DNA of 64,000 nucleotides from assembly GCA_041671765.1 (NCBI GenBank), contig JBAZAX010000002.1, positions 3,609 through 67,608 on the forward strand, written 5' to 3'. This document shows, piece after piece, positions 1 through 64,000 of the stretch. Position 1 is the stretch's first letter, and every line of letters starts with the position of its first letter. This stretch comes from Candidatus Babeliales bacterium. GTDB taxonomy: Bacteria; Babelota; Babeliae; Babelales; RVW-14. The notes beneath the pieces are model-generated. The model was not told the DNA's origin. It did not search any database and was given only the letters and a program-made list of their open reading frames with translations. Made by a program: the position numbers and the translations under genes.

Positions 1-2
1 CC

Positions 3-518
3 GCTTTTAACGTGTTTGCAAACAATGGAGTTTATGTAAAACCTTATCTTATCGAGTGGGTTAAAAATGAACGTGGGGAAAAAATTTGGGAAAATGAACC
101 TGAAAGCCATAAAGTGCTTGATTCCAAAATTAATTCAGTCATGATTTCAGCACTCAGCCAACGCATGATTTTGAACAAAAATTTTTTAGGCAAGAGCAAC
201 TGGTTTGAAGCAGATTCGATTGGTAAAAGCGGCACAACAAATGGCGCCATGTCTACTTGGTTTGTTGGCGCAACTCCTGAACTAACAACTGCCGTTTACA
301 TTGGTCGAGATGATAATAAACCAATGGGAGAGTCCGTTTTTGCAAGCAGAACAGCTTTTCCAATCTGGCTTGAAATAAATAAAAGAATCAAGTGCGATAA
401 AAAACATTTCCGGCTCGATCCGACCCTGGAAGAAACCAATATCAACTGGAGAACAGGTGAATATTCAGTTGAACGCCCATATGTTGATCCTGATATTATA
501 AAAATTTTGAAGCATTAG
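3..518 (+). CDS. Class A penicillin-binding protein, C-terminal (transpeptidase) part; 5' end outside window
   Basis: Frame is open from the window edge to TAG 516-518. 'IGKSGTTNG' (KT/SG box of penicillin-binding transpeptidases) is followed by 'WFVGATPELTTAVYIGRDD', the usual PBP1A-type arrangement. Confidence 0.8.
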   Translation, partial: AFNVFANNGVYVKPYLIEWVKNERGEKIWENEPESHKVLDSKINSVMISALSQRMILNKNFLGKSNWFEADSIGKSGTTNGAMSTWFVGATPELTTAVYIGRDDNKPMGESVFASRTAFPIWLEINKRIKCDKKHFRLDPTLEETNINWRTGEYSVERPYVDPDIIKILKH

Positions 519-531
519 AACGATGAAGCAA

Positions 532-612
532 CTAATCCATGGATCCCAGCCTTCGCTTTGAAATAGCTTCGGCGGGCAGGCCTGGAACAAGTTCAGGATG
601 ACAGATCTCTAA
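532..612. repeat. GC-rich dispersed repeat copy (modules D-end + C + D-core)
   Basis: 'CTAATCCATGGATCC', 'CAGCCTTCGCTTTGAAATAGCTTCGGCGGGCAGGCC' and 'TGGAACAAGTTCAGGATGACAG'. Supplies the mvk C-terminal tail and stop codon. Confidence 0.8.
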
Positions 613-1680
613 TCGAAAGCTACTTTTGGCATCCACATCACTTTTAGTAGCATCAATCTGCGTTTTTATAACAAAATATCCACGATCGTCAAAAAACGCA
701 GCAATTTTTGACTGCAAGTCAATTTCAGGAGTAAGCGCAAAAACCAATCCCCCTCGACCGGTTCCGGTAAGTTTTGCACCCAACGCACCAAGTGCGAGAG
801 CTTTATCAACAATTACATCAAGCTCCGGACACGAAACTCCAATCGCTTGTAACAGACTATGATTTTTGTTCATGCACACGCCAAGTTTTTCTAAATTATT
901 ACGCTCAAGTGCATCAATACCTAGATTAAAAATACTTTTATATTTATTAAATATTTCTTTGGTTTTATCCGGTTTTTTTTCAATAAAATCACGCACAGCC
1001 AACACAACTTGTTTTGTATCTGTTTGCTTGCCACTATCGATAATTACAATCCTAATCGGGTTAGAAATTTGAATTTTTGAATAAGAAAAGGCGGGAGTAA
1101 ATAGACCCGCTCGTGCCTGTACGTGTATCGAACCACCGCCCAGCGGGCGACGGGCAGCGTTTTGGGAAAATTTTATTACACCCCCAAAAACTGCCGCTGT
1201 ATTATCAATGCCACTTGGAGTACCATGAACTGCAGATTCTCCAACGAATGCCGCTTGATTTATATTTTCGTCGCTCAAATTAAGTTTAAATTTAGAATTT
1301 ATTGCACGAGCAAAAGATGTTGCCGCTGCAGCACTTGCGCCAATGCCACCACACGTTACAGGTAATGTACCCGTAAACGTTACAGTAAAATTTTTTTCTT
1401 TTATTTCAAAAAAATTCAGAATATTCTCGCACATGCACCTGTATTCAGCTTTTTTGCTGGAAATAAAACCAGGGGATTTCGGCCTGTTGTCAATTAAAAC
1501 TAAATGGTTATAAGAAGTTTTTTGAAAGTTATCTGGAGAGTTATCTTGAATTTCAGCGTAAGTTTTTAAATTAAGCGATGCGACAAGTGCAGGTAACCCA
1601 TGCACAACAAAATGCTCACCCAGCAAAATGATTTTTCCATATCCAAAATTATGCGCTTTTTCCAAATTATCTAACTTCAT
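532..1680 (-). CDS. mvk: Mevalonate kinase (GHMP kinase family)
   Basis: N-terminal 'GKIILLGEHFVVHG' and GHMP ATP loop 'PVTCGGIGASAAAATS'. ATGA 4-nt overlap with the upstream DUF35 gene. The last ~25 codons and an internal ~23-codon patch are encoded by GC-rich repeat copies. Confidence 0.85.
   Translation of the reverse strand: MKLDNLEKAHNFGYGKIILLGEHFVVHGLPALVASLNLKTYAEIQDNSPDNFQKTSYNHLVLIDNRPKSPGFISSKKAEYRCMCENILNFFEIKEKNFTVTFTGTLPVTCGGIGASAAAATSFARAINSKFKLNLSDENINQAAFVGESAVHGTPSGIDNTAAVFGGVIKFSQNAARRPLGGGSIHVQARAGLFTPAFSYSKIQISNPIRIVIIDSGKQTDTKQVVLAVRDFIEKKPDKTKEIFNKYKSIFNLGIDALERNNLEKLGVCMNKNHSLLQAIGVSCPELDVIVDKALALGALGAKLTGTGRGGLVFALTPEIDLQSKIAAFFDDRGYFVIKTQIDATKSDVDAKSSFRLEICHPELVPGLPAEAISKRRLGSMD
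1091..1160. repeat. GC-rich dispersed repeat copy (B-like + E-like), in frame inside mvk
   Basis: 'AGACCCGCTCGTGCCTGTACGTGTATCGAACCACCGCCCAGCGGGCGACGGGCAGCG'. Compare 'GAACCCGCTCGTGGTGAGCTTGTCGAACCAT' at 17847-17877. Confidence 0.6.
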
Positions 1681-2075
1681 AAAGCAGGCACAAACTTCAA
1701 ACCATATTCAATAATACCGTTATTGCCATGCGAATAAAATTTTCTGAATGTCGACTGCACGCGCATTCCAATCTTTAAGTCACAAAGACTAACATCTGCA
1801 AGCGCAACTGTAATTTGTGGACCTTCGTCAAGCTGCACAATGCCAATACAATAAGTAGGCATATGTTTAAACTCCACACAAGAACTGGTAATATTGGTAA
1901 AAGAGATCAATTTACCAAATCCACTAAATTTGAAAGTTTTGAAATCTCTTGATCCACACGAACATAAAAAAGATTTTAAATAATAAGCTTTTTCACAAAC
2001 GATACATTTTGTTCCCTCAAGAGTATATCTCTTGGGGTACTGCCTCCATCCGGGAATTGAACTTGAACTAAACAC
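1677..2075 (-). CDS. DUF35-type zinc-ribbon/OB-fold protein (thiolase/HMG-CoA synthase partner-like)
   Basis: Cys cluster 'KCIVCEKAYYLKSFLCSCGS' followed by an OB-like C-terminal half. It sits directly downstream of thiolase and HMG-CoA synthase, as in archaeal gene sets. Confidence 0.7.
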   Translation of the reverse strand: MFSSSSIPGWRQYPKRYTLEGTKCIVCEKAYYLKSFLCSCGSRDFKTFKFSGFGKLISFTNITSSCVEFKHMPTYCIGIVQLDEGPQITVALADVSLCDLKIGMRVQSTFRKFYSHGNNGIIEYGLKFVPAL

Positions 2076-2084
2076 TACTTCTCC

Positions 2085-3248
2085 TTATTTTCGTTCAAAA
2101 ATATGAACAACAGCCGTGGTTCCAATTCCACCAATATTGTGAGTAAGGCCATATTGAGCATTTTCTACCTGTCGTTGCCCACATCGACCCAAAAGCTGAT
2201 TTACAACTTCAATCACCTGTGAAATTCCACTTGCCCCAACCGGATGTCCTTTTGCTTTAAGCCCACCGGAAGTGTTAACTGGCAACTCACCAGTAATTTG
2301 AGTTTTACCTTGTGCCGTTTCAAACCCAGCGGTACCTTGCTTAAAAAAACCCAGATCTTCAAGCGCTATAATTTCTGCCATACTAAACGCATCGTGAATT
2401 TCTGCAACTCTAATATCGCGTTGCGTAATCCCCGCAATTTCAAAAGCTTTTTTACCGGCTATTTTTGTTGCTTTAAAACTTGTTATCTCTTCTCTGCTTG
2501 CAAGATCAAGTGTATCTGTCGCTTGAGTACTTGCAATTATATTAACACCGGTTTTGCCATATTTTTTTGCAAAATCATAACTCGAAATTATAACTGCAGC
2601 AGCTCCATCGCTAATCGGTGCACAATCAAGTAAACGTAACGGGTCAGCAACAACGGGAGAATTAAAGTAATCGTCTAATGTTATTTTTTTGTTAAATTGA
2701 GCCATTGGATTTAATGCTGCATTATTATGATTTTTGATACTGACGGCAGCCAGTTCTTTACTAGTCAACCCATATTTTTGCATATAAAGACGTGTAACCA
2801 TGGCAAAAAGTCCCGGAAATGTTGCCCCCGCAAAATGCTCTGATTGATAATCTCCGGCCCCCATCAAAGCCGATGTTGCCTGCGAAATTGCAACATCACT
2901 CATTTTTTCAACACCAATCACCATTACAACATTTGCAGCACCCGAAAGTATTGCCTGAACTCCACATATAAGGGCAGAGCTCCCGGAGGCGCAAGCATTT
3001 TCCACTCTAACACTGGGAACATTTATTCCAAGCTGCTGCGCAACAATCGCACCCAAATGCGCCTGTCCGTTGAATTGTTGAGCAAGCATGTTCCCTACAA
3101 AAATCGACTCTATCTGCGCAGGAGCAATTCCTGCGTCATCAAGGGCCATGAATTGTGCTTGCGCAATTAAATCATGCAAACTTTTATCCCACAATTCCGC
3201 AAATTTTGTGCATCCGACGCCAAGCACCGAAATTTTCATCTCATGCAC
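2085..3248 (-). CDS. Thiolase (acetyl-CoA C-acetyltransferase, archaeal/SCP-x-like type)
   Basis: Active-site Cys context 'VENACASGSSAL' and C-terminal 'KGHPVGASG' and 'HNIGGIGT'. 387 aa. Tightly packed between the HMG-CoA synthase and DUF35 genes. Confidence 0.85.
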   Translation of the reverse strand: MHEMKISVLGVGCTKFAELWDKSLHDLIAQAQFMALDDAGIAPAQIESIFVGNMLAQQFNGQAHLGAIVAQQLGINVPSVRVENACASGSSALICGVQAILSGAANVVMVIGVEKMSDVAISQATSALMGAGDYQSEHFAGATFPGLFAMVTRLYMQKYGLTSKELAAVSIKNHNNAALNPMAQFNKKITLDDYFNSPVVADPLRLLDCAPISDGAAAVIISSYDFAKKYGKTGVNIIASTQATDTLDLASREEITSFKATKIAGKKAFEIAGITQRDIRVAEIHDAFSMAEIIALEDLGFFKQGTAGFETAQGKTQITGELPVNTSGGLKAKGHPVGASGISQVIEVVNQLLGRCGQRQVENAQYGLTHNIGGIGTTAVVHIFERK

Positions 3249-3252
3249 ACCT

Positions 3253-4320
3253 TCACTTCATATCCTGATATAATAAATCAATATTTCTTCGATATTCAGA
3301 GTATGTTAAATATTTTTTATAACTTAAATGACTTTTTAAATCATATCCTGGACCCACACCACTATTGATAAGCTTTTTTATATTCTGAGTAGTTTTTAAA
3401 ATAAAAGCATCACAACCACTCCCACTTCCATAACTAACTAACAGTATTTTTTTATCAGGTTGTGCTTGATCAAGAACGGAACACAAACCTAATAAAGAAC
3501 TTGCACTGTAAGTATTTCCAATATCCTGCACGACAAACCCTGGATTGATTTGTTCTGATTTAAAACCTAAACTTTTTGCAACCATTAGCGGAAGTTTGCC
3601 GTTAGGTTGATGAAAAACAACATAATCAAATGCTTCCGGACCACAGGAATGTTTTTCAAAAATTTTTTTCACAATTGTACTGACGTGTTTTAAATATGCC
3701 GGCTCCGCGGTAAAACGTCCTGCATGTTCCGGATATTTTTGCATACTGCGACGCCAAAAATCAGGGGTATCTGATGCAATTGAAATTGTATCCTCAATAT
3801 TTGCAATAATCTTAGAGTCATCTGTGCCAAGAATAAATGCAGCCGCACCGGCACCGGCACTATACTCAAGAATATCGCCAGGAGAGGCTTGAGCTGTATC
3901 AGTTCCTATTGCCATTCCGAATTTTGCAAAACCTGATTTTACCAGACCAAGACAAACGCCTAATGCCGCAGTACCTGCCTTGCATGCAAACTCCATATCT
4001 GCAGCCATGCAAAAACTATCTGCACCAATAGCTGCACCAACAATTGTTGCCGTTGGTTTTACTGCATATGGAGCACTTTCGCTACCAACGTAAATAGCAT
4101 TAATTTCTTTAGAATTTAAACCACACTGTAAAAGAGAATTTTTTGCGGCATTAACTGCAAAAGTTACGGAGTCCTCGTCAATACCGGGAACAGATTTTTC
4201 TTCAATCAAGAGGCTAGATTTAATTTGATGAAAATTTTGTTGCCAAGCCTTGGCTATCTCTTCAGCCTTTATTCGATAGACCGGAATATAAAAACCATAT
4301 CCGACAATTCCAACATTCAT
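3253..4320 (-). CDS. HMG-CoA synthase (short archaeal-like form)
   Basis: 'MNVGIVGYGFYIPVYRIKAEEIA', 'GSESAPYAVKP', 'FACKAGTAAL' and 'VFHQPNGKLP'. I place the start at ATG 4318-4320, because ORF-track codons 4321-4404 are read through a GC-rich repeat copy. Confidence 0.8.
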   Translation of the reverse strand: MNVGIVGYGFYIPVYRIKAEEIAKAWQQNFHQIKSSLLIEEKSVPGIDEDSVTFAVNAAKNSLLQCGLNSKEINAIYVGSESAPYAVKPTATIVGAAIGADSFCMAADMEFACKAGTAALGVCLGLVKSGFAKFGMAIGTDTAQASPGDILEYSAGAGAAAFILGTDDSKIIANIEDTISIASDTPDFWRRSMQKYPEHAGRFTAEPAYLKHVSTIVKKIFEKHSCGPEAFDYVVFHQPNGKLPLMVAKSLGFKSEQINPGFVVQDIGNTYSASSLLGLCSVLDQAQPDKKILLVSYGSGSGCDAFILKTTQNIKKLINSGVGPGYDLKSHLSYKKYLTYSEYRRNIDLLYQDMK

Positions 4321-4338
4321 TATCAACTCTTTTTGTAA

Positions 4339-4457
4339 TCCTGCCTGTCCGCCACGTGTCGGCCATAGCCACCTGGGCGACGGCTGATAGCTCTTCGCGC
4401 TCATGGTGAGCCAGTCGAACCACGGCTGGGAACTTGATTCAGGATCAATGGATTAAC
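4339..4457. repeat. GC-rich dispersed repeat copy (E + B-like + D)
   Basis: 'CCTGCCTGTCCGCCAC..GGGCGACGGC', 'GGTGAGCCAGTCGAACCAC' and 'TTGATTCAGGATCAATGGATTAAC', immediately upstream of the HMG-CoA synthase start. Confidence 0.75.
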
Positions 4458-4511
4458 AAGTTCTTTAGGACACATTTGCGCATACTTGAGAAGTAAGTCT
4501 ACCACCTTTTA

Positions 4512-5807
4512 TCATCTATTCAACACATAAGTCTCAAGTAATTTTTTCAGTGAAATTTTTTTCCAGATATTTAAACGCCCATTACAACACGGCAGTGCTA
4601 TGACAGCTCCATCAACAGAAAGTTCTCCTGAAGAAACTCCGGATTCAGGATCTAATTCTTGAATTTTAATATATTGGCCATGTACAAATTTCCATATTTT
4701 AGTTCTAGTATTTAAGCCCCCTGCCATTACCAAAGATTTATCATAGGAAATTTTAACAAATTCCGCCCAACTATTTGAGCTAAGCTTTTGCAACAGACTA
4801 TAGCTGCAATTAGTTGAGTTGAATTGCAATACATTTAATTCTTCGGATGCAACAACAATAATATTTTTATCTTCTGATAGAGCCGCAGTATGAAGAAATC
4901 TATCTTCACTTGTAATGGTAGCAGCTAGTGCATAATGTGGTATCTCTAGCATCTCACTTAACTCAATACGATGTGCTATATCTCTTAACTCTAAATCAGT
5001 TAATCCGATGCGATCCATTTTCCAGACATAGATACTTGGGGTGTAAATTAACGTGGAACAAAATATAAAAACCTCTTGATCTGCAGAAAATTTTAAATTT
5101 TTTGGATATAACTGATGACCATAAAATTCTCTTACCTGATTATATACATTCCCATCAAAATGCCAAAAATTTATTGTACGATCATCACACCCAATAACTA
5201 TAAGCTTCTGATCCTGCGAAATAGCAACAGATAACACAAATGAGTTACAGGCCAGGCGTTGAAAATAAGTATATTCTGTTCCATTAAATTTCCATATATT
5301 TACTGAATCATCATCCATGGATGACGTTATAATTAAATTTTTATCTGAGGAAATTAAAACAGAATCTATTTTGGCTCTCCCCTTCTTAAAAAAGTGCCCC
5401 CGCAGTGTTTGAAAATATTGGTAGCTCTCACCGTTCAGCCTCCATATTTTCACGCAAGAATCACCGCCACCGGTGACAATAAGTTCATTATCACTTGAAA
5501 TACAAACAGATTCAACATAACGATCTGCTTGTATTGTCTGCGATAACTCATAATATTGTTTGAGGAATAATGATAACACATCAAATAATTTCGCCTCAAT
5601 TTCTTGAATTAAATCGCCTGGTAATCTTGATTGTAATTCTCCAAGCCTAGCAACAGGATCAGATGATTTTAATATATCAGAAACTATTCTATCATATGAC
5701 AAAGCTAAAAGACTTGGGACAGAATTTGAATCCATTGCATCTGCATAATTATTTTTTGAGCAACAAATAATGATAAATAAAAAAAATATTTTTCTAATAT
5801 TCTTCAT
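4512..5807 (-). CDS. WD40-repeat protein with N-terminal signal-like segment (paralog 1)
   Basis: Hydrophobic N-terminus 'IFFLFIIICCS'. Repeated WD-like blades 'VTGGGDSCVKIWRLNG', 'DDSVNIWKFNG', 'DRTINFWHFDG' and 'TKIWKF'. Shares long near-identical strings with the adjacent ORF. Confidence 0.75.
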   Translation of the reverse strand: MKNIRKIFFLFIIICCSKNNYADAMDSNSVPSLLALSYDRIVSDILKSSDPVARLGELQSRLPGDLIQEIEAKLFDVLSLFLKQYYELSQTIQADRYVESVCISSDNELIVTGGGDSCVKIWRLNGESYQYFQTLRGHFFKKGRAKIDSVLISSDKNLIITSSMDDDSVNIWKFNGTEYTYFQRLACNSFVLSVAISQDQKLIVIGCDDRTINFWHFDGNVYNQVREFYGHQLYPKNLKFSADQEVFIFCSTLIYTPSIYVWKMDRIGLTDLELRDIAHRIELSEMLEIPHYALAATITSEDRFLHTAALSEDKNIIVVASEELNVLQFNSTNCSYSLLQKLSSNSWAEFVKISYDKSLVMAGGLNTRTKIWKFVHGQYIKIQELDPESGVSSGELSVDGAVIALPCCNGRLNIWKKISLKKLLETYVLNR

Positions 5808-5852
5808 AAGATTCCAAGCATTATTAATTATTTAAATGATTCTTTTTATCAT

Positions 5853-7181
5853 CTATTCAACAGCAAGAATCTGGCATTTCTTTGCATAAATTTCAAGTAA
5901 TTTTTCAAGTGATATTCTTTTCCAAATATTGATACACCCGTTGTCACCGGTTAAAACAACAACATGCCCATTCACAGAAAGATCTCCCTTAGAAACTCCA
6001 AATTGGCAATCTATTTCTTGAATTTTAACATATTTATCTTGTTGTCTTATAAATTTCCATATCTCAATTTTATCATTTGGCCTACCCGCCATTATTAAAG
6101 ATTTATCATAGGAAACTTTAACAAACTGAGCCCACCCTCCTGTGCTAAGTTGTTGTAATAGGCTACAACTATAATCAGCTCCATTGAGTCTCAATACATT
6201 CAAATCTTCGGATGCAACAACAATAATATCTCTATCTTCGGACAAATCCGCGGCATTGAGATGACTACACCAATTTACAATTGTATTAGCTAATCGATAT
6301 TGCGGAACTCCGATCGGCTCGATCTCGTCCAATTTCAAAATTCGAATACTAGGAGTCCCTCCTAACATAGAACAACATGTAACGGTTCTCTTATCTGAAG
6401 AAAATTTTAGATTTTCCGGATATACATTAGGATCAGAAAAATTTTGCCCCTCATTATATTTATTTCCATCAAAATACCAAAACCGTATTGTATTATCATC
6501 GCATCCAACAATGATAATTTGCTGATCTTGTGAGATAGAGATAGATAATACCAAAGAATTACAGGCTAACTGTTGAAAATATGTGTATTCGGATCCATTA
6601 AATTTCCAAATATTTACTGAATCATCATCAATAGATCCAGTAATAATTAAATTATTGTCTAAAGAAATTAATACGGAATCTACTCGATCCATATTTGGCA
6701 CAGAAAAAAAATCCTGCTCCGAAGAAATTAATGCATAATCTTTTTTTGACATGCCCCTCTTAGCAAAGTGTCCTGGCAGTGTTTGAAAATATTCATATCC
6801 CTTCCCATTAAATCGCCATATTTTTACGGAAGAATCATTCCCTCCTGTTACAATAAGTTGGTTGTCCATTGAAATACAAACGGATGCTATGGCGTTATGA
6901 GATTGAATTGTCTGAAATAAATCATATTGTTGCTTGCAGTCAAACGAAAGTATGTTAAATAATTCATTCTCAACTTCTTGTATTAACTCAACTGGCAAAC
7001 TTGATTGTGCTTTTCTAAACATATCAACAGGATTATGTGATCTTAATATATCAGAAACTATTTTATCACATGCTATCTTTGCAAGGCACGGGGTCAACTT
7101 TGAACTCATGGCACCAGCGTAATAATTTTCTGAACAACAAATAACAAACAATAATAAAAATAAATAACTAAATTTTTTCAT
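5853..7181 (-). CDS. WD40-repeat protein with N-terminal signal-like segment (paralog 2)
   Basis: Same architecture as 4512-5807: 'VTGGNDSSVKIWRFNG', 'DDSVNIWKFNG' and 'DNTIRFWYFDG'. Tandem duplicate with an extra insert after blade 1. Confidence 0.75.
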   Translation of the reverse strand: MKKFSYLFLLLFVICCSENYYAGAMSSKLTPCLAKIACDKIVSDILRSHNPVDMFRKAQSSLPVELIQEVENELFNILSFDCKQQYDLFQTIQSHNAIASVCISMDNQLIVTGGNDSSVKIWRFNGKGYEYFQTLPGHFAKRGMSKKDYALISSEQDFFSVPNMDRVDSVLISLDNNLIITGSIDDDSVNIWKFNGSEYTYFQQLACNSLVLSISISQDQQIIIVGCDDNTIRFWYFDGNKYNEGQNFSDPNVYPENLKFSSDKRTVTCCSMLGGTPSIRILKLDEIEPIGVPQYRLANTIVNWCSHLNAADLSEDRDIIVVASEDLNVLRLNGADYSCSLLQQLSTGGWAQFVKVSYDKSLIMAGRPNDKIEIWKFIRQQDKYVKIQEIDCQFGVSKGDLSVNGHVVVLTGDNGCINIWKRISLEKLLEIYAKKCQILAVE

Positions 7182-7318
7182 AATGCATTGGACCTTATAA
7201 AGATTAAGAACAATTTTGACAATTAAAACTATTTATTGTCCTGCAGAATAACCTAAATGCAAAAAAATGTTAATTTAAATTTAGAGTAATAGTATTGATT
7301 CTAAGAGCTAGCATAAAC

Positions 7319-8575
7319 TTAAATAATTATCGGATTCAAAATCCAATCTTCAAATCGCAAATCCGTTTTTAAAATTCCGTAAACAGCTCTGTCTACTATT
7401 CCATATTCTGTTGCCGTAGTAAATGTAAAAATAGGAATTTTCTGATGAGCCACCACTATTTGACCAGCTGCCCACTCATCTTGACTGACAACCCCATCCC
7501 ATTGAATAGGCGCCCCCTGTTGTAGCTGATCTTTAAATATTGATAAACCACCTGCATGATGTTGATGCCCACGAAAAATTGCCAGAATACCGCTATCTTT
7601 AAACCACTTCACCATATCACATGTGGATAAATATTCTAACCAACTAATTCTTTTTAAATTCATTTCTATAGTAGATCCATTTCCTTGAAAATCCCCCCAC
7701 ACAAAACCATTCACAGCATCAGTACGACCAAAACCAATCTTGTTAAAATCAATATAACTAACCATCTCCGAATTATTTAAAAAATATCGCATATCACAAC
7801 ATGGATCAATAGCCCCATGACAACACTGTATCCAGTTATCTCCGGATTTTAGGTATAAAACAAGCACAAGCCGCTTGTACAACTCATCAAATTTTTTCAA
7901 ATAAATTGCCCCATTATCCACCCCATATTTTGCAACTAACTCAGCAAAAAAACCGACTGGAGTATCACTATTTTGCAACAAATTTTCATGGTTACCTCTC
8001 AAAACAAAAACTTTATCCCAATTTGCCAACTTTAAGCGCAATAGTGTATACCAAACCTCAACACCATACATACCACGATCAACATAGTCACCTGTAAAAA
8101 CAATATACAAATTATTTTTTATAATTTTAAAATCATCAGCTACATATTTTTTTATAATTTTTAATAAAGAATGAGCACTACCATGAATATCCCCAACAAA
8201 AACTATTTCACCCCCAAGAGGGACAATTTGTTTCTGACAATAGGAGAGATTTACATCTGTCGCAAAATTAAACTGCGCACGAAACAGACTCAAATACTCC
8301 TCGATTAATTTACTGATACACGAAAATGGGATAAACAACTGTGGCAGATGACTGAACACTTTTAACTGATCTTCCACGACTAAATCATCCATACGCCTTT
8401 GCTCAGGCATATTATCCATTTGCTGGATAAACCAACTTAACGGTTTCTTGTCAGCAGAAGAATCGCCCAATAAAATTGGAAGCCTGGAGGCAGAATTTAT
8501 CCACGGCAACCATAAAACAATTAATACAAAAAACAACACCCTAAATCTGTAAATTTGCTTGTAATTCATCGACAC
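7319..8575 (-). CDS. PPP-family Ser/Thr-type metallophosphatase with N-terminal signal/anchor
   Basis: Complete PPP motif set 'VGDIHG', 'GDYVDRG' and 'LRGNHE', plus later 'FRGHQHH'. N-terminal hydrophobic stretch 'VLFFVLIVLWLPWINSA'. Confidence 0.8.
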   Translation of the reverse strand: MSMNYKQIYRFRVLFFVLIVLWLPWINSASRLPILLGDSSADKKPLSWFIQQMDNMPEQRRMDDLVVEDQLKVFSHLPQLFIPFSCISKLIEEYLSLFRAQFNFATDVNLSYCQKQIVPLGGEIVFVGDIHGSAHSLLKIIKKYVADDFKIIKNNLYIVFTGDYVDRGMYGVEVWYTLLRLKLANWDKVFVLRGNHENLLQNSDTPVGFFAELVAKYGVDNGAIYLKKFDELYKRLVLVLYLKSGDNWIQCCHGAIDPCCDMRYFLNNSEMVSYIDFNKIGFGRTDAVNGFVWGDFQGNGSTIEMNLKRISWLEYLSTCDMVKWFKDSGILAIFRGHQHHAGGLSIFKDQLQQGAPIQWDGVVSQDEWAAGQIVVAHQKIPIFTFTTATEYGIVDRAVYGILKTDLRFEDWILNPIII

Positions 8576-8673
8576 TCCCCATATTCAAGCATCAGTGCAA
8601 TAAATTAATGCACTAGCTCAAGATTGCCAATATCTAATACAAATTGTCAATGAATTAATAATTACTATATCAA

Positions 8674-9828
8674 TTACTTGCTTCGCAGATGCAATCGCAT
8701 ATGCCCTTTTTGAATTCCCTCCCCAATCAGGGCTTTAAGCGCTGCAAAATTCTGCGCCAGGCCAACACTTGCAATAATTTGTGCAAGATCTGAGGCAGAT
8801 TTTACATCAAGAATTTTTAAACAAAGTTTAGCAAAAGGATTATTTTTTGTAGCGCCACCAACGATGCCAACAACAAGTGGAATTTCGATTGTTCCAACAA
8901 GATTACCACTCTCATTTTTTGAATATTCTGTTAAAGGCTTATAAGAATTGTGCATAGCCGCGTATCCATGAACACCAGACTCGATTGCACGAAAATCATT
9001 GCCTGTTGCCAAACAAACTGCATCAATTCCATTCATTATGCCTTTGTTATGTGTAATGGCACGGAATATATCAATTTTTGCAATCTCATTTGCCTGGATA
9101 ATTTTATTTATTAAATCAGAACCAAGCTCTTCTTTTGACCAAATGGCACGAGCTTTTACAACTCTATTAACAGCAAGATTTGATAATATTTTTAACAACA
9201 CAGTGCCGCATGTTAATTTTTCTATAACAGGCGCTATTGCTTCGCACATTGTGTTTACAACATTTGCACCCATTGCATCTTTGACATCAACCAAAATATG
9301 CAAAACTAAAACTTTTCCAAGTGATATTGATTCTATTTCTCGAATATTTAAATCAAATGCTCCCCCACCCAAATTTACAAGCACAGAATCTTGAGCATTT
9401 GCAAATTCAAGAATTTCAGTTTTATGTTCTTCTATGTTTTGCTTTGCCTGAGAAATATTCGTAATATTTAAAACATGCACCTGCCCAATCATCACAGATC
9501 GACTTACACTTGCAGTAAATCCACCACAGGTTCTGGCCAATTTTGCCGCATTACTTGCAGCTGCAATTACGCTGGCCTCTTCAGTGGCCAGCGGAACCAA
9601 ATAATCTTTGCCATTAATTATAAAATTTGTAGCAAGGCCAAGCGGCACAGGAAAAACAGAAATCATATTTTCGATCATCTGCTCAGCAACGCCAAATTCC
9701 AAATTATCTTTTAAATTTAATAACAAAAGATCTTGCTCGGAAAGTCCTGCAAACTTTCTTAATAAATTAAGCCGCTCATCGCGGCTTAATTTGTAAAATT
9801 CTTTTATTCTGCTGTTGCGTTCTCTCAT
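8674..9828 (-). CDS. mvaA: HMG-CoA reductase, class II type
   Basis: 'MIENMISVFPVPLGLATNFIINGKDYLVPLATEEASVIAAASNAAKLA' follows the class II pattern (ENxIG...NFxINGxDxLVP..EEPSxxAAAS). C-terminal 'GIQKGHMRLH'. Confidence 0.85.
   Translation of the reverse strand: MRERNSRIKEFYKLSRDERLNLLRKFAGLSEQDLLLLNLKDNLEFGVAEQMIENMISVFPVPLGLATNFIINGKDYLVPLATEEASVIAAASNAAKLARTCGGFTASVSRSVMIGQVHVLNITNISQAKQNIEEHKTEILEFANAQDSVLVNLGGGAFDLNIREIESISLGKVLVLHILVDVKDAMGANVVNTMCEAIAPVIEKLTCGTVLLKILSNLAVNRVVKARAIWSKEELGSDLINKIIQANEIAKIDIFRAITHNKGIMNGIDAVCLATGNDFRAIESGVHGYAAMHNSYKPLTEYSKNESGNLVGTIEIPLVVGIVGGATKNNPFAKLCLKILDVKSASDLAQIIASVGLAQNFAALKALIGEGIQKGHMRLHLRSK
9761..9808. repeat. Direct repeat copy X (inside the HMG-CoA reductase 5' codons)
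   Basis: 'AATAAATTAAGCCGCTCATCGCGGCTTAATTTGTAAAATTCTTTTATT'. By hand alignment about 44 of 49 positions match 10444-10490. Confidence 0.8.
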
Positions 9829-9833
9829 TGTTA

Positions 9834-10304
9834 TTACAATTTTGGAACCAATTGACTTAAAACCCTTTGTTTATCCATAGCATTCATTAAGCAGACACAA
9901 AAACCCGTAACCATAACACGATATAACTTTTCTACTTGATGGCATAAATCAGCCATAGCGGACTTTGTGCACACGTCATATCGACATATCTGCATTAAAT
10001 TTTTGAGTATAATATTTTTCAAAACTTCTACTCTATGTTTAGCAATATAAGATAATTCATACGATTTTAAACTTTCGTCTAGCAAAAAATACGAAAATTC
10101 AACATAGACATTATATGGAATCTCAGAGGGTTTAATTTGATCAACTAATGACTCAATCGATGCAACATTGTAACAAGCATTTACAGAAGAAGATCTTATA
10201 AAACTAGCAAACGCTGTCTCAAATGATTCTGTCATTGCAGATAAGCTAGATACACCAAAAAAAACAATCGCTATAACAAATTTTCTCATAAAAATCCTTA
10301 ACAC
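9834..10304 (-). CDS. Hypothetical secreted protein
   Basis: 156-aa ORF with signal-like 'FVIAIVFFGVSSLSA'. No recognisable motif. Flanked by a 48-bp direct repeat. Confidence 0.5.
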   Translation of the reverse strand: MLRIFMRKFVIAIVFFGVSSLSAMTESFETAFASFIRSSSVNACYNVASIESLVDQIKPSEIPYNVYVEFSYFLLDESLKSYELSYIAKHRVEVLKNIILKNLMQICRYDVCTKSAMADLCHQVEKLYRVMVTGFCVCLMNAMDKQRVLSQLVPKL

Positions 10305-10440
10305 TAAAAAACATTATAAATTTAGTTAAAAACTCCAAAAACGTACCCCCTTAGTGTTATGCTATTAAAAACGTTTTTTAAAAAAAATCAAGTTTTAAAA
10401 TTAAAAACAAAAAATTATATTTTAAAAATTGTATTACGCT

Positions 10441-10472
10441 GCTAATAAAATAAGCCGCTTACCGCGGCTTAT
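10441..10472 (-). terminator. Rho-independent terminator of ORF 10501-11169
   Basis: 9-bp stem ATAAGCCGC/GCGGCTTAT with a 5-nt loop, followed on the minus strand by 'TTTATTA'. Confidence 0.6.
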
Positions 10473-10490
10473 TTGTAAAATTTTTTTATT
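10444..10490. repeat. Direct repeat copy Y (intergenic; doubles as a terminator hairpin)
   Basis: 'AATAAAATAAGCCGCTTACCGCGGCTTATTTGTAAAATTTTTTTATT'. Confidence 0.8.
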
Positions 10491-10500
10491 TAACTACTTT

Positions 10501-11169
10501 TCATGCATGTAAAATTTCTACAGTTCCATCACCAAAAAGCCTAACCATCTTACCATCAACAACTCTAACTTCAGCGCCATCTCTTATTATTTGACTTAAA
10601 ATCAAACAAAAGCCAGGCAACACAAATTGGAAAAGACTTTTTACAGATGAAGCTTCTTCGTATTCGCTTTTCTGCTCAAAAAATCTATTTTCATATTTGC
10701 TTAACAAATTCACTTCAAGCCAACACCATAATAAGTTTTGACGATTGTCATGTATTGCATCTTCATCAATCCCATAAATGTCTCCGACGCCATATCCAAG
10801 CTGTAATAATTGTGAAAGTAAAAAATACATGAATTTTTTATATTCCAAATAGGAGCATTCCATAGCAGAATGCGTAACCCCGCTAGCTGTTGTCACAATA
10901 GCGACTGAAGGATTAAAAGAGTCTACATATCGCTTATAAGCCACTTTAAAATCTTCTTTTAATTTTTCTGCTAAAACATGATTTTGATCAAGTTTTTTTT
11001 TCAAAACATCCGCTAAATCTAATTTAGGCCCATCTTGTTCTGGCAAAGGAGAAAAAAATCTCTCAACGCCACCATCGGGCATAGGTAACTTTGTACCAAC
11101 TTTTTCATCATGACCTCCATATAAATTCAACGACAAAAACACAACAGCAGGTGCTATTAACCTTTTCAT
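10501..11169 (-). CDS. Hypothetical secreted protein
   Basis: 222-aa ORF with signal-like 'LIAPAVVFLSLNLYG', followed by a hairpin terminator at 10441-10472. Confidence 0.55.
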   Translation of the reverse strand: MKRLIAPAVVFLSLNLYGGHDEKVGTKLPMPDGGVERFFSPLPEQDGPKLDLADVLKKKLDQNHVLAEKLKEDFKVAYKRYVDSFNPSVAIVTTASGVTHSAMECSYLEYKKFMYFLLSQLLQLGYGVGDIYGIDEDAIHDNRQNLLWCWLEVNLLSKYENRFFEQKSEYEEASSVKSLFQFVLPGFCLILSQIIRDGAEVRVVDGKMVRLFGDGTVEILHA

Positions 11170-11342
11170 AAAACCCCTATAATAATATAAATAATAATAT
11201 AAAATTTCACACTTACAAAAACTTTATGATACCCCAACAAGAGTGCTTGCAATTAAATACTTTTTTTAAAAAAAATCAAGCCTTTTTCCATCCAAAAATA
11301 TTTTAAATTTGTTATACTCCTAAAAATAAACGAAGGTGTTTC

Positions 11343-11717
11343 ATGAAAAAATCAGATAAAAATATTACTATTCAAAACTTAAAAGATATTGCAAAAAAAT
11401 TTAGAGATGACCGAGATTGGGCTCAATTTCACAGCCCAAAAGAATTAGCAATCGACATGTCGATTGAAACAGGTGAACTCCTAGAACTTTTCTTATGGAA
11501 AAGCAAAGAAGAAATAGCAGAAAAGCTAATTTCTGATACAAACTTTAAACAAAATGTTTCAGATGAACTTGCAGATGTTGTACACGCATGCCTAGCGTTT
11601 GCCAACTCAGCAGATATAGATCTTGCATCTGCCGTGATAACAAAAATTGAAAAAACTGCACAAAAATATCCAATTGAAAAAGCCAAAGGGCAGACCAAAA
11701 AATACACTGAGCTTTAG
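11343..11717 (+). CDS. MazG-like nucleotide pyrophosphohydrolase (dCTPase-like)
   Basis: 'FRDDRDWAQFHSPKELAIDMSIETGELLELFLWK' and 'ELADVVHACLAFAN', the MazG-type acidic helix pair. 124 aa. RBS 'GAAGGTG' upstream. Confidence 0.75.
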   Translation: MKKSDKNITIQNLKDIAKKFRDDRDWAQFHSPKELAIDMSIETGELLELFLWKSKEEIAEKLISDTNFKQNVSDELADVVHACLAFANSADIDLASAVITKIEKTAQKYPIEKAKGQTKKYTEL

Positions 11718-11758
11718 GTCAAATATTTGGATCACAAATTTTAATCGATTGGATAGTA

Positions 11759-12742
11759 ATGACAAAAAGAACAGTCTTGGTTGTTGGCGGCGCCGGTTAC
11801 ATCGGATCACACGCATGCTGGCTTTTACACGAACAGGGTTACGAAGTTGTAATTCTGGACGCATTATTACACAATCAAAAATTTACCCATAGCTGGGCAA
11901 AACTTATAAAAGGCGACTTTGCAGATCAAAAACTACTCAAAGCCATTTTTACTAATTACAAAATAGATACCGTAATGCATTTTGCAGCATTTATCGAAGT
12001 TGGTGAGTCAGTAAAAAAACCAAAAGATTTTTATAATAACAACGTAACTAAAACATTAACGTTGCTTGATACTATGCTTGAATATAACGTCAAAAAATTT
12101 ATATTCTCTTCGAGCTGCGCCGTCTATGGCGTACCACAAAAACTTCCACTTGATGAAGCGCATCCACTGGCACCAATTAATCCTTATGGCAAAAATAAAC
12201 TAACAATTGAATTTGTTTTACAAGACTACCACACGGCATATAATTTAAACTATGTATCATTACGTTATTTCAACGCAGCGGGGGCACACTTTGAACAAGG
12301 TCTAGGCGAGCAACACTCCCCAGAAACACATGTAATTCCACTGCTAATAAGAGCAGCAATGCAAGACAAAGAATTTTTTATCTTTGGCGATAATTATCCA
12401 ACACATGATGGCACATGCGTAAGAGACTACGTACATGTTCTTGATATTGCCCAAGCACACATATTGGCGTACGACTACCTAGAAAAGCACGGAAAATCAA
12501 ATAGCTTCAATCTCGGCTCACAAAATGGTAATACAATTAAAGAATTAATTAAACAAATTGAACAAATTTGTAAAAAGAAAATCAAAACCAAATATTGGCC
12601 AAGAAGAGAAGGAGATGTGCCTATTTTAGTTGCAAATTCAAATAAAGCGCAACAAGAACTTGGCTGGGAAGCAAAGCTCTCAGATCTAGAAAATATTTTA
12701 AAAAGCGCTTATGAATGGGAACTAATACTTAAAAAAATGTAA
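11759..12742 (+). CDS. galE: UDP-glucose 4-epimerase
   Basis: 'VLVVGGAGYIGSH' Rossmann motif, 'SSSCAVYG' and catalytic 'YGKNKL' (YxxxK). 327 aa. Confidence 0.9.
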   Translation: MTKRTVLVVGGAGYIGSHACWLLHEQGYEVVILDALLHNQKFTHSWAKLIKGDFADQKLLKAIFTNYKIDTVMHFAAFIEVGESVKKPKDFYNNNVTKTLTLLDTMLEYNVKKFIFSSSCAVYGVPQKLPLDEAHPLAPINPYGKNKLTIEFVLQDYHTAYNLNYVSLRYFNAAGAHFEQGLGEQHSPETHVIPLLIRAAMQDKEFFIFGDNYPTHDGTCVRDYVHVLDIAQAHILAYDYLEKHGKSNSFNLGSQNGNTIKELIKQIEQICKKKIKTKYWPRREGDVPILVANSNKAQQELGWEAKLSDLENILKSAYEWELILKKM

Positions 12743-12767
12743 AAAATAATAAAAGTAGGGAGAAGAG

Positions 12768-14336
12768 ATGATTGAAGTAATAAAAAGATACAAGTGGTTT
12801 TTGATTGGACTTTTTGCATTTGCACTGTTTATACGCGCTGCAATTTTCGTTGGATATTTAGGTAAAAATCAAAATTTTTGGCAAGTTGATTCAAATACAT
12901 ATCATCTAATCGCAGAACAAATTTCGCAAGGGCATGGAATATGCACAGATCCAGGACATCCTAATTTTTATCGACTTCCAGGATATTCTTTATTCCTGTC
13001 CGCATTTTATAAAATATTTGGACCTGATACAAAAAATGTTTTATGGTTGCAAATTTTTATGGCCGCATTAATTCCGCTTCTGATTTTTTTACTCGGATGT
13101 ATACTTTTCCCGCAAAATATATTAATTGCAAAAACTGCCGGCATTTACGGTAGCATTCATATTGGTTATGTCCTTTATTCAGGGTTTTTCATGGCTGAAA
13201 GCCTATTTATTTTTTTATTCTTAATTTTTGCCATTTTATTTTTATCTTCCGTTCACTTATTTTTTTGTTTTCAAAACAGATGTAACTGCAAAGAATCTGA
13301 TAAAATCTTTCGGTATTTTAGCCTACCTGACCCCATTGCAACAAGTGAACCCTATCTAAGTCTTTTTGAAGACATGTTTGAAAACGAACAAAAAAACGTA
13401 GTACTGTGCAACTGCCAAGAAACAGAACTAATAAAATCATCTCGCAATCTTTTAGGGGCGGGATTTGCGCTTGGACTCGCATCTCTGGTACGCCCAGTTG
13501 GGCATTATTTAATCTGTCTTTCAATTTTGATATTAATTTTTTCAAACGAAACATGTAGGCAAAAGATCAGTAAAAGTTTTACGCTTTTTTGCGGATGGAT
13601 TGTTCCGGTTATCTTCTGGCTTGCACGTAATTTTATACTCACCGGACATATATTCTTTCATACACTTCCCGGCGGACATTTTCTTTATTTTTCTGCAAGT
13701 CGAGTTGCAATGCATGAATGCCATTGTTCTTATGACCAAGCAAAAGATATTTTGAGAAAAAAAGTAGATGAGATAGTGACACAAGAAGAACAAATTAAAC
13801 ACAAAAAGCTATCCGAAATAGAACAGTGCGACATTCGAGAAAATCTTGCTAAGCAGTATTTTAAAAAATACCCAGCATTGTCAATCAAACTCTGGTTAAC
13901 TGATATATTTCGAACTGCGACTTCGCTTTACAGCGCCGAGCTACTTTATATTGAATCCGGACGAAAAGAAATTGATTATTTTAATGCAAAACGAACTATC
14001 AAATCTATGGTATACAAATATCTTGTCCCACAAACGGAAAAATCCTGGCTTCGATGGTTAATAAGACTAGAAATTTTGGTATTTTTTTTAATGATTCTTG
14101 GACTCTTTTTGGGATTTTTAAGAACGGTTTTTAGATGCATTAAAAACTGGGACAGCGAGATAAATAGAATTAACCTCTGCTCGTGGCTCCGAAGCCTTGC
14201 ATTTGCAACTTTTTTCATTGTAATCGGACTCGCGGGAGGGTATGCACGGATGCGATTGCCTGCAGAGGTATTTTTAATTATTTTATCTATGAGCTTTTGG
14301 GTGCCAATGCTTACAGAATTTAAAAATAAATCATGA
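12768..14336 (+). CDS. GT-C-like polytopic membrane glycosyltransferase (PMT_2/ArnT-like), paralog 1
   Basis: Many hydrophobic helices and an early loop 'FYRLPGYSLFLSAFYKIFG'. Shares 'LVRPVGHYL', 'ARNFILTGHIFFHTL' and 'GGYARMRLP' with ORF 17227-18756. Confidence 0.65.
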   Translation: MIEVIKRYKWFLIGLFAFALFIRAAIFVGYLGKNQNFWQVDSNTYHLIAEQISQGHGICTDPGHPNFYRLPGYSLFLSAFYKIFGPDTKNVLWLQIFMAALIPLLIFLLGCILFPQNILIAKTAGIYGSIHIGYVLYSGFFMAESLFIFLFLIFAILFLSSVHLFFCFQNRCNCKESDKIFRYFSLPDPIATSEPYLSLFEDMFENEQKNVVLCNCQETELIKSSRNLLGAGFALGLASLVRPVGHYLICLSILILIFSNETCRQKISKSFTLFCGWIVPVIFWLARNFILTGHIFFHTLPGGHFLYFSASRVAMHECHCSYDQAKDILRKKVDEIVTQEEQIKHKKLSEIEQCDIRENLAKQYFKKYPALSIKLWLTDIFRTATSLYSAELLYIESGRKEIDYFNAKRTIKSMVYKYLVPQTEKSWLRWLIRLEILVFFLMILGLFLGFLRTVFRCIKNWDSEINRINLCSWLRSLAFATFFIVIGLAGGYARMRLPAEVFLIILSMSFWVPMLTEFKNKS

Positions 14337-14416
14337 TTTTTCCAGCCTAATTTCTGCATTTGCATATTTGTGGTATTCTTCCAATTATTATATAAAAAAA
14401 ATACCTATCAACGGCT

Positions 14417-14908
14417 TTGAAAGAAAACATGCAATACAAAATTGTACAATCTAATCGAATATTATTCGCAGGCATAGAATTACGGCTAAATCTTACAGAT
14501 GAGCAAGCACCTCAAAAAATTGGTAATTTTTGGAATAAATTTTTTACAGAAAAAATATTAGACAAAATTGTAAATGCAAAAAAGCCTATAAATACAATGG
14601 CTCTTTACACAAATTATGATAATCAAGGCAATTATTCTATGGTTATTGGATGCCAAGCAACCTCTCGAAGCAATATTCCGTCAGACATGACTTCAGAAAT
14701 TAATGTATATGAAATTCCTGCGGCAAAATACGCAGTATTTTCAGTCACAGGTCAATTTCCTCAAGCTGTTTCAGATTTTTGGCAAAAATTGTGGTTAAAC
14801 AAAGACAACTTGGGATTTCAACGCGCATTTACTACGGACTTTGAATTATATGATCATAGATTTTCATCTGCAACGCCAGAAATGGACGTTTATACCGCGA
14901 TTAAATAG
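14417..14908 (+). CDS. GyrI-like / AraC-effector-binding-domain small-molecule binding protein
   Basis: 163 aa. 'FWNKFF', 'YEIPAAKYAVFSVTG' and 'FELYD' are typical of the GyrI-like fold. TTG at 14417, alternative ATG at 14429. Confidence 0.6.
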   Translation: MKENMQYKIVQSNRILFAGIELRLNLTDEQAPQKIGNFWNKFFTEKILDKIVNAKKPINTMALYTNYDNQGNYSMVIGCQATSRSNIPSDMTSEINVYEIPAAKYAVFSVTGQFPQAVSDFWQKLWLNKDNLGFQRAFTTDFELYDHRFSSATPEMDVYTAIK

Positions 14909-14920
14909 AAAGAACCACTA

Positions 14921-16543
14921 ATGCCTAAGGAAAAACGTACGCTACACACATACTTATTGCTAGCTCTCTTTCTGTTCTCAACTTTCTCGTTCATTAAATC
15001 AGACATCAAAGAAATTGATTCTATAGCTCAAGTTAAAGAAGAATTTCAAAGTGCTAACAACAAAACCCTGGTCATCTTCGATATGGATGATACTTTAATT
15101 GTTCCTGTTGATAAAATATTTTATGTCATGAAGTGCGTTAACAGAAATATCAATGATTTTGACGAGCAAGATAAGGAATTTGTAAAACAACTTAGACTTG
15201 GTGCAGAACGACTCATTTCGGACAAAAGAGATCAAAATTATGCAATAAGACTTGAAAGTTCGATAGATTCCAAAACAAGATTTGTTCCCACGGAAGATGA
15301 TACAGTCAAATTAATTAAAAATATGCAAAATCGAAACGTTAAAGTTATTGCGCTTACCGCAGCAAAAACAGGAGTTTTTGGGGTGATTGATAATTTAGGC
15401 GAATGGCGCTTGAAAAATCTTGCAAGCATTGGACTTGATTTTAGCTCAAGCTTTAATATTCAAGAAATTATTTTTGATAAATTAAAAAAATCAAATTTTA
15501 GTGGATATCCTGAATATTACAAGGGAATATTGATGGCTGCAAATAATCCCAAGGGAAAGGTTCTAGCCTCATTCCTTGATAAGAATGACGACTGGAAACC
15601 AGATAAAATCATATTCCTTGATGATAGTTATAATAATTGCAAAAATGTTGATGAAGCCATGAAACAACTTGGTATACCAATTCAATGTTACTGTTATAGG
15701 GCTGCATTTAAAAATAAAATTAAGTTAAACCAGAAAGTTATAAGATATCAGTTTGACCACTGGATTAAACACGAAGAGTTTTTAACAGAACAAAAGGCAC
15801 TTGAAAAGATTGATAACGAGCCAGCATATATAATTTACGATTTTGAAAAAGAACAAGTTATAAAAGACGATGGCGACATCCAAACACAAGAGAGCCCATG
15901 TTCAACTTTCAAGATAGCATTAAGTTTAATGGGTTTTGATTCAGGAATTCTTAAAAATGAGAATGCGCCTGAATGGCACTATAAAGATGAATACAACGCA
16001 GAATTCGATTTTTGGCGATGCGCCCAAACCCCAAAATCATGGATCAAAAAATCTTGCATCTGGTACTCGCAAGTTTTAACATCCATACTCGGGCCAGAAA
16101 AATTTCAAAATCACGTGAACAGTTTTTGTTACGGGAACAAGGATGGTTCCGGCAATCCAGGTAAAAACGATGGACTTTCAAGATCATGGCTATGTTCAAA
16201 TTTAAAAATCTCGCCAACTGAGCAAATTGAATTTCTCAAAAATTTATTGAAAAAAACTCTGCCAGTTTCTGAATATGCGCATGAACAAACGCAAAATATT
16301 TTGTATATTTCAGATCTTACTGATGGATGGAAGTTGTACGGCAAAACTGGGGCTGGGATTTATGAAGGTGGCATCAAGAGTATTGGCTGGTTTATTGGTT
16401 GGATTACAAATAAACAAATCAAAAAAACACTTATTTTCGCATATCTAATCAAATCAAATAATGATAAAATTGTTGTGAACGGCAACTTGGCAAAAGAAAA
16501 CATTCTGAAAATTTTAACCGAGGGATGTCATGCAAATTGTTAA
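14921..16543 (+). CDS. Secreted fusion protein: HAD-like (DxDxT) domain + class D beta-lactamase/BlaR-sensor-like domain
   Basis: Signal-like N-terminus. HAD motifs 'VIFDMDDTLIVP' and 'IIFLDDSYNN'. The C-terminal half has the class D set 'STFK', 'SCI' (SxV-type), 'YGN', 'KTG' and 'GWFIGW'. Confidence 0.75.
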   Translation: MPKEKRTLHTYLLLALFLFSTFSFIKSDIKEIDSIAQVKEEFQSANNKTLVIFDMDDTLIVPVDKIFYVMKCVNRNINDFDEQDKEFVKQLRLGAERLISDKRDQNYAIRLESSIDSKTRFVPTEDDTVKLIKNMQNRNVKVIALTAAKTGVFGVIDNLGEWRLKNLASIGLDFSSSFNIQEIIFDKLKKSNFSGYPEYYKGILMAANNPKGKVLASFLDKNDDWKPDKIIFLDDSYNNCKNVDEAMKQLGIPIQCYCYRAAFKNKIKLNQKVIRYQFDHWIKHEEFLTEQKALEKIDNEPAYIIYDFEKEQVIKDDGDIQTQESPCSTFKIALSLMGFDSGILKNENAPEWHYKDEYNAEFDFWRCAQTPKSWIKKSCIWYSQVLTSILGPEKFQNHVNSFCYGNKDGSGNPGKNDGLSRSWLCSNLKISPTEQIEFLKNLLKKTLPVSEYAHEQTQNILYISDLTDGWKLYGKTGAGIYEGGIKSIGWFIGWITNKQIKKTLIFAYLIKSNNDKIVVNGNLAKENILKILTEGCHANC

Positions 16544-16841
16544 AGAAAAAATCTCGATTCCAGAGTTAAAGGCAATGTCTAAAAAAATGTTTGGTGACAT
16601 GGTAAAAGCAGTTGTAGACATTGAAAAAGAAATTATGGTTGTGGATGCTATTATGCACGCTGATGAAGAACATCTACTTTTGGAAGAAGGCTCCGAACAA
16701 GGAAATCTCTGGGGCATAAACATTTACCCTGAAAAGATGTGGGATCAACGATGGATCGTGTTTGACTCAATGGTAAATCTTCGTCCTTCTTGGGGAAACA
16801 AGACTCGGGTGTTGATAATCCACAAATTCAAGAAAAAATAA
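16530..16841 (+). CDS. Small conserved hypothetical protein (DUF5674-like by recollection)
   Basis: 103-aa ORF whose ATG overlaps the upstream stop by 14 nt. The family assignment is from memory of 'VVD...MHADEE..LLE.GS.Q..LWG.N'. Confidence 0.5.
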   Translation: MQIVKEKISIPELKAMSKKMFGDMVKAVVDIEKEIMVVDAIMHADEEHLLLEEGSEQGNLWGINIYPEKMWDQRWIVFDSMVNLRPSWGNKTRVLIIHKFKKK

Positions 16842-16869
16842 AAAAAATAGTAACAAAATTGGTGACAAA

Positions 16870-17208
16870 ATGATTATACATAAAGGTCTTACGCATGAAC
16901 GCTGGTTTAAATTTTCACTTATGGAGCAACTGGCAAATATCGGCAGCGACATCGAACGTACAATTCAATGGAAAACCGATGGGGATATGGAATATAGCAA
17001 AAAGGCATTTGAACGCGCGCTAGAGTTATTGTACTTTACAATTGAAGACCCCAAAAACAGCGGCCCGCGACTTAGAGAGATTTTACGTGCACGTGAGGCC
17101 CTCATTGACCATTTCGTATACGACAATGAATACAACACAACGGATGAGCAATGGCAACAGTATTTTTATGATTTTAATTATGCAGCGGCTCTGGAACGCG
17201 GGAGATAA
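16870..17208 (+). CDS. Small hypothetical protein
   Basis: 112-aa ORF with 'ERWFKFSLMEQLANIGSDIERTIQW'. No function recognised. Confidence 0.5.
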   Translation: MIIHKGLTHERWFKFSLMEQLANIGSDIERTIQWKTDGDMEYSKKAFERALELLYFTIEDPKNSGPRLREILRAREALIDHFVYDNEYNTTDEQWQQYFYDFNYAAALERGR

Positions 17209-17226
17209 AATTTAATATTTTCGAAA

Positions 17227-18756
17227 ATGGGAGTAGTAATGATCGAATTAATTAAAAAAGAAAAAAATTTTTTGCTACTTACGTTTTTTTTATCTCTTGC
17301 AATCAAAGTAATTTTCTTTCTAATTTTTCTCAAAAATAACTCCTGTTTATTAATGTTTGATTCAGGGCAGTATCACAAAGTCGCACTCAATATTTTATCG
17401 TGGACAGGTCAGACAAATTTTTACCGTATGCCAGGCTATCCGGTATTTTTAGCCGCTTGCTACAAAATTTTCGGGGTGCATCCCATTGCGGCTCTTATAA
17501 TGCAAATTATACTTGGCTCTCTAATTCCATTATTAGTATTTGCTCTTGCACTAGTATTGTTTGATAAATCAACATTTAACAGCCAGATAAAAACGGCTAA
17601 ACTTGCGAGTTTAGTTGCCTGTTTTGATCTTGGTTATATAATTTTCCCCGGACTAATCATGTCCGAAATATTATTTACTATGTTTTTCACGCTATTTCTA
17701 ATTTTATTTCTGTATAATTACACGCCATTTTTTTGCAAAAGCCCTCTTCTAAAAACATTAAGACAGCCCCTTCGACAGGCTCCCAGCCTTCGCTCAGAAT
17801 TAGCTTCGGCGGGCAGGCAGGGTGAGCGCGACGAGCACACTAAAGAACCCGCTCGTGGTGAGCTTGTCGAACCATTTCAACGGGTTCTTACATTTCCAAT
17901 TTCCAGATTGTTTTTGGCAGGAATAGCTCTCGGAATAGCTTGTCTGATCAGACCTGTTGGACATGGCCTGTTCTTAACATCAATTTTTATGCTGATGGTT
18001 TCAAAAGATAAATTTTTTGTAAAAATAAAATCTATAGCACTGTTTAGTACTGGGCTTGCATTCACATTGGGTATATGGATATTCAGAAATTTTCTTCTAA
18101 CCGGCTACATTTTTATGCACACACTTTCAGGCCCACATTTTTTAAATCATTCAGCAGTAAGGCTTTGCATGATGGATGAAAAAATAACTTATGAACAGGC
18201 ACAAAAAAAGGTTTACGCTGAACTTAAAAATCTTGAACCAGCAAAAACAAATGTACTGGGCAAGCCGTTGCAAGAAATCGAGCACTGCCAATTAGCGGAA
18301 AAGCTCGCAATATCTTACATGCTTAAGAACCCCGTACTTACAGTTCAACATTTTATATCAAACATGTTAAAAACAACATTTGGACTTTATAGCTCTGAGT
18401 TACTTGTAATAGACTCCGGCGGGCAACTCCCTGAATACAGTAATAATCGAAGTATTAAAAGCATTTTTAAACGTTTTTTGCTTCCTGACGTAAATAATAA
18501 ATTTATAATTTGGGTAATTTATTTTGAAATAATATTTTTTTTATTTATTTTACTTGGCCTAGCCATATTTATATTTATATCACCAATTGATCGCGGAAAA
18601 ATATGTACACTCATCAAAACACTGCCTTTTATCTGCTGCTTAATATTTTTGACTCTTTCATGCGGTTATGCGAGATTAAGATTGCCAATCGAATCATTTT
18701 TAATTATTTTAGCGATTAAAGAATGGCAACTTTTATTTTCTAAAAAAGGGGAGTAA
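17227..18756 (+). CDS. GT-C-like polytopic membrane glycosyltransferase, paralog 2 (carries in-frame GC-rich repeat)
   Basis: 'FYRMPGYPVFLAACYKIFG', 'LIRPVGHGL', 'FRNFLLTGYIFMHTL' and 'CGYARLRLP' parallel ORF 12768-14336. Codons at 17761-17890 come from a composite repeat. Alternative start ATG at 17239. Confidence 0.65.
   Translation: MGVVMIELIKKEKNFLLLTFFLSLAIKVIFFLIFLKNNSCLLMFDSGQYHKVALNILSWTGQTNFYRMPGYPVFLAACYKIFGVHPIAALIMQIILGSLIPLLVFALALVLFDKSTFNSQIKTAKLASLVACFDLGYIIFPGLIMSEILFTMFFTLFLILFLYNYTPFFCKSPLLKTLRQPLRQAPSLRSELASAGRQGERDEHTKEPARGELVEPFQRVLTFPISRLFLAGIALGIACLIRPVGHGLFLTSIFMLMVSKDKFFVKIKSIALFSTGLAFTLGIWIFRNFLLTGYIFMHTLSGPHFLNHSAVRLCMMDEKITYEQAQKKVYAELKNLEPAKTNVLGKPLQEIEHCQLAEKLAISYMLKNPVLTVQHFISNMLKTTFGLYSSELLVIDSGGQLPEYSNNRSIKSIFKRFLLPDVNNKFIIWVIYFEIIFFLFILLGLAIFIFISPIDRGKICTLIKTLPFICCLIFLTLSCGYARLRLPIESFLIILAIKEWQLLFSKKGE
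17761..17890. repeat. Composite GC-rich repeat (module A interrupted by module C, then hairpin module B), in frame in GT-C paralog 2
   Basis: 'CCTTCGACAGGCTC' + 'CCAGCCTTCGCTCAGAATTAGCTTCGGCGGGCAGGC' + 'AGGGTGAGCGCGA' ... 'AAGAACCCGCTCGTGGTGAGCTTGTCGAACCATTTCAACGGGTTCTT'. Confidence 0.85.
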
Positions 18757-20235
18757 ATGGTATCAAGCAAAAAAAGAGCCTTAATCATAGGGGCTGGACC
18801 TGCGGGTCTTACCGCTGGTTATGAGCTTTTAAAAACACAAAAATTTAGCGCAGAAATCATAGAAAAAGATAATCAGATCGGCGGACTTGCAAAAACAGTC
18901 AATTACAAAAATTACAAGTATGACATTGGGCCCCATCACTATGTCACAGAATCAAAAGAAATTGAAAAATGGTGGAAAAATATAATAAGTGAAGATGAAT
19001 TTATAAAATTAAATCGTTTTACACGAATTTATTACAATAAACATTTTTTCTTGTACCCGCTTCAACCAATCAACGCATTAATGGGATTAAGTCCATTTGA
19101 GTCAATACACTGCGTTTCTAGTTATTTTCGATATAAGTTATGGCCTAAAAAAGTTAATTCTTATGAAGACTGGCTCTCGAATAGGTTCGGGAAAAGGCTT
19201 TTTGAAATATTTTTTAAATCGTACACAGAAAAGCTTTGGGGAATAAAATGCGATCAGATTTCTGCCGACTGGGCTGCACAAAGAATTAAAAATTTTTCAC
19301 TTGGCAAGGCAATGTTTTTTGCATTCTTCGGAAAACTTTTCAAAAAATATACGCCCCGAACAATTTTAGGCGAATTTTATTATCCAATTTATGGCGCAGG
19401 AACATTGTGGGATAATGTTGGTAAAAAAATAATAAATTCTGAATTCGGCTCAATTCACACCAATAAAAAAGTTATGTCAATTGAACATGACGGTAAAAGT
19501 ATTTTGGGCGTATTAACAAAAAATATGTCTGATGAAAACCAACACAGCGAAATACAACACATGTCGCAAAAATTAACTCGATATGAAGCAGACTACTTTT
19601 TATCAACAATGACTTTACGTGACTTGGTTTTAAACATGGATCCAATCGCGCCCAAAGAAGTTGTTAATGCTGCCATGCAACTACGTTGCAGAGCGCTTAT
19701 AACACTCAACTTAATTATAGATAAAGAAAAGATTACGCCTGACCACTGGCTTTACATTCATGAAAAAAGTGTTCGTACAATAAGAATTGGAAATATGAAC
19801 AATTTTTCAGCCAAATTAAGACCTAATGAAAATCACTCTGCAATAAGCCTTGAGTGCTTTACGTTTACTGATGAGCCATTCTGGATTAAGACAGATGAAG
19901 AGTTACTTGAACAAGCAAAACTCGAAATTGATAAAATAGGTCTTGTGAAAAAAGAATTAATTATTGACGGCATGGCATTAAGAATTCCCGATGCCTACCC
20001 AATTTATGAAGGCAATTACAAAGAATATTTAAATATCGTTTATAACTATCTTGGTAAATTTAAAAATCTTAAATTGATGGGCAGGAATGGCATGCACCAG
20101 TATAACAACATGGACACTGCAATGCTTTCTGCCATGAAAGCTGTTGATGAAATTATTAGTTATGAAGATAAATATAAAACCAAAATAAATTTAAAAACAA
20201 AAACACAGAAGCATTCTGAAGCACAACTTAATTAA
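18757..20235 (+). CDS. FAD/NAD(P)-binding oxidoreductase (amine-oxidase/desaturase-like)
   Basis: Dinucleotide-binding 'ALIIGAGPAGLTAGYEL' followed by 'EKDNQIGGLAKT'. The ATG overlaps the upstream stop (TAAATG). Confidence 0.7.
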   Translation: MVSSKKRALIIGAGPAGLTAGYELLKTQKFSAEIIEKDNQIGGLAKTVNYKNYKYDIGPHHYVTESKEIEKWWKNIISEDEFIKLNRFTRIYYNKHFFLYPLQPINALMGLSPFESIHCVSSYFRYKLWPKKVNSYEDWLSNRFGKRLFEIFFKSYTEKLWGIKCDQISADWAAQRIKNFSLGKAMFFAFFGKLFKKYTPRTILGEFYYPIYGAGTLWDNVGKKIINSEFGSIHTNKKVMSIEHDGKSILGVLTKNMSDENQHSEIQHMSQKLTRYEADYFLSTMTLRDLVLNMDPIAPKEVVNAAMQLRCRALITLNLIIDKEKITPDHWLYIHEKSVRTIRIGNMNNFSAKLRPNENHSAISLECFTFTDEPFWIKTDEELLEQAKLEIDKIGLVKKELIIDGMALRIPDAYPIYEGNYKEYLNIVYNYLGKFKNLKLMGRNGMHQYNNMDTAMLSAMKAVDEIISYEDKYKTKINLKTKTQKHSEAQLN

Positions 20236-20268
20236 AAATGCAATCATGGAAGCCATTTGAGAGTTACT

Positions 20269-22248
20269 ATGTGTGGACTAGCCGGATATCTAAATTTAGA
20301 TAACAAAAATTTTACTGTCGATGAAGAACTTTTAAATAAAATGCAGCAGGCAATTGCGCATAGAGGACCCGATGCTCATCAAATTTACAAATCCGACGAA
20401 CACCAGTTGGGCCTGGCTTATAGGCGTTTATCAATTATTGATTTGTCTCCATCCGGAAACCAGCCAATGTTTGATAAACAAAAAACTGTTGTTGTTTGTT
20501 TTAATGGTGAAATATATAACTATAAAGAGTTAAGAGCTGAACTTGAAAGCTTAAATTACGAATTTTTCTCAAAATCTGATACCGAAACAATCTTATACGC
20601 ATACAAAGAATGGGGAATAAATTTTGTACATAAGCTCACCGGTATGTTTGCAATCTGCTTGTACGATTTTGAAAAACGTGAATTGTACTTGATTCGCGAT
20701 AGAATTGGGGTCAAACCACTCTACTTTTCATTACAATCAAATATTTTGGGTTTTGCATCTGAAATTAAGGCTTTATGGTGTTTGCCTTGGTTAAAAAACG
20801 AGATTAATCCAATTGCACAGTATCACTATCTAACATTCATGGTAACGCCGGCACCATACACGATCTATAAAGACATTTATAAACTCCCAGCAGGATTTTA
20901 CCTAAAAGTTGATTCCAATAAAAATACGACTTTTCAAGAGTGGTATAATCCGGTAAAACAAATTTCATCCACAGAAAAAAAACAGTTCGAATCTGAAGAT
21001 TTTTGCATAGAAAATATTACTAAATTATTAATAGAATCAACAAAAAAAAGAATGATTGCCGATGTTCCGGTCGGCGCATTTCTGTCCGGAGGCATTGATT
21101 CAAGCTTAAACGTAGCACTTATGTCACAATATGCGCATTTAGTAAAGACATTTACAGTTGCCTTTTCGGATGGACCTGAGTCCAACGAAATTAAATGGGC
21201 ACGGCTGGTAGCCAAAATATTTGGAACAGATCATCATGAAATAATCATCTCAGAAAAAGAGGCTTTTGATTTTTTCGAGAAGATGGTTTATCACCTGGAC
21301 GAACCTCTGGCGGACTGCGTCTGTATACCATTTTATTATGTTTCCAAATTAGCTCGCGAAAAAGGAATTGTGGTTGCACAAGTGGGAGAAGGGGCTGATG
21401 AGCTGTTCTTTGGATATAGCACGTACGCTACATACAAAAAATTTTATGATAAAATTTGGCATCCAACTCAAAAAATAATTCCTGCATTTGCACGCCAAGC
21501 AGCACAAACTCTGTTAAATCCATTTTTAAAATCGAATCCAACCAAATCAGAATTAATACAAAATTGGGCACATAATCGTGAACTTTTTTGGGGTGGCGCA
21601 ATTGCATTCAACGAACAACACAAAAACTTTTTGTATAACAAAAAATTATATACCAAAAAAACAGATCCGCTTTTTGATCCAATTGTCGAACAAATTTATC
21701 CGGGCATGCAACAAAATTTTGATAGTTTTTCAATTGTGAAATACCACATGTCAAAACTGAAACAACTCGATCCCTCTGCAGATTTCTGTAAAAAAATGCT
21801 TTATCTCGAACTTAAACAAAGGCTCCCGGAACTGCTTTTAATGAGAGCGGACAAAATGTCGATGGCCCAAGGGCTTGAAGCACGCGAACCATTTTTGGAT
21901 CACAAGCTTGTTGAATTCATGTTAAATGTTCCTGCTCACCTAAAATTCAAAAATAATACAACAAAATATCTTTTAAAAAAAATATGTCGCGGAATTTTAC
22001 CTGACGAGATAATAGATCGTAAAAAAGTCGGATTTGCAGCCCCAACAGTGCGTTGGCTAAATAACGGAAAATACTTTCCTGCTTATTTTGAAAAACTAAG
22101 TCAAAAATCAAACTCTATTCAAGCTAATGTGCCAACTAATCCGGGAAGAACTGCTCTGGAAAAATTATACAAAAACAATGTTTACAGTTTTGCCGTACAA
22201 AAGTGGACTTTACAAAATCTATGGGCAATTAAAAATATAGATAATTAA
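20269..22248 (+). CDS. Asparagine synthase (glutamine-hydrolysing)-family amidotransferase
   Basis: 'MCGLAGY' places the class II amidotransferase Cys right after Met, so I prefer ATG 20269 to TTG 20257. PP-loop 'FLSGGIDSS'. Confidence 0.85.
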   Translation: MCGLAGYLNLDNKNFTVDEELLNKMQQAIAHRGPDAHQIYKSDEHQLGLAYRRLSIIDLSPSGNQPMFDKQKTVVVCFNGEIYNYKELRAELESLNYEFFSKSDTETILYAYKEWGINFVHKLTGMFAICLYDFEKRELYLIRDRIGVKPLYFSLQSNILGFASEIKALWCLPWLKNEINPIAQYHYLTFMVTPAPYTIYKDIYKLPAGFYLKVDSNKNTTFQEWYNPVKQISSTEKKQFESEDFCIENITKLLIESTKKRMIADVPVGAFLSGGIDSSLNVALMSQYAHLVKTFTVAFSDGPESNEIKWARLVAKIFGTDHHEIIISEKEAFDFFEKMVYHLDEPLADCVCIPFYYVSKLAREKGIVVAQVGEGADELFFGYSTYATYKKFYDKIWHPTQKIIPAFARQAAQTLLNPFLKSNPTKSELIQNWAHNRELFWGGAIAFNEQHKNFLYNKKLYTKKTDPLFDPIVEQIYPGMQQNFDSFSIVKYHMSKLKQLDPSADFCKKMLYLELKQRLPELLLMRADKMSMAQGLEAREPFLDHKLVEFMLNVPAHLKFKNNTTKYLLKKICRGILPDEIIDRKKVGFAAPTVRWLNNGKYFPAYFEKLSQKSNSIQANVPTNPGRTALEKLYKNNVYSFAVQKWTLQNLWAIKNIDN

Positions 22249-22264
22249 AAATTATGGAACACTT

Positions 22265-23593
22265 ATGATAAATAAAAAAACATTTTTACTTTTAATACTA
22301 TTTTCTGCAATTTTTTTAAATTTATCACTGATACTTTTTTTACAAATACCTCCGACAAATTTTCATTGCGATATCGATTCCAAAGCTTATATCGAAAAAG
22401 TTACATTTTTATACGAAAAAAACACTCTTGCCCCAATACCTACTCAAACGCAATTCCCATACTACACACTCGGATATCCAATCATCATGGGCATAATTTT
22501 CAAAATATTTTCACCGCAAATTGAATGGGTCATTTTAATTCAAATTTTATTAACACTACTGGCTGCTTTTTTAATTTTTGTTACAGCAAAACGCCTATTT
22601 AACGAAACTGTAGGCATAATAGCCTTTGCTCTTACATGCATTAATATTGGTTTTTTAACTTTTTCTCAATTTATTTTAACAGAATCTTTTCTCGCCCTAT
22701 TTTTGATACTTTTCTTTGAACGGTTTACAGCCTATCTTTATGATAATAACTTAAAAAGTCTAAGCGTTTCAGGCATTGCGCTTGGCATATCAGTCTTAAT
22801 AAAGCCGGCAGCACTTTATTACCCAATACTACTGTTACCATTAATTTATTACAGTGCCCCAAGTGATAAAAAATTAAATTTCTCTGCATCTTTTTTGCTG
22901 TTATTTGCAGCACCGATATTTGCCTATATGTTGCATAATAAAATCGTATTTGATCAGTTTAAAATTGGAAATCTTGATTCAGTAAATGTTTATTTCTGGT
23001 TTTACCCAAATGTTCTGGCCCAAAAATATGGCACTTCATCAGATACTGAAAGATTAAAACTACAGTTTATTGCAGGACATAATAACTTTAACATCGAATA
23101 TATAAAAATGATGTTTAAGCAAGATGTTATGGAAAACCCAACTCTATTCGTTTATGTATGGATTAAAAACGTAATAAAAACATTTTTGGGATTATTTACA
23201 ACAAATTTAAAAGTTTTAATTGAGCCCTATGTTCATGGAGGAGACATCTCGTTTTTCAAAATGCATGGAACGGCGTTTCAAAAAACATTGCTTTATATAG
23301 AATCTGGAGCATCATCCAACTGGTTAAAATCTATTGGTTTTTATGAAGCAATATGGTCAATAATAAGATATATACTATGCTTTTTCGCACTTATAACAAT
23401 ATTTACCAACAAAAAATACACTCTCTTATATTTTATTAGTTCATATATTTTTTACTTTTCAATAATAACAGGACATGATGGATGCGCCAGATTCAGAATG
23501 ATGTTTGAATTTGTTTTAATAATTCTCGCAGCTGTTGGGCTATGGCTGCTACTTGCAAACAAAGAACCGTCGAAACAACAAAATATAACTTGA
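22265..23593 (+). CDS. GT-C-like polytopic membrane protein, paralog 3 (more divergent)
   Basis: 442 aa, highly hydrophobic, with an early loop 'PYYTLGYPIIMGIIFKIF' analogous to the other two. Confidence 0.55.
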   Translation: MINKKTFLLLILFSAIFLNLSLILFLQIPPTNFHCDIDSKAYIEKVTFLYEKNTLAPIPTQTQFPYYTLGYPIIMGIIFKIFSPQIEWVILIQILLTLLAAFLIFVTAKRLFNETVGIIAFALTCINIGFLTFSQFILTESFLALFLILFFERFTAYLYDNNLKSLSVSGIALGISVLIKPAALYYPILLLPLIYYSAPSDKKLNFSASFLLLFAAPIFAYMLHNKIVFDQFKIGNLDSVNVYFWFYPNVLAQKYGTSSDTERLKLQFIAGHNNFNIEYIKMMFKQDVMENPTLFVYVWIKNVIKTFLGLFTTNLKVLIEPYVHGGDISFFKMHGTAFQKTLLYIESGASSNWLKSIGFYEAIWSIIRYILCFFALITIFTNKKYTLLYFISSYIFYFSIITGHDGCARFRMMFEFVLIILAAVGLWLLLANKEPSKQQNIT

Positions 23594-23603
23594 GGATGCA
23601 GCC

Positions 23604-24644
23604 ATGAATCACTTTGTTATTCTTGCAGGAGGTAGTGGACAAAGGCTATGGCCACTAAGCACAAAAAAATGTCCTAAGCATCTTATTACATTCATTGATA
23701 ACAAATCGCTTCTCGAACAAACAATTGAAAGAATAAATTGGGGAAATCAAAAAAATCCGGATCATAAAATTTGGGTCCTAACAAACCAAGAACAGTTGGA
23801 ACTTGTAAAAAATCACATTCAACATTTACAAGTTCAAAATTTGGATATAACAGTTGAGGCAGAACCAGTTGCAAGAAATACTGCACCGGCAATTCTGTGG
23901 ATGTGCGAAAAAATAAAGAAATTAGATCACGATGCAACAATAATTATTCTTCCTGCAGATCACTTCATTCCCGAAAAAGATATTTTTAATAAAACAGTTG
24001 AGCAAGCCATAACATTTGCACAAAACAACGCAAAAATTGTAACACTTGGGGTTATGCCTACAATGCCGGCTACCGGATATGGTTATATCCAAGCAGATAC
24101 TTCTGTCTGCCAAAATATATTTCCGGTAATCAAATTTCATGAAAAACCGGATCTAGTAAAAGCTAATCAATACATAAATCAACCCAACATGTTTTGGAAT
24201 GCGGGAATATTTGTCGGGAAAGTTTCAACATTTTTAAATGAATTCAAAACACACAGTACCCAACTTTTTGATAATATGCAAAGCTACATAACCGGTAAAA
24301 AAACTTATGACTCTTTAGAAAATATTTCAATCGATTACGCTATAATGGAAAAAAGTTCAAATATATATCTAATTCCTGCAATATTTGAATGGCATGATGT
24401 TGGAAATTTGGCAGTATTTTTATCACTGAAAAAACGTTTTGCCAAGAGCATAGAAGATATCATAAATATCGATGGATACAATAACCTAAGTAGCACTAGC
24501 AAAAAAGTGGTTGTATGTATTGGAGTAAGCGATTTATGCATAGTTGAAACTGATAACATAATTTTGGTATCCAAAAAAGATTGTACCGAAAATGTAAAAA
24601 ATGCTTTGCCGAAAGTCAAACAGATCTATGGAATGGGATTATAA
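23604..24644 (+). CDS. Mannose-1-phosphate guanylyltransferase-type nucleotidyltransferase
   Basis: 'VILAGGSGQRLWPLS' and 'EPVARNTAPAI' sugar-nucleotidyltransferase motifs. 346 aa, no C-terminal isomerase domain. Confidence 0.8.
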   Translation: MNHFVILAGGSGQRLWPLSTKKCPKHLITFIDNKSLLEQTIERINWGNQKNPDHKIWVLTNQEQLELVKNHIQHLQVQNLDITVEAEPVARNTAPAILWMCEKIKKLDHDATIIILPADHFIPEKDIFNKTVEQAITFAQNNAKIVTLGVMPTMPATGYGYIQADTSVCQNIFPVIKFHEKPDLVKANQYINQPNMFWNAGIFVGKVSTFLNEFKTHSTQLFDNMQSYITGKKTYDSLENISIDYAIMEKSSNIYLIPAIFEWHDVGNLAVFLSLKKRFAKSIEDIINIDGYNNLSSTSKKVVVCIGVSDLCIVETDNIILVSKKDCTENVKNALPKVKQIYGMGL

Positions 24645-24769
24645 AAGAGAAAGGCAACGGAACAAAATGTATTTTAAAAAATATTGATTTTAATACAACT
24701 TTTGTTGTACAACTGTGAGTGATATGTAATTGAAATAGAGTTTAAAATTTTTAAAATGGAAGAGTAACA

Positions 24770-25468
24770 ATGAAGAAACTTGATGAATTTCTTAACTCCA
24801 TTGATGAAAAAGTAGATAAAAAATTTGGACCTGTCTCAAAAAAGCTTAGGCAGTATTTCGTCATTTTTAGTGCAACCCTGATTGCAAGCCTTTTTGTGAT
24901 TTTCCTGGTAAAAACCTCCAAAGAAGGGCCGGCACAACTGGCCACAATAATTCAAAATGATCTTGAACAAATTGAAAAAATTTTAACAAACATAGATACA
25001 ACCTGTAACATTTTAAGCTTTAATTATGACAGCCTACGAATAGACTTCTTTACTGTAGAAAAATTTGTTGGATCAACAATCGGCTGTCTTAATCTTGCCT
25101 ACCCTGGCAAATGGGAAGGACCTTACATGCAACGCAATCCAACACTGCAAGGTAAATTTTATGAAGTTATAAGATCAAAAGATGGATTTTTTATAGCTCC
25201 TGGACTTGGCGTCAAACTCCCAAATGGTCAAATCGTTGGCAAAGATTTTATAATTACTTCTAACACATCCATGACTGAACTGCTAACAGACGAAGGCCCA
25301 TTGAATTACAAGGGACAAAAACTTGCCCGAAAAATCGAATTCAAAATAGGCGACTGGGATAGTGTATTCACACAAACAACGACAGTAGACAAAATTAACA
25401 CAGCTTTAAAAGAGTTTAATGACGCAATGCCATTTACAAAATTGGAAACTGGCACCCAACACGCATAA
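24770..25468 (+). CDS. Hypothetical membrane-anchored protein
   Basis: 232-aa ORF with one N-terminal helix 'YFVIFSATLIASLFVIFLV'. RBS-like 'GGAAGAG' upstream. Confidence 0.5.
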   Translation: MKKLDEFLNSIDEKVDKKFGPVSKKLRQYFVIFSATLIASLFVIFLVKTSKEGPAQLATIIQNDLEQIEKILTNIDTTCNILSFNYDSLRIDFFTVEKFVGSTIGCLNLAYPGKWEGPYMQRNPTLQGKFYEVIRSKDGFFIAPGLGVKLPNGQIVGKDFIITSNTSMTELLTDEGPLNYKGQKLARKIEFKIGDWDSVFTQTTTVDKINTALKEFNDAMPFTKLETGTQHA

Positions 25469-25476
25469 ATCAAAAA

Positions 25477-26406
25477 TTAAGCACTTTTAAATTGCACAAA
25501 TCCCTGCAAAAAATAATTGGCTAGGCCAATGAAAATTTTATCTGCAATATATCGCTGATCAGCCTTATCGCTCTTAGCCTGCTTAAAAGATAGCGCAATA
25601 AATGCAAGTATTTGCATACACGGTTCGATATCGGCAACAGACTTAATTGCACTATTTTTAATACCCAGTTCTTGCCAAACTTTGGCGGCATCACCCCCGA
25701 ACACGTTGGCATTTTGCATTGGAATAAACATATTGAATAACTGATTAAGAACTACCTGATCAACAGTAACAGCTTGAGATAAAGCATTTCTTAAATTTTG
25801 TAAAATTTGGGTGTTTTCTTGCTCATACAAATTATAAATGAAAAAAATAAAAGTTCGTAAAAAGTAATAGCCTAATATACCTGATGCCCCACCGGCCAAA
25901 TTGATTAGAATTTTTTGTGAAGATGTGTATTTCACCAGTTTATTTGACTCTGACGAACTGTAACCTACCATGGGATCAAATCCATCGATGCTAAGATATT
26001 TTGAATCAATTATAGGCCAAGTTTTTTGGGAAGAATTTTTACCCAAATGTATCTTAAAATCGCTGCCTACTAATATTTTCTTTGCAATACCGTGCCCAAA
26101 CTCATGAAAAAATGTAGCTGCAAAATTCATGCAGTATGTAGATGCAAAATTAAGCGCAATATTTTGTGGTTTGAACTGAGATTTTAAAGATTCAGGCATC
26201 TGGTTAATTTGGGCTTGATAAACACCCAAAAACATTAACATTAATAGGCAAGTACCAATCGCAACGTTACTTTTTAAATCACCCGGTTCAACTGATACCT
26301 GGTCCGTTTGCCCTGCCATTTGCGCAATAGCGTTACAAAAACGAAAGCCAGTTTGCCCGCAGAAAAGCATCGTAATTAAAAAAAACAATTTTAAAAACTT
26401 AGGCAT
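25477..26406 (-). CDS. Putative membrane zinc metallopeptidase (M50B-like)
   Basis: HExxH motif in 'FFHEFGHGIAKK' inside a hydrophobic protein. 9-nt gap to the helicase gene upstream. Confidence 0.5.
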   Translation of the reverse strand: MPKFLKLFFLITMLFCGQTGFRFCNAIAQMAGQTDQVSVEPGDLKSNVAIGTCLLMLMFLGVYQAQINQMPESLKSQFKPQNIALNFASTYCMNFAATFFHEFGHGIAKKILVGSDFKIHLGKNSSQKTWPIIDSKYLSIDGFDPMVGYSSSESNKLVKYTSSQKILINLAGGASGILGYYFLRTFIFFIYNLYEQENTQILQNLRNALSQAVTVDQVVLNQLFNMFIPMQNANVFGGDAAKVWQELGIKNSAIKSVADIEPCMQILAFIALSFKQAKSDKADQRYIADKIFIGLANYFLQGFVQFKSA

Positions 26407-26415
26407 TAACGATAC

Positions 26416-28917
26416 TCAAACTTTGTTCACGTAGCTTGCCAATAATTTTTTCTGACCACATTTAAATGCCACTGTTAAATAAAAGTCTTCAGAATTTTTT
26501 TCAACTTTTACAATCACACCTTGCCCAAATTTTTTATGAGCAACCATCAATCCACTTCTCCAGCCACCCATATTGCTCTCAGAATCTAATCTGGATATTT
26601 TATCTGCCTCAGGCTTTTTATTTGATACCGGCGTTTTTGAAGTAGAAGCTGAATAACGTGAATTTGAAAAATTTGAATTTTGTTTCGCATATGACGACTT
26701 TGTACCCGAACGGTTTATAACCGAACGGTTAGCAAGTGAACGGTTGGGAACCGAATGGTTGCCATGTGAAGGCGTTGCAACAGAATCTCTAGAATAATCC
26801 GGCTTTGAAAATGTCAGCACAGAACTAGTCAAAGCACGACCTAAAAACCATGATTCTAAAGTTTCCGTAATCTGCATACCCAACATTTTTTCAAAATCAA
26901 CTTTATGAACCAACTTGGCAGGAATTTCAGATAAAAATCTTGATGACACTTGCTCAACTATCTGTCCATAACTATTACGGTACGAAGCGGTAAAAAGTAA
27001 TAAATGTTCTTGAGCCCGCGTTATACCAACATAAAACAGACGCCGCTCTTCTTCTAATGCTTCAGAGGTACTTAAAGATTTTGATCCAGGAAGAAGACCT
27101 TCATCAAGCCCGGAAATTATTACTGCTTCAAATTCAAGACCCTTTGCTGCATGCAAAGTCATCATTTGTACTTTGTCACTATTTTCATTTTGCGCAAGTT
27201 TTTCTTGTAACAACGCAATGTCGTATAAATAATTTTCAAGTGTAGGAGCAGTCGGTTGCCACGAATTATAAGAATCACCAAATGGATCATCAGGAGAATC
27301 TGAACCTACTTGAGATCTAGGTTCAATCGAAGAGCTGGCAACCTTATTTTCAAAAAGTTGTGCCGAACCTAAAAACTCTTTAACGTTTTCAATTTTAGCT
27401 TCAGCTTCTTTGGGATCATAATTTTGTCTAAGATAACCCAGGTAATCAGTTGTTTTTAAAATAACTTCAATTACTTTACCAGGCAACATTGAGTTATCAA
27501 GTCCATCAAAAACTCTTAAAAAATCTCCAATTGAAATCTGCTTTCCCATAGGCTGAGAATCTTTTATAAATTTTAAAATTTGCTTGAAATCAAGCATAGG
27601 ATTCTGCATCCAAGCATCATGAGCATCCTGTTCAAACTTCGGTCCCAATCCACGAGTTGGACAATTGATTGCACGAAACAGACTAATTTTATCAAATGGA
27701 TTTGAAATTATTCGCATGTATGCAAGTAGATCTTTTATTTCTTTACGCTCATAAAACTGCAATCCGCCAACAATTTTATATGGAATGGAATGATAAATTA
27801 AGGCCTCTTCAATCTGTCTCGACTGAAAGTGCGTTCGATATAAAATTGCAATGTCACTCAGTTTCTTTTTTTTATCTTTTATAAAACTTTGAATAAAACG
27901 TGCGATTGCAGAAGATTCTTGCTCACCCGAACGACAATGTCCAATCAAAATTCTGTTTTTTGCCTCTTTTTCAGACCAAAGATTTTTGGGATTACGCAAT
28001 CGATTATTATCTATAACACAATTTGCTGCATCAAGAATTGGTTGAACAGATCGATAATTTTGCTCAATTTTAACAACACTGACAGGTGAAAAATCACGTT
28101 GAAATGAAAGCATGTTTGCAACGGTTGCTCCACGCCAAGAATAAATCGACTGATCTTCATCACCCACAGCGCACAGGGAATCGATTGTAAACTTATTATT
28201 TGCATCAAGCGCCATATACTGTAACAACTGGTGCTGCACCACGCTGGTATCTTGGTACTCATCAACAAGAAGATGCCTAACTCTTTTTTGAAATGTTTTT
28301 CTAAAATCGACATTCTTGCTAAAAAGATTTAACCCTTGTATCAGGAGATCATCAAAATCAAAACAATGCGCAGCAGCCTTTTCAACTTCATACTCACGGT
28401 GAATCTCACGAATAAATTGCGGCACCAAATCTTCGGCCTGCTTAGTCAAAAGATTATTTTTATAGGTTGAAAGCTGGTAACATGCCTGACTTGCGGTTAC
28501 ATATTTGGTCAAGGCGTTTTTTGTTATAATTTTTCTTATAAGCTCAACTTGATCATCACTATCAATAATTGAAAATTCGGGAAACGGCAACAATGAAGAA
28601 TTTCTACGTAAAAGTAGTAAACAGTATGAGTGAAACGTTCCCACAAATGGAACTCTTTTGGATGTCCCTAAAAACGAAGCAATTCGCTCTTTCATCTCCC
28701 CTGCCGCTTTATTTGTAAAAGTAAGAGCAACAATCGATGATGGATCCGCCTCTTGATTAAGAATTAGATTTGCAATGCGTGCAGTAATTACACGTGTTTT
28801 ACCTGAACCTGCGCCGGCGATAACCAATGTAGCAGGATCTTGGCTCTTTACGGCCATCTGCTGGGGACCATTTAAATTTTTGTTTAAAAACTCGTTAAAA
28901 GCTTGTTTGTGTTCCAT
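26416..28917 (-). CDS. UvrD/PcrA/Rep-family ATP-dependent DNA helicase
   Basis: 'LNGPQQMAV...VIAGAGSGKTRVITARI', 'LLVDEYQDT', 'ILYRTH' and 'TLHAAKGLEF'. I prefer start ATG 28915-28917 ('MEHKQAFNEFL') over the ORF-track start at 29007. Confidence 0.85.
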   Translation of the reverse strand: MEHKQAFNEFLNKNLNGPQQMAVKSQDPATLVIAGAGSGKTRVITARIANLILNQEADPSSIVALTFTNKAAGEMKERIASFLGTSKRVPFVGTFHSYCLLLLRRNSSLLPFPEFSIIDSDDQVELIRKIITKNALTKYVTASQACYQLSTYKNNLLTKQAEDLVPQFIREIHREYEVEKAAAHCFDFDDLLIQGLNLFSKNVDFRKTFQKRVRHLLVDEYQDTSVVQHQLLQYMALDANNKFTIDSLCAVGDEDQSIYSWRGATVANMLSFQRDFSPVSVVKIEQNYRSVQPILDAANCVIDNNRLRNPKNLWSEKEAKNRILIGHCRSGEQESSAIARFIQSFIKDKKKKLSDIAILYRTHFQSRQIEEALIYHSIPYKIVGGLQFYERKEIKDLLAYMRIISNPFDKISLFRAINCPTRGLGPKFEQDAHDAWMQNPMLDFKQILKFIKDSQPMGKQISIGDFLRVFDGLDNSMLPGKVIEVILKTTDYLGYLRQNYDPKEAEAKIENVKEFLGSAQLFENKVASSSIEPRSQVGSDSPDDPFGDSYNSWQPTAPTLENYLYDIALLQEKLAQNENSDKVQMMTLHAAKGLEFEAVIISGLDEGLLPGSKSLSTSEALEEERRLFYVGITRAQEHLLLFTASYRNSYGQIVEQVSSRFLSEIPAKLVHKVDFEKMLGMQITETLESWFLGRALTSSVLTFSKPDYSRDSVATPSHGNHSVPNRSLANRSVINRSGTKSSYAKQNSNFSNSRYSASTSKTPVSNKKPEADKISRLDSESNMGGWRSGLMVAHKKFGQGVIVKVEKNSEDFYLTVAFKCGQKKLLASYVNKV
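26704..26778. repeat. Degenerate 15-bp tandem repeat (about 5 units) in the helicase C-terminal linker
   Basis: Units 'ACCCGAACGGTTTAT', 'AACCGAACGGTTAGC', 'AAGTGAACGGTTGGG', 'AACCGAATGGTTGCC' and 'ATGTGAAGGCGTTGC'. They encode 'GNHSVPNRSLANRSVINRSG'. Confidence 0.75.
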
Positions 28918-29095
28918 CGATAAATTCCAACTAAAAACGCAGGGTAAAGCACGCAAGACAAAGCACGAATGTGAAGTATACAAAAATTTTACAATGCTGG
29001 GAAACAAAAAAACAAAACTCTTGATATCATAGAAAAATCAATTTTATAATGCTTAAAGTTTATAAAGTTAAATTTTTTAGCAAAGGGAGATTTTT

Positions 29096-29785
29096 ATGAA
29101 TAGTAATGCTTTTAAGTACTCATTGATTTTACTAACAATTACATCAAGCCTTTTTATTTCACTTAATCCAATAGCTGCACCAAAATATTTACGCGATTTA
29201 GACATTGAAATTAAAGATATTACTAAGCAGACAAGTATGGATGCCGCAAATCAATTAAAAAATAAAAAAACTATTGCAATAAAATCTCTTAAAAATGGCG
29301 GATATGTTTATGCATCAAATGATTCAGACAACCAAATAATAAAAACATTAAAATCTGAAGGGACTTTCACACATTTGGCATACGTATACAACACACCACA
29401 AGAAACTCATTTTATTGTAGTAAAATCTAAAACTAATGGAGTTATTTATTTAAAATCAATGTTTATGGAAGGCAAAGTTCTTGCATGCGACACTTCTACA
29501 GATAAAATAACATTTAAATCTTTTAACGAAAAAGACGAAACACAACAATGGGAAATTCAAAGTGGAGATGGTCTTAATCAAGTTTATTTTAAAAATAGAG
29601 GCTACAAAGATGCTTCCTGTTTTTTAAGTATAGACGGCGAAAAATCAAAAGATGAAAAACCCTCCGAAAACACCCCGGGACCGCTTAAGATTGGCACGAC
29701 AAAACAGACCGAACCATGCATGAATTGCACATCGATTGACACCCCAACCAAATCTGAGCTATTTAAAATTGTCGTGTTAGACTAA
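29096..29785 (+). CDS. Hypothetical secreted protein (possible beta-trefoil/QxW-containing)
   Basis: Signal-like 'LILLTITSSLFISLNPIAA'. A single 'QQW' motif. RBS 'AAGGGAG' upstream. Confidence 0.5.
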   Translation: MNSNAFKYSLILLTITSSLFISLNPIAAPKYLRDLDIEIKDITKQTSMDAANQLKNKKTIAIKSLKNGGYVYASNDSDNQIIKTLKSEGTFTHLAYVYNTPQETHFIVVKSKTNGVIYLKSMFMEGKVLACDTSTDKITFKSFNEKDETQQWEIQSGDGLNQVYFKNRGYKDASCFLSIDGEKSKDEKPSENTPGPLKIGTTKQTEPCMNCTSIDTPTKSELFKIVVLD

Positions 29786-29971
29786 TTTACGTAAATACCA
29801 ATTTTTCAATTGAACTTTACTTAGAGATCGTCTACGATCTCTAAAAGACGATGACGCGGCAGCAGCCGATGTGGATGCTCCAAAGGAAGTTTGTGCATGT
29901 GCTTTTCCTTTGTATATTGCCATGTAATCCAATACATCTTCAAACGATCTAATCTCTCCCGCTCTTACCAC
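29777..29971 (-). CDS. Questionable small ORF in a locally GC-richer intergenic patch
   Basis: 64-aa ORF with an Ala/Ser run 'ASTSAAAASSS'. It overlaps the convergent stop by 9 nt, has no recognisable family and contains a perfect 9-bp hairpin. Confidence 0.2.
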   Translation of the reverse strand: MVRAGEIRSFEDVLDYMAIYKGKAHAQTSFGASTSAAAASSSFRDRRRSLSKVQLKNWYLRKLV

Positions 29972-30120
29972 CGGTATTAAAATGCCTCAACTAATTAATA
30001 ATCGTCTGAATCAGGCCACCCAAAGATACTTTAATCAAATCATAAGACATATTATGTTAAATTATGTTCAAAAAATGTTGCAGCCCTGACAAAAATTGAC
30101 AAATATGCTAGTATAACCTC

Positions 30121-32352
30121 ATGAATACAGTAAAATTTAAAAGAATATTAATATTAATTTCAAGCGTTTTGGCACTATTTGCTATTACATGGGTAGAGCT
30201 TTTTTTGCAACGCAAACAAAACATCATTGGCGCAGGAATTAATCGTGCATTTCTTTTCCTGCTAATCAATTTTCACGTCATTATCATAGCTTTCCTGTTA
30301 TATGTGATCATAAGACAAAGTATAAAGTTGTTTCTTGAATGGCACCGTTCAACTCCAGGATCAGTCTTTAAACGTAATCTACTTTTTGCGTTAACCCTCT
30401 TTTCTGTCATTCCATCGTTTTTTGTTTTTTTCACAGCGGGTAAATTCATATCAACAAGCATCGATGACTGGTTTCACACACGTATAAGCCAGGGACTACA
30501 AAATGGGTTGAAGCTTCACGAAATTCAAACAGAAGATTTGCGACTGCGTATGGTAACCCACGGAGAAGAATTATTAAAAAACATAGACTCACAAATAAAA
30601 GAAGAGAGTCCCGATAATCCAATATTTAGTGAGGCTTTCAAAAGAGAGTTTGAAAATCTAAAATTAAAATATCCCGAAGCAAAAAACTACTCCTTCTATG
30701 TTTGGCAAGAAAATAGAAGTGGAATCTTGGGAAAAATAAAAGATGAAGTTTTGGTTTGGCGAGAATATCGCAAACTCAATGATCGCACAACACATCATCT
30801 GAAAAAAGAGTTTTTTCAGGCCATGAACATTTACGAGGGTAAAAAGCCTTTCGATTTTTACGGATCATTATACTGGGTAAAAAAAATTAACACAGTATAT
30901 TTTGTTCTAGCTCAAAGATATCCGGCCTCAATCCGATACCCACTTATTGAAATTCAAAACTCTATTTCAGATTATCAGCAGCTAAAATCAATGCGAAATC
31001 CCATTTATTTTTCTTATATATGTACATTTATTTTTATAACACTTTTGATTTTATTTTTATCCATATGGTGTGCATTTTACTTTGCTCGTGGACTTGTCCA
31101 ACCAATTCAAGAACTTTTAGGGGCCATGATACAAATAAGAAATGGTAACTGGGATGTAAAGGTAAATTATCATCCCGACAATGATTTAAACCATTTGACG
31201 CACGGATTTAATGATATGACCAATGCACTCAAAATGGCGCAGATCCAACTCAATGAAAAAAACCGTGAGATGATGCTAATTCTCGAAAATATACGCGCCA
31301 GCGTTTTTTTGGTAAACAAATTTGGTCGAATAGTGACTTCTAATATTCCAGGTCAAAAAATGATCCACGACCTTTTTGGCTCATCCGAATGCGAAAATAA
31401 AAAAATAAACGTATTTTGTCCTGAAATTAAAAATAAGATTATTGAGCTAACCCGCGAATTAGTAAAAACGCAAAAACAAAATATCATAAAAGAGATTTCA
31501 TTTTCACATCATGGAGAAGATAAAACGTTCATGATCCACCTGGCAAAAATTAACATTGAGCACTCCCTTGAGGTCACAGAAAAAGGCCTACTTATATTCA
31601 TTGAAGACCTAACTGACATAGTCAAAATCAACACACTCAAAACATGGCAAGAAGCTGCAAAACAGATGGCTCACGAGGTCAAAAATCCACTTACTCCCAT
31701 TCAAATATCCACACAACGGCTGCAGCGTAAATACAGTGATGCACTAAATAATGACCCAATATTTATCGACTGCACAAACATTATTCTGGAGCAAGTAAAA
31801 ACAATTAAAGACTTGGTTTCGCATTTTTCAAAATTTGCATCAATGCCTCAGCTTTTTCTTGAAACTGCAAACATAAACGAACTAATCACGCAAACAATTC
31901 GCTTGTATCAGGTAAGCTACCCTGATATCAATATCGTTCTTAATCTTGATCATGCTATCACAGAAATGAAACTTGATAAGAAAAAAATACGCAGAGTATT
32001 CACAAATTTACTTGATAACAGCATCAGAGCAATTCAACAAGAACAACCCTCATCAGATTACAAACCATTTATCAAAATTCAGACCCGATTTATAAAGCAT
32101 CAAAATAAAATAGAAATTTTATTTATAGATAATGGCCCCGGCATTCCAAAAATAATTCAAAACAAGCTTTTCATGCCTTATGTTTCCACTGATAAAAAGA
32201 ATATGGGGTTAGGACTTGCCATTGTTCGCGATATTATTGAACAAATGGGCGGAAAGATTGAACTAGAAAAATCTGATTCTCAAATAAACGAACCCCAAAA
32301 ACTAGGTGCTCGATTTAAAATTGAGCTACCATTTAATATTTTTAAGATTTAA
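30121..32352 (+). CDS. Sensor histidine kinase (NtrY-like: TM-HAMP-PAS-HisKA-HATPase)
   Basis: N-terminal TM helices. H-box 'MAHEVKNPLTPI', N-box 'NLLDNSIRA', G1 'DNGPGIP' and G2 'GLGLAIV'. No response regulator is adjacent. Confidence 0.85.
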   Translation: MNTVKFKRILILISSVLALFAITWVELFLQRKQNIIGAGINRAFLFLLINFHVIIIAFLLYVIIRQSIKLFLEWHRSTPGSVFKRNLLFALTLFSVIPSFFVFFTAGKFISTSIDDWFHTRISQGLQNGLKLHEIQTEDLRLRMVTHGEELLKNIDSQIKEESPDNPIFSEAFKREFENLKLKYPEAKNYSFYVWQENRSGILGKIKDEVLVWREYRKLNDRTTHHLKKEFFQAMNIYEGKKPFDFYGSLYWVKKINTVYFVLAQRYPASIRYPLIEIQNSISDYQQLKSMRNPIYFSYICTFIFITLLILFLSIWCAFYFARGLVQPIQELLGAMIQIRNGNWDVKVNYHPDNDLNHLTHGFNDMTNALKMAQIQLNEKNREMMLILENIRASVFLVNKFGRIVTSNIPGQKMIHDLFGSSECENKKINVFCPEIKNKIIELTRELVKTQKQNIIKEISFSHHGEDKTFMIHLAKINIEHSLEVTEKGLLIFIEDLTDIVKINTLKTWQEAAKQMAHEVKNPLTPIQISTQRLQRKYSDALNNDPIFIDCTNIILEQVKTIKDLVSHFSKFASMPQLFLETANINELITQTIRLYQVSYPDINIVLNLDHAITEMKLDKKKIRRVFTNLLDNSIRAIQQEQPSSDYKPFIKIQTRFIKHQNKIEILFIDNGPGIPKIIQNKLFMPYVSTDKKNMGLGLAIVRDIIEQMGGKIELEKSDSQINEPQKLGARFKIELPFNIFKI

Positions 32353-32353
32353 C

Positions 32354-33559
32354 CTAGCCTATTGAATACGCCAAATTAAATATCGGCAAATAGATCATCC
32401 AAATTAAAATACCGGTTATTAAACCTACAGTAATCAACAAGACAGGTTGAAAGAGTGTGGTTAAAATAAGTACAAAACGCCTAAGTTCTTCCTGGAATGA
32501 TTCGGTCGCTCTGCCTAAAACATCGGCCAATGCTCCCGTCTGCTCTCCAACATTTATCAGCGCAACAAGGGTTGCCTGTCTATAAAAACTGGGCAGCAAT
32601 GCAATAGAATCAGACAATGTTCTCCCACGTGTTATATTATCAATGGCATTATTCACATTGCTCCTCAAGTACCCGTTATTCATTGAATCCCGAGCACATA
32701 CAACAGCATCTTTCAATGGAATTCCTGATTTTAGAAGAACAGTTAACGCCTGCAGAAAATGCGTAAAATTTGAAAGCTCAACCAAGTTTTTAACATATGG
32801 AATTGAAATAAAAAGCCAGTCTTTGAACCTTTTTACCCGATTTTTGCCCAGCAAAAACATACCCCCAAAAAATCCCGCAACTAATGTTATTAATGCTGCA
32901 GCTCCCCGCCAAGAACGCAAAAATTTGCTAACCCAGATTATTCTTTTCGTAGCAGTCGGCAGTTGCTTGCCTATAGAGCTAAAAAATATTTCGAACTGCG
33001 GCACAACAAGTATTAAAATTACTACTACAATCAATAACGCAAAAAAGACTGTAACAATCGGCATAAGAGCAGCACTGTACAAATCCTTTCTCAACTGTTG
33101 ATCTTTTTTTATGTGCAGTGAAATTTGAGCAAGCACAAAGCTTAATTGTCCACTACGTAGCCCAACTTCAATCATTTGAGTTATAAAATCATTAAATATT
33201 TTTTTATGCTTTGAAAGTGCAACTGCCAAACTATTCCCATTTTGCAAATCTATTCTTATACACCCCAAAATATCGCGCAGTTTATTGTTATGCTCCTGCT
33301 GTTCAACAGTTTTAATTGCACTCAATAAATCAACTCCTCCATCTAGCAACATGGCCATCTGATCAAAAAAGTTTATAAAATCATACTGAGACAAACGCCT
33401 GCTAATCTGCCACTGTTTTTTATCCTCAATGCGGCAGCTTAATAGCGCAACACCATTATTCAAAAGCTGGTTTTTTAAAGCGTCTTGATTATCCGCAAAT
33501 ACATTCCCTTTAACTTGATTTCCAACAACATCAATCCCCTTCCATAAAAATTTTGGCAT
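32354..33559 (-). CDS. Type II secretion / type IV pilus platform protein (GspF/PilC family)
   Basis: 401 aa with two repeats of the T2SS-F-type segment ('MAMLLDGGVDLLSAIK' and 'LTVLLKSGIPLKDAV') and 3-4 TM helices. Confidence 0.8.
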   Translation of the reverse strand: MPKFLWKGIDVVGNQVKGNVFADNQDALKNQLLNNGVALLSCRIEDKKQWQISRRLSQYDFINFFDQMAMLLDGGVDLLSAIKTVEQQEHNNKLRDILGCIRIDLQNGNSLAVALSKHKKIFNDFITQMIEVGLRSGQLSFVLAQISLHIKKDQQLRKDLYSAALMPIVTVFFALLIVVVILILVVPQFEIFFSSIGKQLPTATKRIIWVSKFLRSWRGAAALITLVAGFFGGMFLLGKNRVKRFKDWLFISIPYVKNLVELSNFTHFLQALTVLLKSGIPLKDAVVCARDSMNNGYLRSNVNNAIDNITRGRTLSDSIALLPSFYRQATLVALINVGEQTGALADVLGRATESFQEELRRFVLILTTLFQPVLLITVGLITGILIWMIYLPIFNLAYSIG

Positions 33560-33573
33560 AAAAAGCCTCTTTT

Positions 33574-34014
33574 TTATCTGTTTTTTTTATGAATAGATCT
33601 CTTCTGCAACTTAAGAACCCGTTGAAATGGTTCGACAAGCTCACCACGAGCGGGTTCTTCAAAATGTTCATCGCGCTCACCCTGAGCTTGTCGAAGGGTC
33701 TGCTTGCTTGCATTTAGAAGAGATCTAGTAACTTCTTGTGTAACACTTATGCCAAGCCTTACCAATACACTGGATAGATCAAAATTTTGTGTATCAATTT
33801 TTATCATTTTGTTCCTCGATGTTGCGCCACGCAATATTTTAAAACAATCAGTAGAGATCCCAAGTGCTTTACTTAGTAGCTTTACCAATTCCTCATTTGC
33901 CTTCCCACCTTCTGGCTTACTTTTTAATCTGCACTTAATAATTCCGGATTTATCTTGCTCAAAGCCCTGCTGTTTGGAGTTTGGAACAACTTTTAACTCA
34001 ATAACTACAGACAT
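33574..34014 (-). CDS. DUF167 (YggU-like) protein with repeat-encoded C-terminal extension
   Basis: 'LKVVPNSK...KCRLKSKPEGGKANEELVKLLSKALG' is the DUF167 core. The last ~45 codons ('LRQAQGERDEHFEEPARGELVEPFQRVL') are read from a GC-rich repeat. Confidence 0.7.
   Translation of the reverse strand: MSVVIELKVVPNSKQQGFEQDKSGIIKCRLKSKPEGGKANEELVKLLSKALGISTDCFKILRGATSRNKMIKIDTQNFDLSSVLVRLGISVTQEVTRSLLNASKQTLRQAQGERDEHFEEPARGELVEPFQRVLKLQKRSIHKKNR
33611..33705. repeat. GC-rich repeat (modules B + A, opposite orientation to 17761-17890)
   Basis: 'AAGAACCCGTTGAAATGGTTCGACAAGCTCACCACGAGCGGGTTCTT' has 9-bp inverted arms. It is followed by 'TCGCGCTCACCCTGAGCTTGTCGAAGGG'. Confidence 0.85.
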
Positions 34015-34144
34015 TTACTCAGCCTTTCGAGTTAAATTTATGTTATTTTTTAAAATTTCAATATAAAAACGAGACATTTTTGATAGTATATCTTATAATA
34101 TTTTACATATTATCGGATCAAGTACTTTGAAATTTAGCAAATTA

Positions 34145-34221
34145 GCGCCCATAGCTCAATTGGATAGAGCGTCAGACTACGGATCTGAAGGTTAGAGGTT
34201 CGACTCCTCTTGGGCGCACCA
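34145..34221 (+). tRNA. tRNA-Arg (anticodon ACG), CCA encoded
   Basis: Hand-folded cloverleaf: acceptor GCGCCCA/TGGGCGC, D arm GCTC..GAGC, anticodon stem TCAGA/TCTGA with loop CTACGGA, and T arm AGAGG-TTCGACT-CCTCT. Confidence 0.9.
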
Positions 34222-34235
34222 TAAAAATATTGCTT

Positions 34236-34327
34236 GGAGAGATGGCTGAGTGGCTGAAAGCACTTGCCTGCTAAGCAAGTATCTGGAGAAATCCGGGTCG
34301 AGGGTTCGAATCCCTCTCTCTCCACCA
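34236..34327 (+). tRNA. tRNA-Ser (anticodon GCT), long variable arm, CCA encoded
   Basis: Acceptor GGAGAGA/TCTCTCC, anticodon stem CTTGC/GCAAG with loop CTGCTAA, long variable arm, and T arm GAGGG-TTCGAAT-CCCTC. Confidence 0.9.
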
Positions 34328-34374
34328 GTCTTCGCAGCTATGCAGCTTCGCCTGGCTGACGCCATTAACGGCCA
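34328..34374. repeat. Module C-like GC-rich copy abutting tRNA-Ser(GCT) 3' end
   Basis: 'GTCTTCGCAGCTATGCAGCTTCGCCTGGCTGACGCC'. Compare 'GCCTTCGCTTTGAAATAGCTTCGGCGGGCAGGCC' at 551-583. Confidence 0.55.
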
Positions 34375-34426
34375 AATACTTTAATCTTTGAATTTAGTTC
34401 TTTAAAATATCAATTTATTATTCTCT

Positions 34427-34518
34427 GGAGAGGTGGCAGAGTGGTTGAATGCGACGGTCTTGAAAACCGTTATTCCGGGAGACTGGAATCGTGGGTTCGA
34501 ATCCCACCCTCTCCACCA
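34427..34518 (+). tRNA. tRNA-Ser (anticodon TGA), long variable arm, CCA encoded
   Basis: Acceptor GGAGAGG/CCTCTCC, anticodon stem ACGGT/ACCGT with loop CTTGAAA, long variable arm, and T loop TTCGAAT. Confidence 0.9.
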
Positions 34519-34552
34519 GCATATGCCCTATGTGGCTACGACTGGCAGGCCA
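34519..34552. repeat. Module C-like GC-rich copy abutting tRNA-Ser(TGA) 3' end
   Basis: 'TGGCTACGACTGGCAGGCC'. Compare 'TAGCTTCGGCGGGCAGGCC'. Confidence 0.5.
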
Positions 34553-34640
34553 TTTCTTTTAATGTTTAAACTTAAATAACGCCAACTCGATAATTAGTGA
34601 AAGAGCTGTGCAAATCTAAAACGACTTTCAATTGTAGATT

Positions 34641-34675
34641 TGTCATCCTGAATTTATTTCAGGATCCATGGATTA
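34641..34675. repeat. Module D copy
   Basis: 'TGTCATCCTGAATTTATTTCAGGATCCATGGATTAG' has an internal hairpin (CCTGAA/TTCAGG). Its end is identical to 532-546 in reverse complement. Confidence 0.8.
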
Positions 34676-34718
34676 GTTTTTCCTATTATCAATTTACAAA
34701 AATTTTGAATTAATTTAT

Positions 34719-34752
34719 CCATAGATGCTGAAACTAGTTCAGCATGACAAAG
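34719..34752. repeat. Module D copy, inverted relative to 34641-34675
   Basis: 'CCATAGATGCTGAAACTAGTTCAGCATGACAAAG'. Its reverse complement aligns with the copy 45 bp upstream. Confidence 0.7.
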
Positions 34753-34881
34753 TGTTGCCAAAGCTCTGCCTGATTCACTGCTATATTAATTTTAGAGCTA
34801 TCGAGTTGCTGTTAATATAAATATTTTATGTTTACTCGCTTAAATCAACCAATTTTCCTGAAAAAATACGCTATATCCAAA

Positions 34882-36906
34882 TCACTGGCTCGAAACAATA
34901 AACACTCTGCTATCAAATTGATCAAGATCAATCTGACTCAAAAGTTTGTGTATGCTAGAAAACGTTTGTGATTTTAGAAATATCTGTCTGATTTCAACAT
35001 TCTGGATTTTAGAAATCACAGGTTGAGCAGGTCCAAGTATCTGAATTTTTAAATCTTGAGAGTCGTTAATTTTATTCAAAATATCTGCAATAGAATTGGC
35101 ATCTCTATCAAGTTGAATATCAGAATTATTTTTTATCTCTATCTGAACGAGTCGGCCAAATGGTGGATAACAAATTTCTTTACGTAAAACGGCTTCGTCC
35201 TCACAAAATTTAAGATAATCAATCTCATTCAAATAATTGAAAATTTTATGATCTTTCATCATCTGAATTATTACAGTACTGGGAAGCTGCCCACGCCCTG
35301 CCCGACCTGCAACCTGAATAAGTTGCTGAATTGAAGTTTCAGCCGCGTTATAAATGGGCATGTGTAGGTTCAAATCTGCCCACAGCACCCCAACAAGTGT
35401 AACACGCGGGAAATGATACCCCTTGGTAATAGTCTGAGTTCCAATAAGAATATCTATTTTCCCCTGCTCAAAATCTTCCACCGTTTGATACCATGACCTT
35501 TTTTGGCTTGTGGTATCAAGATCTGCTCGCGCAATAATGGCAGTGGGAAAAAGTTCTTGAAATATTTTAACAGCTTGCTGCGTCCCCACGCCCTTTTTTA
35601 AAAAATTCTTCTGATCAGACTTACAATCAGGGCATGCTGCCGGTAATGGCTTTTGAAAATCACAGTAGTGACATCGTAGCGTTTCCTGACCATAGTGCGA
35701 ATGCAATGTTAAACTCACGGAACAGTTTGAACACTGAAAAACATGCCCACAGTCTTTGCATTGCACAAAAAAGCTGTACCCTCGTCTATTCAGATAAATA
35801 ATTGCCTGCTCTTTGCGGCTTAGGCAATCCCTAATCGCAGTTTCAAGCTCTCGAGACACCCAAAAATTACTTCGTCTTTGGTCTTTTTGCGATTTTAAAA
35901 TTACTTTTTTAATCTCCGGAAAACTACCCGCAAATCTCTTTGTTATATTAAAAAGCTTCCAGCCTTTTGTTTGCACATTATGCAAAGAACTAAGTGATGG
36001 GGTGGCTGATCCAAGAAGAATTGGAATTTTATAGATACTAGCACGCCAAATTGCAATCTCTTTACTATTCAAGCGTGGATGTTTTTTTTCTAAAAAACCA
36101 TGCTCGTGTTCTTCGTCTATAATTATCAAGCCCAAATTATTTACTGGCAACATTATTGGCATATGTACGCCAATAATTAATGCAGGCTCGTTTTTTAGTA
36201 ATCCATTCCACAAAGCCCGCCGATCTGCAGGCTTACTGGCCGAATGAAAACCGATGACTTTCGAATTGGGAAGTTTTTTTTGAAAAATACGCTCAAATTG
36301 CAAACTAAGTGAAACTTCGGGAAGAAGCAGCAAAACGCTTTTGTTATTATTAATACACTCTTGAATTAAATTACTATAAACTTCGGTTTTGCCTGATCCG
36401 GTAACCCCATGGATTAATGTGGGTTTATAATCAGGATTTTTTACAAACGGTTTTAGGTAATCAACCACAAGCTGTTGCTCATCAGTTAATTGCACGTTAT
36501 GAGGAACAATTGTTTGGATAGATCCTGAATCAAGTTCAGGATGACAAAGAGGCGCATCCTGCCTGCCCGCCACAGCCTTGGCGACGGCGGGTGTTTTTTT
36601 GTCTGCGAAAAAGCCTCTAATTCGTTGGTAAAAATGCAAACTGGGAACAAAATAAAATTTTGAAATTTTTTCGATAAATTCCGCGTATTTTATATCATCA
36701 GGAAATTGCTGCAATCCCAAAATCTCTCTTACATTGAAATCAGAGTAAAAATTTGAATCAATCTGGACAACATAAGCCAGATGCTGAGATGTCTTGAGGG
36801 GAACTTTAATAAGTGCCCCAACTCCAATTTTGCCTTCAAGCTCTTCAGGAATTTTGTATGTTAACGGTCGCTGAAATCCATTTAAGAGAAGAACGGTTGC
36901 AAACAT
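34882..36906 (-). CDS. priA: Primosomal protein N' (replication restart helicase PriA)
   Basis: Walker A 'HGVTGSGKTEVY', 'IIDEEHE', Cys-rich insert 'CKDCGHVFQCSNCSVSLTLH...CHYCD' and 'QVAGRAGRG'. Carries an in-frame GC-rich repeat at 36521-36594. Confidence 0.9.
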   Translation of the reverse strand: MFATVLLLNGFQRPLTYKIPEELEGKIGVGALIKVPLKTSQHLAYVVQIDSNFYSDFNVREILGLQQFPDDIKYAEFIEKISKFYFVPSLHFYQRIRGFFADKKTPAVAKAVAGRQDAPLCHPELDSGSIQTIVPHNVQLTDEQQLVVDYLKPFVKNPDYKPTLIHGVTGSGKTEVYSNLIQECINNNKSVLLLLPEVSLSLQFERIFQKKLPNSKVIGFHSASKPADRRALWNGLLKNEPALIIGVHMPIMLPVNNLGLIIIDEEHEHGFLEKKHPRLNSKEIAIWRASIYKIPILLGSATPSLSSLHNVQTKGWKLFNITKRFAGSFPEIKKVILKSQKDQRRSNFWVSRELETAIRDCLSRKEQAIIYLNRRGYSFFVQCKDCGHVFQCSNCSVSLTLHSHYGQETLRCHYCDFQKPLPAACPDCKSDQKNFLKKGVGTQQAVKIFQELFPTAIIARADLDTTSQKRSWYQTVEDFEQGKIDILIGTQTITKGYHFPRVTLVGVLWADLNLHMPIYNAAETSIQQLIQVAGRAGRGQLPSTVIIQMMKDHKIFNYLNEIDYLKFCEDEAVLRKEICYPPFGRLVQIEIKNNSDIQLDRDANSIADILNKINDSQDLKIQILGPAQPVISKIQNVEIRQIFLKSQTFSSIHKLLSQIDLDQFDSRVFIVSSQ
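36521..36594. repeat. GC-rich repeat (modules D + E), in frame inside priA
   Basis: 'GATCCTGAATCAAGTTCAGGATGACAAAG' + 'CATCCTGCCTGCCCGCCACAGCCTTGGCGACGGCGGG'. Translated as 'AVAKAVAGRQDAPLCHPELDSGS'. Confidence 0.8.
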
Positions 36907-36908
36907 TG

Positions 36909-37604
36909 TTATAACATATCTCCGGCTGTATGAGTCCTAAGTGCCTTAGGATCGCACTTGCTAACATGAATATTAATTTTGCTGAATGGCAATGGAATTT
37001 GAAATTTATCCCAACTTTTTTTGAATGTAAAATGCCAGGAAGATGAACATTCCACAAAAAACAGTGGCTTATTCGCAGTAATTGCCAAAAATGGAACACC
37101 CTGTTTAAGTTCAAATGCAGGGCCTCTTGAACCATCTCCAACAATACACAACGATTGATTATCTTTTAAGATTTTTAGGGCTTGCCTGGTAACCTGAATT
37201 GGATTTTTGAAAGCAGACCCATAAATCGCTTTATATCCAAACAACTCAACAACGCTTCCTACTAACTTTCCATCATTACTACTACTAACAATACAATGCT
37301 GAGCGGCTTTTACTTTAATAAGAAAATACGCTGCAGCAATCGTCTGTTGATGCCAAAAATAAAATACTCCAACGTTTTCACTGAAATTTTTATTTAAATT
37401 TGAATCAAGAGAAAAACTCAAGCGATATGTCATAAAAAGTAAACGCGTTAAACCATATAATAAGTACTTTGTTATAAAAAACAGAGCAGTATCTCGCTTT
37501 ATGCTTAAAAAAACCGGTATAAAAAAATTACGTAGGGCCATAACAAATCCTCGTGTAAACTGTAAAAATGGGAAGAAGTAATAGGATATTAAACTTTTAA
37601 ACAA
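36909..37604 (-). CDS. DUF374-type (lysophospholipid acyltransferase-like) protein
   Basis: 'FYFWHQQTIAAAYF' and 'VGDGSRGPAFELKQGVPFLA' resemble the DUF374 pattern. 2-nt gap to priA. Confidence 0.6.
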   Translation of the reverse strand: MFKSLISYYFFPFLQFTRGFVMALRNFFIPVFLSIKRDTALFFITKYLLYGLTRLLFMTYRLSFSLDSNLNKNFSENVGVFYFWHQQTIAAAYFLIKVKAAQHCIVSSSNDGKLVGSVVELFGYKAIYGSAFKNPIQVTRQALKILKDNQSLCIVGDGSRGPAFELKQGVPFLAITANKPLFFVECSSSWHFTFKKSWDKFQIPLPFSKINIHVSKCDPKALRTHTAGDML

Positions 37605-37628
37605 AAATTAAGCTGAATAGGTTTTTCC

Positions 37629-40277
37629 ATGACAAAACTTAACAATTTTAAAGTATTTAAACACGTATTACCCAACGGCCTTACAATTTTAGTCAAACCA
37701 CAGCATACCATACCTAGAGTAGAATCACACCTCTGGTACAATGTCGGATCAAAAGATGAAGGGCAAGGAGAACAAGGAATAACCCATCTGATCGAACATA
37801 TGCTGTTCAAAGGCACTAAAAATCTTTCCGAATCGGATATAAATTTGATTACACACAAATTATCCGGAATTTCCAATGCATTCACTTCACACGATGCAAC
37901 CTGCTATACATTTCGCTTCCCCAGCAACGTGTGGCAAGAGTCATTAGCACTTTTTGCAGAATGTATGCAGAATGCTACATTTGATCCACAAACGCTTGCT
38001 TCTGAACTTAAAGCCGTTATTGAAGAATTTAGGCTATATCAGGACGACTATCAGGGATTGGTTGTTGAAAAAATGATTGAGGCACTCTGGCCACAACACC
38101 CATACCGAACGCCAGTTCTTGGACTCAAACAAGACATATGCAACATAGGGCAGGAAAGATTACTTGAGTATTACAAAAAGCACTATCACCCGGCCAATGC
38201 TACCTTAGTCGTAGTTGGAGATGTTCAACCAAATGAGGTATTCAAACTGGCAGAAACACATTTTGGTAAAATTCCAGGCAAGCCGAATTACACAAAACAT
38301 AAATTTTTATTTGAGCCGGATATTCAACGTAAAACCATTCAACTGTTCAGAGACATTCAGGTTCCTTGGTGTTGCTACTTTTTTGAAATTCCTGGACTAC
38401 GGGATGGCCAAAACTATATTTTTGACGCCGCATCACTTCTGCTTGGCGGCGGGAAAAGTTCCAGATTACACAAAAAACTGGTTGAACAAACAGAAATAGC
38501 CGTAGAAGTTGCCTGCTCGATTTATGAATTTTTTGATCGCGGACTTTTTGCAATCACTGTTTATCCAAAAAGTATGTCTGATATCGCACAAATAGAACAA
38601 ATCATAAATCTTGAAATTTTAGAGTTACAAAAAAAATTGATTGCAGATTGGGAGATGGAATCAGTTAAAAAACGTGCCCAAGTTGATTTTACCACCCTTC
38701 TTGAAGACACTGAAAAGCAGGCAGCTATGATAGGCAATCTTTATGTTGCAACAAAAGATGAATCTGCTTTTGAAAAATATATGGAAAACATCGAAAAACT
38801 GGATAAGAAACAGATTCAAAACTTTTTCATAGAATATTTTAGCCCTGCAACATTACACGCAGGATATTTATACCCAATGCTTGAGCTGGACAAACCAAAA
38901 TTTCATAAATTACAAACAGAAGCAGACAAGCAAGAGGCAAAGCTTTTGGAAAAACTTATTCGCTCCACGCCGGTTGAAGGAGGAAAATGGGTTACCAAAG
39001 TTAATGAGAGCAAACTACAAAAATTTAGTTATCCAAAACTAAAAAGCTTCAAACTGGATAATGGCCTAGTCGTAACATTTTATAACAATCCAACAATTCC
39101 AAGCATTAGCGCAATTTTGAATTTTAAAGCCAGTAGCTTGTATGATGAAGACGGAGCTGAAGGCTGCTTTATTTTTTTAATAAGGTTAATGCTTGAAAAA
39201 ACGAAAAAATACGATGCAAAAAAAATGGCACAATTTTTGGAAACAAACGGAATTTACATTGGAAATCTTAACGACGTAATCACATTCAAATGTTTGAACC
39301 AAAATTTTGAACAAGCTCTTGATATTTTATATCAGATTTTAACTCAACCATCATTTGATGCTCAAACAATTTCGAAAATTAAACATCAAGCAATTAGCGA
39401 ATTAAAAGAGTTTTGGGATACACCGCTTGAATTTATTGAACAGGTAACTCGTGAACATATTTATCAAAACCATCCATACAGTAAAAATCCGGCCGGCAAT
39501 CTTAAAAGCGTTCCCAATTTAACTGCAGCTGACTTAAAAAAAAGCTTCAAGAAATATATTTCACCTGTAAACACAAATTTAATAATCGTTGGAGATTTAA
39601 GCAATATTGATCTGGAAAAAACTGTAAAAAAACATCTTGGCACATGGAGTGGCCTAGAAATACCAGACTTAGAGTTCCCTGCAATTATTTTACCGAAAGA
39701 TACCGAAAAACACATAAATTCAAACCGTGACCAAACCGTAATTACAATTGCGGCACCGTCTGTTTCTAGAAAATCGCCGGAATACAACCACCTTGCAATT
39801 TTAGATGTGATATTAACGGGAGGACCCGGATTCTCTTCTAACTCAAGATTGTTTGATTTACGCGAAAAATATGGGCTATTTTACGCTATCGGAGGTTCTC
39901 TTGTGTATGGAGCAAAAGAAGAACCTGGGTTAATGCTCATAAAAACATTGGTAAGTCATGACAAAGTAGAAAAAGCAAAAAAATTAATACTTGCATCAAT
40001 TAATGATTTAGGGCAGAATGGAATTATTCAGGATGAATTTGAAATGGCCAAAAACATGATCCTATCGAGCTTAGTTGAGAATTTTGAGAGTAACATGCAA
40101 ACTGCCAGCGCCTTTCTTTTTTTACAGAAATTTAAATTAGATATAAATTTATTTGACAAAATGGGGGATACTTTCTCTATAATAAAGATAGATGAAGTAA
40201 ATAAAGTTGCAAAAAAGTTTTGTCGAAGTAGTTGTTTTTCTTTTATTACGGTTGGTAGGGCTAGACCGAATCGATAG
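37629..40277 (+). CDS. M16-family zinc peptidase, double-unit (PqqL-like) form
   Basis: Inverted zinc motif HxxEH in 'GITHLIEHMLFKGT' in the first unit. A second M16-like half follows ('LDNGLVVTFYNNP'). 882 aa. Confidence 0.85.
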   Translation: MTKLNNFKVFKHVLPNGLTILVKPQHTIPRVESHLWYNVGSKDEGQGEQGITHLIEHMLFKGTKNLSESDINLITHKLSGISNAFTSHDATCYTFRFPSNVWQESLALFAECMQNATFDPQTLASELKAVIEEFRLYQDDYQGLVVEKMIEALWPQHPYRTPVLGLKQDICNIGQERLLEYYKKHYHPANATLVVVGDVQPNEVFKLAETHFGKIPGKPNYTKHKFLFEPDIQRKTIQLFRDIQVPWCCYFFEIPGLRDGQNYIFDAASLLLGGGKSSRLHKKLVEQTEIAVEVACSIYEFFDRGLFAITVYPKSMSDIAQIEQIINLEILELQKKLIADWEMESVKKRAQVDFTTLLEDTEKQAAMIGNLYVATKDESAFEKYMENIEKLDKKQIQNFFIEYFSPATLHAGYLYPMLELDKPKFHKLQTEADKQEAKLLEKLIRSTPVEGGKWVTKVNESKLQKFSYPKLKSFKLDNGLVVTFYNNPTIPSISAILNFKASSLYDEDGAEGCFIFLIRLMLEKTKKYDAKKMAQFLETNGIYIGNLNDVITFKCLNQNFEQALDILYQILTQPSFDAQTISKIKHQAISELKEFWDTPLEFIEQVTREHIYQNHPYSKNPAGNLKSVPNLTAADLKKSFKKYISPVNTNLIIVGDLSNIDLEKTVKKHLGTWSGLEIPDLEFPAIILPKDTEKHINSNRDQTVITIAAPSVSRKSPEYNHLAILDVILTGGPGFSSNSRLFDLREKYGLFYAIGGSLVYGAKEEPGLMLIKTLVSHDKVEKAKKLILASINDLGQNGIIQDEFEMAKNMILSSLVENFESNMQTASAFLFLQKFKLDINLFDKMGDTFSIIKIDEVNKVAKKFCRSSCFSFITVGRARPNR

Positions 40278-40302
40278 CCCCAAAGGAAGTAAGGAGAATA
40301 GC

Positions 40303-40452
40303 ATGGCAGTCAAGAAAAAAGCAAAAAAGGCAGCTAAGAAGGTTGTCAAAAAAGTTGCCAAGAAAAAGGTAGCTAAGAAGGCAGCTAAGAAGGTTGTCAA
40401 AAAAGTTGCCAAAAAGGCAGCTAAAAAAGTCAGCATGAAACTTGTCAAGTAA
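40303..40452 (+). CDS. Lysine/alanine-rich histone-H1-like small basic protein
   Basis: ATG 40303 is preceded by 'AAGGAG' (40291-40296). 49 aa: 'MAVKKKAKKAAKKVVKKVAKKKVAKKAAKKVVKKVAKKAAKKVSMKLVK'. Followed by a hairpin and T-run terminator. Confidence 0.65.
   Translation: MAVKKKAKKAAKKVVKKVAKKKVAKKAAKKVVKKVAKKAAKKVSMKLVK
40330..40412. repeat. 51-bp tandem duplication inside the histone-like gene
   Basis: 'GCAGCTAAGAAGGTTGTCAAAAAAGTTGCCAA' occurs at 40330-40361 and again at 40381-40412. Confidence 0.85.
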
Positions 40453-40478
40453 TATACTCTGACAGTTGCAGATTTTAA

Positions 40479-40511
40479 AGCGATCCATAACAGGGTCGCT
40501 TTTTTATTTTG
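40479..40511 (+). terminator. Rho-independent terminator after the histone-like gene
   Basis: 8-bp stem AGCGATCC/GGGTCGCT (one G-U pair) with loop ATAACA, then 'TTTTTTATTTT'. Confidence 0.65.
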
Positions 40512-40537
40512 ACAAAACGCTCACATGTATTTATTAT
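40509..40537 (+). promoter_or_regulatory. Sigma70-type promoter upstream of ndk
   Basis: TTGACA (40509-40514), a 17-nt spacer, then TATTAT (40532-40537). Confidence 0.45.
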
Positions 40538-40594
40538 AATTGCTCTTAATATAAGAACATTTGTATAGCATATAAACTAGAAGGATTTTAAGAA

Positions 40595-41098
40595 ATGACT
40601 CGTGCAAATAGTTTTTCTAAGACATTGATAATGGGTGGGGTATTTACAGTTATTGCTTTGCTAGGACTTACATTTTGGTACTTCAAATTTGCAAGCAAAC
40701 CTGCCATTCAACAAACACTTGCCATCATCAAACCTGACGCCGTAGCAGCTGGAAACAGTGGTAAGATCATTGATAAAATTGAACAAAGCGGATTCAAGAT
40801 TATTGCAATGAAAAAAACTGAATTAACAAAAGAAAAAGCAGAAGAATTTTATGCCATACATAAAGAAAAACCTTTCTTCGGCGAACTTGTAAGCTTCATG
40901 ATCAGCGGCCCAATTGTTGTTCTTGTTCTTGAAAAAGAAAACGCTATTGAAGAGTGGCGCAAGCTCATGGGCAAAGCAGAGATTGAAGGAACATTACGCA
41001 ACTTGTTCGGAACAAGTGTTACCAAGAATGCGGTTCACGGTTCTGATGCTCCTGAAACAGCAAAAGTCGAAATTAAACAGTTCTTTCCAGAGCTTTAA
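40595..41098 (+). CDS. ndk: Nucleoside diphosphate kinase with N-terminal transmembrane extension
   Basis: 'TLAIIKPDAV', 'GPIVVLVLE' and 'NAVHGSD' (catalytic His). About 38 extra N-terminal residues contain 'GGVFTVIALLGLTFWYF'. Confidence 0.85.
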   Translation: MTRANSFSKTLIMGGVFTVIALLGLTFWYFKFASKPAIQQTLAIIKPDAVAAGNSGKIIDKIEQSGFKIIAMKKTELTKEKAEEFYAIHKEKPFFGELVSFMISGPIVVLVLEKENAIEEWRKLMGKAEIEGTLRNLFGTSVTKNAVHGSDAPETAKVEIKQFFPEL

Positions 41099-41115
41099 AA
41101 TTTAGATTTTTATAT

Positions 41116-41170
41116 AAAAAAAAGAGGCAGATGATTTGTAAAAAATCATCCGCCTCTTTTTTTTATTTTT
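41116..41170. terminator. Bidirectional terminator between convergent ndk and the coiled-coil gene
   Basis: 13-bp stem GAGGCAGATGATT/AATCATCCGCCTC (one mismatch), flanked by an A-run on the left and a T-run on the right. Confidence 0.7.
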
Positions 41171-41197
41171 TAACAAACAACTCTGAGTTGTTTCAAA

Positions 41198-42925
41198 TTA
41201 ACTAAGTTTGTCTTTTAATAAAACTAATTTACCCTGCAACAATTCTGTCTTAACTTTCAATTCTTGCAAAGATGTTTTCAAGCTAGAAAGCGAACCTTTC
41301 AGAGCTTTGGTTGCATGATCTTCTCTCGCTGGTAGTGGAGGCGGTGCATCCTCGCCTTTTCCATCTACATCTGGTTTGTGCTTACCAGGTTCTCTTTTAG
41401 GCAATTCTGGCCCTGGCTCGGGTCTTGGGACGACGGCCGGTGCCTTTTCTTTTTCTTTAATCTTTTCACCTAAAAACCTAATGGAATCATTGAGAGAGTC
41501 TCGTCCTTGGCCAAACAACTCTCTTTCAATTGTTTCTTTCTCGCGAACATCTTTAATAAAAGTCGCCATTCCCATTTCTTGATATGCATGTATCAACTTA
41601 ATTAAACTCTCAAATTTAACAGAACCTAGTTGATAACCAGTCTTTTGCTGACTACCAATAATACCCGATTTTGTAACCAACTGGTGAAAGCTGGAAACTC
41701 CAGTTAATGAAGCTTTTAAAGCATTAAACACTTGGTTCTTTTGAATTGTGTTAGCTTCACGTAAAACGTCTGCTATTAAATCAAACATCTGGATAAAAAG
41801 ACCAAAAGTTGCATCGGATACGTAGTCGTTTAAGGATTTAAGCAATCCTGGAAAATTTTTATCCTTATATGTGATTTCTGCGCTACTTATGTCAGTCTGA
41901 AGAGATTTAAAATTTTTTGCAGCCACATCTTCTTTAATTTTTTCAAGCAAAGCTTTTACAAAATCCAAGCCCTTAACTGAAGCTGCAAGTTGTTTTTTTG
42001 CATCAGCTGCCATTGCCTGAGCTTGTTGCGCAAGATATGCTTGATGCTCAGCTTTAGCCTCAGCTTCCCGCCTTGCTGCCTCTGCCTCATCTGCTTCTTT
42101 TTGCAACCTTACTCGGTCCTCTTCAGCAGCCTTTTCTGCAGCCTCTTTAGCTTTTCGCGCATCTTCTTCTGCGCGTCTTCGGGACTCCTCAGCCTTTCTT
42201 TGCTCTTCCTCGGCGGCAAGCATCGCCTTCGCCTCTTCTTCACGTTTTGTTTGTTCTGCTCGTTGACGATCCGCTAGCTCTTTTTCAAGTTCTTTGCGTA
42301 CTTTATTCTTTGACTTTTTTATAGCAGCTTTTAGCAACCGTTCAATAACATTAGGTATCGTTGTATCTGTTGACTTCATTAATCTTACCAGATCAATTAT
42401 CTTATCACTGTTCTGTGAATGATACTTAAATTGCAAAAGGCTTATGACCTGATCAAAATCCTTTGTCCATTCAATAAATTTACACAAAGGCAGAACAGCC
42501 ATATCTACTAATATTCCCGACATAAAGTTTAAATTATTTAGACACAAATCAACATTTTTCTTAAATACAGTATCATAATCTATCTCAGCACTACTTTCAT
42601 CAATAGCTTTAATCAAATCTTCCGCATTTCTAATTTCTTTCAAAATAAGGTCATTTGGGTCAGTTACAAGTCTATGAAGACGAGAATAAACCGATTGATC
42701 ATTTAATGAACGCTGAACTGCATTAATAAAAAAGACATGAAAAGAATCTACAGATATTCCATGCAGCAAAGGCAAGCCTGCCCCCACACTCGGTTGCATC
42801 ATAATACGATGCATTTCTTGATATAAATCATTTAAGCTCTCTGCTGCTGTCATTCCACTCAAGTACCCTTGCGAGAATACAAAAATGCCCCAAAATAATA
42901 CTACCCTAGTAATTCGATTAACCAT
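41198..42925 (-). CDS. Secreted coiled-coil protein with E/A/R/K-rich core and Pro-rich segment
   Basis: Signal-like 'VVLFWGIFVFSQG', charged core 'EEQRKAEESRRRAEEDARKAKEAAEKAAEE' and 'PRPEPGPELPKREPG'. The C-terminal module is shared with the next ORF. Confidence 0.65.
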   Translation of the reverse strand: MVNRITRVVLFWGIFVFSQGYLSGMTAAESLNDLYQEMHRIMMQPSVGAGLPLLHGISVDSFHVFFINAVQRSLNDQSVYSRLHRLVTDPNDLILKEIRNAEDLIKAIDESSAEIDYDTVFKKNVDLCLNNLNFMSGILVDMAVLPLCKFIEWTKDFDQVISLLQFKYHSQNSDKIIDLVRLMKSTDTTIPNVIERLLKAAIKKSKNKVRKELEKELADRQRAEQTKREEEAKAMLAAEEEQRKAEESRRRAEEDARKAKEAAEKAAEEDRVRLQKEADEAEAARREAEAKAEHQAYLAQQAQAMAADAKKQLAASVKGLDFVKALLEKIKEDVAAKNFKSLQTDISSAEITYKDKNFPGLLKSLNDYVSDATFGLFIQMFDLIADVLREANTIQKNQVFNALKASLTGVSSFHQLVTKSGIIGSQQKTGYQLGSVKFESLIKLIHAYQEMGMATFIKDVREKETIERELFGQGRDSLNDSIRFLGEKIKEKEKAPAVVPRPEPGPELPKREPGKHKPDVDGKGEDAPPPLPAREDHATKALKGSLSSLKTSLQELKVKTELLQGKLVLLKDKLS

Positions 42926-42951
42926 AAATTCTCCTTTATTTTTTAATAAAA

Positions 42952-45900
42952 CTACGCACCAAGCTCTTGATTTAATAATGATAATTTACGATGCAATATA
43001 AACATTTTATTTTTTAGTTCCAGCAAAGACCTTTTTAAATTAAAAAGCGAAGATTTTAAGGCTTTCGCGCCAGGGCTTTCGACCGCTTGTTGACGTTGCA
43101 AAACACTTATCAAAGATTCTAAACTTTCCATTCTATGATACAGGTAGTTAATCCAATACCATTTACTATTTATATTTGCACGTATGTATTCGGACAACTT
43201 TTGCTCCTCGCTACTCCAAGCTGAGACAATGCTGTCACGGTTACGAATTCTATCAAATAGATTGAATAATTTCTGTATTTGAGCAATATCTTTTTCAGTC
43301 AAAGCCTTTTTATATAATTTTTCCAAACCCTTTAAAAAAGTAGTTCCTAAATCTTCACTCGAGAAAATAACTTTCTCCCCTCGTTTATATTTTTCAACAT
43401 TTTCATCATAAGTTTTTACCATAAAATCCAAAAGTTCGCCAAGCGGTTGCTCTGATTCAATAGTTGATTTAAACCTAAGCTCTTCAGCCATTCTTTCTCG
43501 CTCAGCTCTTTGTTGCTCTTCAGCAATTCGAGCGGCCTCTTTTTGTTCTACTATCTTTTTCTGCAAAAACATTCCCCGATCCTCATCAATTCCAAGCATA
43601 CACGCCGCAAAATCTTCCTCATCGGGGATAAACTCTTTTAGTTTTGGCTCTAATTTACTTTGAATCAAAATGCTTATTTGGGATATTATTTTCCAGGCAT
43701 TTGTAAATGCAATAAATTTTTCGATATTGCCATCCAAAATTTTCCCATCTGTATCTAATTCGTAAAATTCTGGATTTATTTTGTAACTATTTGCAGGTCC
43801 GGGAATTTCAAGAGGAGCCTTTATGTCTTTTTGCTGCTTAATAACTACATATGCACTTCGTGAAAGGGCTTCGAGCTGATCCCGTGTTACATCTTTCAAT
43901 ATTTGATCTAAAACAAATTCATCGACTGTTGCGAGCTGAACAACCTGCTCTTCAGAAGTTTTATCCGCAGCACCTATAATTTGAGGAAGTGTTGATATAG
44001 ATTGTTCTGTTTTTTCACTTATAAAGTTTAATTTATCACGCTTAGCTTTAAGTTTAAGATAAGCATCTTTATTTCCAGCTTCAACAAATTCCCCCGCTTG
44101 CCATTTTTGCCGAGCTTCCTGAAAACTATCAGGCTTCTGCCCTCGTAACTTATCCAGCTCTTTTTCGATTTCTTCTTTCTTTATTTGCTCGTCATCTGGC
44201 AACTCTTGGCCCAGATCCATCAACTCATCATCTTTTGCAGACAACTTATCAAATTCTTCCTTTAATCTGGCAAAACGGTCTTTATCGCTTGGTTGTACAA
44301 AATCCCCATTTAACCATTTTTTCATTTCAGCTTGGCATGCTTTCATATCTGGAGCTTTTCCAATCATTAAATTTATTGATTCTCTCAAAGCTTCTTCTTG
44401 CGCCTCTACCTCTTGCTTCAGTGCATCAATCTGTTCTTTTTTATATTTTTTTAATAATTCGCCTATTGCGTCTTGCTGCATTTTTAGTAATTGATCTAAA
44501 GATATAGCCATTACCGTTTCATGAAGAGGTTCTTCCCATTTAACTGGTATGACGACTGTATCTGCAAAATCAGCTTTTCTGCCTATATATTGTAATGTCC
44601 CAAACCTGCGAGCACTTAAAAGAGCATCTTCCTGTTTATCAAACACCTCCATTTCTGTTCTGTTTTTCGTAGCACGGTAATAACGTGCCTTATTGCCAAT
44701 AGTTTGTAGCTGTTTTAAAATATCCGGCTCTACATCCATACGCAAATCTGCATCTAAGCGATTTAATAGTTGACGGTTATTACGAATTAATGGAATGATT
44801 TTTGATATTGGCATTCCATGCCACAAACACAATTCAATTTGCTCAAAAAATGATTTTTTTTCACCTTCAGACCAGAAATGAACCCTAGCTAGCGCATCAA
44901 ATAAAAACTTAAGTTTTGCCTTGACGCCAAGATGTTTTACCTCATCCTTCTTTGCAAGTATTTCCTCTAGCGAAGCCCCATATGCAATAGTTTCAAAAAC
45001 AATATCATCCGAATTATGCAAATACATATCCGCTTCTGTATAAGGCATATGCCCAGATGTCTCCCATGTTTTGCCTACTGATAAAAATGACACGAGATGA
45101 CATTCTTCAATTGTTGCTGGGTAAATAACCTCCTGATATTTGTTTGCTAAAAATTCTGCTTGCCGTTTTATCCCATCTTTAACAAATTGAGACATTTGAT
45201 CCAATTGCTCTTGAGTAAAATATATTTGACTTAATAAATTAAGCGTATTTTCAGCATCAAATTTTTTGTCTGGTGAAATGTGATTTCTTGCTGCCAAAGT
45301 TTGATGATATATTGCAGACAGGTAAGATAAATATATTGGGTGAAAACTATAATTATCATTTATGTATTTTATAAAATCTTCACTCAACGGATGTACACAG
45401 GCATCAATATAAATTCCACTTCTTTTGACCCCATCATATTCTCTTGCAATTCGACGCGGAGTTGCATCTATCTTCTCTTTCAAACACTTACAACAAGCTA
45501 CATGGGCAGGATTGCATGGTAGGAAAAATGGCATATGATCTGTACCATTTAAAAACTCATCGTCCCCGGCTGCCTTCTTTATTTTGCACACCAAATAAAC
45601 TGATGAATACCAGCTTTTCAATGCATCATAAAGTTTCTTTTCCAAATCATCAATCTCGCGACCTTCCGCTTCGGCAGTTTCCCAGGCCTTTATTTTTGCA
45701 GGAAGATCAATTTTTAGTTTTTTTATTTCCGGAATAATCCACTTTTTTAGAGATTGGGTAGATGCGACGTCTTCTGTTAATTTTTTTACATCTAGCTCTT
45801 CTTGTCTAACGGTATCATTTAATTTTAACAGTTCCCTTTCCCCATCGGATATGGCAGATTTTATATCTAAAAATCTTCGCTCTAAACCAGTTAACATTGC

Positions 45901-47217
45901 ATCAAACTTCAAATTGATCTCTTTAACTTGAGGCTGATATTCTTTTTCTATCTCTTTTTTAATTCTTTCTTCTATTGCCCTTAAATTGGATTGAATTATT
46001 GCTAAGTCTGCTGGTAAAATATCCGGCCATGTTCTTGCCGATTCATAAAATTCTTTTTGTTCTAAATATTCCTTATCTTCTTTTATTTTTTTTATAAGAG
46101 CATCCTGTATCAACCTTTCAACTTCTTGTCTTTTACGAATATTAATAGACTCAATATCTCGCTTCACCTGATCAATTTGTTGCGTTTGCTTTAATGCCAT
46201 ATCTCTTTTTCTAATTATTTCGCTTGCATGATCACGCAGGCGCTGCTGCAAGCCTACAAGTTCTCGTTCCCTCTGCAAAATCTCATCTCTATTTTCTTCT
46301 TTAAATTTGCGCCACAGAGCTTTTATCTCCGGCGTATTTTCCAAATATTTAAGTTTTACACTGTTTTCAGCAAATTCTTTATTCAAATTAATTTGGAAGT
46401 CTACCATTGATATCCAATCATCCACAGATTGGGTGGAAACTCTTTTTGATGGATCTGCAACTTCAATTATCCACTTTTGATATATGTCATAACATATTGG
46501 GAAATAATATGAGCCAAGCGACCTTCCATTCTCCGCGTCAGCAACCACAATTTCTAATTCTTCTGAATCCTGACCTGTTTTACGGACAAGTATAGCTGTC
46601 CAGTGGCCTACATTTATGGCAAATTTGGTATCGGATTGAGATATAACAAGCATGTAACTTAATTCACCACTAATAATTTTTTGGATAAAATCTTGAATAT
46701 CCTCCTTTTGGCCTTTTATTGGTGTAAAATTATTTGATCCAGGCCCCATTCCCCAAAGAATTGTTTTATTTTTGATTTCAGGTGGATAAAGTTTATTAAC
46801 AACTTCATTTATGTCATATTGCTTTCCAAAAACTCTTGGAAACTTTCCCCTCAGATCTTGGAAAAAGCTTGCTAAATCAGGTTGATTTGAAAAGGCCCCT
46901 GTCAATTCTGAGTAAGTTGCATAAGGTTTTTTTTCTAAAACTTCCCCCATTCGCAATACATAAAAAATTGTTGCATCTTCACAAGTTATACTCGAATTTA
47001 CAGAAAATCGTTCAGGGGCGTTAAGATAATAAATATATGGAGATTTTCTTTTATCAAAACCCTTTAACCCATCAACGCGATTAGACTTAATCGATTCATA
47101 TACCCCAAAAATATCAGCGTCTTTATTCACCATACAAAAAAGGAATTGCCGCCCAAACAACAACAAAAGAATGGAAGCAATTATGTAAACACGATATTTC
47201 TTATAAAGTATTTTCAT
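42952..47217 (-). CDS. Very large membrane-anchored coiled-coil protein (about 1420 aa)
   Basis: Uninterrupted ORF. I prefer ATG 47215-47217 ('MKILYKKYRVYIIASILLLLF'), which has 'AAGGAA' 7 nt upstream, over the start at 47277. Long heptad-like charged regions. Confidence 0.7.
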   Translation of the reverse strand: MKILYKKYRVYIIASILLLLFGRQFLFCMVNKDADIFGVYESIKSNRVDGLKGFDKRKSPYIYYLNAPERFSVNSSITCEDATIFYVLRMGEVLEKKPYATYSELTGAFSNQPDLASFFQDLRGKFPRVFGKQYDINEVVNKLYPPEIKNKTILWGMGPGSNNFTPIKGQKEDIQDFIQKIISGELSYMLVISQSDTKFAINVGHWTAILVRKTGQDSEELEIVVADAENGRSLGSYYFPICYDIYQKWIIEVADPSKRVSTQSVDDWISMVDFQINLNKEFAENSVKLKYLENTPEIKALWRKFKEENRDEILQRERELVGLQQRLRDHASEIIRKRDMALKQTQQIDQVKRDIESINIRKRQEVERLIQDALIKKIKEDKEYLEQKEFYESARTWPDILPADLAIIQSNLRAIEERIKKEIEKEYQPQVKEINLKFDAMLTGLERRFLDIKSAISDGERELLKLNDTVRQEELDVKKLTEDVASTQSLKKWIIPEIKKLKIDLPAKIKAWETAEAEGREIDDLEKKLYDALKSWYSSVYLVCKIKKAAGDDEFLNGTDHMPFFLPCNPAHVACCKCLKEKIDATPRRIAREYDGVKRSGIYIDACVHPLSEDFIKYINDNYSFHPIYLSYLSAIYHQTLAARNHISPDKKFDAENTLNLLSQIYFTQEQLDQMSQFVKDGIKRQAEFLANKYQEVIYPATIEECHLVSFLSVGKTWETSGHMPYTEADMYLHNSDDIVFETIAYGASLEEILAKKDEVKHLGVKAKLKFLFDALARVHFWSEGEKKSFFEQIELCLWHGMPISKIIPLIRNNRQLLNRLDADLRMDVEPDILKQLQTIGNKARYYRATKNRTEMEVFDKQEDALLSARRFGTLQYIGRKADFADTVVIPVKWEEPLHETVMAISLDQLLKMQQDAIGELLKKYKKEQIDALKQEVEAQEEALRESINLMIGKAPDMKACQAEMKKWLNGDFVQPSDKDRFARLKEEFDKLSAKDDELMDLGQELPDDEQIKKEEIEKELDKLRGQKPDSFQEARQKWQAGEFVEAGNKDAYLKLKAKRDKLNFISEKTEQSISTLPQIIGAADKTSEEQVVQLATVDEFVLDQILKDVTRDQLEALSRSAYVVIKQQKDIKAPLEIPGPANSYKINPEFYELDTDGKILDGNIEKFIAFTNAWKIISQISILIQSKLEPKLKEFIPDEEDFAACMLGIDEDRGMFLQKKIVEQKEAARIAEEQQRAERERMAEELRFKSTIESEQPLGELLDFMVKTYDENVEKYKRGEKVIFSSEDLGTTFLKGLEKLYKKALTEKDIAQIQKLFNLFDRIRNRDSIVSAWSSEEQKLSEYIRANINSKWYWINYLYHRMESLESLISVLQRQQAVESPGAKALKSSLFNLKRSLLELKNKMFILHRKLSLLNQELGA

Positions 47218-47344
47218 ATCTAAGTTCCTTAATAACCATTTATAAATTAGAAATATAACTCTGCAGAGATATACCATTTTTAAAAAATAAAATGGAATGA
47301 TTCATTTAAAAAGGTTTGAAGTCTTTGCTAATTGCAAAAAATTA

Positions 47345-47374
47345 TAAAAAAGGCGCAGTATTTTTCACTGCGCC
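47345..47374 (-). terminator. Rho-independent terminator of clpB
   Basis: 8-bp GC-rich stem GGCGCAGT/ACTGCGCC, followed by a T-run on the minus strand (A-run 47346-47351 on plus). Confidence 0.7.
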
Positions 47375-47410
47375 CAAGCTATTATTAAATTATTTTAATA
47401 TAAATAACTA

Positions 47411-49969
47411 TTAACTGATCACAATCTGATCTTTTTTAGCATCGATTATGAAAAGTTTCTTGTCAGGATTTTTAAGAATCTGGATAGAAAGCGGGCTAAC
47501 AACATAATGCTGCACAGCTCGTTTTAAAGGCCTGGCTCCAAACTCTTTTTGGTACCCAAGCTCACCCAAAAACTCAATTGCACCGCTTGTAACATCAAGC
47601 TCTATGTTTTTCTCTTTTAACCGATCACTTAGATAAGCAAGCTGAATGCGTACTATCTGCTCGATATCTTTTTGATTCAAAGATTTAAAGAACACAACCT
47701 CGTCAATTCTATTAAGAATCTCCGGCCGGAAGTATTTAAGAAGTAAGCCATCAATTTCTTTGCGCACTTTCTCAGTAATATCACCTGCAGCTAAAATCAA
47801 GTCTGAACCAATGTTTGAAGTCATAATAATTATGCAATTTTTGAATGACACGGTGCGGCCTTGCGAATCAGTCAGATGGCCTTCATCAAGAATCTGTAAA
47901 AAAATGTTAAATACATCGGGGTGAGCTTTTTCAATCTCATCAAAAAGCACCACGCTGTAAGGATTTTTGCGCACGGCTTCCGTCAATTGGCCACCTTCTT
48001 CGTAACCAACATAACCCGGAGGCGCGCCAATCAGACGCGCAACGGCATGTTTTTCCATATACTCGGACATATCAATACGAATCATCTTGCGTTCATCGTT
48101 AAAAAGATAATCTGCCAAAGTTTTGGCAACTTCTGTTTTGCCAACACCGGTTGGCCCAAGAAACAGAAATGAACCGATTGGTTTGTTTGGATCAGCAATT
48201 CCCGACCTGTGAATTCGAATGGTATCAGAGATTTTGGTAATCGCCTCATCTTGGCCTATAACTCGTTTGTGCAACTCACTTTCCATCTCGATAAGTTTTT
48301 GGCTTTCATCGGATTTTAGTTTTTCAACAGGAACATGCAGCCAACGAGAAAGCACAAGTGCTATGTCATCTTCATCAACCTCTTCTTTGATCAAATGTGT
48401 TTTGAGCTTTTTAAGCTTATCCTGTTCCTGAGCTAATTTTTTTTCTAGCTCGACAATTTTGCCATATTTAATTTTTGAGGCTTTTGCAAAATCACCCTCA
48501 CGTTCAGCCTGTGAAAATTCAACTTTTGCAGCGTCAATCTGCTCTTTTATTTTTTGCATAACTTCAAGAGGTTTCCGCTCAGATTGCCACTGTTCTGATT
48601 TAATTCTATGAGATTCTTTGAGTTCTGATAGTTCTTTTTCTAAATCTTTCAAGCGCGTCTTCGAGGTTTCGTCCTTCTCTTTTCCCAAAGCAACTTTTTC
48701 AATCTCAAGCTGTGTTATACGACGTTGTAACTGATCAATCTCTTCGGGTTTTGAGTCAATCGCCATTTTAACCATTGAAGCGGCTTCGTCAATTAAATCA
48801 ATTGCTTTGTCAGGTAAGAATCTATCAGAAATCATTCGTGATGAAAGCTGTACGGCTTTAACAAGAGCAGAATCTTTGATTCTGATTCCATGATGCAACT
48901 CATAACGTTCTTTCAAACCACGCAAGATTGAGATTGCATCTTCATCTGTCGGTTCTTCGATTAAAACCTTTTGGAACCTACGCTCAAGAGCTGCATCTTT
49001 TTCAATATATTTTTTGTATTCAACAATTGTTGTTGCACCGACACAGTGTAACATGCCACGCGCAAGTGCAGGTTTTAGCAAATTTGAGGCATCCATGCCA
49101 CCATTTGTAGCCCCGGCCCCTACAAGCATATGCAATTCATCGATGAAAAGAATTATGCCTTCCGACTCTTTTTCAATAGCCTCTAAAATGGATTTCAAAC
49201 GCTCTTCAAATTCACCACGATATTTCGTTCCTGCTATCAATGATCCAAGGTCAAGCGATAATATTCTGCGATTTTTAAGACTCTCCGGAACGTCATTGTC
49301 AATAATACGCTGCGCGATACCTTCAACAATTGCAGTTTTACCAACGCCGGGGTCACCGACAAGCACAGGATTATTTTTCGTACGACGTGATAAAATTTGA
49401 ACCACCCGCCTGATTTCATCATTGCGACCAATGACAGGATCAAGCTTGCCATCACGGGCAAGTTTAGTTAGATCCTTGCAGTATTTTTCAAGAACCTGAT
49501 AACCACTCTCCGCATTCTGATTTTTCACCGCTTCCCCTCCCCGCATATTTTTAATCCATTCTAAAACTTTCTGGTCTGTAAAACCATTTTGCTTAAAGTA
49601 CTGTTGTATTTGACTTGGTAATGTTAATGTTTTTGCAAATGCCAGTATACAAACATCCAGACTTATAAATTCATCGCCAAGACTTTTGGCCTCTTTTTCA
49701 CACTCACCTAAAAATTTTTGAAATGAATGATCTACTGAAATCTGTCCACCGGTAACTTTTGGCAAACGAGAAAGCTCTTGATCTACAATCACCCTTAATC
49801 TATCAATATCAAGACCGCATGAACGAAAACCTGATGCACAAAAATCGTTATTCAAAGCAGATGATAAAAGTTGAATTGGCGAAAATGTTGAATACTGTTC
49901 CTGAGTTGCTAACGTATATGCTTCTTGTAATAGCTCTGTGAAAGCATTTGTAAATTTTTCTGAATTCAT
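47411..49969 (-). CDS. clpB: Chaperone disaggregase ClpB
   Basis: Two AAA+ modules ('GDPGVGKTA' and 'GPTGVGKTE') separated by a long coiled-coil middle domain. I prefer start '[14 protein letters not shown]' at 49969, which removes the overlap with the upstream ORF. Confidence 0.9.
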
Positions 49970-50006
49970 GCAAAAACTCCCGAATTTTACCTGAATTATA
50001 AAAGAA

Positions 50007-51146
50007 TTAAGCCAGTTCTGAGAATTGCTCGCGTGGAATTGGAACATAACTTAGATGCAAAGATCGCCCCCAGGCTCTTAAAAAACTACGTAACCTGTAT
50101 GCTTTTGGCGTAGTAGAATTTCTAGGAAATGCCGGATCTATGCATAAAACGCACTGTTTTTCTTTATTCCATCCCACAACAACCATCAAATGCCCATTTG
50201 TGTATGAGGTGGCTCCACCACGTAACTTGCGAACACTAACGGCCACGGGAATTTTTTTGGAAAGATATTTATACAGATCATCAAAAAAGTTTAATCTCTC
50301 AACTCGAAAGAAAACATTTCCATAAGTTGCGTCATGTGCGGCTGCAACATTAAGCGGCCAATTTCCATAAATATTTAAGTACCCATTGTCATAAACTTTA
50401 TCTGCAAAATCAACCATATAACTGTTCAAATCATGTGAACAGTCACCGTAAAGTTTTTTATTGAAATAATTTACAATAATTCCGGTAGATGTTGGTGAAC
50501 ACAAATCTCGGTACCGTGGGTGATTTAGCACCATTTGAGACTGCCTTGGCACACCACTCACAATGACAGATGGAAGATTTGAAACGTAGGAATCACCCTT
50601 GAACTTTTTAACATTTGATAAACATGCAAATAGGGCTTTTAGATTTTTTGGATTTGCACCTTTTTGAAATACGACTTTTACCTTGAATGCTGTACCCAAC
50701 TGCCCTTTTTTTAATTCTACTTTAGAGTGCGTTGTGTGCACGTAACGGTTGAGCTTATTAACGAAGGTTCTTTGAGAACTGGCTCCCCACTCAGCCAAAC
50801 GCTGCCACCCAGCCCATGAAGAATGCTTTACATTAACCCAAAAAGTCATTTTCCCTGATTCAGGGCGCATCGCATTCCAGGATAAAATTAGTTCAGTAAA
50901 ATGAAAATTCGGCTCACATTCCCAAATAAAAAATTCTTGATCGGAATCAATTTCACCGTCAAAAATATATCTTGATACGGTTTTTGAAAATTTTTCATTA
51001 CTGACAGTTTGAGTTGAATCCAAATCTCTTCGTCGTTTTCTTCTTCCAGCAGTTACTGCATTTACATTCAAAAAATTAAACGCGAAGCACGTTATTAAAA
51101 ATAAAAAAATCCGCTTTTTAAATCCAATAAAAACCTTCATTAGCAT
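50007..51146 (-). CDS. Secreted papain-like cysteine peptidase (C39-like domain)
   Basis: Signal-like N-terminus. Candidate nucleophile 'DLCSPTSTGIIVNYF' and His 'NGHLMVVVGW' in the order and spacing seen in C39-like domains. Confidence 0.55.
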   Translation of the reverse strand: MLMKVFIGFKKRIFLFLITCFAFNFLNVNAVTAGRRKRRRDLDSTQTVSNEKFSKTVSRYIFDGEIDSDQEFFIWECEPNFHFTELILSWNAMRPESGKMTFWVNVKHSSWAGWQRLAEWGASSQRTFVNKLNRYVHTTHSKVELKKGQLGTAFKVKVVFQKGANPKNLKALFACLSNVKKFKGDSYVSNLPSVIVSGVPRQSQMVLNHPRYRDLCSPTSTGIIVNYFNKKLYGDCSHDLNSYMVDFADKVYDNGYLNIYGNWPLNVAAAHDATYGNVFFRVERLNFFDDLYKYLSKKIPVAVSVRKLRGGATSYTNGHLMVVVGWNKEKQCVLCIDPAFPRNSTTPKAYRLRSFLRAWGRSLHLSYVPIPREQFSELA

Positions 51147-51197
51147 TCCCCCCTGATATGAATTACCCTAAACCCTTAACAATTTTGAAGCTCAACA

Positions 51198-52664
51198 TCA
51201 CTTTCCTACACAAAACTCATTAAAAACAGAGTCTAATACGTGCTCGTTTATATTTCGGCCCGTTAGCTCAAACATAAGCTCCAAAATTTCCTTAAGCTTG
51301 TAAGCTATCAATTCATATTCTAGGGAATTAAGCTGATTTTTTACAACAGAATCAAATTTTAACTCAATTTCAGTAATTAATCGGGCCTGCCTTTGATTTA
51401 ATAAAAATGAAGACTGTTGCATTAAAAAAATTTCTTTTATCTTGTCTTTTACAGCCTGCAACAATGCGGACATTCCGCTCCTTTCCTTAGCTGAAACTAC
51501 AATAATATTACTATAATCTCGTAAAAATATACGTAATTCATTTGCAGATGCATCTGCTTTTTCAAAATTTGACTGATCAATTTTATTTACGACAAAGATA
51601 ACTTTTTCTAAATATAAATCAATAATTTCTTTATATCTGTTTTTTTGTTCCATATTCAAATTTTGGGTGGCATCAAAAACAAGCAATACCAGATCAGCAC
51701 TTTGTGCTTGGGATAAGGATCTTTCTATGCCCTGCATTTCGATGGCATCGCCGGTTTGACGTAAGCCGGCAGTATCAATGAATGTCAAAAAAATTCCGTT
51801 ATCATAAATGCTTGATTCAATAGTATCTCTTGTGGTGCCTTCTATCTGAGAAACTATGGCTCGTTCTTGATTTATAAGTGCATTAAATAATGTGGATTTT
51901 CCGGTATTGACTAGGCCAAGCAGTGCAATTTTTACGCCTTCACGAATCTGCTTTTGTTGGCTAAAATTAACTTTAACCTCGTTTAATTTTTTCAAAATTT
52001 GTAAGCTATGTGTTTTTATTGATCCGTTTAAATCAATATCCCTCTGCTCTTCTTCGATAAACTCAAAACACGCCTCAACAAGACCAAGCAATTTAACAAA
52101 ATCAGCCTGTAATCCAAAAAGAAAATTTGATAGAGTTCCATGTAATTGCTCCATTGATTTCTTCAGAGCAAGTTCGTTTTGTGCATTAATCAAATCGTTG
52201 ATTGCTTCAGCCTGAACCAAATTTAATTTTTCATTTAAGACCGCACGCCTTGAAAATTCACCAGGCCGGGCCATTCTGGCGCCATACCTACATGAAAGTT
52301 GAATAATTTTTTCTATGATAAATGGATTATTGTGACAACTAATCTCGATTGTGTCTTGGCCGGTAAAAGTCCTTGGCGCTCGCATCAGAAAAAATAAGAC
52401 GTCATCAATTTTACTATAACCTATTGAATCGGTATTTTCCGGGTTACTACTTTCCGGATCAATTACAAAACCAAACTGAATTGTATGCGACTCTACTTGA
52501 GATACGTTTTTTCCACAAGCAAGCTTTGAAATAGATTCTATGATACTAAAAACACTATGCCCACAAAGACGTATCAATGCCAGCGCCCCACTCCCTTGAG
52601 GCGTACATAATGCTACAATCGTCTGCTGTTCATCAGCAATGTTTATTTCATTTAGACGATTCAT
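51198..52664 (-). CDS. mnmE: tRNA modification GTPase MnmE
   Basis: G1 'GLVNTGKSTLFNAL', G3 'DTAGLR', 'NKID' and the family-typical C-terminal 'FCVGK'. Confidence 0.9.
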   Translation of the reverse strand: MNRLNEINIADEQQTIVALCTPQGSGALALIRLCGHSVFSIIESISKLACGKNVSQVESHTIQFGFVIDPESSNPENTDSIGYSKIDDVLFFLMRAPRTFTGQDTIEISCHNNPFIIEKIIQLSCRYGARMARPGEFSRRAVLNEKLNLVQAEAINDLINAQNELALKKSMEQLHGTLSNFLFGLQADFVKLLGLVEACFEFIEEEQRDIDLNGSIKTHSLQILKKLNEVKVNFSQQKQIREGVKIALLGLVNTGKSTLFNALINQERAIVSQIEGTTRDTIESSIYDNGIFLTFIDTAGLRQTGDAIEMQGIERSLSQAQSADLVLLVFDATQNLNMEQKNRYKEIIDLYLEKVIFVVNKIDQSNFEKADASANELRIFLRDYSNIIVVSAKERSGMSALLQAVKDKIKEIFLMQQSSFLLNQRQARLITEIELKFDSVVKNQLNSLEYELIAYKLKEILELMFELTGRNINEHVLDSVFNEFCVGK

Positions 52665-53349
52665 GAGATGAAGAGATAGTTACAAGAATCTGATATCCAC
52701 GAAATTTCTTTTTATATTTTCGTTTCAAATACTGCATTAATATATATGAAATACTAGCAGAAACTGCTCTATTTTCATCTTCATTTTCCATTAAAGGCTT
52801 ATCAAACATTATTGAGAGAACTTTTTTGTCGATTTTTGTTGTAAAATTGGTTTGAAACGGCAAAAATTTCAACAAATCACGTAGCCCTTCGCTAACGAAG
52901 CTTATCCATTCAGGAATCCAGATTTGTGATTCTTCAGGCGACAATGGCCCTTGATTTTGCACAACTTTTTTTTCAACTTTTAACTGCTCAATTTTTGAAT
53001 TTACAGCCTGTTGTTGGCGTCTTGCAAACTCTTGTGAATCTGCACTTTGCATTCTGCCACGATCTTGCTGCTGATTTTTTTCTGCCTGACGAGGAGCATA
53101 ATCTGGCCTTGGCCTTTTTTGCTGCGCATCACGATGCTGAAACTCGCGTTCTTTAAATTTATTTTTTTCAGGAGCCCTGACTTCATTAAAAGTAATTGAA
53201 ATTATTGCAGGACGCTTAGCAAAACCAAGAAAACCCTTTTCGCCCGCTTCAAGAATTTTAATCGTAAATTCAGATGGCTTGCCAGACTCAGTCCAGGCTT
53301 TCTCAATTGCGTTTATGATAGAAGAAGCCTCGTGAAGCATTGATTTCAT
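52648..53349 (-). CDS. Jag/KhpB-like RNA-binding protein
   Basis: Jag_N-like 'AIEKAWTESGKPSEFTIKILEAGEKGFLGFAKRPAIISITF'. Overlaps mnmE by 17 nt (the usual jag-mnmE neighbourhood). I prefer ATG 53349 to the TTG start at 53412. Confidence 0.65.
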   Translation of the reverse strand: MKSMLHEASSIINAIEKAWTESGKPSEFTIKILEAGEKGFLGFAKRPAIISITFNEVRAPEKNKFKEREFQHRDAQQKRPRPDYAPRQAEKNQQQDRGRMQSADSQEFARRQQQAVNSKIEQLKVEKKVVQNQGPLSPEESQIWIPEWISFVSEGLRDLLKFLPFQTNFTTKIDKKVLSIMFDKPLMENEDENRAVSASISYILMQYLKRKYKKKFRGYQILVTISSSHESSK

Positions 53350-53525
53350 TGTTACAAAATCCTTTTTCGTAAGAACCTTTGATTTGCTTTCAAATTTTTC
53401 GGTAACTAGCAACTAACAATTTCACAGTACAAAATCCTAAAAAATCCTTTTTTCAAACATTTTCTACACCAAAAATCTATCAGAATTTTATATCCAGTGC
53501 AAACAGAACATTTTTTTTGAGGTTT

Positions 53526-53600
53526 TGGAGCGGGAAACGGGATTCGAACCCGCGACCCTTGCCTTGGCAAGGCAATGCTCTACCACTGAGCTATTCCCGC
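53526..53600 (-). tRNA. tRNA-Gly (anticodon GCC), CCA encoded
   Basis: The reverse complement folds as GCGGGAA-TA-GCTC..GAGC-A-TTGCC-TTGCCAA-GGCAA-..-GCGGG-TTCGAAT-CCCGT-TTCCCGC-T-CCA. Confidence 0.9.
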
Positions 53601-53710
53601 AAGAAGTCAAACGTTAAAAAAGATTCAAATTATCTGCTTAAACTTTATATATAAAACGCATGCTTGTCAAATAATTTTTTCAAAGAATTATACCCCAAAT
53701 TATATGGCGA

Positions 53711-55555
53711 TTACACATGTACTACGGTCACAACGCCATGCAGCTTATTTCGTGGTAATTCATGGAATTGTACAAAAGATGGTGATAGGCGCTTGATAGC
53801 AGAGAAAATGCGCATAAAAATATTTTTTGTAACAATCTCATCAAGCCCATAAAATATCACTTTAGCGTTAATTCCTGCGTTTTTTAGGACGTTTTCAACG
53901 TTGAGTACTTCCATATAACCGCAATGAATTTCAAATATACGCAATCCGGAAGATATTTCACCCTTAAAAAAACCAATAATACCGTATGGATCATCTCGCT
54001 GAATAACTGAAACGAGAATGTTATCCTCGTAAATTATTCCATTTTCAAACATTGCCTGATGAACGTATGGCGAAATTGCCTGTGTATCCCGAACGAAAAA
54101 AAGAGCCGTTCCACAAAGCCTACCAGTAGATGAATAAGCTTGTGAAAAAATATTGATAAAATTTTCTAAAGAAACAGGCTGCAATGCACTGCGTACTTTT
54201 GCTTGACCCAACACATAAATCAAAATTATTGAAAGAGGAATCAATGCTATTAAAATGGACCAATAACCACCATGTTTTACCTTAAATAATGTTGACGCAA
54301 AGAAAATAACATTAATTGAAACAAGAAATCCAGCCAAAATTCGCTTAAATTTGTTTTTACGCAACCAAAAAATACTTGTCATCATAATTCCGGTTATTAC
54401 CATTGTTCCACTTGCTGCAAAACCATATGCCGCTGCTAAATTCAGAGATTCTTTAAAGTTAATAATCATAAACAGCACAGCACAAAGTAATGTCCAATTT
54501 ATAAAACCAATGTAAACCTGTGAATGCATTCTACTTGAGGTGTATTCTATTTTAAACATCGGCATAATTTGAGTCGTAATACCCTGATAAATAACAGAAA
54601 AAATTCCGCTAATCATCGCCTGGGAAGCGATCACAGTAGCCATCAAGCTTAAAATTAAAAATGGCACGTATAGCCAACTCACCTGACCAAGAAACATCTC
54701 ATATATAATAATTTTTGAATTTGGATTTTGAATCAAGTAAGCGCCCTGCCCCAGATACGTAAAAATTAAAGCTATAAAAACATAACCCCATGCTTGTTGT
54801 ATCGGCTTGCGACCTAAATGCCCCATATCCGCGTATAAGGCCTCAACTCCGGTGGCGCAAAGTATTATACCCGATAGAATAAAAAATCCCACCCAGCCTG
54901 ATGTAACAACAAATTTAATTCCATAGTATGGATTCAGTGCATTTAAAATAAATGGATACTGAATAATCGCTAAAAAGCCGGACCCCAAAATCGCTAAAAA
55001 CCAGACAACCATAATAGGCCCAAAAGTTCGAGAAACAGCATCTACGCCCTTACGCTGAAACATGAACAACCCAAACGTTATCAAACAAGCTACAGCAACG
55101 AGCGTTGCCGTTTTTAGATACTCAAGACCGGGAATATAACGCAAACCCTCAACTGCACTCAAAATACTTATTGCAGGAGTTATTACTCCATCCCCAATGA
55201 ATAACGATATGCCTATGAATGAAAGAAAAGTAATAAGTGTAACTTTAGATTTTGATTTTAAGAGTGATTTTAAGATCTCACGCAAAACAATCGTCCCTCC
55301 CTCACCTTTTTTACTTAAACTCATTGCAAGCCATGAGTATTCAATGCAAACAAGCAGTCCCAGCGTCCAGATTATCAACGATACAACCCCGATTACATTT
55401 TCAATAGATGGTCTAATCAAATAAAAAATTGCAGGAAGCGTGTAAATCGGGCTTGTTCCAATATCTCCAAAAACTATGCCCAGGGCCTTGATTATATCCT
55501 TGATCTGTTTGGGCGCAGAACTTGGCCTAGTAATTGGCAAATAAGAATCCGTCAT
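53711..55555 (-). CDS. kup: KUP/HAK/KT-family potassium transporter
   Basis: N-terminal signature 'GIVFGDIGTSPIYT', about 12 hydrophobic helices and a cytoplasmic C-terminal domain. 614 aa. Confidence 0.9.
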   Translation of the reverse strand: MTDSYLPITRPSSAPKQIKDIIKALGIVFGDIGTSPIYTLPAIFYLIRPSIENVIGVVSLIIWTLGLLVCIEYSWLAMSLSKKGEGGTIVLREILKSLLKSKSKVTLITFLSFIGISLFIGDGVITPAISILSAVEGLRYIPGLEYLKTATLVAVACLITFGLFMFQRKGVDAVSRTFGPIMVVWFLAILGSGFLAIIQYPFILNALNPYYGIKFVVTSGWVGFFILSGIILCATGVEALYADMGHLGRKPIQQAWGYVFIALIFTYLGQGAYLIQNPNSKIIIYEMFLGQVSWLYVPFLILSLMATVIASQAMISGIFSVIYQGITTQIMPMFKIEYTSSRMHSQVYIGFINWTLLCAVLFMIINFKESLNLAAAYGFAASGTMVITGIMMTSIFWLRKNKFKRILAGFLVSINVIFFASTLFKVKHGGYWSILIALIPLSIILIYVLGQAKVRSALQPVSLENFINIFSQAYSSTGRLCGTALFFVRDTQAISPYVHQAMFENGIIYEDNILVSVIQRDDPYGIIGFFKGEISSGLRIFEIHCGYMEVLNVENVLKNAGINAKVIFYGLDEIVTKNIFMRIFSAIKRLSPSFVQFHELPRNKLHGVVTVVHV

Positions 55556-55797
55556 AAAAGCCTCTCTATTTTTACTTTTGTACTATCTTTTTATTATTGG
55601 TTATTTATGAGTTTTACTAAAATGTAACCAAAAAAACAAGTTAACAATGATTTCATGCCATTCAGGCATTTTTAAACTATCCAAAATCAAACCCATTTGT
55701 ATCTTAACTTTTCAAATTTCGTAGCTATACTAAGCCTCACGAAATTAAACGTGAAAAAAATTTAAAAATATTATTTCTTAAAATTGAAGGATTTTTC

Positions 55798-56358
55798 GTG
55801 AAAAATTTGTTAAAAATAGCATTTTTTGCAACAACATTGTCAATTACACAGCTTTCCCGCGGTGCGACAGTTACAATCAATAATACAGCGCCATTTAAGA
55901 TTGAAGCCAGCTTTGATCTAATGGCATATCCTGACACAAAAAAAACAATCAGCGAAAATTCAAGCCTAAAAGAAGATATTGGAAAAGTGTTCTTACGAGG
56001 CATATCCATTGGAGTTCATATTGGAAATAACTTTATGGAAAATGTTTTAAGCGAAAACTTGTCTCAAACGCTTGGACTTGGCGATATTGAGTATTACGTA
56101 TTCAGTGAACTAAAAAATGATGGCAGAAAAAATAGCGCCGGCGAGTTTATTGTTGAATTCAAGCTTTATCTACTTCGACTCCCAAGATTTATATATTCCG
56201 GTGGCTGTGTGGCAAAAAGCGAGACATTTAAAGTTGTAACAAAAGATTTTGAAACATTTAGGCTAATCAAAGAAGAAAAAGAGCAAAACGCTAATTCACA
56301 GGTAAATAGCATGTCAAATAGTGGTTCTCTTGGTTATTCATCAACTAATATCAGATAA
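55798..56358 (+). CDS. Hypothetical secreted protein
   Basis: 186-aa ORF (GTG start) with signal-like 'IAFFATTLSITQLSRG'. Confidence 0.45.
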   Translation: MKNLLKIAFFATTLSITQLSRGATVTINNTAPFKIEASFDLMAYPDTKKTISENSSLKEDIGKVFLRGISIGVHIGNNFMENVLSENLSQTLGLGDIEYYVFSELKNDGRKNSAGEFIVEFKLYLLRLPRFIYSGGCVAKSETFKVVTKDFETFRLIKEEKEQNANSQVNSMSNSGSLGYSSTNIR

Positions 56359-56447
56359 AAAAGTTGTACAAAAAACTGCTTTCCTGTTGACAACAAGCAA
56401 CTTCACAGGTAGGCTACAGCTTGTAATATTTATGAAAATTATGAAGT

Positions 56448-56524
56448 GCCAGGGTAGCTCAGGTGGTAGAGCAGAAGACTGAAAATCTTTGTGTCAGCGG
56501 TTCAACTCCGCTCCTTGGCACCAT
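56448..56524 (+). tRNA. tRNA-Phe (anticodon GAA), CCA encoded
   Basis: Acceptor GCCAGGG/CCTTGGC, anticodon stem GAAGA/TCTTT with loop CTGAAAA, and T arm AGCGG-TTCAACT-CCGCT. Confidence 0.9.
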
Positions 56525-56665
56525 TTTTTTGTCTAATATTTAAAAACATGAAAAATCCTATATTTCCAAACCAAATCTTGTACAAAAAATGTGATCGTTT
56601 AAAATACTGAATAATACTCTGATAAATTTGTTTTTTGGGTAACAGTTTTTAATTGTGGAAATAAA

Positions 56666-57994
56666 ATGTTTAACTTTCTTTCAGAAAAATTTGCAGGCGT
56701 CTTAGGTTGGCTAAAAAACAAGGGTCGGTTAACCGAAGAAAACATTCAAGAAGCTCTTGATCAGGTTCGCAATGCATTGCTCGATGCAGACGTACCTCAC
56801 GATATTATAGATGCATTTTTAAATCAAATAAAAGACGGCATCGTTGGACAAAAGCTTCAGGCAAGCTTAAATCCGGGACAAATGCTTATCAAAATTGTTC
56901 ATGAAAAATTACTCAGTTTTTTGGGAGGCACAGGCTCAACAAGCCAAGTTACATTCCAAATCCCATCAATTATACTGGTCATGGGGTTACAGGGCTCCGG
57001 TAAAACAACCACTATCGCAAAGGTTGCTAACTGGGTAAACAAGGAAGCAGCCAAACGTGGAAAAAAGCGCAGAATCCTGTTGGCATCAGTCGATTTTTAT
57101 CGTCCGGCAGCCGTTGAACAGCTTAAAATACTTGCTGCCCAGGTTGGCGTAGATTTTTATTCCGCCACAAACACCAAACCGGTAAGCGCTGCCAAAGAAA
57201 TTCAAGATTATTTCAAAAAAAATCAATATGAACTACTGTTCTTAGATACGGCCGGTCGCTTCCACGTTGACGACGAAATGATGCATGAGTTAGTTGAAAT
57301 CAACAAAACAGTAGCTCCAAAATACAAATTTCTAGTTTTGGATGCCATGACGGGCCAAGAGTCCTTAAAAGTAGCTAAATCATTCAATGATTCCGTAAAT
57401 TTTGATTTTTCTATTTTAAGCAAAATGGATAGCGACGCACGCGGTGGTGCGGCATTTGCATTTCGCTATGCCCTTAAAAAACCCATTGCTTTTGTTGGAT
57501 CCGGCGAGAAAATAGATGATCTTGAAACTTTCATTCCTGAACGTATGGCAACAAGAATTCTTGGAATGGGCGACATTTTGACACTGATTGAAAAAGCAAG
57601 TGAAAGCATCGAGATAGACAGCCAAGAAACTATGGTCAAAAGATTCTCCGAGGGCACATTTTCTTTAAAAGATTTCGCCGAACAGCTTGATATGATTGAC
57701 AAAATGGGGTCTTTGAATAAAATTACAAGATACCTTCCAGGAATGAACAGCATTTCTCCGGAGGATATGGAACGCGGACAGTCGGAAATGAAGCGTTTCA
57801 AGGCAATAATATCTTCCATGACGGAAAAAGAACGCATTATGCCAACCCTACTTGATGGATCAAGAAAGCAAAGAGTTGCAAGGGGTGCAGGCGTAAATGT
57901 GCAAGATATCAATCAATTGCTACAAAGATTTGAACAAAGTAAGCAATTTGTTAAAATGTTTAAAAAGATGGGTAAGTTCAGAAAGTTTTTTTAA
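56666..57994 (+). CDS. ffh: Signal recognition particle protein Ffh
   Basis: NG domain 'GLQGSGKTTT', 'DTAGR' and 'SKMD', followed by a Met-rich M domain. Confidence 0.92.
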   Translation: MFNFLSEKFAGVLGWLKNKGRLTEENIQEALDQVRNALLDADVPHDIIDAFLNQIKDGIVGQKLQASLNPGQMLIKIVHEKLLSFLGGTGSTSQVTFQIPSIILVMGLQGSGKTTTIAKVANWVNKEAAKRGKKRRILLASVDFYRPAAVEQLKILAAQVGVDFYSATNTKPVSAAKEIQDYFKKNQYELLFLDTAGRFHVDDEMMHELVEINKTVAPKYKFLVLDAMTGQESLKVAKSFNDSVNFDFSILSKMDSDARGGAAFAFRYALKKPIAFVGSGEKIDDLETFIPERMATRILGMGDILTLIEKASESIEIDSQETMVKRFSEGTFSLKDFAEQLDMIDKMGSLNKITRYLPGMNSISPEDMERGQSEMKRFKAIISSMTEKERIMPTLLDGSRKQRVARGAGVNVQDINQLLQRFEQSKQFVKMFKKMGKFRKFF

Positions 57995-58056
57995 CTAAAA
58001 TATCTTACCTCTTAATGTTGATAGTTGTTAGTTGTTGTTAGAAAGGACATTGATAA

Positions 58057-58317
58057 ATGGCAGTTAAAATTCGTCTAAGCAGAATAGGCAAAAAAAACAG
58101 ACCGTTCTGTCGCATTGTTGCTATAGACTCTCAGAAAAAAAGAGATGGTGCTTCCCTTGAAACTCTAGGTTCTTACGATCCTATTACACATGAAGTCATA
58201 CAACTTCATATGGACAAAATAGAACAATGGATCTCAAAGGGTGCCAAATGCAGCGCCGCAGTTGAAAAGCTTATCAAGGATAAGAAAACCAGCTCACCAA
58301 AAGCAAAAGCCGCTTAA
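58057..58317 (+). CDS. rpsP: 30S ribosomal protein S16
   Basis: 'MAVKIRLSRIGKKNRPFCRIVAIDSQKKRDG' is the canonical S16 N-terminus. Lies downstream of ffh. Confidence 0.92.
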   Translation: MAVKIRLSRIGKKNRPFCRIVAIDSQKKRDGASLETLGSYDPITHEVIQLHMDKIEQWISKGAKCSAAVEKLIKDKKTSSPKAKAA

Positions 58318-58393
58318 CACTGGCAAGACTTTTAGATTTGTTAATTGAGGTAGTTCTTACAAACTGTATAGCTTAATTTTGGAGCAGTAAACC

Positions 58394-58633
58394 ATGAGTA
58401 TCCTTAAAGAATTAGTTGAACAAATCGTAAAAAAATTAGTTGATAAACCAGAGAGTGTCAACGTAACAGAAGTCAGTGGCGAACAATCAACTATTATTGA
58501 ACTTCGCGTTGCACCTGAAGATTTGGGCAAAGTCATTGGCAAAGAAGGCAGAACCGCAAGGTCAATAAGAACTCTTGTTCAGGCTACAGCATCAAAAGAA
58601 CACAAGCGCGCTGTTCTTGAGATTTTGGAATAA
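58394..58633 (+). CDS. KH-domain RNA-binding protein (UPF0109/YlqC/KhpA-like)
   Basis: 79 aa with '[25 protein letters not shown]' (GxxG KH motif). Canonical position after rpsP. Confidence 0.85.
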
Positions 58634-58664
58634 GAAGTCACAAAATATTTATAATAAAATTCGG

Positions 58665-58698
58665 TGGCTGGTGAACTTAACGCCAGCCATTTTTTTTT
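58665..58698 (+). terminator. Rho-independent terminator (or attenuator) between the KH gene and trmD
   Basis: Stem TGGCTGGTG/CGCCAGCCA with loop AACTTAA, followed by T9. Confidence 0.65.
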
Positions 58699-58716
58699 GG
58701 AAGCCATGATTAAATC

Positions 58717-60234
58717 ATGATTAAGATATCAATTATCACCGTTTTTCCTGAATTACATGAAAATTTCATTAACACGAGCTTGATTCAACGTGCCGTTAAA
58801 CAAGAAATTATTCAATTCAATCTCGTGCGTTTTTCAGACATGTGTCAACCCAAAGAACGAATTGACGAACCAACCGTTGGACATGGCGCCGGAATGATAA
58901 TTAAGCCTGAAGTTATCCAAAAGGCAATTGATCAGTGCCAAGAAAAGTGGGGTTCCGGATTTAAAATCTTTTTTTCGCCTCAGGGACAAAGACTTGATCA
59001 ACGCAAACTAAGCAATATTTATAAAAAATTGATATCCCGGGACCAAAATCAACAAGATCAAACTGGTAAATCTAACCAAGGACAAGCCATCGTATCCGCT
59101 CCTATAAGCACCACTGAGCCTTTTCCAGAATCAGACGCGTCACCTATCGGTGATGGTTCGACAAGCTCACCACGAGCGCGCCAGCTTGATGGCACTCTTC
59201 CTGAGCCTATCGAAGGATGCGAGCTTCAGAAGAGATATACTGAATCAGATCTTCATTTAATACTTATATGTTCTCGATACGAAGGCATCGACGAACGCGT
59301 AGAAAGTTTTTATGCAGACATGACAGTATCAATCGGCGACTATGTATTAATGGGCGGAGACCTTCCAGCACAGGTCTTCTTGGAAGGACTTTTGCGATTG
59401 ATTCCAAATGTTGTTGGAAAAACAGCTTCTGTAGAGAACGAATCGTTCCAGGGAGCTTTTTTTGACCACCCTGAATATGGGCTGCCAGTTGAATGGAATC
59501 AACTGAAAATTCCGGATGTATTGCGTTCAGGGAATCACAAGCAAATAGCAATATGGCGAAAAGAACAGGCTGTTAAAAAAACAATTTTAAATAGATTTGA
59601 TTGGATACAAGAAAGTCACCCGGATGAAACGGATCTTGAACTTTGCAGAAAATTTATTCCTAACCATTATGTCGTAATAATGCACTCCCAAGTTATTGTT
59701 GGAGACGGGCATAAAGTTGGGCACACATCTGTGGCATCAATAGACATTCACGACATCGCCCGCAGTTGTAAAACATATGGCATCAAGAATTTTTTTATTG
59801 TTACGCAGCTTGAAGATCAGTTCAAGATCGTAAACACATTTTTTGATTTTTGGCATTCCAAAAAAGGCAAAGATTACAACTTAAGCCGCTACAACGCGAT
59901 CGAATCCGTGATTTTAACAAAATCATTCGAGTCAGTACGGGAACAAATTAAACAAAAAGAGAATCTGGATCCTATCATAATTACAACATCTGCAAAATCT
60001 CATGGAAACGGCGTAAAAATTGATTACTTCAGCCAAGGACTTGTTTGGCAAGAGAATCGACCGGTTTTGATTGTTTTTGGCACAGGACAGGGGCTCAGCG
60101 ATGAAATAATGGATCAAAGTAATTTTATCCTCACCCCGGTTCGTGGCCTTACCAGTTACAACCATCTTTCTGTAAGATCTGCTGCTGCAGTTATTCTTGA
60201 CAGATGGCTTGGATTAAATTCAAAAGTTGAGTAA
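58717..60234 (+). CDS. trmD: tRNA (guanine37-N1)-methyltransferase TrmD fused to a second SPOUT-like (TM1570/Methyltrn_RNA_4-like) domain
   Basis: TrmD part: 'ISIITVFPELHENF', 'VGHGAGMIIKPE' and 'LICSRYEGIDERV'. C-terminal ~200 aa: 'VASIDIHDIARSCKTYGIKNFFIV', 'VFGTGQGLSDE' and 'YNHLSVRSAAAVILDRW'. 505 aa in total. Confidence 0.8.
   Translation: MIKISIITVFPELHENFINTSLIQRAVKQEIIQFNLVRFSDMCQPKERIDEPTVGHGAGMIIKPEVIQKAIDQCQEKWGSGFKIFFSPQGQRLDQRKLSNIYKKLISRDQNQQDQTGKSNQGQAIVSAPISTTEPFPESDASPIGDGSTSSPRARQLDGTLPEPIEGCELQKRYTESDLHLILICSRYEGIDERVESFYADMTVSIGDYVLMGGDLPAQVFLEGLLRLIPNVVGKTASVENESFQGAFFDHPEYGLPVEWNQLKIPDVLRSGNHKQIAIWRKEQAVKKTILNRFDWIQESHPDETDLELCRKFIPNHYVVIMHSQVIVGDGHKVGHTSVASIDIHDIARSCKTYGIKNFFIVTQLEDQFKIVNTFFDFWHSKKGKDYNLSRYNAIESVILTKSFESVREQIKQKENLDPIIITTSAKSHGNGVKIDYFSQGLVWQENRPVLIVFGTGQGLSDEIMDQSNFILTPVRGLTSYNHLSVRSAAAVILDRWLGLNSKVE
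59135..59232. repeat. GC-rich repeat (module B core and related sequence), in frame inside trmD
   Basis: 'GGTTCGACAAGCTCACCACGAGCG' is identical to 33639-33662. It is followed by 'GAGCCTATCGAAGGATGCGAGCTTCAG'. Confidence 0.75.
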
Positions 60235-60332
60235 AAATTAAAAAAGAAACTCGGAGACTTTACTGTATCTATGCAAAATACACTAACTTACATTATTACA
60301 GCTTGAATATAGATATTTACTAAATTTTACCC

Positions 60333-60361
60333 TTGATAACTGCCCATTTTGTCTATATAAT
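60333..60361 (+). promoter_or_regulatory. Sigma70-type promoter upstream of rplS
   Basis: TTGATA (60333-60338), an exact 17-nt spacer, then TATAAT (60356-60361). This implies a leader of about 85 nt. Confidence 0.5.
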
Positions 60362-60454
60362 ACAAGTTAAGTCTTTAAATTTTCCTGCATTTATGCTTTA
60401 TAATTTGATATAATAATTTGATATAGTTTTTTAAGTTTTGGTTCAAGGAATACG

Positions 60455-60871
60455 ATGAAATCGACTCGTTTAAGCAAAGAAACAATTTTGGATTTGGCAA
60501 CAGCTGAGCGCAATTTCCCCGACTTCAGAGTTGGCGATACAATCAGCGTTGCATCAAAGGTAAAAGAAGGCGCCAAGGAAAGACTACAGAGCTTTGAAGG
60601 CGAAGTTATTGACAGTCACAAAAATGGCATTGCATCGACCTTTACCGTTCGTAGAATTGGGGCAAATAGCGTTGGAGTTGAAAGAATCTATCCATACTAC
60701 TCTCCAAATATAGCTGAAATCACATTTGTAAAACGCGGTCGTGTACGCAGAGCCAAATTGGGCTACCTACGTCATCGTGTTGGTCGTGCCGGCAGAGTTA
60801 AAGAATTGGTCATATCAAAAGAAGAAACGGCCAGAATCAAAGGCGCAGGAACTCCTAAAACAAATGAATAA
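60455..60871 (+). CDS. rplS: 50S ribosomal protein L19
   Basis: 'FRVGDTISVASKVKEGAKERLQSFEGEVI' and 'TFTVRRIGANSVGVERIYPYYSPNI'. RBS 'AAGGA'. Confidence 0.92.
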   Translation: MKSTRLSKETILDLATAERNFPDFRVGDTISVASKVKEGAKERLQSFEGEVIDSHKNGIASTFTVRRIGANSVGVERIYPYYSPNIAEITFVKRGRVRRAKLGYLRHRVGRAGRVKELVISKEETARIKGAGTPKTNE

Positions 60872-61448
60872 ATTCGATATAAATTCGATACACAAAGGGC
60901 AGCCAAAAGGCTGTCCTTTGTTATTTATCCCAATTATTTTAACAATTTTCATTGCAATTTTACCCGCATGCTCAAAAAAGAGTATTGAAAATACTGCATC
61001 GCAAGTTCAATCAAGTGATATAAATAATCCATGCGAAGAAGCAACTCAAAACATATATCCCAAAATATCTCCCAGCATATCCCAAGTCCAAATCAAAAAA
61101 ACTCACTATAAAACATTTGTAAATCAGGCCAGAAATATTGATATATCAACGCCTGTTGGATTTAGGCTTGAAAAAAGTGATAGTAATGAGATTGTAGAAA
61201 ACAGAACCATGAACGATGAAATCCTCTTTTTTTTATATCATGGAAATCAGGACATAAAAAAAGTGGGTTCATTCTATAAGCGTGAGCTTGAAATTTTAGG
61301 ATGGGACTTTAAAGATTTATCAACAAAGCAAGAGGGCCTTTTTATCTGTAATAAAAGCTCAAAAACATGCGTTGTATCAATCAGACCTAAAGATATTAGT
61401 GGCTCAATAATTTGTATCACAATAACAAATAAATTTGATCAAAATTAA
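60864..61448 (+). CDS. Hypothetical lipoprotein
   Basis: I prefer ATG 60864 ('MNKFDINS...'), which overlaps the rplS stop by 8 nt. Lipobox-like 'ILPAC'. The ORF-track start at 60741 would lie inside rplS. Confidence 0.5.
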   Translation: MNKFDINSIHKGQPKGCPLLFIPIILTIFIAILPACSKKSIENTASQVQSSDINNPCEEATQNIYPKISPSISQVQIKKTHYKTFVNQARNIDISTPVGFRLEKSDSNEIVENRTMNDEILFFLYHGNQDIKKVGSFYKRELEILGWDFKDLSTKQEGLFICNKSSKTCVVSIRPKDISGSIICITITNKFDQN

Positions 61449-61466
61449 AACAAGTACGGTGATTTA

Positions 61467-61580
61467 ATGATTATAGTTTTAAAGACAATTTTATTTTTCG
61501 GACTAATATTATTGGTATCATTCTTAGTTTTTACATCATTGGTTAAAACTGTAGGTCAACTTTTTGGGTTCAAAAACTAA
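61467..61580 (+). CDS. Possible 37-aa hydrophobic peptide
   Basis: 'MIIVLKTILFFGLILLVSFLVFTSLVKTVGQLFGFKN'. Below the ORF-track size cut-off. One TM helix and a weak RBS. Confidence 0.25.
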   Translation: MIIVLKTILFFGLILLVSFLVFTSLVKTVGQLFGFKN

Positions 61581-61592
61581 TTTTAGTTTTCG

Positions 61593-61802
61593 TTACTTTT
61601 TCTTAGTTATAAAACATTTGATTTTATGCACCAATTTGCGTCCACCTATCAGAAATAACCCTAACAAAATTAATAAAACTCCTGGAATTATTGGAAGAAA
61701 CAGACCGACAACTCCAATAATAATAAAAATAATACCAAATACTAGATGGACAAAGCCATTTAGCTCACTTATTATTTCTTGAAACCAGTTATTTTGCTTC
61801 AT
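61593..61802 (-). CDS. Small two-helix membrane protein (PGPGW/YbaN-like)
   Basis: 69 aa with 'GVVGLFLPIIPGVLLILLGLFLIG'. Confidence 0.45.
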   Translation of the reverse strand: MKQNNWFQEIISELNGFVHLVFGIIFIIIGVVGLFLPIIPGVLLILLGLFLIGGRKLVHKIKCFITKKK

Positions 61803-61856
61803 AAGCTTGTCAAATCCTCATATTTATGTTAAAAAACTAATATAATTCTTTTTTAT

Positions 61857-61930
61857 TGGGAAGTCGTCTAATGGCAGGACTCTGGATTCTGGTTCCAGTT
61901 ATAGAGGTTCGAATCCTCTCTTCCCAGCCA
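61857..61930 (+). tRNA. tRNA-Gln (anticodon CTG), CCA encoded
   Basis: Acceptor TGGGAAG/CTTCCCA, anticodon stem CTGGA/TCCAG with loop TTCTGGT, and T arm AGAGG-TTCGAAT-CCTCT. Confidence 0.88.
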
Positions 61931-62036
61931 CCTACTTTTTTATCTATTTCATATTTTACGTTTGTATATTTAGATTAGCACAACTATTCATACAAAAATT
62001 TATTTGATAAATGCAAGTGTTAACTATATTGAGAAA

Positions 62037-62609
62037 TTAATTATTCCACCATGCCTTAACCCGGTTGTAGGTGTCGTTGACCCCTTGCACAAACGTATCA
62101 TGCACCTCACGTACGTTCGCCTTGAGATCCTCTCTTGCTCTATATTGCTGATATTCTTTATATTGCCTCTCAACTTCTTTATAAATATAAGCGCTACAAG
62201 CTCCTATTACAACCAAACATGCTAAAATAAGCAAAATTCTCTGGACTGATAATAGTGATGAAGTTTTATTCGAAGCTACAACATCATTGGTAAAATCCAC
62301 AGATCTCTTCGTATTTGATAAATCTGCAAATTTGGCTGCAACCAAAAACTTTTTGACTTCCTTAACGGGAATCTTGTTCAAGATAGAGTATGCAACCAGC
62401 ACTCTTATTAGTTCCTCATCTAAAACGCCAACAGATTTAGCATCCGCTACAAATTTATGAACATTTTTTAACAAATCTATTTCGTCATGCGGACCAGCCA
62501 CTTCAGAACCTATATCATCAAAAATTGACTCCTGTCCGCTACAAATAGGATAACAAGACCCTATTAGAATTAATAAAAAAACCATGTATGCGCCATTTTT
62601 GTTATTCAT
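62037..62609 (-). CDS. Hypothetical protein with signal peptide and C-proximal TM helix
   Basis: 190-aa ORF with 'MVFLLILIGSCYPICSG' and 'ILLILACLVVIGACSAYIY'. Confidence 0.5.
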   Translation of the reverse strand: MNNKNGAYMVFLLILIGSCYPICSGQESIFDDIGSEVAGPHDEIDLLKNVHKFVADAKSVGVLDEELIRVLVAYSILNKIPVKEVKKFLVAAKFADLSNTKRSVDFTNDVVASNKTSSLLSVQRILLILACLVVIGACSAYIYKEVERQYKEYQQYRAREDLKANVREVHDTFVQGVNDTYNRVKAWWNN

Positions 62610-62956
62610 AAATCATAATCCATTTTCTATCAAACTTATAAATATAAAAAAACACCTTAATTCTATATATCGTCTTGTTATTTGCAATAATTACTTGTAC
62701 AAAAAAAGATAGCTCTCAAATTGTTTACTCAATCACTTACTGTGCAATTTTTAATCTAGAAACACACCCAATTTTGGATTTCATTTTATCTCAAAAAAAT
62801 TGCAATACTGAAAACACAAAAATTGTTCTATCATTTTTAAATTTAACATGTTTGCAAAACACTATTGACAATTGGTCTACGATTAAAATACTTTCACTTA
62901 AACACTTATTAGAACCAAAAAATATATTTTGTTTATTTTATAAAGGAAAAAGTAAT

Positions 62957-64000
62957 ATGAAAAAAATAACTTTATGTATCTATTTTTGTGTATTTTCATC
63001 AATAACAATAACAAATTTTGCAGCAATAAACCATTCACAAACATCTCCAGACGCATATGCTTCTTTAGATGGCAATGAAGAAGCTTTAATTTCTAGAATG
63101 CTGGGAAATCCAATAAACTTTGAAATTAATGCTCACAACGAAACTGGAGAGCTGATAGTTCCACCTTGCTACCAACAAAATAGATTTTGCACCATCTTTC
63201 AGGCATTACATGAAAAGCTCCATAAAGAATACATCCGCCCATCTTTGTCGCACTTCCAATCAATAAAAGAATTTATCAAAAGAAATCCCGATGGCTCATT
63301 CCAAAAATATATATTTTTCACAGGTGGAGATATTACTCAATGGACATCGCATCTTATGGTAGCAAAGCAAAATCAAGAAGGTAAATTTTCTGCAATAAGA
63401 ACAATCGCCATCAATACACCAAGAGATGTAAATCCGTTGATAGATGAATCCGACTTATGGCACCCATGCGGTATGGATATTTGTGGAAATTATTTGGCAA
63501 TTCCACTGCAGCCATATAAAATTCAACAACTTAATCCAGGAATTTACAGGGGAGATCGGTTGCGAATAGTTTTTTTTGATATAAGTAATCCGGAAAACCC
63601 ACAAAGGGTTGTTGACCCTGCTCATCCAGCAAGATTTTATGTTCTTGATTTAATGGATGCCGCAGGTGGAACAATAACCTGTCCTGCAATTGCGTTTACA
63701 CGATTAATAAACAACCGCTATATAATTGCATGTCAGTACGGATACTTTGTTTCAAGAGGACAAAATATTGATTCAGGTTTTGATTTTGCGGGAAATATAA
63801 ATTTTACAAATACTACCGGATTTGCACCCAAAGATGTCGGTGAATTTCAAAATCTAAGTTTTGTTACATTAAGCGGCCAACTCTATCTTATTGGAACCGG
63901 AACCACAAGCAAACTTGCACCTGTAATTTTGGGTGAAAATATAGCTAATTTATATAAATTAAATTTAAATGTTATCAATGCAGGCCAAGCTTTTGATATT
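62957..64000 (+). CDS. Hypothetical secreted protein, 3' end outside window
   Basis: ATG 62957 after 'AAAGGAAAAAG'. I translated the frame by hand to the window end and found no stop (348 codons). Signal-like 'LCIYFCVFSSITITNFAA'. Absent from the ORF track because it has no stop. Confidence 0.6.
   Translation, partial: MKKITLCIYFCVFSSITITNFAAINHSQTSPDAYASLDGNEEALISRMLGNPINFEINAHNETGELIVPPCYQQNRFCTIFQALHEKLHKEYIRPSLSHFQSIKEFIKRNPDGSFQKYIFFTGGDITQWTSHLMVAKQNQEGKFSAIRTIAINTPRDVNPLIDESDLWHPCGMDICGNYLAIPLQPYKIQQLNPGIYRGDRLRIVFFDISNPENPQRVVDPAHPARFYVLDLMDAAGGTITCPAIAFTRLINNRYIIACQYGYFVSRGQNIDSGFDFAGNINFTNTTGFAPKDVGEFQNLSFVTLSGQLYLIGTGTTSKLAPVILGENIANLYKLNLNVINAGQAFDI

What the first reader, a model, noticed from the sequence alone, without database searches (positions are those of the whole stretch)
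532..59232. Dispersed family of GC-rich modular palindromic repeats, most copies translated in frame (RPE/MITE-like)
Short (35-130 bp) GC-rich patches stand out against the AT-rich background and share recombinable modules:
- A: 'CCTTCGACA(A/G)GCTCAGGGTGAGCGCGA'.
- B: a hairpin, 'AAGAACCCG' + ~29 nt ('CTCGTGGTGAGCTTGTCGAACCATTTCAA') + 'CGGGTTCTT'.
- C: 'CCAGCCTTCGCT'-N7-'AGCTTCGGCGGGCAGGC'.
- D: 'TGTCATCCTGAA'-N6-8-'TTCAGGATCCATGGATTAG'.
- E: 'CCTGCC(TG)CCCGCCAC..GGCGACGGC'.

I found 11 copies, in both orientations:
- 532-612
- 1091-1160
- 4339-4457
- 17761-17890
- 33611-33705
- 34328-34374
- 34519-34552
- 34641-34675
- 34719-34752
- 36521-36594
- 59135-59232

Six are read through as protein: mvk (tail and internal), a GT-C paralog, the DUF167 tail, priA and trmD. 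None of these breaks the reading frame. The known precedent is the Rickettsia palindromic elements, which insert in frame into protein genes of an AT-rich intracellular bacterium. From memory, the peptides produced ('PFDKLRVS', 'VVSLSNH', 'ARGELVEPF', 'CHPELVSGS', 'ASAGRQ') also resemble strings seen in many metagenomic hypothetical proteins. I cannot verify that here.
Basis: partly seen in the sequence, partly recalled or inferred. Interest (0 to 1): 0.8.

Follow-up and report, generated by a model that had tools for sequence, protein, structure and literature searches.

The report
Cosmopolitan palindromic repeats translated inside genes
An AT-rich intracellular-type bacterium (Dependentiae/Babeliales) carries small GC-rich hairpin repeats, with cores also found in many other bacterial phyla, that have recently landed inside essential genes without breaking the reading frame, so they are presumably translated as extra protein loops and tails.

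Summary
Eight of the 11 listed patches share significant sequence. One (1091-1160) is a decayed, weak member. Two (34328-34374, 34519-34552) are not repeats.

The units are short hairpins that sit next to or inside one another:
- A/B half-sites built around the loop TGAGCTTGTCGAA.
- A 36-nt unit C and a 30-nt unit E.
- Hairpin D.

All six in-gene copies keep the reading frame. All are missing from orthologues, including relatives 87-97% identical in DNA. They lie in loops, linkers or C-terminal tails of Mvk, a GT-C protein, DUF167, PriA and TrmD.

The source is a Babeliales (Dependentiae) genome. The family is not specific to that lineage:
- The 20-nt core is exact in at least 120 loci from about ten phyla.
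- It also occurs on Moraxella, Sphingobium and Comamonas plasmids and in viral contigs.
- Outside Dependentiae it is almost always intergenic.
- Its loop is conserved while its closing stem covaries, and two thirds of copies form inverted doublets.

No target-site duplication and no linked transposase were found.

Best reading: selfish REP/REPIN-like hairpin DNA that behaves like the Rickettsia palindromic elements. It is probably moved in trans by a hairpin-recognising single-strand (HUH-type) enzyme, which remains unidentified.

The parts
532..649 (-). D-type element that forms the last ~30 codons and the stop codon of mevalonate kinase (..SSFRLEICHPELVPGLPAEAISKRRLGSMD*). The D hairpin is split by a nested C unit.
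   Evidence: 581-649 matches the reverse complement of 34595-34663 (69 nt, 71%). The tail is absent from distant Mvk orthologues. The 93%-identical P0242 has D without C.
546..581 (+). C unit, 36 nt (CCAGCC..GGCGGGCAGGC), inserted at GGATC^CTGAA inside the D stem.
   Evidence: 92% identical over all 36 nt to 17783-17818. An intact D for comparison lies at 34639-34676.
1091..1160 (-). GC-rich (66%) in-frame insertion in mevalonate kinase (NAARRPLGGGSIHVQARAGL). Probably a decayed B/E composite; weak member.
   Evidence: Absent in P0243 and P0245 (74-79% identity) and in all distant orthologues. A related insert is present in P0244. No BLAST similarity to the other copies.
4338..4457 (.). Intergenic composite upstream of HMG-CoA synthase: E-like (4338-4385), B-like (4392-4422) and D-like (4430-4455) parts.
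   Evidence: BLAST matches to B (88-89%), D (85-95%) and E (94%). The likely true start MNVGIVGYG lies downstream.
17744..17895 (+). Composite inside a GT-C-like membrane protein. Order: outer arm; A half-site (17764-17782 and 17819-17831) interrupted by a C unit (17783-17818); spacer; B hairpin (17843-17889). Translated as LRQAPSLRSELASAGRQGERDEHTKEPARGELVEPFQRVL.
   Evidence: 73 nt at 92% to the 33.6 kb copy. About 36-45 residues are absent from all homologues, including P0361 at 72% identity. An identical sequence occurs in an independent JGI contig, L189.
33587..33743 (-). Complete A+B doublet (B 33613-33659, A 33671-33698) with outer inverted repeats AGATCTCTTCT/AGAAGAGATCT (33716-33726 and 33595-33605). 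It replaces the normal stop region of DUF167/YggU and extends the protein from 96 to 146 aa.
   Evidence: 157 nt in the window against 7-36 nt in L127, L128 and L130. Folds into a long hairpin, z = -3.1.
34595..34775 (.). Intergenic inverted pair of D-type arms (left 34595-34678, right 34712-34775); a MITE-like palindrome of ~180 nt.
   Evidence: Window 34571-34809 has no counterpart at this site in L128/L129. A 94%-identical arm sits at a different locus in L129 (21717-21784). L188 carries the same pair. The 8-bp hairpins fold with z = -2.8 and -3.4.
36518..36593 (-). D hairpin (36518-36549) plus E unit (36551-36593) in the PriA linker between the 3'-DNA-binding domain and the helicase domain. 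Translated as TPAVAKAVAGRQDAPLCHPELDSGS.
   Evidence: L127 (96% DNA identity) has D but lacks a clean 30-nt block, window ~36561-36590 (CCGCCGTCGCCAAGGCTGTGGCGGGCAGGC). L128 and L130 carry A-type modules at the same site. Distant orthologues have none.
59135..59232 (-). B core (59153-59178) plus a diverged A half (59196-59220), in reverse orientation inside the TrmD domain of a TrmD-PF09936 fusion. Translated as DASPIGDGSTSSPRARQLDGTLPEPIEGCELQK.
   Evidence: 26 nt at 100% to 17850-17875. Absent from all 14 aligned orthologues. Window 59053-59238 (186 nt) corresponds to 75 unrelated nt in L126, which is 97% identical over the flanking DNA. Residues 100-179 replace 6 residues of solved TrmD 3ky7. 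The model has pLDDT 24-33 over 109-177.

Best explanation
**What the patches are.** They are copies of small, non-coding, palindromic selfish DNA units that work like REP/REPIN elements:
- A/B half-sites: a 13-nt loop TGAGCTTGTCGAA closed by a short covarying stem, usually paired as an inverted doublet.
- C (36 nt) and E (30 nt): units that share the 3' end GGCGGGCAGGC.
- D: the hairpin ATCCTGAA-N5-TTCAGGAT.

The units insert beside or inside one another. This builds mosaics that are often framed by lineage-specific outer inverted repeats.

**Where they come from.** Their cores are shared with many phyla and occur on plasmids. They have been gained or lost in this Babeliales lineage since it diverged from relatives 87-97% identical in DNA.

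**Why they sit in genes.** In this genome many insertions fall in genes. The copies that persist keep the frame, carry no stop codon, encode hydrophilic peptides, and lie in loops, linkers or C-terminal tails. They are then simply translated, as with the Rickettsia palindromic elements.

**Shown here.**
- Repeat identity.
- Nesting of units.
- Lineage-specific presence.
- Retention of the reading frame.
- Cross-phylum distribution.
- Stem covariation.

**Inferred.**
- The elements are retained in mRNA and protein.
- They are mobilised in trans by a hairpin-recognising single-strand HUH/Y1 enzyme (RAYT/IS200-like 'peel and paste'). I hold this mechanistic step at about 35-40%.
For: **Repeats**
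- Repeat identity and statistics.

**Insertions absent from orthologues**
- TrmD.
- PriA.
- DUF167.
- Mvk.
- GT-C protein.

**Turnover between close relatives**
- A 30-nt E indel separates the window from L127 (96% identical).
- Different modules occupy the same PriA site in L128 and L130.
- A D-type arm sits at different loci in the window and in L129.
- The syntenic stretches held from relatives carry 0-2 module hits each. The whole 64-kb window has module hits at 8 sites.

**More in-frame copies in the lineage**
- Three further AT-rich contigs carry the doublet inside ORFs of 413-710 codons, in the same frame.

**Foreign, cosmopolitan core**
- The exact 20-mer occurs in at least 120 loci across many phyla.
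- It occurs on 28 plasmids, always in unannotated intergenic DNA.
- The D hairpin is exact in 30 viral contigs of 28-67% GC.

**Hairpin units**
- 90 of 135 copies have an inverted partner within 150 nt.
- In 84 unselected partner half-sites the closing stem covaries: 50 cells changed on both sides against 18 in shuffles, 0 of 500 shuffles as high, and slid controls are much lower.
- Intact copies fold well, z = -2.3 to -3.4.

**HUH-like traits**
- C is a discrete 36-nt unit with identical ends at two sites, both after GGMTC and without duplication.
- No transposase is linked in cis in 120 loci or in the window.
- A conserved loop with a variable stem is the usual look of an HUH nick site (own knowledge).

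**Disordered host site**
- The AlphaFold model has pLDDT 24-33 over TrmD residues 109-177. The model is weak overall.

**Precedent**
- REPs inserted in frame in genes, in flexible loops, are reported in PMC6006769 and PMC3733652.
Against: - No mobilising enzyme was identified.
- The only RAYT found in 1.57 Mb of held DNA (Crenothrix, L027) is itself split in its HUH motif by a copy. It has different, GTAG-tagged hairpins upstream, so it may be a victim rather than the partner.
- The canonical GT[AG]G/CGTC foot tag of REPs is not shared by both half-sites.
- The junction rule (after GGMTC, no duplication) rests on 2-3 events, and the exact breakpoints are ambiguous by 1-2 nt.
- At trmD and DUF167 the filled and empty sites differ by replacement, not by a clean insertion.
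- Nested or decayed copies do not fold better than shuffles.
- Translation of the inserts is inferred from open frames only.
- Cross-phylum identity of a 20-mer is unusual for REPINs, which are described as vertically inherited (abstract listed).
Confidence: 0.7

Rival explanations
1. The elements are classical TIR-MITEs: deletion derivatives of an insertion sequence, moved by a DDE transposase that recognises the outer inverted repeats. The GC-rich hairpins are internal cargo.
For: - Outer inverted repeats flank several copies: AGATCTCTTCT/AGAAGAGATCT at 33.6 kb, shared left arms at 17.7 kb and 59.2 kb, and the ~180-nt inverted pair at 34595-34775.
- Other lineages embed the doublet in their own ~15-25-nt outer arms.
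Against: - It is the inner core that is conserved across phyla, while the termini differ between lineages. This is the reverse of what transposase-bound TIRs show.
- No target-site duplication was seen at the junctions examined.
- No IS or transposase was found in the window or in the syntenic stretches held from relatives.
- The 30- and 36-nt units move on their own.
Confidence: 0.15
2. The hairpins are functional host elements, such as RNA stability, terminator or sRNA modules, or binding sites for a conserved factor. They are kept by selection rather than by selfish spread.
For: - A conserved 13-nt loop with a covarying stem across phyla.
- Mostly intergenic outside Dependentiae: 38 of 40 copies in loci below 50% GC.
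- A weak match to Rfam RF02901, Aggregatibacter sRNA 41, whose consensus contains the same core.
Against: - Presence or absence varies between near-identical relatives, and copies sit at non-homologous sites.
- Units nest inside each other, and one copy disrupts a RAYT gene.
- No conserved gene neighbour.
- No Rfam family reaches its threshold: 30 against 97 bits.
- Copies inside essential genes have no evident regulatory logic.
Confidence: 0.08
3. The segments are not translated. They are removed from the mRNA or skipped by the ribosome, as in the GC-rich 'byp' elements of yeast mitochondria or T4 gene 60.
For: GC-rich hairpins in AT-rich genes resemble byp elements (own knowledge). No expression data are available here.
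Against: - All six coding copies are in frame and free of stops, and the two clean nested units C and E are multiples of three, so no bypass is needed.
- The doublet is seen in one hydrophilic frame five times out of five, although three frames are open. This fits selection on the encoded peptide.
- No intron or ribozyme family matches.
Confidence: 0.03
4. The patches are ancestral variable linkers or low-complexity coding sequence, or they are assembly chimeras.
For: The host sites are hypervariable linkers even without repeats.
Against: - Identical 26-73-nt DNA is shared between unrelated genes in both orientations.
- The patches are absent from orthologues.
- The same sequence was recovered in independent assemblies: L131, L132 and L189 are 99.8-100% identical to the window.
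Confidence: 0.02

Closest known systems
Rickettsia palindromic elements (RPE)
   Same: - Short palindromic repeats in an AT-rich, host-dependent bacterium.
- Inserted in frame in housekeeping genes, at sites that tolerate extra peptide.
- Absent from orthologues.
- No linked transposase.
   Different: - Different phylum.
- Units are smaller (26-47 nt) and modular or nested.
- The cores are shared with many free-living phyla and with plasmids, whereas RPEs are described in Rickettsiales (own knowledge).
- Sequence homology to RPE families was not tested.
REP / REPIN / BIME elements with RAYT (TnpA-REP) transposases
   Same: - Imperfect palindromes of 20-40 nt.
- Inverted doublets.
- Mosaic clusters.
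- No target-site duplication.
- Mostly extragenic in most hosts.
- In-frame REP insertions in genes are documented (PMC6006769, PMC3733652).
   Different: - No shared GT[AG]G or CGTC foot tag.
- The loop rather than the stem is conserved.
- The same core occurs in about ten phyla, whereas REPINs are described as vertically inherited and specific to their RAYT.
- No cognate RAYT was shown. The one nearby RAYT is disrupted by a copy.
Coxiella burnetii QMITE2 and its REP (PMC5896051)
   Same: - A small palindromic element in an intracellular bacterium.
- Occurs as a short REP-like version and a longer version with terminal inverted repeats.
- Overlaps gene ends.
- Found in several other proteobacterial genera.
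   Different: - QMITE2 has 7-11-nt direct repeats and a GTAG REP, and lies mainly in 3' UTRs.
Rfam RF02901 AaHKsRNA41 (Aggregatibacter sRNA 41)
   Same: Its consensus contains CUGAGCUUGcCGAAG ... UUCGgCAAGcUCAg, the same palindromic core.
   Different: - The match scores 30 bits against a gathering score of 97.
- The family is defined as one sRNA locus in one genus, not as a dispersed repeat.
- The window's 33.56-34.8 kb stretch, which holds the A+B doublet, gave no match to it.
Mobile GC clusters and 'byp' elements of yeast mitochondria (own knowledge)
   Same: GC-rich palindromic mini-elements that invade AT-rich genomes, including coding regions.
   Different: - Organellar.
- Byps break the frame and are bypassed by the ribosome. 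Here the frames stay open.

Membership tests
Rickettsia palindromic elements (RPE) | Dispersed short palindromic repeat with hairpin potential. | tested here: met
   Eight related copies in 64 kb. Intact copies fold with z = -2.3 to -3.4.
Rickettsia palindromic elements (RPE) | Inserted in frame in protein genes; the host ORF stays open; the segment is absent from orthologues. | tested here: met
Rickettsia palindromic elements (RPE) | Sequence homology to RPE-1 to RPE-8 consensus sequences. | not tested
   No RPE sequences were available in the tools. The host is Dependentiae, not Rickettsiales.
REP/REPIN-RAYT | Imperfect palindrome of 20-40 nt, often as inverted doublets. | tested here: met
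   90 of 135 copies have an inverted partner within 150 nt. Stem covariation: 0 of 500 shuffles as high.
REP/REPIN-RAYT | Conserved GT[AG]G (or CGTC) tetranucleotide at the foot of the hairpin. | tested here: not met
   B half-sites read CGTTC-GTGG-TGAGC, but partner halves read GCCC, GTCC or GCAC. The D, C and E units show no such tag.
REP/REPIN-RAYT | Cognate RAYT gene flanked by the same repeats (REPtron). | tested here: inconclusive
   - One RAYT was found (NCBIfam NF047646, 116 bits) in Crenothrix locus L027.
- It has one copy inside its HUH motif and one copy at its 3' end.
- It has different, GTAG-tagged hairpins upstream.
- No RAYT was found in the window or in the Dependentiae stretches held. 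The whole genome was not available.
TIR-MITE | Terminal inverted repeats conserved among copies. | tested here: inconclusive
   Outer arms are shared by three window copies, but they differ between lineages while the core is constant.
TIR-MITE | Target-site duplication. | tested here: not met
   None at the C-into-A, C-into-D, E-in-priA or DUF167 junctions. The number of events is small.
TIR-MITE | Parent IS with matching ends in the genome. | not testable with these tools
   No transposase in the window.
Rfam RF02901 AaHKsRNA41 | Score at or above the gathering threshold. | tested here: not met
   30 bits against 97 on a canonical copy. No hit in window 33560-34800.

The most novel reading that the evidence does not exclude
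The A/B core (a conserved 13-nt loop with a covarying stem) and its companion hairpins form a pan-bacterial class of mini-elements. They cross phylum boundaries on plasmids and phages and are propagated by a mechanism not yet described. Two possibilities are a widely shared HUH-type or host replication/repair activity that nicks the conserved loop, or insertion targeted to hairpin apices. They would not be propagated by lineage-specific RAYTs or IS transposases. In gene-dense intracellular genomes such as Dependentiae they would become a regular source of new protein loops and tails.
Probability: 0.2. Interest if true: 0.85.

Novelty: new variant of a known kind. Interest (0 to 1): 0.6.

Why it matters
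**A second case of in-frame palindromic repeats.** If confirmed, this is an independent example, in a different phylum, of the 'selfish DNA inside protein genes' phenomenon known from Rickettsia. Essential enzymes (PriA, TrmD, mevalonate kinase) tolerate recent peptide insertions. The sites mark natural permissive loops and show how new linkers and tails arise.

**A sequence shared across phyla.** A 20-nt hairpin core is identical in Dependentiae, Chloroflexota, Proteobacteria, Acidobacteriota, Nitrospirota, Patescibacteria and on plasmids. This raises a directly testable question: what enzyme or host factor keeps a non-coding 13-nt loop constant across phyla, and how do such tiny non-autonomous elements move between them?

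**A practical point for annotation.** These repeats explain recurrent peptide strings (LRQAQGER, VRPELVEG-like, CHPELVSGS) in 'hypothetical proteins' from metagenomes. They can mislead gene callers, as with the spurious N-terminal extension of HMG-CoA synthase in this window.

Tried and rejected
- **Known RNA families.** Rfam at gathering thresholds found only tRNAs. Permissive scans gave only a sub-threshold match to AaHKsRNA41 plus chance miRNA hits.
- **Literature.** Full-text searches for the core DNA and for the peptide strings found nothing relevant. Dependentiae with 'palindromic', and the Babela genome paper, mention no such repeats.
- **MITEAba12 of Moraxellaceae.** Rejected. It is AT-rich, has stops in all six frames, makes 9-bp duplications, and has a single copy in M. 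osloensis.
- **Conserved neighbouring gene.** All-against-all clustering of 3147 ORFs from the loci held at that stage (L001-L122) found only generic families and no transposase.
- **Local hairpin around every B core.** Only ~22 of 127 copies have a flanking stem of at least 7 bp. The general structure is the inverted doublet plus a 4-5-bp closing stem.
- **Module C in viral contigs.** Most 17-mer hits were a conserved gene of high-GC phages, not the repeat. Only 3 of 25 showed a C-like context.
- **E. coli genomes.** No match.
- **An apparent difference next to the 4.3 kb copy in L131.** It was a scaffold gap of Ns.
- **RAYT as proven mobiliser.** Rejected as unproven. The single RAYT found is interrupted by the element and has its own GTAG hairpins. 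The recalled E. coli RayT and IS200 sequences served only as a lead. The hit itself was verified with NCBIfam.
- **Exact look-up of the window's PriA.** Nothing on record.

Full report
**1. What is in the window**

The window is 35.5% GC.

Mechanical repeat finding and a sensitive self-BLAST confirm that most patches share sequence:

| Pair | Length | Identity | Note |
|---|---|---|---|
| 17818-17890 vs 33612-33684 | 73 nt | 92% | inverted, E 8e-21 |
| 541-581 vs 17778-17818 | 41 nt | 90% | |
| 17850-17875 vs 59153-59178 | 26 nt | 100% | inverted |
| 34639-34669 vs 36518-36548 | 31 nt | 87% | |
| 581-649 vs 34595-34663 | 69 nt | 71% | |

The 13-mer TGAGCTTGTCGAA with up to 2 mismatches occurs 10 times against 1.5 expected. 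GCCTGCCCGCC with up to 1 mismatch occurs 5 times against 0.11 expected.

Eight of the eleven listed copies are therefore solid members.
- The patch at 1091-1160 has no BLAST similarity to the rest. It can only be read by eye as a decayed B/E copy.
- The patches at 34328-34374 and 34519-34552 are the 3' trailers of two tRNA-Ser genes. They show no similarity to any module and no fold, and the block containing them is conserved in relatives. They are not members.

**2. Anatomy of the units**

- **A and B** are two versions of one half-site. Both have the same 13-nt centre, flanked by complementary triplets (CCC..GGG in A, TGG..CCA in B), and then by CGCTCG/CGAGCG-type arms. A and B lie in opposite orientation, so together they form a long hairpin (33.6 kb copy, z = -3.1).
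- **C** is a discrete 36-nt unit, CCAGCC...GGCGGGCAGGC. It occurs twice with the same ends. Once it sits inside the A half-site at 17783-17818. Once it sits inside the stem of a D hairpin at 546-581. Both insertions follow GGMTC, and neither shows a duplication.
- **E** is a 30-nt unit with the same 3' end. It is the only difference in the PriA linker between the window and a 96%-identical relative.
- **D** is an 8-bp hairpin with a 5-nt loop (z = -2.3 to -3.4). It is part of a longer arm of ~85 nt. Two such arms in inverted orientation make a ~180-nt palindrome at 34595-34775.
- **Outer arms.** Three A/B copies share AT-rich outer arms (..ATCTCTTCTRAA..). The 33.6 kb copy has 11-nt terminal inverted repeats.

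The 'recombinable modules' are therefore nested insertions of small hairpin units.

**3. Host genes and the insertion test**

Pfam assigns the hosts as follows:
- GHMP kinase (Mvk).
- DUF167.
- PriA.
- A TrmD-PF09936 fusion.
- The GT-C-like membrane protein gave no Pfam hit of its own. Its paralogue at 12768-14333 matches PMT_2.

The organism is a Babeliales/Dependentiae bacterium. The Mvk protein is 100% identical to one named 'Candidatus Babeliales bacterium'. The best hits of TrmD and PriA are from TM6/Dependentiae.

Syntenic DNA from relatives was fetched:

| Locus | DNA identity to window |
|---|---|
| L126 | 97% |
| L127 | 96% |
| L130 | ~90% |
| L128 / L129 | 87% |

Results by gene:
- **TrmD.** The repeat peptide (residues 140-173) is absent from all 14 aligned orthologues. 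Window 59053-59238 (186 nt) stands opposite 75 unrelated nt in L126. The whole segment 100-179 replaces six residues of solved TrmD (3ky7). It is predicted to be unstructured, with pLDDT 24-33, in a model of modest overall quality.
- **PriA.** The linker between the 3'-binding domain and the helicase carries a different set of units in each relative:
  - E plus D in the window.
  - D alone in L127.
  - An A-type unit (LRQAQDER) in L128.
  - The same unit in another frame (PSTSSGRA) in L130.
  - Nothing in more distant orthologues.
- **DUF167.** The protein is 146 aa in the window and 96 aa in L127 and L130. In the window, 157 nt replace 7-36 nt.
- **Mvk.** The internal insert and the tail are missing from orthologues at 74-79% identity and below. 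Other lineages carry the same units at other positions of the protein.
- **GT-C protein.** Nearly all of 150 homologues align in two stretches that break at the insert. The 72%-identical P0361 lacks ~36 residues there.

All six coding copies are in frame and free of stops. Independent assemblies (L131, L132, L189) reproduce the repeat-bearing sequence at 99.8-100% identity, so an assembly artefact is excluded.

**4. Recurrence in the lineage and recent activity**

A 37-nt lineage-specific version of the B hairpin found three further AT-rich metagenome contigs. Each has the doublet deep inside an ORF of 413-710 codons. One of these ORFs is recognisable by eye as a cofactor-independent phosphoglycerate mutase. 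All are read in the same hydrophilic frame (LRQAQGER...EEPARGELVEPFQRV), although three of the six frames are open.

The syntenic stretches held from relatives carry 0-2 module hits each, whereas the whole 64-kb window has hits at 8 sites. A D-type arm sits at different loci in the window and in L129. The elements have therefore been gained or lost since these genomes diverged (87-97% DNA identity).

**5. The family is cosmopolitan**

- **Genomes.** The hits are in Methylococcales, Burkholderiales/Nitrosomonadales, Moraxella isolates, Legionella, Dehalococcoidia/Chloroflexota, Acidobacteriota, Nitrospirae, Planctomycetes, Cyanobacteria, Thermodesulfobacteriota, Patescibacteria and another Dependentiae.
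- **Architecture elsewhere.** The usual form is CCGTTCG-TGG-TGAGCTTGTCGAA-CCA, then a spacer, then CCC-TTCGACAAGCTCA-GGG-CGAACGG. It often lies inside longer inverted arms that differ between lineages.
- **Doublets.** 90 of 135 copies have an inverted partner within 150 nt.
- **Covariation.** In 84 partner half-sites that were not selected by the search, the stem closing the 13-nt loop covaries (CG, UA, GC, AU). 81% of cells are paired against 69% in shuffles. 50 cells changed on both sides against 18. None of 500 shuffles was as high, and slid controls were far lower.
- **Plasmids, viruses and E. coli.** The doublet is on 28 plasmids of Moraxella, Sphingobium, Comamonas and Sphingomonas, always in unannotated intergenic DNA. 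It is absent from E. coli. The D hairpin is exact in 30 viral contigs of 28-67% GC.
- **Position relative to genes.** Outside Dependentiae the copies are almost always intergenic. Only 2 of 40 copies in loci below 50% GC are deep inside an ORF. Frequent in-frame residence in genes is the special feature of this lineage.

**6. How it probably works**

The following features fit single-strand, hairpin-guided HUH/Y1 transposition (REP/REPIN-RAYT, IS200/IS605) better than DDE-type MITE transposition:
- Defined unit ends.
- Nesting into other hairpins.
- No duplications.
- Inverted doublets.
- A conserved loop with a covarying stem.
- No transposase in cis.

The enzyme is not identified. A screen of 1.57 Mb of held DNA found one RAYT, in Crenothrix sp. 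D3 (L027), confirmed by NCBIfam NF047646 (116 bits against a cut-off of 80).
- One doublet with outer arms sits inside its HUH motif and introduces a stop codon.
- A second doublet sits at its 3' end.
- Different, GTAG-tagged hairpins lie upstream.

This is suggestive of an affinity between the element and REP/RAYT loci. It is equally compatible with the RAYT being a victim. I therefore hold the class-level explanation (selfish palindromic repeats, tolerated in frame) at ~0.7 and the HUH mechanism at ~0.35-0.4.

**7. Comparison with known systems**

- **RPE.** In behaviour the elements match the Rickettsia palindromic elements. Homology was not tested.
- **REP/REPIN/BIME.** They share palindromy, doublets, mosaics and documented in-frame insertions (PMC6006769, PMC3733652). 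They lack the GT[AG]G/CGTC tag. Unlike REPINs, their core is shared across phyla.
- **TIR-MITE.** No target-site duplication was found at the junctions examined.
- **Rfam.** Only an Aggregatibacter sRNA family contains the core, and it scores below threshold.
- **Literature.** No paper in the held library mentions the core DNA or its peptides.

I rate the finding a new variant of a known kind.

**8. Verdict**

The added value is threefold:
- The exact unit structure and the nesting.
- Proof of lineage-specific, recent, in-frame insertions in five genes.
- The finding that the cores are pan-bacterial, with a structure-constrained hairpin.

Interest is 0.6. In-frame palindromic repeats are a known phenomenon. 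The cross-phylum conservation of a non-coding 13-nt loop and its unknown mobiliser are surprising and testable.

Noticed in passing
L027 4398-5225 (Crenothrix sp. D3, MBQZ01000029.1): A REP-associated tyrosine transposase gene (NCBIfam NF047646) is split inside its HUH motif (..LLPDH | IHCIWTLP..) by a copy of the A/B doublet with outer arms. A second doublet follows at its 3' end. Different, GTAG/CTAC-tagged hairpins lie upstream at 4296-4335 and 4386-4420.
   Followed up: partly
window 40308-40451: A 12-nt tandem repeat encodes a lysine/alanine-rich peptide (KKAAKKVVKK...) in a small ORF (40207-40452) just after the M16 peptidase gene. It looks like a small histone-H1-like basic protein. Relatives annotate a 53-aa ORF there.
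   Followed up: no
window 58717-60234: TrmD is fused to a second SAM-dependent RNA methyltransferase domain (PF09936). The fusion is conserved in all 120 listed hits, those with a source name being mostly Dependentiae/Babeliales.
   Followed up: partly
window 34551-34880 vs L127 5656-8027: Where the window has 330 nt holding the D-type inverted pair, the 96%-identical relative has 2.4 kb with a 703-aa ORF that has no Pfam hit. L128 and L129 have neither. Two assemblies of one species (L128, L129) also diverge immediately after a D-type arm (L129 21717-21784). These elements therefore sit at rearrangement breakpoints.
   Followed up: partly
L190 (Ga0172381_10037158), ORF of 413 codons: In what looks like a cofactor-independent phosphoglycerate mutase, the A half (LRQAQGER) and the B half (PARGELVEPFQRV) lie ~50 codons apart with host sequence between them. 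The half-sites can evidently insert separately.
   Followed up: no
window 3253-4404: The longest ORF of HMG-CoA synthase starts inside the repeat (msaksyqpsprwlwptrggqag...). The likely true start is MNVGIVGYG, ~27 codons downstream. The repeat creates a spurious N-terminal extension. One public annotation aa and another, across a scaffold gap, 318 aa.
   Followed up: partly
window 4512-7181: Two tandem WD40 beta-propeller paralogues are 72-78% identical in DNA (repeat families D1-D3, D5, D10, D11). These eukaryote-like repeat proteins sit next to the mevalonate-pathway cluster (HMG-CoA reductase, HMGS-thiolase-OB trio, Mvk).
   Followed up: no
window 12768-14336, 17227-18756, 22265-23593: Three GT-C/PMT_2-like membrane glycosyltransferase-type genes lie in one glycan cluster. 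The first two are 35% identical paralogues. Only the second carries the repeat.
   Followed up: partly
L127 (GCA_000315315.2, AMWB02149967.1): The closest relative on the priA side comes from an assembly whose contig numbering (about 150,000) suggests a very large, fragmented project. It may be a eukaryote or host assembly that contains a Dependentiae symbiont.
   Followed up: no
L001, L011, L115, L048, L102 (flanks of the core copies): Other GC-rich hairpins recur next to the A/B copies in unrelated genomes, for example CCCCCTTTTGCAAAGGGGG and GTGACTTTCTTTTGCTTCGCCAAAAGAAAGTCAC. Several cosmopolitan hairpin families may cluster together.
   Followed up: no

Follow-up and report, generated by a model that had tools for sequence, protein, structure and literature searches.

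An archaeal-type HMG-CoA synthase, thiolase, and DUF35 gene trio linked to bacterial-type mevalonate pathway genes in a Babeliales bacterium

The window analyzed here is a 64-kb stretch of DNA from a Candidatus Babeliales bacterium (Dependentiae, TM6 phylum). All of the ORFs that an earlier note on this DNA had described were found at their positions, on the minus strand throughout, and every coordinate given below refers to that strand. An archaeal-type HMG-CoA synthase (HMGCS; 3253-4320, 355 aa, beginning MNVGIVGYG from an ATG start) is followed by an archaeal/SCP-x-like acetoacetyl-CoA thiolase (2085-3239, ATG start, 384 aa), a DUF35 protein with a zinc ribbon and an OB fold that is the presumed scaffold (1677-2075, 132 aa), and the mevalonate kinase gene mvk (532-1680, 382 aa), and a class II HMG-CoA reductase (HMGR; 384 aa) lies at 8674-9828. 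The thiolase has an alternative GTG start (2085-3248, 387 aa), and the ATG at 3239 gives the 384-aa length found by gene callers and in homologs. The DUF35 start codon is a GTG with AAGGAG 5' of it. Read directly from the sequence, the junctions agree with the gene order and with the short gaps or 4-nt overlap in the earlier note: 4 nt separate HMGCS from the thiolase GTG, or 13 nt from the ATG, 9 nt separate the thiolase from DUF35, and DUF35 and mvk share a 4-nt ATGA overlap, because of which mvk is translationally coupled to DUF35. The trio is co-located in the manner of the genes for an archaeal-type complex. The four genes from HMGCS to mvk appear to be transcribed as a single unit, preceded by a conserved promoter-like block (4484-4523, TTGAAT-16 nt-TAGACT), which is near-identical in the window and in two Babeliales relatives (loci L003 and L004) regardless of the upstream gene; it matches the sigma-70 consensus at just 8 of 12 positions, which accounts for its absence from the list of the promoter scanner, and its role as a promoter is putative.

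It is clear from comparison with the NCBIfam models that HMGCS belongs to the short archaeal type, as it passes both archaeal-type models (PRK04262, 480.9 bits against a cut-off of 244; the archaeal TIGR00748, 440.5 bits against 353.35). A bacterial MvaS-type synthase was ruled out, as the bacterial model TIGR01835 gave 136.9 bits, under its cut-off of 360.35. The top match in the PDB is 6ESQ_I (E = 6e-115, 52% identity), and the MvaS entries 1TVZ and 1X9E score merely 80-90 bits. The catalytic residues, the loss of which would have overturned the identification, are retained: Glu81, Cys113, His237, and Asn269 align to E82, C114, H238, and N270, the tetrad defined for the archaeal enzyme (PMC12960953), and this E-C-H-N tetrad is unchanged in all 120 sequences of the alignment, which comprises 118 top homologs, the window protein, and the 6ESQ protein. 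The start at 4320 is backed by the lengths of homologs (345-355 aa) and by the sequence AAGAGTTGAT(A/G)ATG, conserved in L003 and L004.

The thiolase scores 503 bits with PRK06064 (cut-off 420) and 474.8 bits with NF053570, the equivalog model of the Methanothermococcus thermolithotrophicus (M. thermolithotrophicus) thiolase, which is below the cut-off of 600; its top PDB match is 6ESQ_A (E = 2e-95, 46% identity). An AtoB/thiolase II identity was rejected (TIGR01930, 114 bits, cut-off 241). The ENACASGS noted earlier is present, and the motifs CxS (C83-A-S85), HDxF (H282-D-A-F285, with H282 aligning to archaeal H284), and GHx (G331-H332-P) are all conserved. Mutation of the tetrad, CxS, HDxF, and GHx has demonstrated that each is needed for HMG-CoA formation in the archaeal complex (PMC12960953). 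The DUF35 protein matches PF01796 (E = 1.6e-11), and its top PDB match is 6ESQ_E (E = 1.2e-23, ~37% identity). An AF2 model of the protein (pLDDT 75, with low-confidence blocks at 61-70 and 111-120) is closest in fold to the DUF35 protein of 6ESQ (TM 0.71). The CxxC..CxC pattern described in the earlier note is present (C24, C27, C38, and C40), so that the protein has a four-cysteine zinc ribbon as well as an OB fold, the second knuckle being CxC. The spacing is CxxC-x10-CxC versus CxxC-x10-CxxC in archaea, a 2-residue deletion common to the bacterial loci only, and this CxC knuckle is a predicted zinc binder.

For each of the three proteins, the best solved relative is therefore 6ESQ/6ET9, the thiolase/HMGCS/DUF35 complex of M. 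thermolithotrophicus from Vögeli et al. (2018, PNAS) as it is presented in PMC12960953 and PMC6996347, which bears out the view that the trio is archaeal rather than MvaS/AtoB in type. The window proteins belong to the same three families, share the catalytic residues and the DUF35 fold, and are encoded in the same order as in an archaeal locus (L008). They differ from that complex in that the host is bacterial and the sequences fall in a separate bacterial clade, in that the second DUF35 knuckle carries the 2-residue deletion, and in that the operon extends to a class II reductase and mvk; the complex itself would here be deduced from the genes.

There are also bacterial gene sets with the same tripartite composition and the same folds, namely PhlABC (5M3K), MucABC (9VBO), and the PfACAT/HMGS-DUF35 set of P. 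fluorescens, and PhlABC/MucABC-type complexes are the next-best PDB matches of the trio. These systems have lost the E-C-H-N tetrad and make no HMG-CoA, and Phl and Muc also lack HDxF (PMC12960953). It could thus be proposed that the trio is a repurposed complex, whether a Phl/Muc-type Friedel-Crafts acyltransferase, a thiolytic complex like PfACAT, or a degradative enzyme like BbsAB or Ltp2-ChsH2, and it lends this some weight that most catalogued bacterial HMGS/ACAT/DUF35 clusters (1,001 of 1,030) are uncharacterized and that those tested have lost HMG-CoA synthesis (PMC12960953). We consider this highly improbable, as the tetrad and HDxF, the loss of which defines repurposed complexes, are intact in the window, the trio is operonic with HMGR and MVK, and no PKS, NRPS, or steroid genes were found near it. 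Membership in the PhlABC/MucABC-type acyltransferases was rejected on the basis of the same intact motifs. The PDB scores to PhlA/PhlC/PhlB, MucABC, BbsAB, and Ltp2-ChsH2 are also far under those to 6ESQ (thiolase, 323 bits to 6ESQ versus 187, 113, and 103 for others; DUF35, 87 versus 55, 40, 24, and 15), and the trio does not fall among the degradative thiolase-DUF35 pairs, the steroid systems included. To our knowledge, no bacterial representative that keeps the tetrad has been studied experimentally.

Taken as an anabolic module, the locus very probably represents the upper half of the Dependentiae mevalonate pathway, entered via a DUF35-scaffolded, channelling trio of the archaeal type. 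The thiolase would condense two acetyl-CoA into acetoacetyl-CoA, which is thermodynamically unfavorable, and HMGCS would use this product at once with a third acetyl-CoA in a favorable reaction. The DUF35 protein would tether the two enzymes, as its archaeal counterpart does, and the intermediate would thereby be channelled between them; the class II reductase would next yield mevalonate, and the co-translated kinase would then phosphorylate it. A physical heteromer of the trio, with a fused CoA-binding site through which acetoacetyl-CoA would be channelled, is what we infer. It may instead be that the trio serves the mevalonate pathway without such a complex and that DUF35 plays a different scaffold role or none, for instance if the CxC knuckle, which departs from the archaeal CxxC, altered its structure, and the moderate confidence of the AF2 model is compatible with this. 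However, all of the 14 relatives compared keep the four cysteines, the C-terminal GIIEYGLKFxP (GIIxYGxKF) is held in common with the archaeal scaffold, each of the bacterial loci examined retains DUF35 as the gene next to the thiolase, in a reduced genome, and DUF35 is the scaffold in all of the solved homologous complexes (6ESQ, 5M3K, 9VBO, 6OK1, and 7PXP), and we regard a trio without a channelling complex as unlikely.

The enzymes that would act after the scaffolded trio are of bacterial type. The reductase was assigned to class II, rather than class I, by NCBIfam TIGR00532 (441.8 bits, cut-off 260, versus 66.9 bits and a cut-off of 442 for the class I model TIGR00533), with 6DIO and 1QAX as its top PDB matches; the kinase scores 209.9 bits with TIGR00549 (cut-off 163). 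The class II reductase and GHMP mevalonate kinase resemble the MvaS/MvaA/MvaK1/MvaK2/MvaD genes of Gram-positive cocci, whereas HMGCS is not MvaS, the thiolase is not AtoB, and a DUF35 protein is present. This fits the mosaic pathway that had been suggested, to which a related Babeliales locus adds a phosphomevalonate kinase (PMK) of the Gram-positive type (TIGR01220, 200 bits versus a cut-off of 166); in one related Babeliales locus, PMK and MVK adjoin the cluster. Families for PMK, decarboxylase, IPK, and IDI were not found in ~40 further ORFs of the 64-kb window, in line with the earlier note, which had already reported no PMK, decarboxylase, or IDI gene there. Dependentiae lack the MEP pathway, leaving mevalonate as their only isoprenoid route (Hoshino & Gaucher 2018, PMC6107057). 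The product would presumably end up as polyprenyl phosphate, serving the synthesis of cell wall and glycans.

The arrangement was compared with four Babeliales relatives (L003, L004, L005, and L009), another bacterium (L006), and the archaeon (L008), and the order HMGCS-thiolase-DUF35 is identical in all six. HMGR is the gene immediately 5' of HMGCS in L004, L005, L006, and L009, and in L004 and L009 the trio is contiguous with both HMGR and MVK. The ancestral unit is a contiguous five-gene operon, HMGR-HMGCS-thiolase-DUF35-MVK, split in the window by three inserted genes (4512-8575; Pfam Metallophos and WD40). These are a metallophosphatase (7319-8575, Pfam Metallophos) and two tandem WD40 paralogs (5853-7181 and 4512-5807, Pfam WD40) that have signal-peptide-like N-termini and 72-81% nucleotide identity from their duplication. 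L004 and L009 are without the metallophosphatase and WD40 genes and L003 has one WD40 gene only; the three genes were inserted after HMGR in the lineage of the window.

The origin of the trio was addressed with neighbor-joining trees of the top hits, about one-sixth of which carry organism names. A clade containing Dependentiae is set apart from named archaea in the thiolase tree (200 of 200 bootstraps) and likewise in the HMGCS tree, and the GC3 of the genes (0.22-0.29) is similar to that of housekeeping genes. Together, the trees, the clade-specific CxxC..CxC knuckle, and the host-like GC3 indicate that the trio belongs to an old bacterial clade, sister to the archaeal enzymes, rather than to a recent archaeal transfer. 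The description of the genes as archaeal in style thus holds for the type of protein and fails for a recent acquisition from archaea, the bacterial sequences forming their own clade. Recent acquisition of the genes from an archaeon by horizontal transfer, or an artefact of assembly or binning, would be in keeping with the identity to named archaea (55-57%), which is about that to other named Dependentiae (57%), and with one CPR-labelled thiolase that nests in Micrarchaeota, which demonstrates that the family is subject to transfer or misbinning. Such an event is very unlikely here, as the arrangement is found with bacterial flanking genes (penicillin-binding protein, a MazG-like gene, and an epimerase) in five independent assemblies, bootstrap support for the monophyly of the bacterial clade is 100%, the CxC indel is common to the bacterial loci, and GC3 matches the host genome.

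Beyond membership in this old clade, the intact tetrad, the diagnostic CxC knuckle, and the operonic linkage to class II HMGR and MVK raise the tentative, and on balance doubtful, idea that the Dependentiae-type trio is the one bacterial lineage of the complex to have kept an ancestral anabolic channelling function, inherited vertically from before the split of bacteria and archaea, and not from archaea. If true, the trio would be a present-day bacterial equivalent of the LUCA-age entry module proposed for the mevalonate pathway, and the sole, essential point of isoprenoid entry in these intracellular parasites.

The earlier note had treated the trio as surprising, and its observation is correct yet already known, as archaeal/CPR-type AACT and HMGS have been reported for Dependentiae (PMC6107057). 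That work, on the same phylum, reached the same conclusion of a mevalonate-only metabolism in which AACT and HMGS cluster with CPR/archaeal-type homologs and the other enzymes differ in affinity; it is silent on DUF35 (0 occurrences), on the operon structure of this lineage, and on the insertions. The locus offers a one-operon confirmation that the only isoprenoid pathway of Dependentiae is probably fed by an archaeal-type, DUF35-scaffolded module combined with bacterial-type downstream enzymes, and it bears on the debate of whether the mevalonate pathway is older than the bacterial/archaeal split. Being a naturally occurring bacterial case in which the catalytic residues are intact, it also provides a contrast to the repurposed Phl and Muc systems and could be a starting point for engineering. 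What is new lies in the details, namely the signature of the CxC knuckle, the ancestral five-gene operon together with its disruption by effector-like genes, and the insertion of repeats.

The HMGCS leader carries a degenerate copy of a GC-rich hairpin repeat (4330-4430, with the core TGGTTCGACTGGCTCACCATGAGCG at 4398-4422), an insertion missing from the corresponding site in L003 and L004; the fold of the leader copy was not significant (z = -1.1). A longer HMGCS ORF reaching up to 4404 was dismissed as an artefact that reads through this inserted element, and the 383-aa annotation of HMGCS has a spurious 28-aa N-terminal extension created by it. The kinase gene has in-frame insertions and a C-terminal tail relative to L003, L009, and L005. 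The GC-rich hairpin repeat is a cross-phylum element, with copies in the leader of the operon and, in frame, within mvk.

Between positions 532 and 4320, the minus strand carries four co-directional ORFs, encoding HMG-CoA synthase (HMGCS; 3253-4320, 355 aa), a thiolase (2085-3239, 384 aa, or to 3248 with a GTG start, 387 aa), a DUF35 protein (1677-2075, 132 aa), and mevalonate kinase (MVK; 532-1680, 382 aa); an HMG-CoA reductase (HMGR; 384 aa) is encoded at 8674-9828. As read from the DNA, the HMGCS stop codon lies 4 nt from the thiolase GTG and 13 nt from its ATG, which is preceded by a Shine-Dalgarno-like AAGGTG, the thiolase stop is separated from the DUF35 start by 9 nt with AAGGAG inside the gap, and DUF35 and mvk are coupled through an ATGA overlap. 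The ORFs and junctions therefore bear out the coordinates, gene order, spacing, and motifs quoted in the earlier note. One public HMGCS annotation (383 aa, MFA6535207.1 cluster) begins instead at an ATG at 4404 (3253-4404, minus strand). This start was rejected, as homologs are 345-355 aa long and two relatives keep the ATG at 4320 together with the upstream AAGAG; the 28 additional codons are read-through of an inserted repeat, which the annotation thus presents as an N-terminal extension of 28 aa. Members of the 90% identity cluster carry the annotation "Candidatus Babeliales bacterium". Genes near the trio encode a class A penicillin-binding protein, ankyrin proteins, and WD40 proteins. A penicillin-binding transpeptidase at 14921-16543 (plus strand) has a DUF2608 domain fused at its N terminus, and in L009, the locus of a Babeliales relative, DUF2608 is fused instead to a CPT/AAA_18 kinase-like domain (9409-11274), suggesting that DUF2608 behaves as a mobile module in this lineage.

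Among NCBIfam models, HMGCS exceeds the cut-offs of two archaeal equivalogs, PRK04262 (480.9 bits versus 244) and TIGR00748 (440.5 bits versus 353), but falls far short of the one for bacterial MvaS, TIGR01835 (136.9 bits versus 360), confirming that the synthase is of the archaeal type rather than MvaS. The thiolase exceeds the PRK06064 cut-off (503 bits versus 420), reaches 474.8 bits on the model for the Methanothermococcus thermolithotrophicus acetoacetyl-CoA thiolase, under its strict cut-off of 600, and remains distant from AtoB/FadA-type models. The kinase scores above the TIGR00549 cut-off, and the reductase is class II, as had been proposed, passing TIGR00532 with 441.8 bits and reaching only 66.9 bits on the class I model (cut-off 442). 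When all solved structures were searched, the top match for each trio protein was a subunit of 6ESQ/6ET9, the thiolase/HMGCS/DUF35 channeling complex of M. thermolithotrophicus, with 6ESQ giving E = 6e-115 and 52% identity for HMGCS, E = 2e-95 and 46% for the thiolase, and E = 1.2e-23 and about 37% for DUF35. The DUF35 protein, modelled with AlphaFold2 (pLDDT 75), likewise finds its best fold match in the 6ESQ DUF35 chains (TM 0.71), and a C-terminal GIIxYGxKFxP motif is common to this protein and the archaeal scaffold. The alternative that the enzymes work without forming a complex appears unlikely. The degradative-type proteins that the earlier note had named as the competing assignment score much lower than the archaeal subunits, at 187 bits for BbsB and 113 for Ltp2 versus 323 for the archaeal thiolase, and at 24 bits for ChsH2-DUF35 and 15 for BbsA versus 87 for the archaeal DUF35. 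For the kinase, the best solved relative is PDB 2HFS, the Leishmania major enzyme, whose 189 bits lie far above the maximum of 85 bits for any other MVK structure, whether archaeal, bacterial, or mammalian; this hints at a specific relationship between the trypanosomatid MVK and the bacterial type found here.

The catalytic residues of the trio are intact. For the archaeal complex, mutation has shown that HMG-CoA formation requires both the HMGS tetrad E82/C114/H238/N270 and the histidine in the HDxF motif of the thiolase (2026, PMC12960953). The corresponding HMGCS tetrad here is E81/C113/H237/N269, invariant across 120 aligned HMGCS sequences, and its presence removes the concern that the HMGCS-like protein might lack catalytic residues; the thiolase retains C83-x-S85, H282-D-x-F285, and G331-H332, which are essentially invariant in 40 thiolase sequences. 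The repurposed bacterial complexes PhlABC, MucABC, and that of P. fluorescens have lost the essential residues (PMC12960953), whereas the trio of the window keeps them. The reading of the trio as a repurposed acyltransferase or thiolytic complex is excluded by the intact motifs together with the operon context, to the extent that we consider it extremely improbable. Four cysteines are invariant in the DUF35 protein, which would bind zinc, and we infer that the trio forms a channelling complex. In the best-supported mechanism, the thiolase would produce acetoacetyl-CoA, which HMGCS, kept adjacent by DUF35, would convert to HMG-CoA, drawing the unfavourable condensation forward; the class II reductase would then form mevalonate, the translationally coupled kinase would phosphorylate it, and downstream enzymes presumably encoded elsewhere would complete the route.

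When some 40 additional ORFs of the window were scanned against Pfam, no phosphomevalonate kinase (PMK), decarboxylase, IPK, IDI, or prenyltransferase was found, so the proposed absence of PMK, decarboxylase, and IDI from the window holds. Two ORFs of 403 and 336 aa that adjoin PMK and HMGR in L005, the locus of a more distant Babeliales relative, were considered as lower-pathway genes and gave no decarboxylase or IDI match. The ORF at 18757-20235, which has an amine-oxidase fold, was considered as a carotenoid/squalene desaturase consuming the pathway product, a reading rejected because of its membership of PRK07208, a UDP-galactopyranose-mutase-like group, and its position among glycan genes.

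In neighbour-joining trees of the top homologs, built without an outgroup and with taxon labels drawn only from the roughly one-sixth of sequences that carry organism names, the window clade and the named Dependentiae/Babeliales sequences separate from every named archaeal sequence, a set that covers methanogens, ANME, Hadarchaeales, and DPANN. The bacterial/archaeal split of the thiolase tree was recovered in 200 of 200 bootstraps, and the subclade containing the window in 97%. All four bacterial DUF35 proteins examined have the form CxxC-x10-CxC, with a 2-residue deletion, and the archaeal ones have CxxC-x10-CxxC; among the best 149 representative clusters from a 1.84-billion-protein library, CxC occurs in 24, with a concentration among the closest matches, and CxxC in 100. 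The trio has a GC3 of 0.22-0.29, similar to the 0.27-0.37 of the window's housekeeping genes. Together, the trees, the CxC marker, and GC3 argue against recent archaeal transfer or contamination, and an origin of these genes by recent transfer or as an artefact appears, on such sequence comparisons, very unlikely. A near-identical contig in GCA_000315315.2 (AMWB02) was considered as part of a eukaryotic host assembly, and its source proved to be an electrogenic-biofilm metagenome (PMC4595844). The sole thiolase labelled as CPR among the top matches, P0243 (Candidatus Saccharimonadales), sits inside a Micrarchaeota (DPANN) clade apart from Dependentiae, which could reflect misbinning or inter-domain transfer between episymbionts.

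The tree, marker, and GC3 results agree with previous work by Hoshino & Gaucher (2018), who placed Dependentiae AACT and HMGS in a group with CPR/archaeal-type homologs and also reported that Dependentiae lack the MEP pathway and rely on the MVA pathway as their sole isoprenoid route (PMC6107057). The archaeal tripartite complex has been structurally characterised (Vögeli et al. 2018, as relayed by PMC12960953 and PMC6996347), 1,030 bacterial HMGS/ACAT/DUF35 clusters have been catalogued (PMC12960953), and public records already annotate the trio genes as such. The finding is thus correct, with its interpretation supported, yet had already been reported; the small new increments are the explicit inclusion of DUF35 for Dependentiae, the CxC signature, an ancestral five-gene operon with its disruption, and repeat insertions. 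The abstract of Vögeli and colleagues from 2018 reportedly places the complex in "some bacterial" genomes.

A search of genome contigs with the HMGCS protein recovered two close relatives and informed on synteny rather than broad taxonomy. A contiguous HMGR-HMGCS-thiolase-DUF35-MVK operon is present in L004 (HMGCS 86% identical) and L009 (62%), both from Babeliales relatives, whereas HMGR is separated from HMGCS by a metallophosphatase and one WD40 gene in a third Babeliales locus, L003 (90%), and by a metallophosphatase and two WD40 paralogs in tandem, with 72-81% nucleotide identity, in the window. The inserted genes of the window (4512-8575, minus strand), of which the duplicated WD40 genes have signal-peptide-like N termini, are absent from L004 and L009 and resemble the eukaryote-like effector genes that an intracellular bacterium would carry; insertion of such genes therefore split the ancestral five-gene operon. 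A 40-nt block at 4484-4523 (TTGAAT-16 nt-TAGACT) is near-identical upstream of HMGCS in the window, L003, and L004, regardless of the preceding gene, and is a putative promoter of the four-gene unit, although no more than 8 of its 12 positions fit the consensus. In L005, class II HMGR, HMGCS, thiolase, and DUF35 are accompanied by MVK and a PMK of the Gram-positive type. In L006, the locus of another bacterium, class II HMGR, archaeal-type HMGCS, thiolase, and DUF35 in the CxC form lie at 6736-10610 beside metK, dapF, and namZ, and the protein is found on contigs as long as 663 kb, so that the module extends beyond Dependentiae. The proposed mosaic of archaeal-type entry and bacterial-type downstream enzymes is thus real and conserved. 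In L008, from a DPANN archaeon, HMGCS, thiolase, and DUF35 occur in unchanged order.

A GC-rich hairpin repeat some 110 nt long, with 52-57% GC in a genome of 35% GC, accounts for both the GC-rich leader of HMGCS and the in-frame insertions that mvk shows relative to its relatives. Its core is TGGTTCGACAAGCTCACCACGAGCG and its partner arm CCTGAGCCTGTCGAAGG; no Rfam family was found for it, and a literature search found no paper containing either string. Four occurrences of the core were counted in the window, against none expected by chance. Copies lie at 4330-4430 (minus strand; degenerate, in the HMGCS leader), 17755-17900 (minus strand; in frame in the ORF at 17227-18756), 33590-33715 (plus strand), and 59120-59240 (plus strand; in frame in a trmD-like gene), with a probable copy at 1085-1201 in mvk, where the repeat is in frame in both the window and L004; the L004 copies are at 8655-8775 and 9254-9316. 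The repeat also supplies the C-terminal extension of a yggU-like ORF, and intact copies form strong DNA hairpins (z down to -5.2). The HMGCS leader segment was considered as a regulatory RNA and rejected, with a fold z of -1.1, no Rfam match, and no counterpart in L003 or L004; it is a degenerate copy of the repeat element. Because at least 120 metagenome contigs, whose median GC is 64%, contain the exact 25-mer core, the element is a cross-phylum hairpin repeat, and a Dependentiae-specific RPE-like element is ruled out. The trmD-like gene (58717-60234, plus strand) encodes a single 505-aa protein with two parts: a TrmD (tRNA m1G37 methyltransferase) domain, which the hairpin repeat breaks in frame, and, at the C terminus, a Methyltrn_RNA_4 SAM-dependent RNA methyltransferase domain.

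What the first reader, a model, noticed from the sequence alone, without database searches (positions are those of the whole stretch)
17761..17890. Nested or composite repeat inside a GT-C membrane protein, at a loop that is also variable in its paralog
At 33664-33705 (reverse complement), module A reads continuously as 'CGACAAGCTC|AGGGTGAGCGCGA'. At 17771-17833 the same junction is split by 36 nt ('CGACAGGCTC' + 'CCAGCCTTCGCTCAGAATTAGCTTCGGCGGGCAGGC' + 'AGGGTGAGCGCGA'). The inserted sequence is module C, which is also present at 547-583. So one element appears to have inserted into another, and the composite is still in frame ('LRQPLRQAPSLRSELASAGRQGERDEHTKEPARGELVEPFQRVL').

The paralog at 12768-14336 has an unrelated Cys-rich insert ('FQNRCNCKESD...VVLCNCQETE') at the equivalent position, just before 'L(V/I)RPVGH'. 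This loop therefore seems to tolerate insertions.
Basis: seen in the sequence. Interest (0 to 1): 0.65.

Follow-up and report, generated by a model that had tools for sequence, protein, structure and literature searches.

The report
Nested palindromic repeats inside a glycosyltransferase gene
A membrane glycosyltransferase gene of an intracellular Babeliales bacterium carries a recent in-frame 132-base insert made of one short GC-rich palindromic repeat sitting inside another, a case of selfish repeat DNA tolerated in a disordered protein loop, as already known from Rickettsia.

Summary
At 17771-17831, 36 nt (module C, 17783-17818) split the junction CGACAGGCTC|AGGGTGAGCGCGA. That junction is contiguous in the module A copy at 33612-33707(-). 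A second C copy lies at 546-581.

The host is a GT-C-fold glycosyltransferase of a Candidatus Babeliales MAG. Orthologs at 62-72% identity lack the 44 codons, so the insert is recent. It maps to a low-confidence loop, inferred to be cytoplasmic.

A and C are separate repeat families found in many phyla:
- A's junction was contiguous in 200 of 210 sampled copies; only the window copy carried C.
- C has sharp ends in 92 different contexts and mostly stands alone.
- C also interrupts a third repeat, module B, which fits the CGTC-type REP definition.
- C sits at the same A position in two other metagenome contigs.

"Long versus short form" is therefore rejected and nesting is supported. How or when C entered is not shown: no A-only allele and no transposase were found.

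At least five genes in the window carry repeat-derived coding segments. The paralog's Cys-rich loop is an old conserved feature, not an insertion.

Verdict: a new member of a known kind (RPE-like intragenic REP/REPIN elements). The side finding is that the modules are nearly identical across phyla.

The parts
17227..18756 (+). Host gene: a 509-aa GT-C-fold membrane glycosyltransferase (ArnT/PMT-like). One NCBI annotation starts at 17239, giving 505 aa.
   Evidence: ORF. Homologs are named ArnT-like and some carry PF13231. AF2 model has pLDDT 91.1 and pTM 0.90. Top Foldseek PDB hits are AglB, ArnT, Pmt4, Pmt1/2 and STT3.
17758..17889 (+). Lineage-specific in-frame insert of 132 nt (44 codons, residues 178-221): A interrupted by C.
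   Evidence: Absent from orthologs L242, L243, L244 and P0002-P0009. pLDDT is 49-65 across about 171-222. Only 1 of 6 frames is stop-free, and it is the host frame.
17744..17770 (+). Possible left extension of the A element (CTCTTCTAAA..CA..AAG.CAG.CCC), shared with the copy at 33696-33722(-).
   Evidence: Pairwise alignment. Coordinates. The boundary is uncertain.
17771..17782 (+). A, left unit, outer arm: TTCGACAGGCTC.
   Evidence: In the RNA fold it pairs with GAGCTTGTCGAA at 17860-17871.
17783..17818 (+). Module C: a 36-nt REP-like hairpin unit, CCAGCC...GGCGGGCAGGC, nested in A. Its ends are ambiguous by one C.
   Evidence: The ends coincide with the family-wide ends CC[C/A]GCC...GGCGGGCAGGC.
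17819..17831 (+). A, left unit, inner part: AGGGTGAGCGCGA.
   Evidence: Identical to 33671-33683(-).
17850..17875 (+). A, right unit: CGCTCGTGGTGAGCTTGTCGAACCAT.
   Evidence: Identical at 33627-33652(-) and 59153-59178(-). The same 25-mer pattern occurs in at least 119 stretches from many phyla.
17873..17890 (+). A tail: CATTTCAACGGGTTCTTA. CGGGTTCTT at 17881-17889 is complementary to AAGAACCCG at 17843-17851.
   Evidence: The DNA fold uses this outer stem.
33612..33707 (-). Reference copy of A without C (96 nt). It forms the C-terminal extension of a DUF167 protein (33574-34014).
   Evidence: It folds as a long hairpin: DNA -18.7 kcal/mol, z -2.95; RNA -33.5 kcal/mol, z -2.76.
535..649 (+). 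Module B-long copy interrupted by the second C copy (546-581). It extends the GHMP-kinase ORF by 38 aa.
   Evidence: (D8, I2). Absent from ortholog L244 and present in relative L127.
34595..34672 (-). Uninterrupted B-long copy, intergenic after a tRNA cluster. Its core is TGTC-ATCCTGAA-TTTAT-TTCAGGAT-CCA.
   Evidence: (I2, I6).
4334..4446 (-). Mosaic upstream of the HMG-CoA synthase gene. B is interrupted at GTTC^AGGAT by a C-type unit together with an A unit.
36520..36591 (-). Canonical C-type unit (36561-36591) next to a B unit (36520-36548), read in frame inside PriA.
59140..59225 (+). A variant in reverse orientation, in frame inside the TrmD domain (GDGSTSSPRARQLDGTLPEPIEGC).
   Evidence: The Pfam TrmD match is split into two stretches. 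The same peptide type sits in the L244 GHMP kinase.
12768..14336 (+). Paralog with a conserved Cys-rich loop at the equivalent position. The loop is not repeat-derived.

Best explanation
**What it is.** The 132 nt at 17758-17889 are selfish, non-autonomous palindromic repeat DNA that landed in the gene recently. They survive because they sit in frame and stop-free in a disordered loop of a GT-C glycosyltransferase. I infer that loop to be cytoplasmic, between TM4 and TM5.

**How it is built.**
- Module A is a REPIN-like doublet: two inverted units of about 26 nt, CCCTTCGACARGCTCAGGGTGAGCG and CGCTCRTGGTGAGCYTGTCGAACCA. They pair into a long hairpin.
- Module C is a separate REP-like hairpin unit of 31-36 nt, CC(C/A)GCC...GGCGGGCAGGC.
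- C lies at GCTC^AGGG, which is the internal loop between the outer and inner stems of A.

**Shown.** The two modules are independent. C is nested within A. C recurs at the same A position in other genomes. The insert is absent from orthologs, and the protein fold is intact.

**Inferred.**
- The units are mobilised in trans as single-stranded hairpins by a REP-type (HUH/Y1, RAYT-like) enzyme or a similar hairpin-recognising one.
- Selection removed every insertion that broke the reading frame.
- The encoded 44 aa have no function of their own.
For: **The insert is recent.**
- Eight orthologs at 62-72% identity have a loop of 13-18 aa where the window protein has 44 extra codons.
- Residues about 171-222 have pLDDT 49-65 in an otherwise confident model with mean pLDDT 91.

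**The host fold is GT-C.** The top PDB matches are AglB, ArnT and Pmt4.

**A's junction is normally contiguous.**
- It is contiguous in 200 of 210 sampled sites, and only the window copy holds C.
- None of the 14 interrupted candidates in viral contigs holds C.

**C is a discrete unit.**
- 92 distinct contexts show conserved ends and random flanks.
- Most of the 91 sampled copies are not next to A.

**Each interrupted copy has an intact counterpart in this genome.**
- A: 33612-33707 is intact and 17771-17890 is interrupted.
- B: 34595-34672 is intact and 535-649 is interrupted, with the same 36-nt ends.

**The nesting sites recur.**
- GCTC^AGGG in A: the window, L215 (GC 0.35) and L223 (GC 0.59).
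- GTTC^AGGAT in B: L246 and window 4334-4446.

**Structure and frame.**
- The RNA fold of the composite keeps the outer A stem and gives C its own branch.
- Only the host frame is free of stop codons.

**The behaviour is general in this lineage.**
- PriA, TrmD, a DUF167 protein and a GHMP kinase in the window also carry repeat-derived coding segments.
- These segments differ between relatives.

**Precedent.** Intragenic REPs, REPs nested in other palindromes, and RPEs are documented (PMC3733652; PMC10969869).
Against: - No transposase or other mobilising gene was found. No protein family recurs near the repeats in 239 loci.
- No target-site duplication or clean empty site can be read, because the host loop has diverged.
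- No allele with A but without C was found, so A::C may have entered the gene as one ready-made piece.
- Junctions share short CAG/CAGG strings. That would also fit template switching or recombination.
- A and C carry neither a GTAG nor a CGTC tag, so the REP/RAYT link is an analogy only.
- The cytoplasmic placement rests on helix counting and charge bias, not on a topology predictor or experiment.
Confidence: 0.72

Rival explanations
1. One element with a long and a short form. On this view the 36 nt are an optional internal segment of A and there was no nesting event.
For: A::C composites with C at the same junction exist in two other metagenome contigs, L215 and L223.
Against: - 200 of 210 A junctions are contiguous.
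- C occurs mostly outside A, with sharp ends of its own, in contigs of 29-74% GC.
- The same C unit also interrupts the unrelated module B.
Confidence: 0.04
2. The composite arose by replication template switching or illegitimate recombination between repeat hairpins at short microhomologies (CAG/CAGG), not by a dedicated insertion enzyme. It may have formed elsewhere and then been copied into the gene as a unit.
For: - C ends in GGGCAGG(C), and the host sequence resumes with (C)AGG at A and at B sites.
- The mosaic at 4334-4446 mixes pieces of A, B and C.
- No transposase was found.
- No A-only allele was found.
Against: - C's ends are the same in 92 contexts with random flanks.
- The window B::C junction (GGATC^CTGG) lacks the AGG motif.
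- C has the same position and orientation in three unrelated genomes. That is easier to explain by site recognition.
Confidence: 0.2
3. The insert is an adaptive protein module. On this view the 44 aa give the glycosyltransferase a cytoplasmic interaction or regulatory loop and are kept for that reason.
For: - The segment is in frame, hydrophilic and identical in four assemblies.
- The paralog has a long conserved loop at the same place.
Against: - It is absent from all orthologs at 62-72% identity.
- The model predicts it to be disordered.
- The same DNA modules appear in unrelated genes, in intergenic DNA and in both orientations.
- The peptide has no detectable protein relatives.
Confidence: 0.04

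Closest known systems
Rickettsia palindromic elements (RPEs)
   Same: - Short palindromic repeats in an obligate intracellular bacterium.
- Inserted in frame into many unrelated housekeeping genes.
- Encode short peptides at positions compatible with the protein fold (PMC10969869; PMC3733652).
- Here at least five genes in 64 kb carry such segments.
   Different: - The phylum differs: Dependentiae/Babeliales rather than Alphaproteobacteria.
- Modules A and C are other sequence families, and they are shared with many free-living phyla.
- This case is a nested composite.
- Direct sequence comparison with RPE consensus sequences was not done.
CGTC-tagged REPs (Di Nocera et al. 2013; this class includes RPE-4, RPE-6 and Neisseria dRS3)
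   Same: - Module B reads TGTC + ATCCTGAA + TTTAT + TTCAGGAT + CCA. That matches the published definition: a tag, an 8-9 bp stem starting with AT, a 4-5 nt loop and a CCA tail.
- Intragenic copies are described in the paper, as is nesting of REPs inside other palindromes.
   Different: - Modules A and C, which are the parts in the finding, have no GTAG or CGTC tag and a different stem-loop geometry.
- In this case a REP-like unit interrupts B, not the reverse.
REPINs (REP doublets forming hairpins, mobilised by RAYT transposases; from my own knowledge, Bertels and Rainey 2011)
   Same: - A is two inverted units of about 26 nt that fold into one long hairpin.
- It occurs as L..R, R..L and tandem arrangements.
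- It lies mostly in intergenic DNA in other bacteria.
   Different: - No RAYT or other Y1 transposase was found near any copy.
- There is no GTAG head.
- The same unit is nearly identical across at least nine phyla, whereas REPINs are usually specific to a species or genus.
Bacterial MITEs
   Same: Small, non-autonomous, multi-copy, with inverted-repeat arms. They can create in-frame fusions.
   Different: - No target-site duplication is visible.
- At 36 nt, C is far below the usual MITE size.
- 97.4% of MITEs are genus-specific (PMC11602168), whereas A and C cross phyla.

Membership tests
GT-C glycosyltransferase (host protein) | Polytopic membrane protein whose fold resembles ArnT, PMT and oligosaccharyltransferase. 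| tested here: met
   AF2 model has pLDDT 91 and pTM 0.90. The best Foldseek PDB hits are AglB, ArnT, Pmt4, Pmt1/2 and STT3, with probability 1.00 and E from 2e-4 to 1e-2.
GT-C glycosyltransferase (host protein) | Conserved acidic residue in the first extracytoplasmic loop after TM1. | tested here: met
   D45 and Y49 in FDSxxYH are invariant in 68 homologs. That this loop is extracytoplasmic is inferred from the N-terminal KKEK and the helix order.
GT-C glycosyltransferase (host protein) | Match to a Pfam GT-C family such as PMT_2 (PF13231). | tested here: inconclusive
   The window protein has no Pfam hit. The paralog passes PMT_2 narrowly, at 27.2 bits against a cutoff of 26.1. Several homologs carry PF13231.
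RPE-like intragenic palindromic element | Palindromic, multi-copy repeat. | tested here: met
   There are three or four A copies and two or three C copies in 64 kb. The hairpin fold has z -2.95.
RPE-like intragenic palindromic element | Inserted in frame in a coding gene and absent from orthologs. | tested here: met
RPE-like intragenic palindromic element | Located where the protein fold tolerates it. | tested here: met
   The insert is a low-pLDDT loop in an otherwise confident model.
RPE-like intragenic palindromic element | Sequence homology to the Rickettsia RPE-1 to RPE-10 families. | not tested
Only module B fits the CGTC class, which includes RPE-4 and RPE-6.
CGTC-tagged REP | (C/T)GTC tag, 8-9 bp stem starting with AT, 4-5 nt loop and CCA tail, applied to module B. 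| tested here: met
   34641-34669 reads TGTC ATCCTGAA TTTAT TTCAGGAT CCA.
CGTC-tagged REP | The same criteria applied to modules A and C. | tested here: not met
   Neither unit has the tag or the stem-loop geometry. A units have a 5-bp GCTCA/TGAGC mini-stem. C has a 6-bp CCCGCC/GGCGGG stem, a loop of about 14 nt and an AGGC tail.
GTAG-tagged REP / REPIN | GTAG head next to the palindrome. | tested here: not met
   No GTAG is present in the A or C consensus.
GTAG-tagged REP / REPIN | Inverted doublet that forms a long hairpin. | tested here: met
   The A left and right units pair over 13 plus 6 bp.
GTAG-tagged REP / REPIN | Association with a RAYT (Y1 transposase) gene. | tested here: inconclusive
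   No recurrent ORF family was found near the repeats in 239 loci. Whole genomes could not be searched.
MITE | Terminal inverted repeats flanked by a target-site duplication. | tested here: inconclusive
   Inverted arms are present. No duplication is recognisable, because the host loop has diverged from the orthologs.

The most novel reading that the evidence does not exclude
A, B and C would belong to a pan-bacterial toolkit of near-identical 26-36-nt hairpin modules, present in at least nine phyla and on plasmids and predicted viral contigs. These modules would insert into one another at defined positions in hairpin arms or loops: GCTC^AGGG in A and GTTC^AGGAT in B. Each of those sites was seen in more than one locus or genome. 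That would imply an undescribed hairpin-targeting mobilisation mechanism that transfers horizontally and has no recognisable GTAG/RAYT signature. Babeliales would then be a second intracellular lineage, after Rickettsia, whose proteome is being remodelled by such elements.
Probability: 0.2. Interest if true: 0.7.

Novelty: new member of a known kind. Interest (0 to 1): 0.42.

Why it matters
- It extends the Rickettsia-type phenomenon, in which palindromic repeats are written into proteins, to Dependentiae. This is an unrelated phylum of obligate intracellular parasites of protists. The density is high: at least five genes in 64 kb.
- It gives clean within-genome pairs of interrupted and uninterrupted repeats. 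These show that REP-like units can target other REP-like units.
- The same short modules are almost identical in Chloroflexota, Acidobacteriota, Nitrospirota, Proteobacteria and others, and no associated transposase is visible. How such units move and spread between phyla is an open question, and these loci could help address it.
- For annotation: proteins of these genomes contain repeat-derived segments that should not be read as functional domains.

Tried and rejected
- **Rfam.** No family matched other than tRNAs. Nothing was significant at 17600-18050.
- **Literature.** Searches on the repeat DNA strings and on their translated peptides gave only primer coincidences or nothing.
- **Pfam and NCBIfam** on the repeat-encoded peptides gave no family.
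- **The search for homologous proteins** with the 47-aa insert peptide found no candidate.
- **phmmer** of the 44-aa insert against 1.84 billion representatives gave 0 hits. The peptide is too short for significance.
- **Search for a linked transposase.** I clustered 7,233 ORFs from 239 repeat-bearing loci. Only generic families recurred.
- **Search for an A-only allele.** All members of the 90% cluster either carry the identical composite or do not cover the site.
- **Viral-contig scan** for A junctions interrupted by 20-50 nt gave 14 hits. All were tandem units or chance matches, and none held C.
- **Target-site duplication** at the gene insertion could not be read, because the loop has diverged.
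- **Rejected: assembly chimera.** The composite is in four independent assemblies.
- **Rejected: long form versus short form.** The census contradicts it.
- **Rejected: A or C as GTAG/CGTC REPs.** The published criteria are not met.
- **Plasmid hits for C alone** were mostly weak, with E between 0.05 and 0.6, so I did not use them.
Full report
**1. Observation**

- 17771-17782 is TTCGACAGGCTC.
- 17783-17818 is the 36-nt CCAGCCTTCGCTCAGAATTAGCTTCGGCGGGCAGGC.
- 17819-17831 is AGGGTGAGCGCGA.
- On the minus strand at 33671-33695, the same flanks are joined without interruption.

The 36-mer recurs at 546-581 with 3 mismatches. No dinucleotide shuffle of the window gave a match. The two A copies are 92% alike over 73 nt.

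The ORF 17227-18756 reads through the composite, at residues 178-221. The same composite is in two independent ENA contigs. The identical peptide is in proteins of two NCBI MAGs. It is therefore not an assembly artefact.

**2. Host gene and organism**

The closest proteins are named as from Candidatus Babeliales (Dependentiae/TM6) MAGs. The window has about 35% GC.

The protein itself has no Pfam hit. Its paralog just passes PMT_2.

An AlphaFold2 model built from 68 homologs is confident, with pLDDT 91.1 and pTM 0.90. Its best PDB matches are all GT-C enzymes: AglB, ArnT, Pmt4, Pmt1/2 and STT3.

Eight orthologs at 62-72% identity, three of them examined at the DNA level, have a loop of 13-18 residues where the window protein has 44 extra codons. 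Gene order around them is conserved. The insert is therefore younger than that divergence.

In the model, residues about 171-222 are the only long low-confidence stretch, at pLDDT 49-65.

Topology is inferred as follows.
- I counted helices from a cytoplasmic, Lys-rich N-terminus.
- I used the positive charge of the loops at 112-124, at 258-266 and at the C-terminus.
- This places the TM4-TM5 loop (165-222) in the cytoplasm.
- All invariant residues (D45, Y49, R67, R242, R287, N288, R483, R485) then fall on the opposite face.

**3. The modules**

*Module A* is an inverted doublet.
- The left unit is CCCTTCGACARGCTCAGGGTGAGCG.
- The right unit is CGCTCRTGGTGAGCYTGTCGAACCA.
- The uninterrupted copy at 33612-33707(-) folds into a long hairpin: DNA -18.7 kcal/mol with z -2.95, and RNA -33.5 kcal/mol with z -2.76.
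- In this genome A also has an outer stem, AAGAACCCG/CGGGTTCTT. Shared sequence probably extends left to about 17744.

*Module C* belongs to a family with consensus CC(C/A)GCCTTCGCC-loop-CTTCGGCGGGCAGGC. In 92 distinct contexts its ends are invariant and the flanks are random.

*Module B* reads TGTC-ATCCTGAA-TTTAT-TTCAGGAT-CCA. This fits the published definition of CGTC-tagged REPs, the class that includes RPE-4 and RPE-6 (PMC3733652). Neither A nor C fits the CGTC or GTAG definitions.

**4. Is C nested in A?**

It fails.
- In the window plus 119 genome loci, TTCGACARGCTC occurs 210 times. It is followed directly by A[GC][GC] 200 times.
- Only the window copy has C there.
- In viral contigs the contiguous left unit occurs in 64 stretches. 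None of the 14 candidates interrupted by 20-50 nt contains C.

Conversely, most of the 91 sampled C copies are not associated with A.

Within this genome there are two matched pairs of intact and interrupted copies.
- A is intact at 33612-33707 and interrupted at 17771-17890.
- B-long is intact at 34595-34672 and interrupted at 535-649.
- The C ends are identical in both interrupted copies.

C-type units also recur at defined positions.
- GCTC^AGGG in A: the window, L215 (GC 0.35) and L223 (GC 0.59).
- GTTC^AGGAT in B: the ortholog gene on L246, in a different loop, and the mosaic at window 4334-4446.

With RNA parameters the composite folds as a three-way junction. The outer A stem is kept and C forms its own branch. 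C therefore sits at the internal loop between the two A stems.

These results support nesting of two independent units and reject the long-form/short-form reading.

**5. What is not shown**

- No allele with A but without C was found. C may have entered A inside the gene, or a ready-made A::C may have entered the gene.
- No target-site duplication can be read.
- No transposase-like family recurs near the repeats.
- Short shared CAG/CAGG strings at several junctions leave template switching or illegitimate recombination as a live alternative. I give it about 0.2.

**6. Why it stays in frame**

The uninterrupted A has three stop-free frames out of six. The composite has exactly one, and it is the host frame. 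A is 96 nt and C is 36 nt, both multiples of three. This is what survivorship predicts: insertions that break a needed gene are lost.

**7. A general habit of this genome**

Repeat-derived coding segments in the same 64 kb:

| Gene | Position of the repeat-derived segment |
|---|---|
| PriA (34882-36906) | Between the 3'BD and helicase domains |
| TrmD (58717-60234) | Splits the TrmD domain |
| DUF167 protein (33574-34014) | C-terminal extension |
| GHMP kinase (532-1680) | C-terminal extension |

The set differs between relatives. L244 lacks the kinase C-terminal extension, but it has an A-type insert at the N-terminus of the same kinase.

**8. Distribution**

The taxa are:
- mostly Dehalococcoidia;
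- also Acidobacteriota, Nitrospirota, Binatia, Elusimicrobia, Desulfobulbaceae and Anaeromyxobacter;
- several Proteobacteria;
- three other Dependentiae.

The A doublet is about 98% identical on Moraxella osloensis plasmids, where it is intergenic. Single A units also match plasmids of Sphingobium, Novosphingobium and Comamonas.

C occurs in contigs of 29-74% GC.

A survey of MITEs found 97.4% to be genus-specific (PMC11602168). This breadth is therefore unusual, although REP superfamilies spanning phyla have been reported (PMC3733652). I found no paper or Rfam family describing A or C.

**9. The paralog argument**

The Cys-rich segment of the paralog 12768-14336 is conserved in sequence and length in four relatives and contains no repeat module. 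The loop differs in length between paralogs. That is an old, constrained difference, not evidence of ongoing tolerance to insertions.

**10. Comparison and verdict**

In behaviour this is a Rickettsia-palindromic-element-like case. Precedents exist for intragenic REPs and for REPs nested in other palindromes.

It differs in phylum, in the sequence families involved and in being a nested composite.

I classify it as a new member of a known kind, of moderate interest. The less ordinary side finding is twofold: the modules are nearly identical across phyla, and one module recurs at the same position inside another.

Noticed in passing
window 17850-17875; loci L003-L121; L245: The right unit of module A (CGCTCRTGGTGAGCNNGTCGAACCA) is nearly identical in genomes of at least nine phyla. 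It also occurs on plasmids of Moraxella, Sphingobium, Novosphingobium and Comamonas. It is arranged as L..R, R..L or tandem arrays: four copies about 57 nt apart in L120, and an array in L033.
   Followed up: partly
L261-L317 (IMG/VR contigs): The left unit of A occurs in 64 stretches of predicted viral contigs. Phages or prophages could therefore be a route of spread between lineages.
   Followed up: no
L161 711-738, L179 88-115, L182 1222-1249, L222 about 5044-5071: In four low- to mid-GC metagenome contigs, a C-type unit lies directly upstream of a tRNA gene (tRNA-Gly three times, tRNA-Pro once). In the three Gly cases it overlaps the tRNA 5' end by 2 nt.
   Followed up: partly
L094, minus-strand orientation, about position 5414: In a Dehalococcoidia genome, a different small hairpin (ccccgcacttgatgcgggg) sits inside the A left unit at almost the same point: GCTCAG|...|GTGAGCGG.
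   Followed up: no
L246 3001-4461 (P0006): An ortholog of the host gene in another Babeliales genome carries a different nested composite in another loop: B interrupted by a C-type unit, encoding KILNQVPAVAKAMADTQDDKRQ.
   Followed up: yes
window 58717-60234: The tRNA methyltransferase TrmD is fused to a second SAM-dependent RNA methyltransferase domain (PF09936) in one 505-aa protein. Its TrmD domain is split by about 75 residues that include an A-type repeat.
   Followed up: partly
window 1090-1170: There is a degenerate A-like GC-rich patch inside the GHMP kinase (AARRPLGGGSIHVQARAGLFTP). It is shared with the L244 ortholog, so it is probably an older decayed insertion.
   Followed up: partly
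window 532-4404; L244 60-5119: Mevalonate-pathway genes are clustered next to the glycan cluster: GHMP kinase, thiolase, HMG-CoA synthase and HMG-CoA reductase.
   Followed up: no
window 11759-23600; L242, L243 and L244: A conserved glycan-synthesis cluster holds three GT-C paralogs, an epimerase, an amine-oxidase-like flavoprotein, an asparagine synthase and a sugar nucleotidyltransferase. Small genes between the first two paralogs differ between relatives, for example toxin-antitoxin pairs in L243 and L246.
   Followed up: no
window 40309-40452: A 12-nt-period tandem repeat encodes a Lys/Ala-rich tail (KKAAKKVVKKVAKK...) at the end of a gene.
   Followed up: no
window 4512-7183: Two tandem paralogous WD40-repeat genes are 72-81% identical at the DNA level (repeat families D1-D3 and D5-D7).
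   Followed up: no
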